Shown here: one piece after another, positions 1 through 19,184 of the stretch
Numbering within the stretch: the first letter of the stretch is position 1
How the letters are laid out: every line of letters begins with the position of its first letter
Assembly: GCA_937886445.1 (NCBI GenBank)
Contig: CALGBY010000112.1
Location: 1 to 19,184, forward strand
DNA from: an uncultured Clostridia bacterium
GTDB taxonomy: Bacteria; Bacillota; Clostridia; Christensenellales; Aristaeellaceae
Length of the DNA: 19,184 nucleotides
Direction of reading: 5' to 3'
Notes under the pieces: model-generated
The model's database searches: none
What the model saw: only the letters and a program-made list of their open reading frames with translations
What the model was told of the DNA's origin: nothing
Made by a program: the position numbers and the translations under genes

Positions 1-181
1 CTGCTCAAAGGGGATTGGGGGCGCTGCCACCAACAAGCAAATAAGGGCCTTTTAGGCATTGCTTGCAAAGAAGAAAGCACTATGCGTACTGCAATTATTG
101 AAATGTTCACATCATATTCATTGAATATCTATATTGATATGTCATGATAGCAATGGCCTAATGCAGAAAGGTGGTGCTTGG

Positions 182-856
182 ATGAAACTGTTGCTGGCTG
201 AAGATGAAGATGCTATGAGAATGGCTATTACGGATGTATTGGCGTTCAACCAATATGAAGTGACTGCCGTGTCAGATGGTGAGGAAGCTTTGGAAATGGC
301 TCAGGGGAATCAATACGACGGGCTGCTTCTGGATATTATGATGCCAAAGCTGGACGGCATCAGTGTACTGAAGACGATTCGCAAGTGTGGCAACCAGGTA
401 CCGGTAATCTTACTGACAGCCCGCGGTGAAGTGGAGGATCGCGTGAGAGGTCTTGATGCCGGAGCAGACGATTATCTGCCAAAGCCGTTTGCCATGACGG
501 AGTTGTTGGCTCGGATCAGGGCCATGTCGAGAAGACCGCAGCTTGCGACACAGTGTCTGTCGGTTGGAAACGTTGTTTTGGATGAAGCAAGGGGGCAATT
601 AATCTGCGGTAACGCGTCAGAATCGCTGAGCCGTATTGAGATTGATCTACTTTCTTATCTTGTGCGCAACAGGGGGATCTACTTTTCTGCAGAAGCATTA
701 CTTGACAAAGTATGGGGTATTGACAGTGATGCCGGCATCGGGACCGTATGGGTCTATATCTCGTATCTAAGAAAAAAACTGGTTTCTGTCGGAGCAAATG
801 CGGAGATACGTTCACGGAGAGGTATCGGTTACACGATTTGGGAGACAAAAACATGA
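182..856 (+). CDS. OmpR/PhoB-family two-component response regulator (receiver domain + winged-helix DNA-binding domain)
   Basis: In ORF 134..856, the ATG at 182 is preceded by AAAGGTGG. The N-terminus MKLLLAEDEDAM...LLLDIMMPKLDG...LTA is a typical receiver domain. The C-terminal ...RSRRGIGYTI is typical of the OmpR winged helix. The stop overlaps the downstream ATG (ATGA at 853-856). Confidence 0.9.
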   Translation: MKLLLAEDEDAMRMAITDVLAFNQYEVTAVSDGEEALEMAQGNQYDGLLLDIMMPKLDGISVLKTIRKCGNQVPVILLTARGEVEDRVRGLDAGADDYLPKPFAMTELLARIRAMSRRPQLATQCLSVGNVVLDEARGQLICGNASESLSRIEIDLLSYLVRNRGIYFSAEALLDKVWGIDSDAGIGTVWVYISYLRKKLVSVGANAEIRSRRGIGYTIWETKT

Positions 857-1076
857 AGCAGATCAGAAGGCGCTTCATTACGTCTGCGATGTCTGCACTC
901 CTTATCCTGCTTGTTCTGATTGTCGGCAGTATCATGATCGTCAGCTATACACAGATGGAACAGCAAGGAGAAGCGTTTATTCAGGAAACGCTCAATGAAC
1001 AGGTATCGTTTTCTGCATTTTCTCCGGATCATGGACCGAGAACCCAGCCTGGTCAGCGTAGAGTACCATCTGGCTA

Positions 1077-1088
1077 TTATGACATAAT
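1077..1088 (+). repeat. attL core (TTATGACATAAT)
   Basis: Exact 12-mer is repeated at 13278..13289. Both copies begin at codon position 3 of the kinase frame. Confidence 0.75.
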
Positions 1089-1102
1089 GTTTCCTAAAGC
1101 TT

Positions 1103-1140
1103 GGGGAAGTGTTGATTTTCAACACTTCCCCTTATTTTTG
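1103..1140 (+). terminator. Rho-independent terminator just inside attL (perfect 13-bp stem, 3-nt loop, T-rich tail)
   Basis: GGGGAAGTGTTGA-TTT-TCAACACTTCCCC (1103..1131) is followed by TTATTTTTG. It also lies just downstream of the int stop on the other strand, where the tail is weaker. Confidence 0.7.
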
Positions 1141-1149
1141 TTACTAACG
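1139..1149 (+). repeat. TGTTACTAACG motif, candidate integrase arm-type site (left arm)
   Basis: The same 11-mer occurs at 13180..13190, with a further TGTTACTA at 13169..13176. It overlaps the int stop codon. Confidence 0.4.
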
Positions 1150-2163
1150 TGTTATTAGTTCAATTGCTTCCTTCAGTTCATCCAGCGTTTTATGGGTATA
1201 AACCCTTTCCCCAACATCCTTTGACTTGTGACCCATCATCAGATCTATGCACTTCTTATTGGCACCAGCAGAATCCAAGCTGGTTCTGAATGTGTGCCGT
1301 GTTTCATGGGGTGTGTGCTGCATCCCAAGATTATTACATGCCTGTGTAAAGTAATCCCTGAAGGTGCCGTCATCCATCGGATCACCGTTTTCATCAGTAA
1401 TCAGATAGGTTGACTTTGGATTGAAACGTGCTTGAACTAATTGAAATATTTTTGAATGGATGGGAACTATCCTGTCTTTTCCGTTTCTTGTTTTAATCCC
1501 ACCGGTCATGGTTCTGTTATTCAGATCAACATGATCTGTTCGTAAGGTTAGAATTTCTGTTATTCGCCAACCGGAATAGATCATGATCAGGATGCAGTCA
1601 ACCCATGGATCAGAAACATGCTTCCAAAGAAGTTCCACTTCTTCATCCGTGAAAGGTTGCCGGTCAGAATCTTCAACCGGTGCTGAAGTGGTCAGCTGGG
1701 AATACATAGTCTGGATCACTTCTATTTCCATTGCAAATCTGTCCAGATATCCCCACAAATTCTTGATGGCTGCTTGTGTTGAATATCCGTGTCCACAATT
1801 ATCAATAGTATCCTGCATCTGAAAAGACCTGATAGTTCTGTACTTCAATTCATCCAGCTTGGTGATGTGCTTGTAAGCGGATTTCAGTGAACCTTGAAGG
1901 GATTTTCCAAGCTTTGGAAGAATTGTTTTAGACCATTTTTCAAACAATTCTTTCAGGGTGATGTTCCGGGTATCCACATCATATGGATTCCGGTTGTAAT
2001 CAGCAAGTGCAATCATTCCTTCCTGCTTTGTTGCATAGTACCCAATGACAAGATAAACGGGGTGACCTTTTTCATTCCAGCCGGTTGTCTTTCTGACTAT
2101 GTAAGGTTTCCGTCTGTTACCGGAAAGCTTGACAACTGATCCATATCCGTTTGGATTTTTCAT
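1144..2163 (-). CDS. int: Tyrosine recombinase / phage-type integrase with AP2-like N-terminal DNA-binding domain
   Basis: 339 aa. The N-terminus GSVVKLSGNRRKPYIVRKT resembles the Integrase_AP2 type. The catalytic region has SGWRITE (Arg), HETRHTF (His-x-x-Arg), MGH and VYTH (Tyr). It lies adjacent to the att site. Confidence 0.9.
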   Translation of the reverse strand: MKNPNGYGSVVKLSGNRRKPYIVRKTTGWNEKGHPVYLVIGYYATKQEGMIALADYNRNPYDVDTRNITLKELFEKWSKTILPKLGKSLQGSLKSAYKHITKLDELKYRTIRSFQMQDTIDNCGHGYSTQAAIKNLWGYLDRFAMEIEVIQTMYSQLTTSAPVEDSDRQPFTDEEVELLWKHVSDPWVDCILIMIYSGWRITEILTLRTDHVDLNNRTMTGGIKTRNGKDRIVPIHSKIFQLVQARFNPKSTYLITDENGDPMDDGTFRDYFTQACNNLGMQHTPHETRHTFRTSLDSAGANKKCIDLMMGHKSKDVGERVYTHKTLDELKEAIELITR

Positions 2164-2280
2164 AAGCGCAAAACCTTCTTTTCATGTTGATACGGAAGGT
2201 TGTTAATCCTTATAAAAGGTGGTAAAATAAGAATTGATAGATACCTTCCATTCTTGGGTGTTTGGTGGGTGTTGGTCTGT

Positions 2281-2307
2281 CCGGGGAGAGGTGGTAGCTC
2301 TCCCCGG
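2281..2307. terminator. GC-rich hairpin between the 168-aa gene and int (10-bp stem, loop GTGGTAG)
   Basis: CCGGGGAGAG-GTGGTAG-CTCTCCCCGG is followed on the plus strand by ATTTTTCAT. There is no T tail on the minus strand, so leftward read-through into int is plausible. Confidence 0.5.
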
Positions 2308-2321
2308 ATTTTTCATATTCG

Positions 2322-2828
2322 TCATTTCAAATCAGAATCTATCAGTTCTGGCTTAATACCATCCAGAATAACAGATATAGCGTTGATGATAGATTTTTCT
2401 TCTGTTTTTAGTGCAATGCTGCGCAATTCATAAACAATCATATTTTCAAGTTCTTTATAAACTGTCATTCCATCAGGATCAGAGATTTTTATCATGTTAT
2501 TGTCAGCTTCAAGTTCTTCTTTCCACTCCAAAATATCTTCAGCTGCAACTTCACTTTCAGGGATTTGGAACAACTGATAAGGAATACCATTTTCGTCTTT
2601 CTTCGCTTCAACCGTTTTAGGTTGAACATGAATTCTCTGACAATTAGGACAAACAAACGCATAGAAAAATATGTTCTCCCCAATAGGAAATACCGTTGTG
2701 TTAAAATTCTTATCAGTTACACTTCTCCGATCAATATACCGTTCTGTTTTCTTCCCAGCATCTGCAACGAACAAATTATCTTCATAGATGTTCATAATTA
2801 AACGTGATCTGGCTTCTTTAATTGTCAT
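2322..2828 (-). CDS. Hypothetical protein (168 aa), no recognisable family
   Basis: ORF 2322..2834. The ATG at 2828 has an AAAGGAAG SD 8 nt upstream. It has a single CPNC motif and an acidic C-terminal half. Confidence 0.6.
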   Translation of the reverse strand: MTIKEARSRLIMNIYEDNLFVADAGKKTERYIDRRSVTDKNFNTTVFPIGENIFFYAFVCPNCQRIHVQPKTVEAKKDENGIPYQLFQIPESEVAAEDILEWKEELEADNNMIKISDPDGMTVYKELENMIVYELRSIALKTEEKSIINAISVILDGIKPELIDSDLK

Positions 2829-2876
2829 TCTCAATTCTTCCTTTCTTTTGATTATTCTTTGTTGATTTCTCTTGTT

Positions 2877-3002
2877 CTGACTACCTGACTATAAAATATA
2901 TATATTCTATATTCTTTCTTATGCGTGAAAAAAAATGAAATCATTTTCTTTTTTCCTTACGCAAAGGGTGAAAAACGGGGTTTCAAGTAGTCAGTTAGTC
3001 AG
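2877..3002. repeat. Candidate replication origin: inverted pairs of 7-mer iterons flanking a 96-bp AT-rich spacer
   Basis: CTGACTA c CTGACTA (2877..2891) and its complement TAGTCAG t TAGTCAG (2988..3002) flank the AT-rich stretch TAAAATATATATATTCTATATTC...GAAAAAAAATGAAATCATTTTCTTTTTT. It lies immediately downstream of the primase-helicase stop. Confidence 0.45.
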
Positions 3003-4989
3003 ATTTGATGAAATACTGACAGCGGACACCTTTGAAGGGTTCCCGCCGTAATTGCTTTGTTGAAAAACCGAACCGCTGTTTTATTCCCCGGCTGAAATCC
3101 TTCTGTTCTTTGGGTTCCAGACCAGAAGCAAAACAGAAGGATTTATAATCTGGATATAATCCGGTTGTTTCAACTCTGATCGGTTGCTTCAACAATTGGA
3201 TTTCATCAATGCTACATTCTTCCAGCCATTGAAGCACCGAATCATTTTCAGTTACGAACTGTTTCAAAATCCGTTCACTTTCTTTGGTGGAAATGAAACC
3301 GTTGTTTTCAATCAATGATTTGTAACCTTCAATAGCCATGTTCAGCAGCGTTGACAAGGATTGATCTGAAAGCAGTTTATCCAGAAGGTCAGGATCATAC
3401 CCTTTCACCTTCTGATTGAAAACCTTGTTGAATTCAAAGATAACCGCTCTTCTTTCAATCCCGTCAAAATCATTTGAAAAATCCGGGAAGTTGTTCATTC
3501 CAAAGATCAGTTTTCCGGTATAGATATAATCCTTGATTGTTTCCCGGTACTTCCTTTCAATGGAAATTGGGTCACCAGAAGAAAGGGATTTGAAAATTTC
3601 AGAGGAAAACACTTTCCCTTTCTTTGCATCTGAAAAGATATTTGCTGTTGTGTTTACCAGCGGAGTTAATCCGAACTTATCACCCATGTTTGAAAACTGA
3701 ACGTGTGAAACATTCCGCTTCCCGCAAAAGCTGGATATCAGATTTAGGGCTGTTGATTTTCCGGTTGACGGTTGACCAATCAAGAAGAAGAATTTCTGAT
3801 ACTTCACATGGTTCATCATCAGATAACCTATCATCTGTTTGAACAGTTCAATTTGCTTGAAATCCCTATTGAACCAACTGAATAGGGTTTCTTGCAACAG
3901 TTCATCAGCGGATTCAGGATCATAAAGGGCATTGAATTGCCTGAAGCTGATCCTTTCCGGGTTGTGGGGTTCAAAGGTGAATTCCCCGTTGTCAAATACC
4001 AGAATTCCGTTTCTAACATTGACCGTGTTATCATCTTCAGGAATTTCTTTCCGGGTGATTCCTTTGATGTGTCGGACAACTTCTTTTTCAAAGTTCCCGT
4101 TCAGCTTTGGTTTCATGGTTGTTAGATATTCCGTGATTCTGGATTCATCAAAGGGAAGATAAACCCCGTTTTCATAATCGTACATTGTCCCGTTGACCGT
4201 CATAAGCTGGAAGTGTTCCGCAACTTCATGCGCTACTTCAGAATGTGAAGGGGCGTTGTCCTTTTGGCTTTCCTTCAGCTTGTTCATGGTCTTTTCATTA
4301 AGGATTTCCGCTTTCAGGGTTTCTTCCGGTATTGGATCAGCGAAAACATAACCGTTCATCAGTTCGATAATCTGAAAAGCCTGTTCCACTGAATAACCTT
4401 TCTTCTGAACAAGATGAAACAGATAAGCCCCGATTTTTTGTGTTCTTTTCCCGGAAGGGAAATCAAGGTCAAAGGGCTTGCTATGTAACCCCTGAAGCGG
4501 AAACAGGAAGAAAGGCAATTCATCTACATCATCATTTTCAAGTGATCCCCGGAAGAATTCCCGCTTTACCCTGTTGATCTGAAGGGGGATATGATCATCA
4601 CTTGTTGGAAACTTCCATTCCATCTTTACCCCAACAGGACAATACCAATTCTGTTTGTTCTTTGCTTCAAGGGCTTCCGGTTTCCTGAAGAACAGGTGTT
4701 TTCCGTGTTCCGTTCTGATTCCGTTGTATTTGATATTCAGACTATCCAGTAGCGCAATAACAGCTTCAGACCGTGGCTTTCCTTTGATTGGTTCATCAAT
4801 TTCCCCGGTCTTGTGGTTGTAATCATCAATATCAACCTTCAGGAATTCAGGCTTATAGGAACAACCGTAACTATCCCATCTTGGATTGACTTTAGGATAA
4901 TACTTTCTTGGTGACTGATTAGGTTCAGGATTCTTAAACCCTGCTGGATGCTTTCCGTTGAATTCGATATACTGAACAATCAAAATCAA
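2995..4989 (-). CDS. Replication protein: primase/polymerase N-terminal region fused to a D5/P4-type superfamily-3 helicase domain
   Basis: 664 aa with Walker A GQPSTGKS and a later hydrophobic-DD/E region (ANIFSDAKKG). The size and layout are typical of phage/plasmid P4-family primases and satellite Pri-Rep proteins. The TTG start overlaps the upstream stop by 4 nt, so the start is uncertain. Confidence 0.85.
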   Translation of the reverse strand: MILIVQYIEFNGKHPAGFKNPEPNQSPRKYYPKVNPRWDSYGCSYKPEFLKVDIDDYNHKTGEIDEPIKGKPRSEAVIALLDSLNIKYNGIRTEHGKHLFFRKPEALEAKNKQNWYCPVGVKMEWKFPTSDDHIPLQINRVKREFFRGSLENDDVDELPFFLFPLQGLHSKPFDLDFPSGKRTQKIGAYLFHLVQKKGYSVEQAFQIIELMNGYVFADPIPEETLKAEILNEKTMNKLKESQKDNAPSHSEVAHEVAEHFQLMTVNGTMYDYENGVYLPFDESRITEYLTTMKPKLNGNFEKEVVRHIKGITRKEIPEDDNTVNVRNGILVFDNGEFTFEPHNPERISFRQFNALYDPESADELLQETLFSWFNRDFKQIELFKQMIGYLMMNHVKYQKFFFLIGQPSTGKSTALNLISSFCGKRNVSHVQFSNMGDKFGLTPLVNTTANIFSDAKKGKVFSSEIFKSLSSGDPISIERKYRETIKDYIYTGKLIFGMNNFPDFSNDFDGIERRAVIFEFNKVFNQKVKGYDPDLLDKLLSDQSLSTLLNMAIEGYKSLIENNGFISTKESERILKQFVTENDSVLQWLEECSIDEIQLLKQPIRVETTGLYPDYKSFCFASGLEPKEQKDFSRGIKQRFGFSTKQLRREPFKGVRCQYFIKSD

Positions 4990-5189
4990 TCACCGCTTTC
5001 ATGTACCAGCTTTTCAACAGGAACCTTCAGAACAGAAGCAATCTTTCCGATTGTGGCGGGTTTTCCTTCTTTTCCGTTCATCAGGTTCCGAAGGGTTGCA
5101 TACTGACACCCGGCCTGTTTGGATACCTGAAGCGGATTCAAGCAAGCGTTTGCCATAGCAAGTTCAAGTTTCTGTTTACTAATTTTCAT
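4986..5189 (-). CDS. Small XRE-family HTH protein (Cro-like; first gene of the leftward replication operon)
   Basis: The ATG at 5189 has a GAAAGGAAAG SD. The 67-aa product contains LQVSKQAGCQYATLRNLMNGKEGKPATIGKIASVLKV, which fits an HTH_3-type fold. The upstream extension to 5261 lacks an SD. Confidence 0.75.
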   Translation of the reverse strand: MKISKQKLELAMANACLNPLQVSKQAGCQYATLRNLMNGKEGKPATIGKIASVLKVPVEKLVHESGD

Positions 5190-5265
5190 TTCAATTCTTT
5201 CCTTTCTCTTTTCGTTCCGTGGTAAGGTACTACGCAAGCAAGGGTTATATGAAATTGACAAGGTT

Positions 5266-5350
5266 CAAAAACCGATTGTGTTTAATCGGTAAAAGTATGA
5301 TAGCAGATTGCTAACTATATGTCAACATCAAAAACAGATAGAAAATAATC
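5266..5350 (-). promoter_or_regulatory. Promoter-operator module copy 1 (leftward): TTGACA-17-TATCAT plus the palindrome ACCGATT-N6-AATCGGT at about +1..+20
   Basis: The -35 is at 5320..5325, the -10 at 5297..5302 and the palindrome at 5271..5290. An A/T-rich UP-like tract lies upstream. An ~85-bp near-identical copy is at 6261..6346. Confidence 0.65.
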
Positions 5351-5359
5351 ATTTCATTA

Positions 5360-5389
5360 TTGCCAATTCATCACAAGATATGGTATTTT
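5360..5389 (+). promoter_or_regulatory. Rightward promoter for the repressor gene (TTGCCA-18-TATTTT with TG extension)
   Basis: TTGCCA is at 5360..5365 and TGgTATTTT at 5381..5389. It is back-to-back with the leftward promoter. Confidence 0.45.
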
Positions 5390-5412
5390 ATTATTTTGTG
5401 GGGGTGGTTACT

Positions 5413-5766
5413 TTGTCATTTGCGGAAAGATTGCGGATGTACCGGAAGCAAGCACACCTAACACAAAAGCAGTTAGGTGAAAAATCTGGTTGTGCTGAAA
5501 TCAATATCAGGCAGTATGAAGCGGGAAAATATACACCGAAACCAGAAGCAGGAAAAAAGATTGCTGATGCTTTGGGGGTTTCTGTTTCTGATCTTTATGG
5601 TTGGGATGAAGGTTCAGCAGCTTTAGCAACGGAAGTTAAAGCCATTGAACAGCGGGAAAAGGATTTGTTGCGGATTTTCCGGGGGTTGAAGTCTGAAGGT
5701 CAGGAAAGGGCAATTGATTATTTAACTGATCTATCAGAAATTCCGAAATACCAAAGAGAAGAATAA
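5413..5766 (+). CDS. XRE-family HTH repressor (CI/Stl-like candidate master repressor), divergent from the cro-like gene
   Basis: LSFAERLRMYRKQAHLTQKQLGEKSGCAEINIRQYEAGKYTPKPEAGKKIADALGVSVSDLYGW is a classic HTH_3. It has a ~55-aa C-terminal extension. The start is taken as TTG 5413 after GGGGGTGG. The ATG at 5380 and the 5308 start lie upstream of the predicted promoter. The start is uncertain (GTG 5398/5404 are possible). Confidence 0.75.
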   Translation: MSFAERLRMYRKQAHLTQKQLGEKSGCAEINIRQYEAGKYTPKPEAGKKIADALGVSVSDLYGWDEGSAALATEVKAIEQREKDLLRIFRGLKSEGQERAIDYLTDLSEIPKYQREE

Positions 5767-5772
5767 AAAACA

Positions 5773-5800
5773 CCCGCTGAAGGTGGTAGGCTTCAGCGGG
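5773..5800. terminator. Bidirectional rho-independent terminator between the convergent repressor and 137-aa genes
   Basis: CCCGCTGAAG-GTGGTAGG-CTTCAGCGGG is preceded by AAAAAACA and followed by TTTCATCGTTT. Confidence 0.7.
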
Positions 5801-5828
5801 TTTCATCGTTTGGGGTTTAAGGTCTGAT

Positions 5829-6242
5829 TCAGGCAGCTTCAACAGCCGTTATCTGAATCGGTTCTGATTTCTTCCCGGTTAGGTTGACCGTGATAACCGC
5901 CCCGAAATCCTTCAGAAGATAGCTGATTGTCTGAAGGGCGGTTTCAAACTGCTTGAAGGAAACGAATTTCAGCCGGGGGAACTTGTCACCTTCCAGAAAC
6001 TTCATGGTTTCAACGGGGAATGAATTGTTCAGGCCATCAATCAGGCTGTTCATGATTTCCGAAACGTGGTAAACATCGAAGCTGTTCATGATCCGGGTTG
6101 CAACCGTCACCATTTCCCCGGATTCATCCACCATCTTCAGAACAAAAACCGGGGTAAGCTTTTCAGAAGCATTAGCCAAAGAAACGGAATACAGAGAAAC
6201 CTTGTGTTCACCATTGGTAAGGGCTGTTTTGATCATCAACAT
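5829..6242 (-). CDS. Hypothetical protein (137 aa), no recognisable family
   Basis: The ATG at 6242 has a GAAGGAAGG SD 8 nt upstream. It is driven by promoter-operator copy 2. It forms a monocistronic unit ending at the 5773..5800 terminator. Confidence 0.65.
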   Translation of the reverse strand: MLMIKTALTNGEHKVSLYSVSLANASEKLTPVFVLKMVDESGEMVTVATRIMNSFDVYHVSEIMNSLIDGLNNSFPVETMKFLEGDKFPRLKFVSFKQFETALQTISYLLKDFGAVITVNLTGKKSEPIQITAVEAA

Positions 6243-6260
6243 GATAGATACCTTCCTTCT

Positions 6261-6346
6261 CAAAATTCCGATTGCTTTCAATCGGTAAATGTATGATAAC
6301 AGATTGCAAACTATATGTCAACATCAAAAACAGATAGAAAATAATC
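6261..6346 (-). promoter_or_regulatory. Promoter-operator module copy 2 (leftward): TTGACA-17-TATCAT plus CCGATT-N6-AATCGG
   Basis: The -35 is at 6316..6321, the -10 at 6293..6298 and the palindrome at 6268..6285. In the 67-bp core (6280..6346 vs 5284..5350) I count 3 mismatches. Confidence 0.65.
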
Positions 6347-6354
6347 TGTTTTCC

Positions 6355-6384
6355 TTGCGTTTTCCCTTCAAATCATGTTATAAT
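6355..6384 (+). promoter_or_regulatory. Rightward promoter of small-ORF cassette A (TTGCGT-18-TATAAT with TG extension)
   Basis: TTGCGT is at 6355..6360 and TGtTATAAT at 6376..6384. Geometry relative to the duplicated module matches that of the repressor promoter in copy 1. Confidence 0.55.
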
Positions 6385-6390
6385 TAGTAA

Positions 6391-6488
6391 AAGTCGATTG
6401 TTCCCCCCCTTTTAGGCAGCGGGAAACAATGTGTGCTTCCAAAGCAATTTCACCCCTGTTGATTCGGCATAGCAACAGGGGGCTTTTT
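6391..6488 (+). ncRNA. Candidate ~95-nt structured leader or small RNA (two hairpins; the second is an intrinsic terminator)
   Basis: Hairpin 1 spans about 6397..6430 (ATTGTT..CCC / GGG.AACAAT). Hairpin 2 is CCCCTGTTG-N11-CAACAGGGG (6453..6481) followed by GCTTTTT. It lies between the promoter and the RBS of ORF A. Confidence 0.35.
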
Positions 6489-6514
6489 CATAAGATCAGA
6501 AAGGAAGGGTTGTC

Positions 6515-6658
6515 ATGATCCCGGAATGGTTTGAAGAATGGGTGATTTTGGAAACTGATAATTGGTACCTGAAACCGGATGCACCAAAGGAAATTCAGGA
6601 AGAATTTTCCCGCTGGATGAAAGAGCATGAAGGAAACGAAAATCTGATTGTGGATTGA
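6515..6658 (+). CDS. Small Trp-rich acidic protein A (47 aa), unknown function; paralog of 12627..12773
   Basis: It is below the ORF-track cutoff. The ATG at 6515 has an AAAGGAAGG SD. The product is MIPEWFEEWVILETDNWYLKPDAPKEIQEEFSRWMKEHEGNENLIVD. It is about 50% identical to a second copy on the opposite strand, which argues for real coding. Confidence 0.55.
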   Translation: MIPEWFEEWVILETDNWYLKPDAPKEIQEEFSRWMKEHEGNENLIVD

Positions 6659-6681
6659 CGATAATAACGGGTTAGTAACAG

Positions 6682-6724
6682 AAAAACCGGATTGATGTTA
6701 AAAACAAAGCATCCTTCCGGTTTT
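6682..6724. terminator. Bidirectional terminator shared by ORF A (+) and terS (-)
   Basis: The stem CCGGATTGATG...CATCCTTCCGG (6687..6720, 2-nt internal mismatch) is flanked by AAAAA upstream and TTTT downstream. Confidence 0.65.
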
Positions 6725-6780
6725 ATATAATATGCTGTAATGTTTGCTCAACCGTTTCCTCTAAATGAAGTTGACAAAAA

Positions 6781-7272
6781 TTAATCCTCTAATAGATCTG
6801 ATCCGCTGATCACAATCGGTTGATCAATAGTTAACTTGTATTTATCAGAAAAGATCCCCAAATGTCTACCCAGAAGTTCCAAGGCACGAACTTTATCAGG
6901 GAAACGCATTTCTATTTCTTCACCTTCACCGTTTTTCATTGGGATTTTTTTCACTCTAATTCCGGAAATTGTAGATAAATCTTCAGTTGAAACATCGGGG
7001 AGAATATGACCTGTATTCAGATCAACAACATCAGAAGGATTCTGAAAAGCAACTTTTGCTAGTTCCTTTATTACCCGATCTGCTGTTACTTCAGTTCTCT
7101 TTGACTGCTCTTCCATTAAACTTTGGATTTTTTCCAAAACGTTATCATAGGTTAACAGTCTTGCAGCTTGCTGAGTAGCGGTTTTCGGATTATAACCGGC
7201 ACGAATAGCAGCTTTTTTACCATTCATGTCAACTATGTATTCCTCACAAAATCTTTTCTGACGGATATTCAT
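6781..7272 (-). CDS. terS: Terminase small subunit (Terminase_2 / P27-like family)
   Basis: The ATG at 7272 has an AGGAGAAAG SD. MNIRQKRFCEEYIVDMNGKKAAIRAGYNPKTATQQAARLLTYDNV is the characteristic N-terminal HTH signature of this family. No large subunit gene follows. Confidence 0.85.
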   Translation of the reverse strand: MNIRQKRFCEEYIVDMNGKKAAIRAGYNPKTATQQAARLLTYDNVLEKIQSLMEEQSKRTEVTADRVIKELAKVAFQNPSDVVDLNTGHILPDVSTEDLSTISGIRVKKIPMKNGEGEEIEMRFPDKVRALELLGRHLGIFSDKYKLTIDQPIVISGSDLLED

Positions 7273-7328
7273 GTAAATCTTTCTCCTATCCTGTGTAACA
7301 CCGATATATATCAATATATAAAGTGATT

Positions 7329-7820
7329 TCAGACAACTGAAGCATATTCTTCTATCTTTCCTTCCTTTTCTAGAAGGTCAAAAATTGCTAGTAAGCCTTT
7401 TTCATAATACCTGAATGATGTTTTTTCACTCACATCGTCAAAATCAAGTATTACTGACCAAGGAAGAAGGTGAATGTGTTTTAAGCAAAGATAGATTCGA
7501 CTGTTTCTATCCTGAACCATTTCAATTGCTTTCCTGACTTCAATCTGCATATCAACCAGTTCTGCAAGTTTATCTTCAGCGAGATTTTCAAGCTGCTCTT
7601 TTTCTTGAAAAAATTTTTCGTAGTAAGCTTCTTGTTTCTTGGATGTTTGTACAGAAGGTTTATCCAATTGTATTGGTGGTAAACTGTACATTTTTTCATT
7701 TGCCTTTTTTATCTCTCCGATCAATGATTCTATTTCCAAGTCTGATCTTTCGTATCTGGAAAGAAACGACCGGGCTATTCGCTTTTTCTGCATTGGATCA
7801 TAGTTGGTTGTTCGAAGCAT
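7329..7820 (-). CDS. Putative late-gene transcriptional activator with a sigma-70 region-4-like C-terminal HTH (RinA/ArpU/DUF1492-type position)
   Basis: 163 aa. The C-terminus RIYLCLKHIHLLPWSVILDFDDVSEKTSFRYYEKGLLAIFDLL resembles a region-4 HTH. It sits immediately upstream of terS, as late activators do in Firmicute siphophages. It has an AGAGGTGA SD. Confidence 0.5.
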   Translation of the reverse strand: MLRTTNYDPMQKKRIARSFLSRYERSDLEIESLIGEIKKANEKMYSLPPIQLDKPSVQTSKKQEAYYEKFFQEKEQLENLAEDKLAELVDMQIEVRKAIEMVQDRNSRIYLCLKHIHLLPWSVILDFDDVSEKTSFRYYEKGLLAIFDLLEKEGKIEEYASVV

Positions 7821-7833
7821 TATTAATCACCTC

Positions 7834-8004
7834 TTACAAATGAAACATTATCTTAAAGTTTTCTACTTCTTTCCGATAGTTATCAGTCATTCTTCGGAGT
7901 GTCTGAGTTCTTACATTTGAATTTCTGGCTGAAAGAATCAATACTTTTTCTTTTTTTAACCGTTCGTATTCAAATTGACGCAGCTGCTTTTCAACCTTTC
8001 GCAT
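7834..8004 (-). CDS. Small basic hypothetical protein (56 aa)
   Basis: It is below the ORF-track cutoff. The ATG at 8004 has an AAAGGAAG SD. The product is MRKVEKQLRQFEYERLKKEKVLILSARNSNVRTQTLRRMTDNYRKEVENFKIMFHL. It fills an otherwise empty gap in a tightly packed operon. Confidence 0.45.
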   Translation of the reverse strand: MRKVEKQLRQFEYERLKKEKVLILSARNSNVRTQTLRRMTDNYRKEVENFKIMFHL

Positions 8005-8018
8005 TGACAATACTTCCT

Positions 8019-8207
8019 TTACTGCTGTTCTGATTGTTCCATCAGAAGATCACGGAAAAAATCATCGGGATTTCCAAAAACAAGCCTTGGATTCAGATTC
8101 AACGGTTTTCTTTCGTTTTCATTCTGTTTCTGGATACGACTATATTTTGGTGATATATATTCAGATCCATATGAGATTTGATATACTTCTTCTTTTCTGG
8201 TTTTCAT
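8019..8207 (-). CDS. Hypothetical protein (62 aa)
   Basis: The ORF is in the operon orientation, but I see no clear SD upstream of the ATG at 8207. Confidence 0.35.
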   Translation of the reverse strand: MKTRKEEVYQISYGSEYISPKYSRIQKQNENERKPLNLNPRLVFGNPDDFFRDLLMEQSEQQ

Positions 8208-8223
8208 GATTGTTTAGAAAATC

Positions 8224-8257
8224 ATACCGGGTTTGTAGTAAATCACAAACCCGGTAT
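8224..8257 (-). terminator. Perfect 13-bp hairpin after the 251-aa gene (terminator or attenuator)
   Basis: ATACCGGGTTTGT-N8-ACAAACCCGGTAT. On the minus strand it is followed by GATTTTCT, a short T tract, so termination may be partial. Confidence 0.5.
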
Positions 8258-8271
8258 AGTCAGTTCATGAT

Positions 8272-9027
8272 TTACTTCAAAATAGTTTCAATCAATTCTC
8301 GGTCAGAGATAACATGATTCTGAAACAGACTGGAAAATTGGTTTTCCAGAACTGAATACATCTTCCCGACTTGAATCATCCATTCTTCACATGAAAGGAA
8401 ACTGTAAGGAATCCTATCCTGCATATAAATAACCGGGGAATCATTAACAGACGAAGCGTAAAAATCATAGTTGGCTGCATTGGTGAGGATGTCTTTTATT
8501 CGATCAAAGTAATTCAGATAATCAACAACGTTTGTATATACACCGGATTTTTCTTCAATCATAATCAGAACTTCATTACTATACTGATCAACCCCACCAA
8601 GGGATCTTGTTTTAGAATCAGCCTTGACACGGATAACATCCAGTACAGTTTTTGTACTTCGATATGATCCTGATAATGGTTGAAGGATATTTTTAAGATT
8701 CACAGTATCCAAGGAAGAATCCAGCATATCAACAACACGAAGAGCATTCTGAATATCAACGGAATGATCTTTGTTATCTTCCGGGAAAGTAATTTCAAAA
8801 TCCTTGCAGAATTTATCAACAATTTCCCGGAAAAGCTTACTCATGTTTTTACAGCTTTCCTTAAGTTCAGAGAAGATGACCTGTTTCTTCTCTTCTTTTC
8901 CTTTCGGTGACCATCTCCAATCAGCCATCAATTGATTCAGGGAATCACCTTTTTCTTTAATCGTTTTTGCAAAGAGAGCATTCATAGTACGAACCTGATC
9001 TGCATATGTTTTGTAATTAGTTGTCAT
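8272..9027 (-). CDS. Hypothetical protein (251 aa), apparently helical, no recognisable family; co-transcribed with the tape measure gene
   Basis: The ATG at 9027 has an AAGGGTGG SD 8 nt upstream and lies 30 nt after the tape-measure stop. It does not resemble the beta-rich distal tail proteins that normally follow a tape measure gene. Confidence 0.65.
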   Translation of the reverse strand: MTTNYKTYADQVRTMNALFAKTIKEKGDSLNQLMADWRWSPKGKEEKKQVIFSELKESCKNMSKLFREIVDKFCKDFEITFPEDNKDHSVDIQNALRVVDMLDSSLDTVNLKNILQPLSGSYRSTKTVLDVIRVKADSKTRSLGGVDQYSNEVLIMIEEKSGVYTNVVDYLNYFDRIKDILTNAANYDFYASSVNDSPVIYMQDRIPYSFLSCEEWMIQVGKMYSVLENQFSSLFQNHVISDRELIETILK

Positions 9028-9057
9028 TATGTTTTCCACCCTTTCTTTTTGTATTAA

Positions 9058-12000
9058 TTATAAGTAAATCCCTTCCGCAACGATTTCCAACCGTTCTGCA
9101 ACCTTGTCTTCCAACTGGGAAATAATGCCGTCAATATCCATGTCAGAACTGATCGTGTTATTGTTGTTCATTTCAACCTTCACTTCAGCTGTTGTGAAGT
9201 GATTGATCACTTCACGTTCAGCCAGTGACCGGATCTTCTGAACATCAGAATCAGACAATTTCACAGCATCAGAAGCATCTTCTATCAACTGTGCTTGTTC
9301 CATGGCAGCAAAGTCACCGATCAAAGACCATGTAGAATCATCCCATGCTTTGGTAATGCCAGTGGAAGCGCTGACAACAGCCTTTTCCATATCATACCGA
9401 CCATCATTCACGGCATTGACATAACCGGCAACCATCATGGATCCAGACCAATAGGTTTCCTTAGACGGGGAATGAATACCGGCAGCAGCATTGGCAGCAG
9501 CCAAAGCATTTCTGACAACGGCAGCAGCAGCTGCTGCAACCGCACCGGATCCGGAATTGATACCCTGTACAAAACCGGCATCAATCATTGCACCGGTTGT
9601 AGCTGCAACACCAACAACCATTCCAGCAGTGGACTGAATACCGATTGCCAAACCTTCATTCAAGAAACCACCGGCAGCAATAGTATAGGTAGACGGGGAA
9701 GCAACACCCAAGGCACTGAGGATAGCACTTACCGTTGCGGATGCCATAGCGGAACCGGATGCAGCCGGTTGACTGGCACTTCCGTCAATACCACCGGCAA
9801 GACCGGCAGACAAGTAAGCACCCCATTCAGCAGGATTTTCACCGGCTGCTTCCAGCGCTTGTTTGAAATCCAATGTTTTGATGATTCCTTCCATGGCACC
9901 GGAAAGACCGGACATATCCATGTTTTCACTGATTTCAGGATTTTCAAGCATGGATTTAAGCAAGCTGGAAAGAATCGGATTATCAGATACAGTCTGAAGA
10001 TCATTAGAAAGTGCTTCCATGATCTGTTTTTCGTAATCATCCATGAATAAATCGACATTGCCTAATTGACCGACACCAAAGAGATCATAGAAGGATTCAA
10101 AACTATCAAATCCACCAAATTGATCAGCAAAGAATCCACTATCCCATGCAGATTTTGCAATAGCCTTAGTATAAGCTGCATACTGTTGATCAAACATTTC
10201 ATTGTATGTACCGTCAGCATTATAGGTACTCAAATTACTCCGTTCAACAAACATCCGCATTACATCATAATCACCAGCTGCCTTTTCTAAAGCAGATGCA
10301 GCTTCCGGATACTGGGAAGCCATACCATTGAAAAGTTCACTGATTCTTTGGGTGTATTCAGTGCGAAGTGAATCAAGTTCTGTACTAAGGGAAGTTCTCA
10401 GGGTGTCATATTCCAGCCTTGCAGCTTCAGCAGCAGCGGTATCACCGGCAGCAGCTGCTTCAGCAATCTTCCGTTCAGCTTCCTGCATTTTGGCAGCGTA
10501 TTCAGAAGCAACCTGATCAATTGCAGCATTGGATTTTGCTGCTTCATAAGCAACGGCAGTTCCAAACATGTCAGTGGTGCCAAAACCATAAGCAACAGCG
10601 GTTGAAGTATTTTCATAATCTTGATTTATTTCACCGGGTTTCAAACCGTCCAATGCTGCTTGAACTTCTGCTATCTTACCCATGGTGCTGTTATAAGTTC
10701 CGTCATCAATCGTGATCGGAATATCCTTGGCACCTTCCAGAATTCTGTCCAGATCGGAAGGAATAGATGCAATGGCTGTACCGATAGCAGCCACGGCACC
10801 GGCAATCAGCATAGCCTGACCAACGGGTGTATTCACCACAAAATTGGTAACCGCACCAAACGCTTTTGTCAGCGTTTCAGAATTCTTGATTCCTTTGATT
10901 GTTTTCAAAGCGGTACTTACAGTTTTCACGGCAGTACCGGCAATGGTCAAAGTCGGTCCAAGTGCAGCCAAACCACCAAGGAAGGTGATCAAAGCAGTCT
11001 GATCTTCTTCAGACATTTTGTTGAATCCATCAAGGATGTTATTCACAATATCCAGTGCCGGTTGAAGCGCTTGGGCAAGATTTTCACCGAATTCAGCCAT
11101 GGTATTATGAAGCTTGTTTCCAAGCATACCGGTCTGACTTTCGGTTGTTTCCATTTGCTTGTTGAATTCTTCAGTAGCTGCTGTTCCCTGATCGTAAGCA
11201 TCCACAGCAGCCTGAATAGCGGATGCAAACAGTTCCGGTCTGGATGCCATTGCAGCAATCAGATTTGACTCACGGATTTCTTTCAGACCCATCTTGTCCA
11301 AGACGGCAAGAATGGATTCACCACCGTTTTCACCCATCTTGCTAAGTCCAACAAAGAAGTTGGACATGGCATCAGCAGGATTCTTGTTCCAGTCATCAAT
11401 GAACTGCTGTGAAGTTTTTCCGGATGCTTCAGCAAACTGATCCATCAGCAGCCAACTGTCACCCATGGATTTGACGGCATCCACCGTCATGTTCATGCTT
11501 GTGGCGAGATCAACCAGATCTTCTTTCTTGGCACCGTCAACCCATTGACTGAATTCAAGACCAGATCCAAATTCCATACCGGCAGCGGAAAGTTTCTGCT
11601 GTGCCTGACCACCAACTTCAGCAGCCATCTGGAATTGTTTAATCAATTTTGCAGCAGCTGAACCACCGGCTTCCGGATTGATACCAACAGCCCGGAAAGC
11701 GGTTGCCATACCAAGAATTTCAGGTGTAGATATCCCGGCAAGGTGTGCAGCGGAAGCCATTCTGTTACCAAGGGCAAGGATCTGGTCTTCAGTGGCATTG
11801 AAGTTGTTGCCCAGATCAACAACGGCAGAGGAAAAAGCCCCAATGTTGGCAACTCCACCTTCAGTGATGTTCAGGAAAGAAGCAACATCCTGAGCGCCAC
11901 TTTCACCAGAAATGTGCTGATCAGTAGCATACTGAAGTTTGGCATATTCAGTCATGAAAGCTTCCATGTCATTGATAGCCACACCCAAGTTACCACCGGT

Positions 12001-12402
12001 TTGAGCAATTCCCATCAGGTCTACATAGGACATGGGGGTTGTTTCGGACAGTTCCAAAGCGGTTTCTTTCAGCGCTTGATACTGGGCATCTGTTCCTTCA
12101 ACCGTCTTGGTCATTCCGACAAAGGCAGCTTCATAATCAGAGAAATCACCAAACATACTTTTGCCAAGGGCAATCAATGGGGCAGTAATGGCAAGTGTCA
12201 TGGTCTTACCAACCTTCTGCATCCGTTCCCCGGCAGCTTCAGCTTTGGCAATGAAATTATCAAAGCTGAAGCCGTCAATGGTTCCCTGTTCGTCAGCTAC
12301 ACCTTTAAGGGCTGATTTCATGGAATTGATATTCTCTTCAATGGTAGCCAGCTTTCCGGACATCTTGTCAACAAGTTCAATCGTTGAAGATATCGTTGCC
12401 AT
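9058..12402 (-). CDS. Phage tail tape measure protein (TP901-family core region)
   Basis: 1114 aa. The N-terminal region is coiled-coil-like. The segment ...LSETTPMSYVDLMGIAQTGGNLGV...LGNRMASAAHLAGIS... is typical of the TP901 TMP core. There are central hydrophobic segments (ALITFLGGLAALGPTLTIAG, AMLIAGAVAAIGTAIASI). The C-terminal region is Ala/Gly-rich and contains the GIHSPSKETYWSG motif common in Firmicute TMPs. Confidence 0.85.
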   Translation of the reverse strand: MATISSTIELVDKMSGKLATIEENINSMKSALKGVADEQGTIDGFSFDNFIAKAEAAGERMQKVGKTMTLAITAPLIALGKSMFGDFSDYEAAFVGMTKTVEGTDAQYQALKETALELSETTPMSYVDLMGIAQTGGNLGVAINDMEAFMTEYAKLQYATDQHISGESGAQDVASFLNITEGGVANIGAFSSAVVDLGNNFNATEDQILALGNRMASAAHLAGISTPEILGMATAFRAVGINPEAGGSAAAKLIKQFQMAAEVGGQAQQKLSAAGMEFGSGLEFSQWVDGAKKEDLVDLATSMNMTVDAVKSMGDSWLLMDQFAEASGKTSQQFIDDWNKNPADAMSNFFVGLSKMGENGGESILAVLDKMGLKEIRESNLIAAMASRPELFASAIQAAVDAYDQGTAATEEFNKQMETTESQTGMLGNKLHNTMAEFGENLAQALQPALDIVNNILDGFNKMSEEDQTALITFLGGLAALGPTLTIAGTAVKTVSTALKTIKGIKNSETLTKAFGAVTNFVVNTPVGQAMLIAGAVAAIGTAIASIPSDLDRILEGAKDIPITIDDGTYNSTMGKIAEVQAALDGLKPGEINQDYENTSTAVAYGFGTTDMFGTAVAYEAAKSNAAIDQVASEYAAKMQEAERKIAEAAAAGDTAAAEAARLEYDTLRTSLSTELDSLRTEYTQRISELFNGMASQYPEAASALEKAAGDYDVMRMFVERSNLSTYNADGTYNEMFDQQYAAYTKAIAKSAWDSGFFADQFGGFDSFESFYDLFGVGQLGNVDLFMDDYEKQIMEALSNDLQTVSDNPILSSLLKSMLENPEISENMDMSGLSGAMEGIIKTLDFKQALEAAGENPAEWGAYLSAGLAGGIDGSASQPAASGSAMASATVSAILSALGVASPSTYTIAAGGFLNEGLAIGIQSTAGMVVGVAATTGAMIDAGFVQGINSGSGAVAAAAAAVVRNALAAANAAAGIHSPSKETYWSGSMMVAGYVNAVNDGRYDMEKAVVSASTGITKAWDDSTWSLIGDFAAMEQAQLIEDASDAVKLSDSDVQKIRSLAEREVINHFTTAEVKVEMNNNNTISSDMDIDGIISQLEDKVAERLEIVAEGIYL

Positions 12403-12481
12403 TCCGTTTCACCGTCCTTTCTGTATAAGATTCGGGGGAATTCTGCATAAAATAGATATTATATTGAATAATCCCATGAAA

Positions 12482-12510
12482 ATTATACCACAAAATGTTA
12501 GCAAATGCAA
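12482..12510 (-). promoter_or_regulatory. Near-consensus promoter directly upstream of the tape measure gene (TTGCAT-17-TATAAT with TG extension)
   Basis: On the minus strand the -35 is at 12505..12510 and the -10 at 12482..12487, preceded by TGg. It lies about 73 nt upstream of the TMP ATG and just downstream of the cassette B terminator. Confidence 0.6.
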
Positions 12511-12601
12511 ACGAAACCATTTATTTTCAACGGTTTCAGCCATTTCAAGCGGGACTGAATTTTATTCATTTTATTCAATTTTTCAATGAAATGATTGAAA
12601 T

Positions 12602-12627
12602 GAAAAAACCGGGCTGCTACACCCGGT
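12602..12627 (-). terminator. Rho-independent terminator of small-ORF cassette B
   Basis: The minus strand reads ACCGGG-N8-CCCGGT followed by TTTTTT. The stem overlaps the ORF B stop codon. Confidence 0.65.
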
Positions 12628-12773
12628 CAATCAACACATATTCCCGTTGTTTCGGTATCGTGAAGCTTCATCCATTCTTCAAATTCCTTCCGGTGTTCCT
12701 CATGGGTTCCCGGCTTCAGATGCCAATTATCCGTTTCAAAGATAACCCATTCAGGGAACCAATCAGGAAACAC
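12627..12773 (-). CDS. Small Trp-rich acidic protein B (48 aa), paralog of 6515..6658
   Basis: The GTG at 12773 has a GGAAGGGG SD 7 nt upstream and an in-frame stop just upstream. The product is VFPDWFPEWVIFETDNWHLKPGTHEEHRKEFEEWMKLHDTETTGICVD. The shared pattern is P-[DE]-WF-x-EWVI-x-ETDNW-x-LKP...EF..WMK.H...VD. Confidence 0.5.
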   Translation of the reverse strand: MFPDWFPEWVIFETDNWHLKPGTHEEHRKEFEEWMKLHDTETTGICVD

Positions 12774-12807
12774 GATTTCACCCCTTCCAGATCATCAGAA
12801 AGAATAT

Positions 12808-12857
12808 CCCTTCCCCAAGGCTTGATTGTGCCTAATCAACCAACTTTAGGGGAAGGG
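12808..12857 (-). promoter_or_regulatory. Leader hairpin of cassette B containing an anti-SD-like arm
   Basis: CCCTTCCCC (12849..12857) pairs with GGGGAAGGG (12808..12816), with an inner TTGATT/AATCAA stem. A T-rich ATATTCTTTCT follows. The same CCCTTCC could instead pair with the SD GGAAGGG at 12782..12788. Confidence 0.4.
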
Positions 12858-12901
12858 TGCCGAAAAAGAAACCAAAAATGAAAACCCGATGCCATACGGA
12901 C

Positions 12902-12930
12902 ATTATACACCTTTTCCCGGACACAGTAAA
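12902..12930 (-). promoter_or_regulatory. Promoter of cassette B (TTTACT-17-TATAAT)
   Basis: On the minus strand the -35 is at 12925..12930 and the -10 at 12902..12907. Confidence 0.45.
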
Positions 12931-13130
12931 CCCCCGGTTGGCTGGAAACCAGGGGTTGCCTTCAGGCTTCACTTCCTTCAGGATGAACAAATTGTATTAC
13001 CTTCAGAAAGCCCCGTCAATATAGCCCAGCCTTTCAGATTTGCGATTCTGGCGGGGTCTGATCGTTTTCCCCGGTATTCGCCCATCTGAACCGGAAAGGG
13101 GCTAAAAAGGGCTGTTTTTGAGCCAAAGAA

Positions 13131-13157
13131 GGAACCGGGCAAAAAACACCCGGTTCC
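13131..13157. other. Perfect 9-bp GC-rich hairpin in the right att arm
   Basis: GGAACCGGG-N9-CCCGGTTCC. On the minus strand it is followed by TTCTTTGG, a weak tail. It may insulate the element from transcription entering from the right junction, or it may be a structural att element. Confidence 0.35.
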
Positions 13158-13168
13158 GGTCTGATCCT

Positions 13169-13190
13169 TGTTACTACCCTGTTACTAACG
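13169..13190 (+). repeat. Tandem TGTTACTA motifs at 11-bp period (candidate arm-type integrase sites, right arm)
   Basis: TGTTACTAccc TGTTACTAACG. The second copy is identical over 11 bp to 1139..1149 in the left arm, in the same orientation. Confidence 0.4.
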
Positions 13191-13277
13191 GGGGAGTTTT
13201 CCCCGGTCTGAAAAAAGCCTCTGAAGCTTGAAACGGTTGAACTTTCAGCCCTTTCAATACGTTGAAATTGAACAAAT

Positions 13278-13289
13278 TTATGACATAAT
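13278..13289 (+). repeat. attR core (TTATGACATAAT)
   Basis: It is an exact copy of 1077..1088. The flanking bases differ on both sides. Confidence 0.75.
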
Positions 13290-14268
13290 AACAGATGCGA
13301 ACGGACAGATCACGAAGCAAGACGCGAGGGGCATCATAGATCCGGAAGAACATCAGGTCGAAGAGATGGTGCGGCAGATCCTCTCAGGTGGAAGAATGAC
13401 CGGCAATATCAGGCCCTTCAAATATGGGACGGCCATCACACAAGATGGTACACGCATTATTTTAGTGGACCAGTCATTCCAGCTGCAGTTTATCTATTCT
13501 AACCTTCGCGGTGCATTACTTGTATCAGTTGCCTGTTTGCTGCTCATGTTCATCATTTTACAACCGATTGCCCGTAGGGTTGCAAAGGCAATAATGGCAG
13601 CACAGGAACGACAGCGCCAGTTTATGACCAATGCAAACCATGAAATGAAAACGCCTGTCGCGGTCATTCAATCAAACATCGAAGCAATGGAAATGATCAA
13701 CGGTCAGAACAAATGGAGCCGGAATGTCCACCAGCAGACTTTGCGTTTGAATTATATGATTTCTCAGTTGCTCCTTCTTGAACGTATGGGAGAATACACA
13801 TACCAAAGTCCAAGAAAACCGGTCAGTATCGGCGTTCTTGTAAAGACAATTACGGAAGATATGGGTGAACTGCTGGCGCAAAGAAACATTCGTATTGATT
13901 ATGACGTCAGCGATCAATGTGTGATCTGTGGTTATGAAGAAGCCTTAATTCAACTGATCAGAATATTGGTAGATAATGCAGCCCGTTACGCATCCGAAAA
14001 CTCATTGCTGTCCATTTCTGCTATTCGACATGGCCGAACTTCAATCATTCGCTTTTTGAATCAAGTTGAACATTTACCGGACTGCGCGCCGGATCTGCTT
14101 TTTGAGCGATTTCATCGAGGTGGGATTGCACGAAAAACGGGCGATGTTGGCTGCGGGATTGGATTGTCAGCGGCATCAAGTATTGTTTCAATGCACCACG
14201 GAGAAATCAATGCCTCATATCCGGATGAACACAGCTTTCAAATTACAATCAGGCTTCCAACCAAGTAA
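13278..14268 (+). pseudogene. 3' portion of the sensor histidine kinase gene (rest of the extracytoplasmic domain, TM2, HisKA, HATPase_c)
   Basis: ...LLVSVACLLLMFIILQPI is TM2. The H-box is FMTNANHEMKTPV, the N-box is LVDNAARYA, and the G-boxes are GCGIGLSAASSIV. The ORF-track start at 13228 (TTG) is element DNA with no SD, and an in-frame stop lies at 13222. Confidence 0.85.
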
Positions 14269-14275
14269 TTCAATC

Positions 14276-14300
14276 CCTGCAGAGCAGTCTGCAGGTTTTT
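14276..14300 (+). terminator. Rho-independent terminator after the kinase gene
   Basis: CCTGCAGA-GCAG-TCTGCAGG is followed by TTTTT. Confidence 0.7.
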
Positions 14301-14323
14301 CATTTTTGGGGATCCTCCTAATC

Positions 14324-14362
14324 GTTTACATTAAGTTCATATACTGTTTACAATACATTCAC
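14324..14362 (+). promoter_or_regulatory. Imperfect 17-bp direct repeat at 22-bp spacing upstream of the exporter operon (candidate response-regulator box)
   Basis: GTTTACATTAAGTTCAT (14324..14340) and GTTTACAATACATTCAC (14346..14362) match at 13 of 17 positions. OmpR-family regulators typically bind direct repeats spaced by whole helical turns. Confidence 0.3.
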
Positions 14363-14448
14363 CTGCATCTAAGGTTCATCTAAGTGAAAACCGCTATCCT
14401 TGAATTACCGTCAGAAAAAGGCGGCAGCAAAAGAAAGGAGTTATTTGC

Positions 14449-15525
14449 ATGGAGTTGACAGCTAAAAAAACAGACACAAAAAAGGAAAAAGCACAAAGCG
14501 CAAAGAACCGCAAAAAGCCGAAGCATCTGGTCAGGAAGGTTCTGATCATACTCGTCGTTCTTGCGCTGCTCGTCGGATCAGCCTGGTACCTGATCCGATC
14601 ACTTCAGGCGGAATACACAGTCACTTATCAGGCTTATACAGCTTCTGTCGGAACGATCTCAAATGCATTGTCTTTCAACGGAACACTTCAGGCGATCAAC
14701 AGTGCAATCTATACTGCGAACAGTCCCGGAACAGTCCGTACTGTGTATAAGCAAGCCGGGGATCAGGTGCATAAAGGCGACAAGATCCTGAAGTTGTCCA
14801 CCGGTCAATTAGTGGAAGCGGAGTTTGACGGTGAAGTCAATGTCATGGAAGTGAAGGAAGGAGATTCCGTAGCTGCCGGAGCAGATCTTTGCCAGATCGT
14901 AGATTTCGTACATATGAAAACCAGTATCCGTGTAGATGAGTACGATATCAACGATGTTCATGTTGGGGATGTGATCCGGGTCACAACAACGGCTAACGAG
15001 AAGACCTTTGAGTCGAAGATTGCTGCGATCAATCACACTTCCAGCTCATCGGGTTCTGTTGCATACTATACCGCCACAGCCTATGTCAATGTTGACGGCG
15101 AAGTTTTCCCGGGCATGCAGTTGACTGTCACGCTGCCTCAGGAAGAAGCAAGCAATGTGGTCATCCTGAAGATGAATGCCATCAGCTTTGATGAGGAAAA
15201 CAGCGCGTTTGTCTATACCAAAGATGATAATGGTGAGATGCAGAAAACCTACATCACGACCGGCGTCAGCAATGGAAGCTATACCGAGATCAAATCCGGC
15301 CTTTCGGATGGAGACATTGTATATGCTGAAGTTGAGGTTGAAACGCAAAGCGCGGCTGGCAGTTTCCTGAGCGACTTGTTTGGACAGACGCAGGTCATGG
15401 GCAATCCTCAGGACTTCAGTCGGGACATGAAGGGTGCTCCTGACGGTAACTTCAACTTCAATCCCGGTAGCGGAGAACGCCCCAGCTTCGGTGGTGGCGG
15501 CGGATTTGGCGGTGGTAATCGATGA
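14449..15525 (+). CDS. HlyD-family membrane-fusion/adaptor protein of an ABC efflux system (N-terminal membrane anchor, Gly-rich C-terminal tail)
   Basis: It has an AAGGAG SD and the TM helix VLIILVVLALLVGSAWYLI. The lipoyl-like motif is GTVRTVYKQAGDQVHKGDKILKL. It ends in GGGGGFGGGNR. It overlaps the ATPase start by 4 nt. Confidence 0.8.
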   Translation: MELTAKKTDTKKEKAQSAKNRKKPKHLVRKVLIILVVLALLVGSAWYLIRSLQAEYTVTYQAYTASVGTISNALSFNGTLQAINSAIYTANSPGTVRTVYKQAGDQVHKGDKILKLSTGQLVEAEFDGEVNVMEVKEGDSVAAGADLCQIVDFVHMKTSIRVDEYDINDVHVGDVIRVTTTANEKTFESKIAAINHTSSSSGSVAYYTATAYVNVDGEVFPGMQLTVTLPQEEASNVVILKMNAISFDEENSAFVYTKDDNGEMQKTYITTGVSNGSYTEIKSGLSDGDIVYAEVEVETQSAAGSFLSDLFGQTQVMGNPQDFSRDMKGAPDGNFNFNPGSGERPSFGGGGGFGGGNR

Positions 15526-16232
15526 GTGAAACATTACAGGACAGCCCATTTTTCAGGATGACAGGGATCAACAAATACTATCCGATGGGTGATGAACAGG
15601 TTCATATTTTGAAGGATGTTGATCTTGAGATCGAACGCGGCGAGTTCCTTTCAGTGCTCGGACCTTCCGGCAGTGGGAAAACCACGCTGATGAACATTAT
15701 CGGTTGCCTTGACATTCCCACTTCCGGGGAATATGAGCTCAACGGGTGTGAAATAAGCGGCCTGTCCGAAAAAGAGCTCGCTTTGATCCGTTCAAAAGAG
15801 ATCGGATTTATCTTTCAGAATCATCAGCTGCTTCCAAGACTGACGGCTTGCAAGAACGTAGAGCTTCCCCTGATCTACGCGGGCGTAAGCCCAAAAGAGC
15901 GTCACAGGCGTGCCCGTGAGCTTCTGATTCGAGTTGGTCTGGAAGACCGCATGAATCATTATCCGAATCAACTGTCCGGCGGTCAATGTCAACGTGTTGC
16001 CATCGCGCGGGCATTGGCAGGAAGCCCTTCCATCCTGCTGGCTGACGAACCGACCGGTGCACTGGATCAAAAAAACGGCAGACAAGTGATGGAACTCTTC
16101 CATGAACTGAATGATGAAGGCCGTACAATCATCATGATCACCCATGATATCAAGATTGCCGGGAATGCGTCACGGATCGTGCATATCATTGATGGTATGC
16201 TGACAGAAGGAGGTGATGGAGCAGATGCTTAA
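15522..16232 (+). CDS. ABC transporter ATP-binding protein (MacB/LolD-type)
   Basis: Walker A is GPSGSGKTT. The Q-loop, the signature LSGGQCQRVAIARAL, Walker B ILLADEPTGALD and the H-loop ITHD are all present. Confidence 0.92.
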   Translation: MSETLQDSPFFRMTGINKYYPMGDEQVHILKDVDLEIERGEFLSVLGPSGSGKTTLMNIIGCLDIPTSGEYELNGCEISGLSEKELALIRSKEIGFIFQNHQLLPRLTACKNVELPLIYAGVSPKERHRRARELLIRVGLEDRMNHYPNQLSGGQCQRVAIARALAGSPSILLADEPTGALDQKNGRQVMELFHELNDEGRTIIMITHDIKIAGNASRIVHIIDGMLTEGGDGADA

Positions 16233-17436
16233 GCCAGTCAAATCAGCCTTTTCCATGGCGATCGAATGCATGTCGATGTCCATCCGTAACATTTTGGGAA
16301 ATAAAGTACGCAGTTTTCTGACGATCCTGGGCATTCTGATCGGTGTCACCGCCGTCATCGCCCTGATCACGACGGTATCCGGTTTCAGTGGGTCACTCAG
16401 TACCAGTTTTTCCGGGATGGGTGCCGGTACCTTGAACATCAGCATCACCGGAAGCGATCTAAAGAGTGGTCTGAATGCCGGAGATCTGAATGAAATATCG
16501 GATCTTCCGGAGGTGGACGGCATTACACCCTCAATTTCCATGCGGTCGAGAGTATCCAAGGATGGCAATTATGAGACAGGCATCACGGTATCCGGAAAGA
16601 ATGCGTATTACTTTTCAGCAAATAAGGATGTCGTGAAACGCGGGCGAATACTGAACCGGATCGATGACGAAAACAGTACCTTCGTCTGTCTGATCAACAC
16701 AGAATTGATGGAAGAACTGTTTTACGGCGTCAACCCGATTGATCAGACGCTGTACATTGACGGAGTGTCATTTACGGTTGTGGGAATTCTGAATAATGAT
16801 GCCACGGAAAGCGTATCCGATATGTTCAACGGCAGTCCCGACATATTGATCCCATACACGACAGCCATGAAGATGAACAATGCCAATGAGGTCACTTCCG
16901 CCACAGTATACCTTGCGGACGGAGTTGCATCCGACAACGTAAAGACTGTGCTGGAAAACACATTGGATGCAATGTTCAGCTACGAGGACGATACCTATAC
17001 GGTCACCAGCATGTCCTCTATTGAAGACACGATGGAAAGCATGCTGTCTATGGTCTCCACCCTGCTGACAGGCATTGCCAGTATCGCACTGGTCGTTGGC
17101 GGTATTGGAATCATGAACATGATGCTGACCACGGTCACCGAACGAACAGCCGAGATCGGCCTGAAGAAAGCGATCGGAGCCATCCCGTGGCATATTCAGT
17201 TACAGTTTCTGGCTGAAAGCTTTCTGCTGAGCCTGATCGGCGGTGTACTCGGCGCACTCTTTGGTTTGGTCCTCAGCATGATCCTTTGCAAATCCATGGG
17301 AGCAACATTCACGATCAACTACGGCGCGATCGCGCTGGGAGTCGGATTCTCGGCAGCGGTCGGCATCATCTTCGGCTGGGCCCCGGCCCATAAAGCAAGC
17401 AAACTCAATCCTATTGACGCACTGCGTTCTGTGTAA
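16213..17436 (+). CDS. ABC transporter permease, FtsX/MacB-type with a large extracytoplasmic domain
   Basis: The N-terminus is NKVRSFLTILGILIGVTAVIALI. An ~230-aa loop follows, then three C-terminal TM helices with TERTAEIGLKKAIGA (FtsX-domain signature). The start is ambiguous (16213 GTG, 16216 or 16225 ATG). Confidence 0.85.
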   Translation: MMEQMLKPVKSAFSMAIECMSMSIRNILGNKVRSFLTILGILIGVTAVIALITTVSGFSGSLSTSFSGMGAGTLNISITGSDLKSGLNAGDLNEISDLPEVDGITPSISMRSRVSKDGNYETGITVSGKNAYYFSANKDVVKRGRILNRIDDENSTFVCLINTELMEELFYGVNPIDQTLYIDGVSFTVVGILNNDATESVSDMFNGSPDILIPYTTAMKMNNANEVTSATVYLADGVASDNVKTVLENTLDAMFSYEDDTYTVTSMSSIEDTMESMLSMVSTLLTGIASIALVVGGIGIMNMMLTTVTERTAEIGLKKAIGAIPWHIQLQFLAESFLLSLIGGVLGALFGLVLSMILCKSMGATFTINYGAIALGVGFSAAVGIIFGWAPAHKASKLNPIDALRSV

Positions 17437-17453
17437 AGAAAGAGAGGATCATC

Positions 17454-18539
17454 ATGACTATGAATATGTTTAAGAAAACGATCGCCATTCTCGCGGCTGT
17501 AATCATGTGCTGCACTGCCTTCTCCGCTTTCGCCGATACGGCAACCGTTGAAGTGGACGGTTCTGTGGTGAACACCATGGAAACACCCATCACAACGACC
17601 AACACCGGCGTGATCGACAGTATCCCGGTCCATGAAGGAGACCGCGTGGAAAAAGGTGAAACGATCGCAACACTGAAGACATCCAAGGTTTATGCCACAG
17701 TTGACGGAACAGTGCGCATCTTTGGCGCCGTCGGTGACAGCGCATCCATGATCACTGAGCATTACGGTGCTGTTGCTTATATTGAACCGGATATTCAATT
17801 TACGATTTCAGCCTCTACCCGCAACGCTTATGACGCTGAAGAAAACAAGGTGATCCATCCCGGCGAGACTGTGTATCTGCGCGGCAACACCACTCTCACG
17901 CATGTCGGAACCGGCACGGTGACCCAAACCAGTGGCACCAGCTTCACTGTGGATGTTATTGACGGTAATTTTGAGAGCAGTGAAAGCATCAATGTGTACC
18001 GTGACAGTGGATATACCACTTCTATGCGAATCGGACGCGGCAATGCTTCCAGAAGCGCGTATACGGCCTATGAAGGAAGCGGTATTGTTGTGAAGTACTG
18101 TGTTGCAAATGGCAGCAAGGTGAAGAAGGGCGATGTACTGTTTGAGACGATCGAAGGCGATTTTGCCGGCTACAACACCGACCTGACTCAAATCAAGGCG
18201 ACTGAAAGCGGCGTGATCAACACAATGTCTGTTTCACTTGGCAGCAGTATTACTGCCGGAGACACGCTCTGCACTCTTTATCCCGACAGTGCGCTGCGTG
18301 TTGAAGCATCTGTCAACGAAGAAAACCTTGATGCTCTGAAGATCGGCACGGCAGTTCATGTTCACTTCAGCTACGTGAACAACGGCGAATACACCGTGAA
18401 CGGCATTGTTGAAAAGGTTTCAGAAACCGGAGCAGATGATGAGAACGACGAAACCGATGAAGCGCTTTTCAAGACGATCATCCGTCTGGAAAACGTTGAT
18501 TCCGTAAAATACGGAATGTCTGTCACGGTCACCAAATAA
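17454..18539 (+). CDS. Secreted HlyD-like/efflux-adaptor-like protein (second adaptor)
   Basis: The signal peptide is MFKKTIAILAAVIMCCTAFSAFA. The lipoyl-like half-motifs are GVIDSIPVHEGDRVEKGETIATL and GVINTMSVSLGSSITAGDTLCTL. It has an AGAGAGGA SD. Confidence 0.6.
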   Translation: MTMNMFKKTIAILAAVIMCCTAFSAFADTATVEVDGSVVNTMETPITTTNTGVIDSIPVHEGDRVEKGETIATLKTSKVYATVDGTVRIFGAVGDSASMITEHYGAVAYIEPDIQFTISASTRNAYDAEENKVIHPGETVYLRGNTTLTHVGTGTVTQTSGTSFTVDVIDGNFESSESINVYRDSGYTTSMRIGRGNASRSAYTAYEGSGIVVKYCVANGSKVKKGDVLFETIEGDFAGYNTDLTQIKATESGVINTMSVSLGSSITAGDTLCTLYPDSALRVEASVNEENLDALKIGTAVHVHFSYVNNGEYTVNGIVEKVSETGADDENDETDEALFKTIIRLENVDSVKYGMSVTVTK

Positions 18540-18727
18540 AACTGATGTTACCTTGTATATGAATCAATCTGATTACTATGCCTGATCAAGCACATTATTA
18601 CGCGAGAAAATGTATAAGAAAGTATGCCTTTATGCAGAAACTGTATATTCATTTCTATGCACTTTCGCGAATTTTCCAGCTAATTTTGGTGGTGGTTGTA
18701 AATCGAACTAAAATACTCCCCGTAAGA

Positions 18728-18858
18728 TGGACACGGAAATTTTCGACAATCCCGCACACTGGACATCGAGAATTCGAGGAATCCAGAAAGAGGACAGGGA
18801 AAATTTGAAAATCCCAGAATCTGGACAGCGAATAATCGAGCATCCCGAGTAGTGGACA
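18728..18858 (+). repeat. Four tandem imperfect 31-32-bp repeats plus the start of a fifth (TGGACA-N2-GAAAATTCGA-N2-ATCCC-N5/6)
   Basis: TGGACA/AGGACA occurs at 18728, 18760, 18791, 18822 and 18853. A conserved internal TCGA/TTGA and ATCC(C) sit at fixed offsets. Confidence 0.6.
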
Positions 18859-18905
18859 GTCATGAAATGTGATAAACTAGTGACTGAACACAGGAGGGAC
18901 TTGCG

Positions 18906-19184
18906 ATGGCTAAGAAATTTACCTCTACAGAAATCAAGGTGCTTGAGAAGAATCCGAATACTTTAAAGGTAACGGATTCTCATCTCAGTTTGACTAAGGC
19001 TGCAAAAGAGGAGGTGCTGATACTAATACGGGAAGGCCTCAGCGCGTGCCAAATCGTGAAGAAACTTGGTTATGATGCGAAGATGCTCGGGAAGTCCCGG
19101 TGCGATGGGATACGCTACTGTGTGCTAAAGGAAGATGAAGCCGGCCATGAGCAACGGCAAGGTTATCCCTTGATTTATCTGTAA
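18906..19184 (+). CDS. Small HTH-type protein (92 aa), possibly associated with a mobile element
   Basis: It has an AGGAGGG SD. The FTSTEIKVLEKNPNTLKVTDSHLSLTKAAKEEV... pattern resembles small HTH proteins that I recall accompanying transposase genes in Firmicutes. The recognition is weak. The stop is at the window end. Confidence 0.45.
   Translation: MAKKFTSTEIKVLEKNPNTLKVTDSHLSLTKAAKEEVLILIREGLSACQIVKKLGYDAKMLGKSRCDGIRYCVLKEDEAGHEQRQGYPLIYL

Follow-up and report, generated by a model that had tools for sequence, protein, structure and literature searches.

A phage-satellite-like integrative element splits a sensor histidine kinase gene in frame in an uncultured Clostridia bacterium

The Split Kinase Gene and Its Host Neighborhood

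In the window (the whole 19,184-nt stretch of DNA that was analysed), a discrete integrative element of 12.2 kb interrupts, in frame, the gene for an OmpR-family two-component histidine kinase. The host features are as follows:

182..856, plus strand: OmpR/PhoB-type response regulator (Pfam Response_reg and Trans_reg_C), in an ORF open from 134
853..1088, plus strand: kinase 5' fragment, codons 1-78 plus 2 nt, with TM1 and the beginning of the extracytoplasmic sensor loop
13290..14268, plus strand: kinase 3' fragment, codons 79-404, with the remaining sensor loop, TM2, HisKA and HATPase_c
14449..18539, plus strand: HlyD / MacB-type ABC ATPase / FtsX permease / HlyD operon, a neighbor outside the element

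The response regulator likely starts at the methionine encoded at 182 and ends in an ATGA overlap with the kinase start; the protein is 88-90% identical to the regulator beside the intact kinase in L001 and L002. Left uncut, the left kinase ORF (853..1158) runs for 23 codons inside the element to a stop at 1156-1158, and the right ORF (13228..14268), of 346 aa, corresponds to the annotated gene P0001 of the source contig. Rejoining 853..1088 to 13290..14268 gives 1215 nt, or 404 codons plus a stop, with a junction that reads ...SGYYDI followed by ITDANGQ... The coordinates and frame given by an earlier, sequence-only reading of this DNA were reproduced: the two copies of a 12-bp repeat, TTATGACATAAT, at 1077..1088 and 13278..13289 both begin with the third position of a codon in the kinase frame ((1077-853) mod 3 = 2; 13290-13278 = 12). 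The kinase architecture that it described also agrees with Pfam (HisKA at residues 187-246, HATPase_c at 295-403) and with hydropathy, which places two TM segments at ~8-35 and ~148-177, so that the junction residues 78/79 fall within an extracytoplasmic loop of ~115 aa. Loss of all catalytic domains on interruption is true of the 5' fragment, but the 3' fragment keeps them all.

As the same reading had anticipated, the rejoined protein is colinear with uninterrupted orthologs of 403-404 aa, with no gap over the junction; the closest is P0002 (404 aa, 80% identity), and P0003-P0010 likewise align gap-free. At the DNA level, a single 1984-bp HSP with L001 (83.8% identity) crosses the junction. 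Both kinase halves are undecayed (dN/dS 0.15 each, no stops or frameshifts). The downstream exporter operon had been proposed as the regulon of the kinase, which the orthologs do not bear out: their response regulator-kinase pair adjoins an ABC-2/ABC_transp_aux/DUF4340 cluster, and the HlyD/MacB exporter is not syntenic with the pair. In the window, a terminator (14276-14295) and a promoter-like site (14325-14354) lie between the kinase and the exporter operon.

Element Boundaries and Attachment Sites

The following features mark the two ends of the element:

1077..1088, plus strand: attL core, TTATGACATAAT (integrase-sense ATTATGTCATAA), an imperfect palindrome TTATG-a-CATAA
1103..1141, plus strand: hairpin and T-run terminator (dG -23 kcal/mol, z -5.6), facing incoming host transcription
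1140..1148, plus strand: P-arm arm-type site GTTACTAAC, inside the integrase-family conserved block TAATAACACGTTAGTAACAAAAA
13170..13189, plus strand: P'-arm arm-type site pair, GTTACTACC and GTTACTAAC
13262..13289, plus strand: putative outward-facing promoter, TTGAAA-N16-TGaCATAAT, with its -35 in the element and its -10 in the att core
13278..13289, plus strand: attR core, TTATGACATAAT

The element boundaries are exact. Within the window the core occurs in exactly two copies, both on the plus strand and identical at 12/12 positions, and the identity ends precisely at both edges of the 12-mer. A 12-nt repeat alone would be at chance level, because the window has 32 maximal exact direct repeats of at least 12 nt; this pair is meaningful because it is located exactly at two homology breakpoints, one with uninterrupted kinase genes and the other with the attP of related integrase modules. 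The joined element ends are colinear with the contiguous attP regions of 15 relatives (related phages), from which the uncut attL diverges immediately past the core. GTTACTAMC sites number four against 0.15 expected; the P arm has one of them and the P' arm two. The arm sites agree with the family consensus. The element (1089-13277 plus one core copy) would have integrated by a lambda-type tyrosine-recombinase crossover in which its attP core, ATTATGTCATAA, recombined with the same 12 bp in the host, where by coincidence they specify Y-Y-D-I-I (codons 75-79) of the sensor loop. Neither IMG/VR nor JGI metagenomes yielded the attP of this particular element.

Gene Content of the Element

1144..2163, minus strand: tyrosine integrase, 339 aa (PF00589; phrog_1; R...HxxR...H...Y motifs)
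2322..2834, minus strand: conserved family ORF, 170 aa, always between primase and integrase; 41% identical to its L129 counterpart
2995..4989, minus strand: P4-family primase / D5-type helicase, 664 aa (DUF5906, D5_N, Pox_D5; phrog_864; TIGR01613, 163 bits against a cutoff of 109)
4986..5261, minus strand: Cro-like small HTH regulator (PHROG repressor/regulator families; homologs in L129 and L137)
5267..5350, unstranded: promoter/operator copy 1 of an 84-nt direct repeat, with a minus-strand promoter (TTGACA-17-TATCAT) at 5325..5297
5308..5766, plus strand: CI-like HTH repressor (HTH_3, HTH_31; PHROG repressors), divergent from the early operon
5829..6281, minus strand: ORF, 150 aa, behind the second early-promoter copy
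6263..6346, unstranded: promoter/operator copy 2, 90% identical to copy 1, with a minus-strand promoter at 6321..6293
6781..7314, minus strand: terminase small subunit, TerS (PF03592, E 4e-37; phrog_51)
7329..7820, minus strand: DUF1492 / phrog_36 transcription regulator, sigma-like, in a position that fits a late-gene activator
8272..9039, minus strand: conserved family ORF, 255 aa; 44% identical to its L129 counterpart
9058..12402, minus strand: tail tape-measure protein, 1114 aa (PhageMin_Tail; 21 PHROG tape-measure and tail families; TIGR01760, 89 bits against a cutoff of 28.8)

The element has a GC content of 41%, against 47.5-48% in the flanks, and all of its ORFs are intact. In agreement with the sequence-only reading it is satellite-sized and, by gene content, satellite-like: it carries a tyrosine integrase, CI/Cro-type regulators, a P4-type primase, TerS, a DUF1492 regulator and a tape-measure gene, and no capsid, portal, large terminase (TerL) or lysis genes were found in it. 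The catalytic motifs of the integrase align to XerC-like 4a8e. Gene order and promoter prediction show a coherent early operon under CI/Cro control (cro-primase-orf170-int, with the Cro-like gene first) and a duplicated operator-promoter; no peptidase domain was detected in the CI-like repressor. The 170-aa ORF, which has no match in Pfam, PHROG or PADLOC, is a candidate excision or replication accessory, and no excisionase is recognizable in the element. The 255-aa ORF has no family match in Pfam or PHROG, and its AF2 model has a pLDDT of 44. The tape-measure gene has a predicted promoter of its own (12511..12482), and its product aligns over its full length with that of L083 at 52% identity; in L083 the gene sits within a complete structural module; ~875 bp without clear genes separate it from attR.

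Homology places the element in a conserved ~12-kb family that exists also as a circle, to judge from L129, an 11.9-kb contig with homologs of 9 element genes and a 141-nt terminal overlap, which is consistent with a circle. L137 is a further member, and the full-length tape-measure gene is kept throughout the family (L129, L137).

Integrase Relatives and Target Choice

The integrase cassette (1077-2189) is 99% identical in DNA sequence in L126 and L127, and the integrase protein 100% identical, which indicates recent mobility. The same integrase, or one 98% identical to it, lies upstream of a DEAD-box helicase gene in L124 and occupies another site in L126; the cores there are ATTATACCATA and ATTATATCATAA. 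None of the junction-type relatives L008, L039, L124 and L126 has a split ORF, and the other sites of the same integrase are apparently intergenic. Because the same integrase (100% and 98% at the amino acid level) occupies such sites, the kinase is no dedicated target of this integrase clade; the kinase site of the sister species matches the core at only 8/12 positions. Two considerations count against reading the insertion as opportunistic. Both junction cores here have GT at the center, whereas the identical integrase elsewhere is associated with AC or AT, so the element core could be tuned to the kinase site, and this would favor a dedicated target. The source species is represented in the databases by a single genome, and there may be recurrence, or a dedicated attB in the kinase gene across the species.

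Predicted Effects of Integration and Excision

In the integrated state no full-length kinase would be made, as a hairpin terminator directly inside attL would stop the transcript of the response regulator and the kinase 5' fragment; the position of this terminator is kept in the attP P arm of relatives. The response regulator would then be without its cognate kinase/phosphatase. Any transcription of the 3' fragment would start at the promoter that the element brings with it and whose -10 is formed by the att core. Among the distinct attP regions of relatives, 17/21 have this promoter-in-core design, compared with 5.6% of control segments; in relatives it probably ensures that the host gene downstream stays expressed once the element has entered a host promoter (L124 junction). 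Since integrase, core and arm sites are intact, excision is mechanistically plausible. Derepression of the early operon would lead to excision, the trigger most likely being a helper phage, as in other satellites, and the kinase gene would be rebuilt precisely.

Interpretation of the Interruption

We consider it highly probable that a phage-satellite-like element of 12.2 kb has disrupted the kinase gene opportunistically and still reversibly, at a look-alike of the promoter-type target usual for its integrase family, and that no evolved switch is involved. In the databases searched there was no same-species empty site, no circular junction and no second occupied kinase allele.

The sequence-only reading had proposed a possible excision-dependent switch resembling active lysogeny. 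In a switch of this kind, similar to that of the SpyCI islands, cue-driven excision with reintegration or an episomal state would toggle the two-component system. Such a switch would fit the precise restoration of the kinase ORF on excision, the intact recombination apparatus, an integrase gene that is the last of a repressor-controlled early operon, the circle inferred for one family member and the undecayed kinase halves, and SpyCIM1 in mutL is a precedent for a satellite-like island in this role (PMC3430984, PMC4689407). We nevertheless regard it as unlikely: no recurrence and no sign of regulated or reversible excision was found in the databases searched, the identical integrase is also established at other sites that are apparently intergenic, and the sister species lacks the core. 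Moreover, TerS, the tape measure and the peptidase-less CI point to helper-phage-dependent induction, which normally ends in cell lysis, and no histidine kinase example was found in the literature searched.

It is also rather improbable that the insertion created a new allele instead of a null, with the attR promoter expressing a truncated kinase that would signal constitutively or act as an unregulated phosphatase on the response regulator. One such product would start at M115 and comprise ~290 aa with TM2, HisKA and HATPase_c. The orientation of the promoter toward a 3' fragment that keeps every catalytic domain and the frequency of the promoter-in-core design among relatives would favor this, as would the ATG at 13396 (M115), the first in-frame start with a Shine-Dalgarno sequence past the promoter (AGGTGG, spacing 4 nt). 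SpyCIM5 is a precedent, with an island-borne promoter that can drive downstream host sequence and so rescue downstream host genes (PMC3430984). However, the promoter is a consensus match with a -10 of 5/6, a product without TM1 and half of the sensor loop may fail in membrane insertion or folding, and any promoter action here would be incidental if its role in relatives is expression of the downstream host gene.

A fixed, dead prophage remnant in a pseudogenized kinase, consisting of a tape-measure gene and a few early genes, is very unlikely. The lone tape measure without other tail genes, with its homolog in the L083 structural module, does resemble a leftover, as does the gene-poor stretch before attR; yet the same gene set, tape measure included, recurs in independent ~12-kb elements, one with a circle-consistent terminal overlap. 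Intact ORFs, identical cores, consensus arm sites, an integrase identical to copies elsewhere and open kinase halves also speak against decay, and no related genomes were found with the same split and either degraded att sites, which the sequence-only reading had named as the mark of a dead element, or a disrupted integrase. A chimeric join of a mobile element into the kinase gene is scarcely credible even for a short (19.2 kb) metagenomic contig (P0001 and P0187 lie on one 19,218-bp contig), as the 12-bp repeat is much shorter than assembler k-mers, both junctions are in register at the same codon and exactly match the attP crossover point from the 15 relatives, and duplication of the integrase core at the target site is not expected from a chimera.

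Comparison with Known Systems

SpyCIM1 and related Streptococcus pyogenes islands occupy an identical site in mutL in 9/16 genomes, and growth-phase excision and reintegration of SpyCI have been shown experimentally (PMC3430984, PMC4689407, PMC4129442). The element resembles them as a small phage-/satellite-like integrase island, integrated site-specifically in the 5' part of a host gene that it blocks and that precise excision (here predicted) restores; the putative attR promoter is the counterpart of that of SpyCIM5. Given SpyCIM1, the satellite size of the interrupting element is not the departure from known switches that it was taken for. The present case differs in being known from one genome, without recurrence and from sequence alone, in having a sensor kinase as its target and in the additional TerS and tape-measure genes.

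The intervening elements of active lysogeny, among which we count phi10403S in comK, SPbeta in spsM and skin in sigK, likewise interrupt an ORF in frame between short direct repeats, with an intact gene predicted here upon excision. Other cases are the yin element, which interrupts yabG (PMC10747680), and Phi13 in hlb, a phage regulatory switch or intervening element (10.1101/2025.02.04.636441). In all these cases, condition-linked excision is demonstrated, often in a terminally differentiating cell, or an episome persists without lysis, whereas the present evidence is sequence-based, and the interrupted gene is no dedicated target of the present integrase clade.

With phage satellites the element shares a size of ~12 kb, a terminal integrase, divergent CI/Cro-like regulators, a primase-helicase replication gene and TerS, and like them it lacks capsid, portal, large terminase and lysis genes; it differs in its full-length tape-measure gene and in an integrase at the 3' end of the early operon, not divergent from it. 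Its relationship to GenBank phages is distant (22-27% identity for primases, at most 41% for integrases). EPIPs, tape-measure-encoding satellites of Mycolicibacterium described in a preprint (PMC12822802), are similarly satellite-sized, with TerS and a tape-measure protein and with most structural and lysis genes missing. According to the gene list in that preprint, however, they have a serine integrase, head-tail adaptor, stopper, scaffolding and major capsid proteins and an actinobacterial host, whereas the family here has a tyrosine integrase and a P4-type primase, lacks capsid-related genes and comes from Clostridia-type metagenomes.

Some integrases, among them the dusA-specific ones, are directed to a promoter or to the 5' part of a gene and carry replacement sequence; the dusA elements restore the coding 5' end (PMC4482086). 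The present element is comparable in that the att core lies in functional host sequence and an element arm supplies sequence, here the -35 box, that would sustain transcription past attR; it differs in providing no replacement N-terminus or TM1 for the kinase. The attR promoter design seems made for integration into host promoters, as at the L124 junction, and not into ORFs.

Att sites and boundaries of the inserted element

We conclude that the element occupies positions 1089-13277 and arrived via a tyrosine-recombinase crossover inside a 12-bp core. This extent is defined by two independent homology breakpoints, one from the kinase orthologs and the other from the attP of the integrase family. 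Including one core, the element measures 12,201 bp, with the integrase gene 56 nt from attL. As the sequence-only reading had stated, copies of the 12-mer TTATGACATAAT lie at 1077-1088 and 13278-13289; the window has no others, and each is on the + strand. They are identical at 12/12 positions, and the match stops at either edge of the 12-mer. The core is an inverted repeat (TTATG-a-CATAA). With 32 maximal exact direct repeats of at least 12 nt in the window, a repeat of this length is in itself unremarkable; it is the position of the pair that decides.

Predicted attachment sites before integration
attB: GGTCAGCGTAGAGTACCATCTGGCTATTATGACATAATAACAGATGCGAACGGACAGATCACG
attP: CAACACTTCCCCAAGCTTTAGGAAACATTATGTCATAAATTTGTTCAATTTCAACGTATTGAAAGG

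Relatives of the integrase for the attP comparison were drawn from IMG/VR (up to 76% identity), and most have a contiguous attP downstream of int. Its parts, in order, are a conserved arm block TAATAACACGTTAGTAACAAAAA, a hairpin, the core ATTATnnCATrA and the motif ATTTGTTCAATTT; two sites of the GTTAGTAAC type follow after about another 100 nt. Joining the two ends of the window element yields the same layout in every alignment column, colinear with 15 attP regions; in attL as it stands, similarity to the attP of the relatives is lost exactly past the core. The arm-type motif GTTACTAMC occurs four times in the window, against 0.15 expected: once in the P arm (1140), twice in the P' arm (13170 and 13181) and once inside the element. 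The insertion is site-specific and exactly bounded, and its recombination machinery and sites are intact. An assembly chimera of the element and the kinase gene was considered and rejected.

The fourth exact arm-type site (GTTACTAAC, 6671-6679, - strand) lies far from both att sites, within an ORF-free gap (6282-6780). The roughly 430 nt free of ORFs around this site could contain an origin or a pac site.

Reconstitution of the split kinase gene

The kinase gene is broken at codons 78/79. Joining 853-1088 to 13290-14268 gives 1215 nt, that is, 404 codons plus a stop, with RRVPSGYYDI followed across the junction by ITDANGQ; this reconstruction, put forward in the sequence-only reading, was borne out. 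In the joined protein, HisKA spans residues 187-246 and HATPase_c 295-403; of its two hydrophobic segments, one lies at about 8-35 and the other at about 148-177, which places the break in the extracytoplasmic sensor loop. Only the joined sequence combines two transmembrane segments around such a loop with HisKA including its phospho-acceptor His, HATPase_c, and an adjoining OmpR-type regulator. It aligns colinearly with nine uninterrupted homologs (P0002-P0010), with no gap at the junction; the closest (P0002) is a 404-aa protein of 80% identity, and P0003-P0007 are proteins of 403-404 aa with about 50% identity. In the multiple alignment, H196 is invariant, and G74, Y76 and D77 at the junction are nearly so. 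The joined DNA matches the locus L001 in a single HSP of 1984 bp that runs across the junction (83.8% identity), and an intact kinase gene is also present in the Clostridia MAG SGB_6089 (L002). Compared with the sister species (dS about 0.7), dN/dS is 0.15 in each half of the gene, and both halves are undecayed. Rfam and tRNA scans of the window were empty; the insertion target is therefore not an RNA gene.

The kinase called on the source contig (P0001) is a 346-aa ORF with a TTG start (13228-14268), the first 17 codons of which are element DNA, such that the insertion is annotated like a normal, shorter kinase. The locus provides a worked case of how a mobile-element insertion can pass as a 346-aa kinase in annotation.

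Gene content of the element and its relatives

All genes of the element are on the minus strand except that of the repressor.

Genes of the element (coordinates, strand, product)
1144-2163, -, integrase
2322-2834, -, conserved 170-aa ORF (orf170)
2995-4989, -, P4-family primase / D5 helicase
4986-5261, -, cro-like HTH regulator
5308-5766, +, CI-like HTH repressor, divergent
5829-6281, -, 150-aa ORF (orf150)
6781-7314, -, TerS (PF03592, E 4e-37)
7329-7820, -, DUF1492 regulator
7834-8010 and 8019-8207, -, two small ORFs
8272-9039, -, conserved 255-aa ORF (orf255)
9058-12402, -, tape-measure protein, 1114 aa

No capsid, portal, large terminase, tail tube or lysis genes were found in the element, and PADLOC gave only generic HTH matches there in the way of defence cargo. 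For orf255, a PDB sequence search gave no usable match, and the single-sequence AF2 model had a pLDDT of 44. GC content is 41% in the element versus about 48% in the flanks.

A lone tape-measure gene whose 52% homolog (in locus L083) sits inside a complete structural module first raised the suspicion of a dead prophage remnant. This was rejected: the same gene set recurs in relatives of about 12 kb, and relatives of the primase are numerous, many of them on contigs of 10-12 kb. The related contig L129 (11,925 bp, with a terminal overlap of 141 nt consistent with a circle of about 11.8 kb) encodes homologs of the integrase, orf170, primase, cro, CI, TerS, DUF1492, orf255 and the tape-measure gene, and L137 (11.5 kb) encodes the tape-measure gene, DUF1492, CI/cro, primase, an orf170 homolog and the integrase. 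By these gene sets, the window element belongs to a conserved satellite-like family of about 12 kb that carries a full-length tape-measure gene and of which at least one member, on our reading, is a circle. Two human-fecal records of 12.8 kb labeled ‘Bacteriophage sp.’ were rejected as members, as they have the integrase or CI alone in common with the element. Among GenBank phages, the best match was 41% for the integrase and 27% for the primase.

A direct repeat of 84 nt (5267-5350 and 6263-6346; 90% identical, with an exact block of 38 nt) represents a second copy of a strong promoter-operator, TTGACA-17-TATCAT, placed ahead of the cro-primase-orf170-int operon and ahead of orf150. The duplication is a sign of coherent regulation and not of decay, and the cro-primase-int operon and orf150 are probably under one common repressor. 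Overall, the gene content and its regulatory sites show the element to be intact, regulated and part of a family that recurs.

Between the tape-measure gene and attR, about 875 nt (12403-13277, - strand) contain a single ORF of 48 aa (12627-12773), one terminator-like hairpin at 13157-13131, another at 12628-12607, and a strong promoter at 12511-12482 (TTTGCA-18-TGgTATAAT). The tape-measure gene therefore has its own promoter, outside any late operon.

Integrase and choice of target

The integrase has a tyrosine recombinase domain (PF00589, 83 bits), and its alignment to 4a8e places the catalytic motifs R, HxxR, H and Y at WRITE(R), HETRHTFR, GH and VYTH. A 100%-identical integrase protein occurs in two other assemblies (L126 and L127); the Logan runs SRR21150990 and SRR19135263 contain the identical integrase. 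The cassette of int, P arm and core (1077-2189) has 99% DNA identity to L126 1113-2226 and L127 21-1134, and this similarity ends sharply 26 nt upstream of where int begins, which points to recent cassette exchange among the three. In L127 the cassette is followed by attP with the core ATTATACCATAA and then by genes for endolysin, holin and reverse transcriptase; L127 is a full phage and a candidate helper. In L126 the cassette is followed by the core ATTATATCATAA and unrelated DNA.

Several lines of evidence argue that the integrase clade is not specialized on this kinase. The identical integrase occurs elsewhere, and a copy of 98% identity (L124), whose core is ATTATACCATA, lies some 150 bp upstream of a DEAD-box helicase gene that is intact; in four relatives of the junction type (L008, L039, L124 and L126) no ORF is split at the core. 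At the corresponding position, the kinase gene of the sister species reads CTATGATATTAC, identical to the core at 8 of its 12 positions. Searches of 66 homolog clusters and of one genome per species turned up no second interrupted kinase, and none of 80 IMG/VR loci has kinase fragments adjoining a related integrase. The insertion looks like the use of a chance match to the core.

Across the window element, L124, L126 and L127, the identical integrase protein occurs with three central cores (ATTAT-ACC-ATAA, -ATC- and -GTC-), reflecting either relaxed overlap specificity or co-evolution of each core with its own target; the GT-centred core of the window element may be an adaptation to the kinase site. 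The small ORFs of the element had no Pfam match, and none fits a known Xis family; orf170, conserved beside the integrase, is a candidate excisionase only.

A promoter within the att core

The att core also serves a conserved promoter as its extended -10 box, a feature on which the sequence-only reading was silent. The sequence TTGAAA-N16-TGaCATAAT (13262-13289, + strand) has its -35 box in the P' arm of the element and its -10 box in the core; after integration it faces outwards from attR into host DNA, here the 3' kinase fragment. Of 21 distinct attP regions of relatives (L003-L043), 17 have the pattern TTGnnn-N16-18-TGnTATAAT with its -10 box in the core, compared with 5.6% of 50-nt segments drawn at random from these loci. 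The host DNA at the L124 junction itself reads TTGTCA-N16-TGgTATAAT. This suggests that the usual attB is a host promoter, which would be re-created at attR with the element's own -35 box.

At the other end, a hairpin (1103-1141; 13-bp stem plus T-run, dG -23 kcal/mol, z -5.6) is placed against incoming host transcription. The transcript of the response regulator and the 5' kinase fragment should end just inside attL, at this hairpin terminator, and the 3' fragment may be transcribed from the predicted attR promoter. The 3' fragment keeps all catalytic domains, and among its in-frame starts M115 (13396) is the first to have a Shine-Dalgarno sequence. An integrase family with a promoter in its core bears on how temperate elements curb the transcriptional damage of integration.

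The supposed regulon

The proposal that the insertion uncouples the downstream HlyD/MacB-type exporter operon (14449-18539) from its sensor proved to be a guess. A terminator (14276-14295) and a promoter-like site of its own precede this operon, and no HlyD/MacB genes were found near the regulator-kinase pair in the sister species or in orthologs of 51% identity. In these genomes the pair instead adjoins a cluster of ABC_tran, ABC2_membrane, ABC_transp_aux (DUF7088) and DUF4340 genes (4454-9046 in L002; 8262-12905 in L131), which appears to be the better candidate regulon. The window edge lies 133 nt upstream of the response regulator ORF, and any such cluster on that side would fall beyond it.

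Excision and the possibility of a genetic switch

Integrative elements commonly insert into protein-coding genes, and the window holds a clean, well-bounded case of a satellite-like element interrupting one; the sequence-only reading was correct in its observation and partly supported in its interpretation as an excision-dependent switch. In favor of a switch are the location of the insertion in the interior of the gene and the restoration of the frame by in silico joining. In the integrated state the full-length sensor would be lost, and excision would restore it. Excision would be coupled to derepression of the early operon and probably set off by a helper phage, given that no autocleavage domain was detected in the repressor and that TerS and the tape-measure protein, the cargo, serve particle formation. 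A helper-dependent satellite life style normally ends in lysis, which argues against a switch that serves the host; further points against it are that the integrase clade appears not to be dedicated to the kinase and that no second interruption was found in the homologs and genomes searched.

An empty-site allele was not found in the same species, which is represented by one genome in the databases searched: a homolog search, a one-genome-per-species scan and exact-protein look-ups returned the window's own contig only, and the closest intact allele is that of the sister species (80% aa identity). The circular junction of the element (pattern ATTATGTCATAAATTTGTTCAA) had no match in IMG/VR or in JGI metagenomes. 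Further copies of the P-arm/core junction were absent from JGI, and IMG/VR gave a single match (L138). On balance we regard a switch as improbable. If excision and reintegration do occur in living cells, this would be a mobile element gating a signal-transduction pathway; no example of a histidine kinase as a target of active lysogeny was found in the literature searched, though the lack of a published case says nothing in favor of such a function. The exact attL, attR, attB and attP sequences make this locus a worked case for read-level tests.

The L138 match (IMGVR_UViG_3300044260_000112, 10748-10771) is an exact one of 24 nt to window positions 1081-1104. It spans the end of the P-arm spacer and 8 nt of the GT-type core, on an unrelated high-GC viral contig whose flanking sequence shows no similarity.

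Comparison with known satellites

A satellite-like island acting as a switch is known from the SpyCI islands of Streptococcus pyogenes, which occupy the same mutL site in 9 of 16 genomes and for which excision and reintegration have been measured (PMC3430984; PMC4689407). For the window element, which comes from the one genome of its species, no comparable recurrence was found. A still bolder combination, in which the element represents an undescribed class of gut-Clostridia tape-measure satellites with the core as the -10 box of a portable promoter, and this copy a SpyCI-like reversible sensor switch (the kinase being silenced, or truncated and promoter-swapped, until excision), seems to us improbable. 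The by-products of the analysis, namely the tape-measure family and the integrases with a promoter in the core, are more unusual than the original claim and may outweigh it.

The element resembles PICIs in its size (within about 8-18 kb), flanking att repeats and terminal integrase, in having a CI-like repressor divergent from a cro-like regulator together with a primase, and in the packaging hijack gene TerS. PICIs by definition have no structural genes; unlike them, the window element holds a virion structural gene, the full-length tape-measure gene conserved in its family, and we therefore term it satellite-like and do not file it as a PICI. According to a 2025 preprint (PMC12822802), satellites are not known to have tape-measure genes except for the EPIPs of Mycolicibacterium that it describes and PLE11, with a tape-measure-like protein. 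The family of about 12 kb that carries this gene bears on how satellites exploit the tails of their helpers.

Follow-up and report, generated by a model that had tools for sequence, protein, structure and literature searches.

In an uncultured Clostridia-like bacterium of gut or rumen, a PICI-like satellite of 12,201 bp is integrated inside a histidine kinase gene; it carries an intact phage tape measure protein (TMP) gene within an expression module of its own (Table 1). We analyzed the whole surrounding stretch of 19,184 nucleotides, hereafter the window. The module at the right end of the satellite consists of a promoter with its leader, one helper-type virion gene, a gene encoding a 251-aa protein and a hairpin. 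The virion gene is of the tail-lumen or neck type, and in this satellite it is the tape measure gene, which accounts for 27% of the element. The anatomy of the satellite, its unit of mobility, the conservation of the module, the selection acting on it, the phage origin of the TMP gene and the exchange of its alleles all come directly from this analysis. As for function, we tentatively favor, at somewhat short of an even chance, a reading in which the satellite TMP is used structurally in chimeric tails, with the 251-aa protein involved at the same assembly step.

A PICI-like satellite with one tail gene

When the 12,201 bp between the two 12-bp direct repeats are removed in silico, an uninterrupted histidine kinase ORF of 404 aa is regained. 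As in PICIs, the element is integrated, falls within the range of approximately 10-15 kb, and has an integrase at one end and flanking direct repeats. It also has the repressor/regulator pair, with a TTGACA-17-TATCAT promoter between the cI-like gene and the cro-positioned ORF, as well as its own primase-replicase and a small terminase subunit (TerS). It is thus built as a PICI-type satellite and, by class, predicted to be induced, replicated and packaged only with a helper phage, for which the circular contigs of relatives (12.4-12.8 kb) give indirect evidence. It departs from the definition of PICIs as elements with no virion structural or lysis genes, since it bears the intact TMP gene and two copies of a small helper head-module gene. 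The satellite showed no gene for capsid, portal, TerL, tube, sheath or lysis. Two TGTTACTA repeats lie at 13169 and 13180, just inside the attR copy.

Table 1. Features of the satellite and of its tape measure module (positions in the window)
Feature	Position	Strand	Evidence
attL, 12-bp direct repeat TTATGACATAAT, within host histidine kinase gene	1077..1088	.	in-silico excision
Whole PICI-like satellite, including one repeat copy	1089..13289	-	12,201 bp
Tyrosine integrase	1144..2163	-	PF00589 E 2.5e-23; phrog_1
Primase/helicase (D5_N, DUF5906, Pox_D5)	2995..4989	-	phrog_864 E 4.7e-92
Divergent regulator pair, whole region	4986..5766	.	HTH_3 match and divergent layout
Small cro-positioned ORF	4986..5261	-	position; no Pfam match
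cI-like HTH repressor	5308..5766	+	Pfam HTH_3 E 1e-12
47-aa ORF, second paralog of the helper-type small gene, opposite strand	6515..6658	+	tblastn
TerS (packaging hijack gene; Terminase_2)	6781..7314	-	PF03592 E 4.4e-37
DUF1492/phrog_36 transcription-regulator-like protein	7329..7820	-	Pfam and PHROG profiles
Hairpin after 251-aa gene, possible terminator	8223..8258	-	15-bp stem, -22.8 kcal/mol, z = -5.7
251-aa orphan protein, conserved and mostly helical; constant module partner	8272..9027	-	homologs, AF2
TP901-type tape measure gene, 1114 aa, intact	9058..12402	-	PF10145, TIGR01760, PHROG
Mosaic patch in TMP, about aa 715-800	10005..10250	-	~18% identity to L008 TMP
Extended -10 promoter TTGCAT-17-(TGg)TATAAT	12482..12510	-	motif; conserved with leader and RBS
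Inverted repeat GAAACCGTT..AATGGTTTC abutting -35 hexamer; possible regulator site	12512..12538	-	conservation
Terminator insulating TMP promoter from upstream small ORF	12607..12628	-	sequence prediction
48-aa ORF, homolog of 46-aa helper-phage gene	12627..12773	-	tblastn
attR, second 12-bp direct repeat copy	13278..13289	.	in-silico excision

Phage origin of the tape measure gene

An earlier note on this DNA had read the 1114-aa ORF as an intact TP901-type TMP with no other tail genes around it, and both observations hold. Profile matches place the ORF in the TP901 family above curated cutoffs (TIGR01760 tape_meas_TP901, E 2.6e-25, 89.2 bits for a cutoff of 28.8; PF10145, E 3.6e-12, 47 bits for a cutoff of 33.2), and the best match to the PHROG TMP families has E 1.7e-51. 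Its closest homolog is the TMP of a myophage contig (L008), which shares 93% amino acid and 97.9-98.9% nucleotide identity with it. The nucleotide homology stops at the borders of the ORF, with its ends 2 nt ahead of the ATG and 12 nt short of the stop codon. In agreement with this origin, the GC content of the satellite TMP gene is phage-like (0.46 compared to 0.39 in the remaining element).

In six phage contigs (L008, L009, L010 and L055-L057), homologs of the TMP (93%, 69% and 50-52% identity) lie between Phage_TAC_5 and YQBQ/baseplate J genes. The tail module of L008 reads TAC_5, TMP, a 303-aa gene, YQBQ, baseplate J, fiber and a reverse-transcriptase gene (RVT_1). We presume that the helper lineage corresponds to these contractile-tailed phages of approximately 47 kb with a reverse-transcriptase gene beside the tail fiber; the 93% match may be to a phage other than the actual helper in this host.

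The copy in the window has none of the tail-module context of its myophage homologs. Neither blastn nor tblastn detected any trace of genes for the tube, the sheath, the tail assembly chaperone (TAC) or the baseplate near it. No TAC was found by Pfam or PHROGs in any ORF of the element, and the phage TAC with its frameshift region had no tblastn match in the window. When the whole proteome of the closest phage was searched against the window with tblastn, it matched only the TMP and the two copies of the 46-aa gene, which in the phage sits between the MuF and scaffold genes. From the TMP start to the end of the element at 13289, the 48-aa ORF is the sole ORF and has its own terminator.

Outside the mosaic patch, the satellite TMP and the closest phage allele differ by 42 synonymous and 16 non-synonymous changes (dN/dS 0.11), and the gene is predicted to encode a full-length, functional allele of the phage TMP. 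The diverged patch of approximately 85 aa, which sets it apart from the L008 allele, shares 60-77% identity with further TMPs in the family, three of them within phage tail modules, and mosaic TMPs are typical of this phage group. The satellite and closest phage TMPs are nearly equal in length (1114 and 1109 aa), as are those of a related satellite, L004, and its phage counterpart (952 and 951 aa). The change in tail length that had been suggested as a role for the satellite TMP is unlikely for this reason.

A conserved module with exchangeable virion genes

The extended -10 promoter in front of the TMP gene had already been pointed out, and it stands: the TTGCA-N15-TGNTATAAT pattern occurs once in the window and in none of 200 shuffles. 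So does the position of the 251-aa gene, whose ATG at 9027 lies 30 nt past the TMP stop behind a AAAGGGTGG ribosome-binding site. The hairpin taken as the end of this unit has a strong stem, but the 3' limit of transcription is less certain because only a weak T-tract (ATTTTCT) follows and the hairpin is overlapped by a promoter-like site.

The view of the earlier note that these features form a discrete module inside a satellite is borne out by relatives. Diverged satellites have this promoter and leader together with a homolog of the 251-aa protein, and the promoter, leader and ribosome-binding site are kept in all four satellites (4/4) and missing from the other 53 fetched loci, most of which are phage contigs. 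Two of these satellites, L003 (12.8 kb) and L004 (12.4 kb), are circular contigs with int directly joined to the TMP module, as in a circular form, and L003 has a 30-nt terminal overlap. In both, GACCGGGG...CCCCGGTC hairpins are found at the equivalent place, and the inverted repeat abutting the -35 hexamer is clear in L004 and weaker in L003.

The gene in front of the 251-aa gene follows a different history from the rest. The L003 and L004 backbones (251-aa protein, TerS and integrase) share 76-82% amino acid identity, whereas their TMPs (1109 and 952 aa) can be aligned only over the N-terminal 470 aa or so. The L004 TMP is 90% identical in amino acids and 91.7% in nucleotides to its 951-aa phage counterpart, which is followed by baseplate genes. 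The nearest relatives of satellite TMPs are phage TMPs, and not one another. Recombination within the ORF repeatedly swaps phage alleles in, while the satellite promoter, ribosome-binding site and downstream gene remain. In other relatives, the position of the TMP is occupied by a gene for a tail-completion/Neck1 protein or a head-tail adaptor. The comparison of gene sequences indicates that the constant part of the module is the 251-aa gene with the promoter and leader, and that the gene in front varies. Conservation in related elements and purifying selection, for which the earlier note had suggested a test, are found for both genes, but the 251-aa protein does not always come with a TMP, since neck genes can substitute.

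We asked how far these data are compatible with a module of no use to its carrier. Helper DNA could have been captured repeatedly beside the att end as a functionless by-product, and both the very recent phage origin of the gene (98-99% nucleotide identity, phage-like GC) and the presence of different helper genes at the same position in relatives fit such a process. We consider it improbable, however, as the junctions are ORF-precise behind a conserved promoter, leader and ribosome-binding site in four diverged satellites, and only complete single ORFs are present, with no fragments or neighboring genes. Moreover, every copy is intact (dN/dS 0.11-0.29), and the gene fills more than a quarter of a 12-kb genome under a packaging limit.

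The null hypothesis of the earlier note was that the gene is what a prophage tail module left behind as it decayed. A lone tail gene with nothing more found would agree with it, but the search for tail-gene remnants came up empty, the element excises cleanly in silico, and related circular contigs of 12.4-12.8 kb carry the same module. Given the conserved module, the purifying selection and the lack of tail remnants or disrupted ORFs, prophage decay fails by the very refutation test that the earlier note had set; we reject it as far as sequence allows and regard it as barely credible.

The 251-aa protein has 14 close homologs, and its family comprises 48 clusters at 50% identity, with dN/dS of 0.08-0.20. 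The structure prediction that had been proposed for it returned a mostly helical AF2 model (pLDDT 80.8). Neither the model nor the sequence has a match in PDB, BFVD, Pfam, PHROG or NCBIfam. A comparison of the family with the helper TAC by hhalign gave a probability of 0.7%.

Possible roles of the module

According to the reading that we favor, the helper's tail assembly chaperone would handle the satellite-made TMP during helper activity. Together with the helper hub, tube and sheath, this TMP would form chimeric tails carrying satellite DNA, of the type demonstrated experimentally in Vibrio PLEs. The 251-aa protein may act in the same tail/neck assembly step, for example by favoring the satellite copy or by restraining that of the helper. 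Both the entry of the TMP into tails and whatever the 251-aa protein may do are inferences. If true, satellite transfer would no longer depend on how much TMP the helper supplies or on whether that TMP is intact. Several observations speak against chimeric tails. The satellite has no TAC of its own, whereas PLEs have one, and a TMP nearly identical to that of the phage offers no obvious way of sorting it into satellite particles. In addition, the promoter looks sigma-70-like and strong; it could be constitutive, which would better fit defense or interference. Since relatives have a tail-completion or adaptor gene at the same position, any explanation specific to the TMP is incomplete.

In an unlikely alternative, the module would be expressed from the resident satellite, and the TMP and the 251-aa protein would disturb the tail/neck assembly of the helper or of related invaders; the earlier note had likewise suggested poisoning of helper tail assembly. 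A chaperone-less TMP might titrate the helper TAC or hub, or the pair might block a phage component, and fewer infectious phages would result, an outcome like that of Tab, Tai and Rta. No activator is obviously required at the extended -10 promoter, which the predicted terminator shields from upstream transcription, and the missing TAC also agrees with interference. The module lies near the att end, where PICIs hold defense cargo (PMC11364771). Tail assembly blockers that target the TMP do exist (Tab and Rta), and the proteins whose genes can fill the position (TMP, tail completion and adaptor) are all low-copy assembly nodes. On the other hand, purifying selection acts on the TMP, which is full length and near-identical to a working phage allele, and nothing about it suggests a poison subunit. 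PADLOC (2023 release, which predates Tab, Tai and Rta) gave no match for the 251-aa protein, which is far larger than the 80-aa Rta. A satellite that blocks tails would also hinder its own transfer, unless its copy escapes the block.

Another explanation, rather unlikely, is akin to the evasion of exclusion functions suggested in the earlier note. A spare TMP, or a neck protein in the relatives, would allow particles to assemble or inject where the helper allele is blocked, either by a tail-assembly blocker resident in the donor or by TMP-directed superinfection exclusion in the recipient. Such a bypass would make sense of mosaic TMPs, of the sharp divergence of the patch from the closest phage allele and of the repeated swapping of satellite alleles. 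Furthermore, short stretches of the TMP determine the specificity of Rta and Tab, and Rta does not act on PLE TMPs. The same type of patch is nonetheless present in bona fide phages and is not specific to satellites, and no exclusion or blocker gene was identified here.

Comparison with known systems

The earlier note knew of no described satellite that brings a TMP as its only tail gene. Satellites with their own TMP have since been described, among them PLEs, EPIPs and some cf-PICIs. All V. cholerae PLEs encode a TMP and a TAC and build chimeric tails, and putative tmp genes are reported in PLE-like elements and some cf-PICIs (PMC12987554). PLE TMPs are incorporated into virions and required for transduction (PLE1/4/11 and phage ICP1; Mathur et al., Nature 2026, PMC12987554). 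The satellite in the window resembles PLEs, as read from gene content, in that a satellite of contractile phages has its own tmp and the helper would provide tube, sheath, baseplate and fibers. It differs in being an unrelated PICI-like element of a Gram-positive anaerobe, with neither a TAC nor a baseplate hub, while PLEs encode a TAC and PLE11 a hub as well. The identity of PLE TMPs to that of ICP1 is only about 20%, compared to 93% amino acid identity with a phage allele swapped by recombination in our case, and the TMP position may hold a neck gene instead, as in relatives.

A TMP gene is likewise part of the EPIP satellites of mycobacteria (PMC12822802). These encode capsid, scaffold, adaptor and stopper genes as well and therefore form their own capsids, whereas our element has no capsid genes, only TerS and a single tail/neck gene. 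EPIP tails differ in length from those of the helper, unlike what the approximately equal TMP lengths suggest here.

Tail-assembly blockers are known from phage JBD26 (Tab, PMC10884400), from PICIs, prophages and P4-like satellites (Tai, PMC11364771) and from PLE11 (Rta). The TMP is the target of Tab and Rta, and each comes with some means of sparing its own element from inhibition, which is a possible model for the 251-aa protein and the satellite TMP. Finally, the Ccm protein of SaPIbov5 (PMC8569155) offers the precedent of a classical PICI that reprograms helper assembly through its own version of a single helper structural protein. Ccm is homologous to, but diverged from, the capsid protein and alters the size and shape of the capsid, whereas the protein encoded here is a tail protein near-identical to the phage allele.

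A tape measure gene inside a PICI-like satellite

All genes from 1144 to 12773 of the window belong to one mobile element, which interrupts a histidine kinase gene lying after its response regulator gene. In-silico removal of the 12,201 bp between the two copies of TTATGACATAAT (1077-1088 and 13278-13289) gave an uninterrupted 404-aa kinase ORF. In every respect that sequence can test, the element is a PICI-type satellite, its structural gene excepted.

Features of the satellite; the cutoff of TIGR01760 is 28.8 bits
Feature	Position	Strand	Details
Integrase	1144..2163		
D5/DUF5906 primase-helicase	2995..4989		
Small cro-positioned ORF	4986..5261		Without Pfam match
cI-like HTH repressor	5308..5766	plus	Divergent from the cro-positioned ORF
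Small helper-type paralog	6515-6658	plus	47-48 aa
Small terminase (TerS)	6781..7314		
DUF1492 regulator	7329..7820		
Hairpin	8223..8258		15-bp stem, -22.8 kcal/mol, z = -5.7; past the 251-aa gene
251-aa ORF	8272..9027	minus	ATG at 9027, 30 nt after the TMP gene; RBS AAAGGGTGG
Tape measure protein (TMP)	9058..12402	minus	TP901-type, 1114 aa; PF10145 E 3.6e-12; TIGR01760 89 bits; PHROG match
Promoter	12482..12510	minus	TTGCAT-17-TATAAT, TGn extension
Small helper-type paralog	12627-12773	minus	47-48 aa

The satellite splits the kinase inside its extracellular sensor domain (853-1088 and 13290-14268), and an in-frame TTG at 13228, contributed by the right end of the element, might let the C-terminal part of the split kinase be expressed. 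The HlyD-like and MacB-type ABC transporter genes downstream of the kinase are probably under this two-component system. The motif TGTTACTA occurs four times in the window (1139, 6673 on the minus strand, 13169 and 13180) against 0.27 expected; a pair just inside attR and one copy just inside attL resemble integrase arm-type sites, and the fourth copy lies downstream of TerS. Paired copies are also found past the 251-aa gene in two related satellites, L003 (~3540-3560) and L004 (~10030-10050), while a third relative, L002, has two copies of GTTAGTAAC at 9160-9182. An 84-nt direct repeat (90% identity) occupies 5267-5350, between the cro-positioned ORF and the cI-like gene, and 6263-6346, upstream of a 150-aa gene (5829..6281) and facing a plus-strand 47-aa ORF. 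Each copy carries a minus-strand TTGACA-17-(TG)TATCAT promoter and a small palindrome, and the repeat looks like a duplicated operator/promoter region that would place two divergent units under common control. The Rfam scan of the window gave no match.

The intact TP901-type tape measure gene described in the earlier note is borne out by its profile matches, a dozen TMP families of PHROGs (best E 1.7e-51) among them. Its proposed promoter holds up as well: the pattern TTGCA-N15-TGNTATAAT has a single copy in the window and none in 200 shuffles. From the TMP start to the element's border, the sole ORF is one of 48 aa with its own terminator. The claim of a discrete two-gene transcription unit stands only in part. 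Promoter, 251-aa gene and hairpin are all present, but the hairpin has a weak T-tract and overlaps with a promoter-like site, so that transcription may read through into the 62-aa, 58-aa, DUF1492 and TerS genes.

Had the module been a leftover of prophage decay, remnants of further tail genes might surround the TMP gene. When the window was compared by blastn with contigs of the presumed helper lineage (helper-type phages) and by tblastn with all proteins of the closest phage, the only matches were the TMP gene and two copies of a 46-aa phage gene, and no trace of a tube, sheath, chaperone or baseplate gene was detected. The TMP gene thus stands without other tail genes, as previously claimed, and decay is an extremely improbable origin. 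In phages, the 46-aa gene sits between the MuF and scaffold genes (3012-3152 in L008, the phage contig with the closest TMP; 3020-3160 in L009 and 2701-2841 in L010, further phage contigs), and satellite L004 has a copy at 6012-6152. The two satellite paralogs share the consensus PEWFxEWVxxETDNWHLKP and represent a second helper-derived gene family in the element.

A conserved orphan partner in related satellites

A search of 5.8 billion sequences gave 14 close homologs of the 251-aa protein (42-50% identity), and a profile search of 1.84 billion representatives gave 48 clusters at 50% identity. Family members are 225-273 aa long, none is informatively named, and none was found in IMG/VR or INPHARED. 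The protein itself has no match in Pfam, PHROGs, NCBIfam or PADLOC. AF2 models it as a bundle of helices plus a single beta hairpin (pLDDT 80.8), in agreement with the helical character suspected earlier; Foldseek returned no match for this model in PDB or BFVD (best E 0.12 and 0.2). Profile searches of the family against PDB sequences, HMM searches against all helper-type phage ORFs and hhalign comparisons with the helper scaffold, the 303-aa protein encoded after the TMP gene and the tail assembly chaperone (TAC) were likewise without match.

A search for further genomic contexts of the family yielded no more than a single GTDB genome and three short contigs from metagenomes. L003 is a 12.8-kb Logan contig whose ends overlap by 30 nt, which we read as an assembler k-1 overlap (k = 31 assumed) and hence as a circular contig; L004 is a contig of 12.4 kb. 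Both have the order integrase, TMP module, 251-aa homolog, small ORFs, DUF1492-like gene, TerS, regulators and primase, and the integrase directly next to the TMP module indicates that the TMP belongs to the mobile unit. Three fragments (L005, L006 and L012) have the C-terminus of a TMP ahead of a 251-aa homolog. Contigs of 12-14 kb among the TMP matches hinted at further satellites, and the two that were inspected (P0024 and P0033) proved to be phage fragments. Where the upstream region could be read, in four satellites, the promoter, a leader of ~75 nt and the RBS are all kept. Each satellite has a single copy of the promoter pattern, which is missing from the remaining 53 loci compared, mostly phage contigs.

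Both genes are under purifying selection, with dN/dS of 0.08-0.20 for the 251-aa gene and 0.23-0.29 between satellite TMPs. The pair is conserved as such in L003 and L004, but other relatives hold a neck gene in the place of the TMP.

Tape measure alleles shared with phages

The closest homolog of the satellite TMP (P0016, 1109 aa, 93% amino acid identity) belongs to an uncultured contractile-tailed phage with a complete module that encodes portal, MuF, scaffold, capsid, gp10-like protein, tail terminator, sheath, tube, Phage_TAC_5 and TMP, followed by the 303-aa protein, YQBQ, baseplate J, gp48, fibre, a reverse transcriptase (RVT_1), holin and lysin. The two genes are 97.9-98.9% identical at the nucleotide level, from 2 nt before the ATG to 12 nt before the stop codon, with unrelated flanks. 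The GC content of the TMP gene (0.46) equals that of the phage, as compared to 0.39 for the rest of the satellite and 0.36 for the 251-aa gene. Outside one mosaic patch, 42 synonymous and 16 non-synonymous differences separate the two alleles (dN/dS 0.11).

The patch (aa ~715-800, 10005-10250) shares ~18% identity with the closest phage TMP, 55-65% with satellite L003 and 60-77% with other TMPs of the family, including three located in tail modules of phages. We considered it as a satellite-specific 'resistance patch' and rejected this, as the same type is found in complete phage tail modules (P0020/L057, P0024/L055 and P0033/L056); it therefore reflects ordinary TMP mosaicism and is not a satellite signature. 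Two or more types of the patch are in circulation in this phage group, and the patch recalls the short TMP regions that set sensitivity to the tail-assembly blockers Rta and Tab. That the satellite gene serves as a spare allele bypassing TMP-directed blocks or exclusion is, in our judgment, quite unlikely.

The pattern recurs independently in L004, whose 952-aa TMP is 90% identical in amino acids and 91.7% in nucleotides to a 951-aa phage TMP followed by baseplate genes, the homology stopping 7 nt before the stop codon. The backbones of L003 and L004 are well conserved (76% identity for the 251-aa protein, 78% for TerS and 82% for the integrase), whereas their TMPs differ in length and can be aligned over the N-terminal ~470 aa only. 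Satellite TMPs are nearer to phage TMPs than to each other. The simplest reading is that the TMP position is ancestral to these satellites and that its content has repeatedly been overwritten by phage alleles through recombination. That the gene is just a neutral by-product of recombination seems improbable. The replication modules of L003 and L004 also differ (DUF5906 primase versus VapE-like), which makes this satellite family mosaic beyond the TMP position. A change of tail length, one of the roles raised in the earlier note, is unlikely since the lengths of satellite TMPs match those of phage alleles.

Isolated relatives of the helper phage were absent from INPHARED, where the best TMP matches reached ~31% identity over 41% of the query. 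An RVT_1 gene lies just past the tail-fibre gene in helper-type myophages (20072-21295 in L008, 20527-21741 in L010, 10695-11909 in L011 and 20033-21247 in L057), which points to a possible diversity-generating retroelement that targets the receptor-binding protein.

A modular position

In a Clostridia MAG from roe-deer omasum (L001/L002/L007), the same promoter and leader precede a gene for a 130-aa HK97-gp10-like tail-completion (Neck1) protein (phrog_5, E 1.4e-17; 45% identity to the protein of the helper-type phage), followed by a 248-aa homolog of the 251-aa protein. In L013, from a subfamily whose cluster has 102 members, a head-tail adaptor gene (phrog_615, E 5.8e-36) lies in front of a 253-aa homolog. 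Past that homolog, L013 has a short TerS-like ORF (106 aa, 1364-1684, Terminase_2 E 4.5e-4) and, at 1719-2123, a 134-aa ORF with a weak match to Phage_TAC_3 (E 0.0027), no more than a hint of a chaperone-like gene in some members of the family.

These contexts indicate that the promoter and leader (in four satellites) and the 251-aa protein are constant, while what varies is a single low-copy protein from the helper's neck or tail lumen. Promoter, variable position and 251-aa gene might form a general component-swap module of a family of Gram-positive satellites. Recombination precise to the ORF would bring in the low-copy component of the helper's DNA conduit that is needed (tape measure, tail-completion protein or head-tail adaptor), with the 251-aa protein favouring the satellite copy or blocking that of the helper. 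We regard this as a speculative and rather unlikely proposal; if true, satellites would possess a modular and evolvable means of substituting neck and tail-lumen components, and would act as a reservoir from which TMP alleles are shuffled between phages.

Possible function and comparison with known satellites

To our knowledge, before 2025-26 satellites were believed to use helper tails unaltered. The view that no satellite with its own tape measure had been described no longer holds. Every Vibrio cholerae PLE has genes for a TMP and a TAC, and the PLE TMP enters chimeric tails otherwise made of parts of the helper phage ICP1 and is needed for transduction (PMC12987554). PLE-like elements and some cf-PICIs are reported to have putative tmp genes (PMC12987554), and EPIP satellites of Mycolicibacterium carry a TMP alongside capsid genes (PMC12822802).

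On the basis of anatomy, conservation and the PLE precedent, we tentatively favour a structural use, to which we give not quite an even chance. The satellite would express a TMP compatible with the helper, the helper TAC would chaperone it, and it would become part of the tails delivering satellite DNA, with the 251-aa protein acting at the same assembly node. Alternatively, unbalanced or blocking expression could serve interference or defence, which we consider unlikely. Tail-assembly blockers do occur on mobile elements: PLE11 also has Rta, an 80-aa protein that blocks the TMP of ICP1 (PMC12987554), and Tab (PMC10884400) and Tai (PMC11364771) are further examples. If functional, the module described here would offer a compact two-gene system to study how a satellite biases tail or neck assembly, and would imply a part for satellites in the mosaic evolution of tape measure genes in phages.

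The element would extend the idea of satellite TMPs to a classical PICI-like family that is unrelated to PLEs and resides in Clostridia, Gram-positive anaerobes, of gut and rumen. In contrast to PLEs, it lacks its own TAC and hub, and a TMP without an accompanying chaperone is not reported for them. Its TMP is nearly identical to phage alleles, whereas PLE TMPs share ~20% identity, and maintenance of such near-identity through recombination precise to the ORF borders is likewise not reported for PLEs. The main grounds for interest are the modular position and the orphan partner: unlike in PLEs, the position is exchangeable among three neck/tail genes, being fixed in place, occupied by a tail-completion or head-tail adaptor gene in relatives, and accompanied by a constant orphan neighbour.

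Follow-up and report, generated by a model that had tools for sequence, protein, structure and literature searches.

Two small genes of a Clostridia phage satellite as putative orphan partners of a predicted helper-phage metallopeptidase

Why would a small mobile element keep two diverged copies of a gene for a protein of fewer than 50 residues, each in a transcription unit of its own? The question is raised by a stretch of 19,184 nucleotides from an uncultured Clostridia bacterium (GenBank assembly GCA_937886445.1, contig CALGBY010000112.1), the whole of which is referred to here as the window. ORF B (48 aa, GTG start) occupies positions 12773..12627 of the minus strand, and ORF A (47 aa, ATG start) occupies positions 6515..6658 of the plus strand. 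The two ORFs face each other with 5.97 kb between them, in agreement with the 5.9 kb given in the initial annotation of this DNA. In what follows, winA and winB denote the window copies, i.e., the ORF A and ORF B cassettes, while L-numbers denote related contigs or loci from other samples.

Both cassettes lie within an integrated satellite-like element of 12.2 kb (1077..13289), which is bounded by a 12-bp direct repeat, TTATGACATAAT (1077-1088 and 13278-13289), and sits inside a histidine-kinase gene. Excision of the element in silico restores the kinase reading frame (...SGYYDI joined to ITDANG...). The element encodes a tyrosine integrase (1144-2163; Pfam E = 2.5e-23), a D5-type primase, an XRE repressor with a divergent HTH gene (p91), a Terminase_2 terS, a DUF1492-type regulator, a full-length tape-measure protein of 1114 aa, and several unknown ORFs. 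No capsid, portal, terL, or lysis gene was found among its ORFs of at least 130 aa or among the smaller ORFs scanned. By its gene set, the element is an integrative, PICI-like phage satellite, with the tape-measure gene as an unusual addition. It combines an integrase and att repeats with a size in the range of ~10-15 kb, a regulator module, a replication gene of its own, and a terS. Its resemblance to PICIs, SaPIs, and other satellites extends from the size of ~12 kb to the divergently arranged XRE repressor and HTH gene, the D5-type primase, the DUF1492-type late regulator, and the lack of capsid, portal, terL, and lysis genes, and the satellite status is read from these genes. The present element differs from such satellites in its full-length tape-measure gene and in its two copies of a small gene that belongs to the helper head module; no described satellite with a tape-measure gene and small genes of this kind was found in the literature searched.

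The integrase, primase, and HTH genes resemble those of integrative elements in Lachnospiraceae genomes. An IMG/VR search for relatives of the satellite's 255-aa protein found none. The packaging and virion genes have other relatives. The satellite terS is 52% identical to the terS of loci L004 and L011, and the tape-measure protein shares 52% identity with that of L006 and L014 over 1113 aa. Because terS, the tape-measure gene, and the small gene all have homologs in one phage group, the packaging and virion genes of the element appear to derive from that group, and these siphophages are, judging by the similarities, the likely helpers. Related elements from independent samples retain both cassettes, with protein identities of 70-96%. 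Cassette A adjoins a 150-aa gene in L003, and the B-type position next to the tape-measure gene is found in L001, L002, and L008; in these three contigs and in the window, the small ORF lies ~230 nt upstream of the tape-measure gene.

Cassette B is read from the minus strand. Its sigma-70-type promoter, TTTACT-17-TATAAT, consists of hexamers at 12930-12925 (TTTACT) and 12907-12902 (TATAAT), scores 10/12 matches in a consensus scan, and is kept in L002 and L008. A hairpin on the same strand, CCCCTGGTT...AACCGGGGG (12931..12955), which abuts the -35 hexamer and is kept in the same two contigs, probably insulates the cassette from read-through arriving from the att side. The leader contains a hairpin (12808..12857) with outer arms CCCTTCCCC (12857-12849) and GGGGAAGGG (12816-12808), an inner stem, and an 8-nt loop, ATTAGGCA, situated within the conserved motif TTGATTAGGCACA (12839-12827). 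The T-rich tail that directly follows the hairpin (12807-12797) gives it the appearance of a terminator or attenuator. The Shine-Dalgarno sequence GGAAGGGG (12788-12781) lies 7 nt ahead of the GTG at 12773. ORF B is closed by an intrinsic terminator (12600..12628), formed by a hairpin at 12628-12607 and the subsequent TTTTCATTTC. The tape-measure gene, which lies downstream of this terminator, has its own promoter (12511-12482, minus strand). Each of the features that the initial annotation had assigned to cassette B, namely the promoter, the hairpin, the Shine-Dalgarno sequence, the ORF, and the terminator, was recovered at its minus-strand position, and retranslation of 12773..12627 gave exactly the protein sequence reported there.

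Cassette A repeats this layout on the plus strand. Its promoter, TTGCGT-18-TATAAT (6355..6384), has a weak -35 hexamer and is kept in L003. The leader hairpin, CCCCTGTTG...CAACAGGGGG with a following TTTTT (6453..6488), carries the loop motif TTGATTCGGCATA (6459-6471), and a TAGTAACA box with a terminator hairpin (6673..6722) lies downstream of ORF A. Thus, each copy is a single-gene unit made up of a sigma-70-type promoter, a leader of ~100 nt with a terminator-like hairpin, a strong Shine-Dalgarno sequence, the ORF, and a terminator. The shared layout had been proposed before; the comparison bears it out and adds that the core of the leader is also homologous by sequence. The loop pattern TTGATTNGGCAYA occupies the loop region of a GC-rich hairpin ahead of a T tract in both leaders (6459-6471 and 12839-12827), and both continue with a GATCnGAAAGG Shine-Dalgarno region and the start codon. 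The same leader occurs in contigs from other samples: as the B type in L002 and partly in L001, as the A type in L003, and also in L008.

Both ORFs are true protein-coding genes, paralogous to each other and subject to purifying selection. Their proteins are 55% identical (26 identical columns), slightly more than the ~50% estimated by hand in the initial annotation, and the alignment contains the single one-codon indel near the C-terminus that had been noted there. The BLOSUM62 local score of the pair is 146, compared with 27 +/- 5.6 for shuffled sequences (n=2000; maximum 60; z = 21). The codon-aligned nucleotide identity is 62%, distributed over codon positions 1/2/3 as 69/75/42%, and the Nei-Gojobori estimates are pN 0.30 and pS 0.83, the latter being saturated. 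Taken together, the score, the low identity of third positions, and a pN below pS place the similarity beyond chance and carry the signature of purifying selection on a coding sequence, as had been argued earlier against a chance ORF. Wider comparisons agree with this: dN/dS is 0.1-0.4 for the window copies against 12 homologous copies, and, within the satellite lineages, 0.10 for winB/L001, 0.17 for L001/L002, and 0.09-0.12 among winA, L003, and L008.

These values bear on the simplest explanation of the pair, according to which the ORFs are passenger DNA, i.e., remnants that came in with pieces of a helper genome and are open by chance or have been recently inactivated. Consistent with this explanation, the family to which the ORFs belong has no demonstrated function, and ORF B of the window combines a GTG start with a histidine at residue 24, in place of the proline present in more than 90% of the family; the window copy of ORF B may, by this P24H replacement at a nearly invariant site, be drifting. 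Passenger DNA, however, would not be expected to show dN/dS values of 0.09-0.17 within each satellite lineage, nor private promoters, Shine-Dalgarno sequences, and terminators that the phage copies lack. Moreover, conservation between winB and L002 is higher within the cassette than beside it: identity is 97% for the tail and Shine-Dalgarno segment (12807-12774), 88% for ORF B, and 86% for the promoter, but 69% for the adjacent tape-measure gene. In our opinion, the passenger explanation is the least probable of those considered here.

The description of the two cassettes as bracketing the block from terS to the tape-measure gene is correct as a description, but there is no sign that this arrangement has a function. 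The longest exact run common to both cassettes is 12 nt and is out of register; the copies are thus too diverged for recombination between them to be likely.

The proteins belong to a large family. An HMM search collected 60 representatives at 50% identity with E < 1e-3, and at 90% identity the family comprises at least 638 clusters, none of which is named. The consensus reads P-x-[WF]-F-..-[WY]-[VF]-V-x-E-x-D-N-W-H-L-K-x-x-A-P-E-E-..-F-E-E-[WF]-M, and the two window copies match the family HMM with E-values of 1e-23 and 2e-23. They are 56-65% identical to the copies in L004, L007, L009, and L011; phage homologs are 44-60 aa long. The AlphaFold (AF2) model (pLDDT 78) consists of a short helix, a β-hairpin, and one helix. 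No match to the small proteins was found in Pfam, NCBIfam, PADLOC, or PDB sequences, and PHROG gave only weak matches, to two families without known function. A Foldseek search of the model against the PDB had no match, and the matches in BFVD were all uncharacterised phage proteins of equal size (best 46% identity, E = 0.08). A substrate-mimic role for the conserved K-P-x-A-P segment, directed at a Pro-specific peptidase, was considered and set aside: in the model, this segment forms a loop and a helix N-cap, and its conservation may be purely structural.

Close relatives are sparsely distributed among the collections that were searched. A word-indexed search yielded only four close clusters, scanning with the peptide motifs found no relative in 185,579 representative genomes, and scans of IMG/VR and metagenomes gave eleven loci, two of which are duplicates. 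When ORF B, P0016, and the peptidase domain of L004 were compared by tblastn with 50,697 deposited phage genomes, no match was obtained; at this sensitivity, the group is absent from the records of cultured phages.

It is the genomic neighbourhood in phages that gives the family its most informative context. Phage contigs of up to 50 kb show the gene order terS, terL, portal, a ~595-aa minor head protein of the MuF/gp7 type, the small ORF, an ORF of 82-91 aa, scaffold, and major capsid. In all 15 phage loci (13 of them non-redundant), the small ORF starts between -14 and +13 nt from the stop codon of a gene that ends in a zincin metallopeptidase (MPTase) domain. Seven more distant family members were looked up for gene context. 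The upstream gene encodes a MuF protein in L044, L046, and L047; a 905-aa portal fusion in L045; a GNAT-type polyvalent protein, beside an ART-PolyVal gene, in L041 and L042; a 642-aa protein in L048; and a 535-aa protein in L043, where the gene is located between head-completion genes and the tail terminator. Across these architectures, the upstream proteins share a C-terminal domain of ~170 residues (BLASTP E = 1e-6 to 1e-25). In the phages examined, the small gene therefore always lies directly downstream of a gene that ends in this domain and is translationally coupled to it.

The shared domain is, by its sequence, predicted to be a zincin metallopeptidase of the anthrax lethal factor type. 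It contains the motifs FHP..HExxHAxD..SGYAT..E[FW]FAE..PR, and its profile matches the catalytic domain of anthrax lethal factor in the PDB with E = 4e-6 to 5e-5 and, weakly, Pro-Pro endopeptidases. The Pfam ATLF and M90 models match the domain just below threshold, and the Pfam MPTase-PolyVal model gave no match. According to the passages of Iyer et al. (2017; PMC5512222) covered here, no domain is commoner in virion-delivered polyvalent proteins than the zincin MPTase, one phage-type clade of which is marked by a conserved histidine before HExxH and an aspartate three residues after it. Both residues are present in the aligned upstream domains, which share with the phage-type polyvalent MPTase and with lethal factor the HExxH, the preceding histidine, the aspartate at +3, and a downstream glutamate. 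The difference is that here the domain is the partner of the small protein and not the finding itself; in the passages covered, that paper describes no small companion protein for the MPTase.

The position of the small gene in the closest phages, between the gene of the MuF minor head protein and those of the scaffold and major capsid, suggests another role for its product. The small protein could be a cofactor of the head module, acting on the portal, the N-terminal domain of MuF, the scaffold, or the protease, in which case the satellite copies would, like the interference proteins of satellites, redirect or block the assembly or packaging of helper capsids, and the link to the peptidase would be incidental. 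One family member, P0012, is fused to a head protease domain of the XkdF type, and the satellite does carry other helper-derived virion and packaging genes, namely terS and the tape-measure gene. Against this explanation stands the neighbourhood as a whole, in which the sole invariant neighbour is the MPTase domain and neither MuF nor the head module: the pair lies outside the usual head arrangement in L043, follows a portal fusion in L045, and follows GNAT-type or other polyvalent proteins in L041, L042, and L048. For these reasons, hijacking of head assembly or packaging is considered unlikely. It should be noted that the sole in-frame fusion of a peptidase tail to the small domain, in P0160, has no relatives; it was rejected as strong evidence, since the peptidase gene of its contig is frameshifted.

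The window copies do not follow the adjacency seen in phages. ORF B comes after non-coding DNA on the att side, ORF A comes after a divergent promoter region, and no MPTase domain was found in the window or in L001-L003 and L008. ORF A and ORF B are thus orphan copies of the small partner protein of a phage peptidase. We consider it an even chance that they act as orphan partners, either antidotes or regulators, of the virion peptidase of the helper and are each expressed from a private promoter by way of an attenuator in the leader. On this proposal, the satellite would have taken terS, the tape-measure gene, and, twice, the small gene from one siphophage group, and not the peptidase. The proteins made by the satellite would bind the MPTase domain of the helper virion protein and neutralise or retime it, much as the product of an orphan immunity or antidote gene might in a polymorphic-toxin system. 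Here, we infer the physical binding to the peptidase, the direction of its effect, and the attenuation by the leader. The benefit could be protection of the cell that receives satellite DNA in a peptidase-loaded helper capsid, or of the satellite-carrying cell when it is attacked by such phages. A satellite packaged in a helper capsid would arrive together with the MuF-MPTase and without the helper's partner gene, so that a copy of its own under a housekeeping-type promoter makes sense. Two diverged copies might widen the range of helper variants covered, and the terminator in the leader might keep expression low until read-through is permitted.

Two considerations temper the choice between antidote and regulator. 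In phages, the gene belongs to a late structural operon, and for this reason a cofactor of assembly or regulation fits as well as an antidote. In addition, the MPTase of polyvalent proteins was considered by its describers, in the passages covered of PMC5512222, to be a processing peptidase and not a toxin; 'immunity' may therefore be the wrong word.

The nearest precedent is provided by the MuF polymorphic toxins, of which ~20% are reported to have a metallopeptidase domain and 89% of whose genes are reported to be followed by a small ORF with a proposed immunity function (Jamet et al. 2017, PMC5576092). The phage homologs of ORF A and ORF B resemble these ORFs in directly following C-terminally extended MuF proteins in the packaging and head module. 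However, no family was defined for the downstream ORFs in that study and no metallopeptidase-paired ORF was tested there, and its supplementary tables contain no text match for the peptidase domain names. Unlike the ORFs described there, the present partner also follows the peptidase domain on carriers other than MuF, and the window copies reside, with private promoters, on a satellite without the toxin gene. Orphan immunity genes of polymorphic-toxin, CDI, and T6SS systems (Zhang et al. 2012, PMC3482391) are similar in being stand-alone, diverged, multi-copy small genes that are homologous to the downstream partner of a toxin and are carried by a mobile element; by comparison, the immunity role of ORF A and ORF B is putative. 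The known immunity family for lethal-factor-like toxin domains, Imm-SuFu (PMC3482391), is unrelated to ORF A and ORF B, which match no curated immunity or defence family in Pfam, NCBIfam, or PADLOC. Small ORFs after MuF toxins and orphan immunity genes are thus already known as ideas, while the literature searched yielded no mention of the family itself, of its carrier-independent link to the peptidase, or of its location on a satellite.

The regulatory anatomy of the cassettes opens a further line of explanation, in which the proteins, once recruited from a phage, lost the connection to the peptidase and became regulators of the satellite life cycle, e.g., an anti-repressor or a small protein modulating either the XRE repressor or the DUF1492 activator. 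Both copies come with a private promoter and a regulated-looking leader, ORF A is situated beside the XRE/p150 control region, and the departures of the satellite copies from the phage consensus are lineage-specific. Nevertheless, neither a DNA-binding motif nor a match to a regulator family was detected, and residues conserved throughout the family are kept in both A and B, which argues for retention of the ancestral interaction surface. Furthermore, no homolog of the small protein was found within 10 kb of the elements with related primases in Lachnospiraceae genomes (L015-L021). We regard the regulator explanation as decidedly unlikely, and the partnership with the helper peptidase is retained as the preferred reading.

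The leader could itself be the functional part of the cassette: the segment from promoter to terminator would then produce a small RNA or riboregulator of ~100 nt, and the ORF would be secondary. The loop TTGATTNGGCAYA in the terminator-like hairpin is common to all five leaders and occurs three times in the window with at most one mismatch, against 0.35 expected, a count never reached in shuffles. Between winA and L003, the stem is preserved by a T-A to G-C double change, i.e., one compensatory pair, and the leaders of L003 and L008 fold better than shuffled sequences (z = -4.5 and -4.2, respectively). The window leaders, on the other hand, do not surpass shuffled sequences in their folding (z = -0.7 and -0.3). 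An Rfam covariance scan of the whole window (E <= 1) gave no match in either leader, and an IMG/VR scan for the leader loop GGTTGATTAGGCACA gave 19 exact matches, none of which lies in a hairpin or leader context and all of which look like chance. Neither the window nor the phage loci yielded an antisense target of the leaders, and the ORF itself is under clear selection at the protein level. A role centred on the leader RNA appears, in sum, very unlikely to us.

With the protein as the preferred functional product, the leader takes a subsidiary place: from its anatomy, we infer a terminator or attenuator close to the promoter. When winB, L002, and winA are folded to minimum energy, the T tail of the hairpin pairs with the Shine-Dalgarno sequence. 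The initial annotation had suggested a different switch, in which the leader arm CCCTTCC pairs alternatively with the Shine-Dalgarno sequence. This pairing is physically possible in leaders of the B type, but it is absent from the A type, needs a blocked 3' arm, and is 14-17 kcal/mol worse than the hairpin. The case for an SD/anti-SD switch of this kind is weak.

The pair had also been viewed as a private duplication of the element, and this view does not hold, given that the protein belongs to a large phage family linked to a metallopeptidase. Neighbour-joining recovers an A lineage (winA, L003, and L008) with 79% bootstrap support and a B lineage (winB, L001, and L002) with 96%. A clade uniting A and B appears in 2% of the replicates, and phage copies fall between the two lineages, in a topology that is weak because it is built on 48 residues. 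The satellite leader is absent from the phage loci. Since the leaders of the two cassettes are homologous and are lacking in phages, we favour an old duplication of a satellite cassette, after which the copies diverged or the coding part was replaced; two independent captures are the alternative history.

Orphan copies that are kept on satellites with promoters of their own, in two lineages, indicate that the partner is valuable away from the peptidase gene, a pattern expected of an antidote or decoy. The bolder version of the proposal would be that a satellite family of Clostridia, with Lachnospiraceae-like hosts, carries diversified orphan antidotes against a MuF-borne, capsid-packed metallopeptidase, which are switched on through the conserved-loop leader terminator in response to a helper or satellite factor. 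This version is put forward tentatively, and we think it rather doubtful. If it were true, delivery in booby-trapped helper capsids would not be fatal to the satellite, or the satellite would shield its host from such phages. The family would then represent a new family of immunity proteins against lethal-factor-like peptidases carried in virions, and the conflict between satellites and helpers would gain a new layer. Virion-packaged MuF and polyvalent proteins with peptidase domains are widespread and may serve as toxins, processing enzymes, or anti-defence effectors; a small partner that tracks the peptidase domain over unrelated carriers provides a testable handle on this role. A satellite with a tape-measure gene of its own, in turn, bears on how helpers are exploited in gut or rumen Firmicutes.

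A minor observation concerns L008, where a 74-aa ORF is driven by the same promoter and leader and extends over the start of an A-type small ORF. This arrangement shows the cassette to be modular. Assignment of the 74-aa product as a PepSY-like peptidase inhibitor was considered and dropped, being unsupported by Pfam and PADLOC; the ORF is homologous to the phage gene that directly follows the small ORF (E = 1e-10).

The satellite-like insertion carries a full-length gene for a tape-measure protein (TMP) of 1114 aa (9058-12402, minus strand), which is preceded by its own promoter (12511-12482). Across its whole length, the encoded protein is 52% identical to the TMPs of phage contigs L006 and L014, and it is 45-49% identical to those of L009 and L004. 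The order in which the small ORF is followed by the TMP gene is retained in the satellite-type relatives L001, L002, and L008. No described case of a satellite with its own tape-measure gene was found in the literature searched.

A second feature is common to the satellite and the helper-like phages, namely the 8-mer TAGTAACA, which occurs four times in the window (1139-1146, 6673-6680, 13169-13176, and 13180-13187) against an expected 0.27 copies. The box is present in the satellite-type relatives L002 (positions 124 and 135), L003 (512), and L008 (661), as well as in the phage contigs L004 (6466), L006 (6569), L009 (6499), and L011 (2529 and 2540); doubling is frequent and has an 11-nt period. 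The position of the box is invariant: it lies in the sense orientation, directly 3' of a stop codon and directly 5' of a terminator hairpin. The genes that end before it are those of the integrase and ORF A (the small ORF of cassette A), and in phages terL. The box could serve as a signal for packaging or RNA processing, or as an arm site.

The double box near attR has a particular setting. The sequence GGTCTGATCGTTTTCCCCGGT at 13055-13075 recurs 103 nt away (13158-13207), and this second copy is interrupted by approximately 29 nt containing the two boxes; this arrangement suggests insertion of the two boxes into a duplicated sequence. Short TTGAA-rich repeats (TTTCAGCCnTTTCAA, GCTTGAAA, and CGTTGAAA), in direct and inverted orientation, are found both upstream of the TMP promoter (12520-12581) and adjoining attR (13226-13276). 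Similar TTGAAT/ATTCAA repeats occupy the equivalent place in L001, L002, L003, and L008. These repeats may be binding sites of a regulator or a recombinase, or may have arisen by chance.

The leaders of both cassettes contain a second, 5'-proximal hairpin, located at 6396-6428 (plus strand) in cassette A and at 12884-12901 (minus strand) in cassette B. This hairpin, UUUUAGGCAG in A and UAUGGCAU in B, likewise has GGCA in its loop; thus, GGCA loops are displayed twice per leader. The counterpart of the cassette A sequence in L003 is UUUUAGGCAA. Diverging from the cassette A promoter is a promoter close to consensus, TTGACA-17-TATCAT (6293-6321, minus strand), which has an extended TG and serves a 150-aa gene (5829-6281). 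Between the window and L003, the N-terminus of the 150-aa product is 94% identical, whereas ORF A is only 70% identical.

In ORF B, the small ORF of cassette B, codon 24 (12702-12704) specifies His, while over 90% of family members have Pro at this position, the closest relatives L001 and L002 among them. A second change replaces Tyr27 with His. The window copy of ORF B may be drifting or changing specificity.

Three family members from outside the window have unusual architectures. In P0012, the small domain is fused to an XkdF-type (Peptidase_S78_2) domain; P0036 contains the LKPxAPKEAKEAY core in three tandem copies; and P0160 joins the end of the peptidase domain in frame to the small protein, on a contig in which the peptidase gene is frameshifted. 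In L008, an additional ORF of 74 aa (277-501) is under the control of the B-type promoter and leader; its stop codon and the start codon of the small ORF overlap within ATGA. The 74-aa ORF, of which the window contains no homolog, is homologous to the gene of 82-91 aa located after the small ORF in the phages (38% identity, E = 1e-10).

The junctions of the element are marked by a 12-bp direct repeat, TTATGACATAAT (1077-1088 and 13278-13289), and the element interrupts a histidine-kinase gene (748-1088 and 13290-14268), which adjoins the gene of its response regulator (134-856). On excision, the kinase gene would regain its reading frame; therefore, integration and excision could switch this two-component system off and on. 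HlyD-like and MacB-type ABC transporter genes are located downstream of the interrupted kinase gene.
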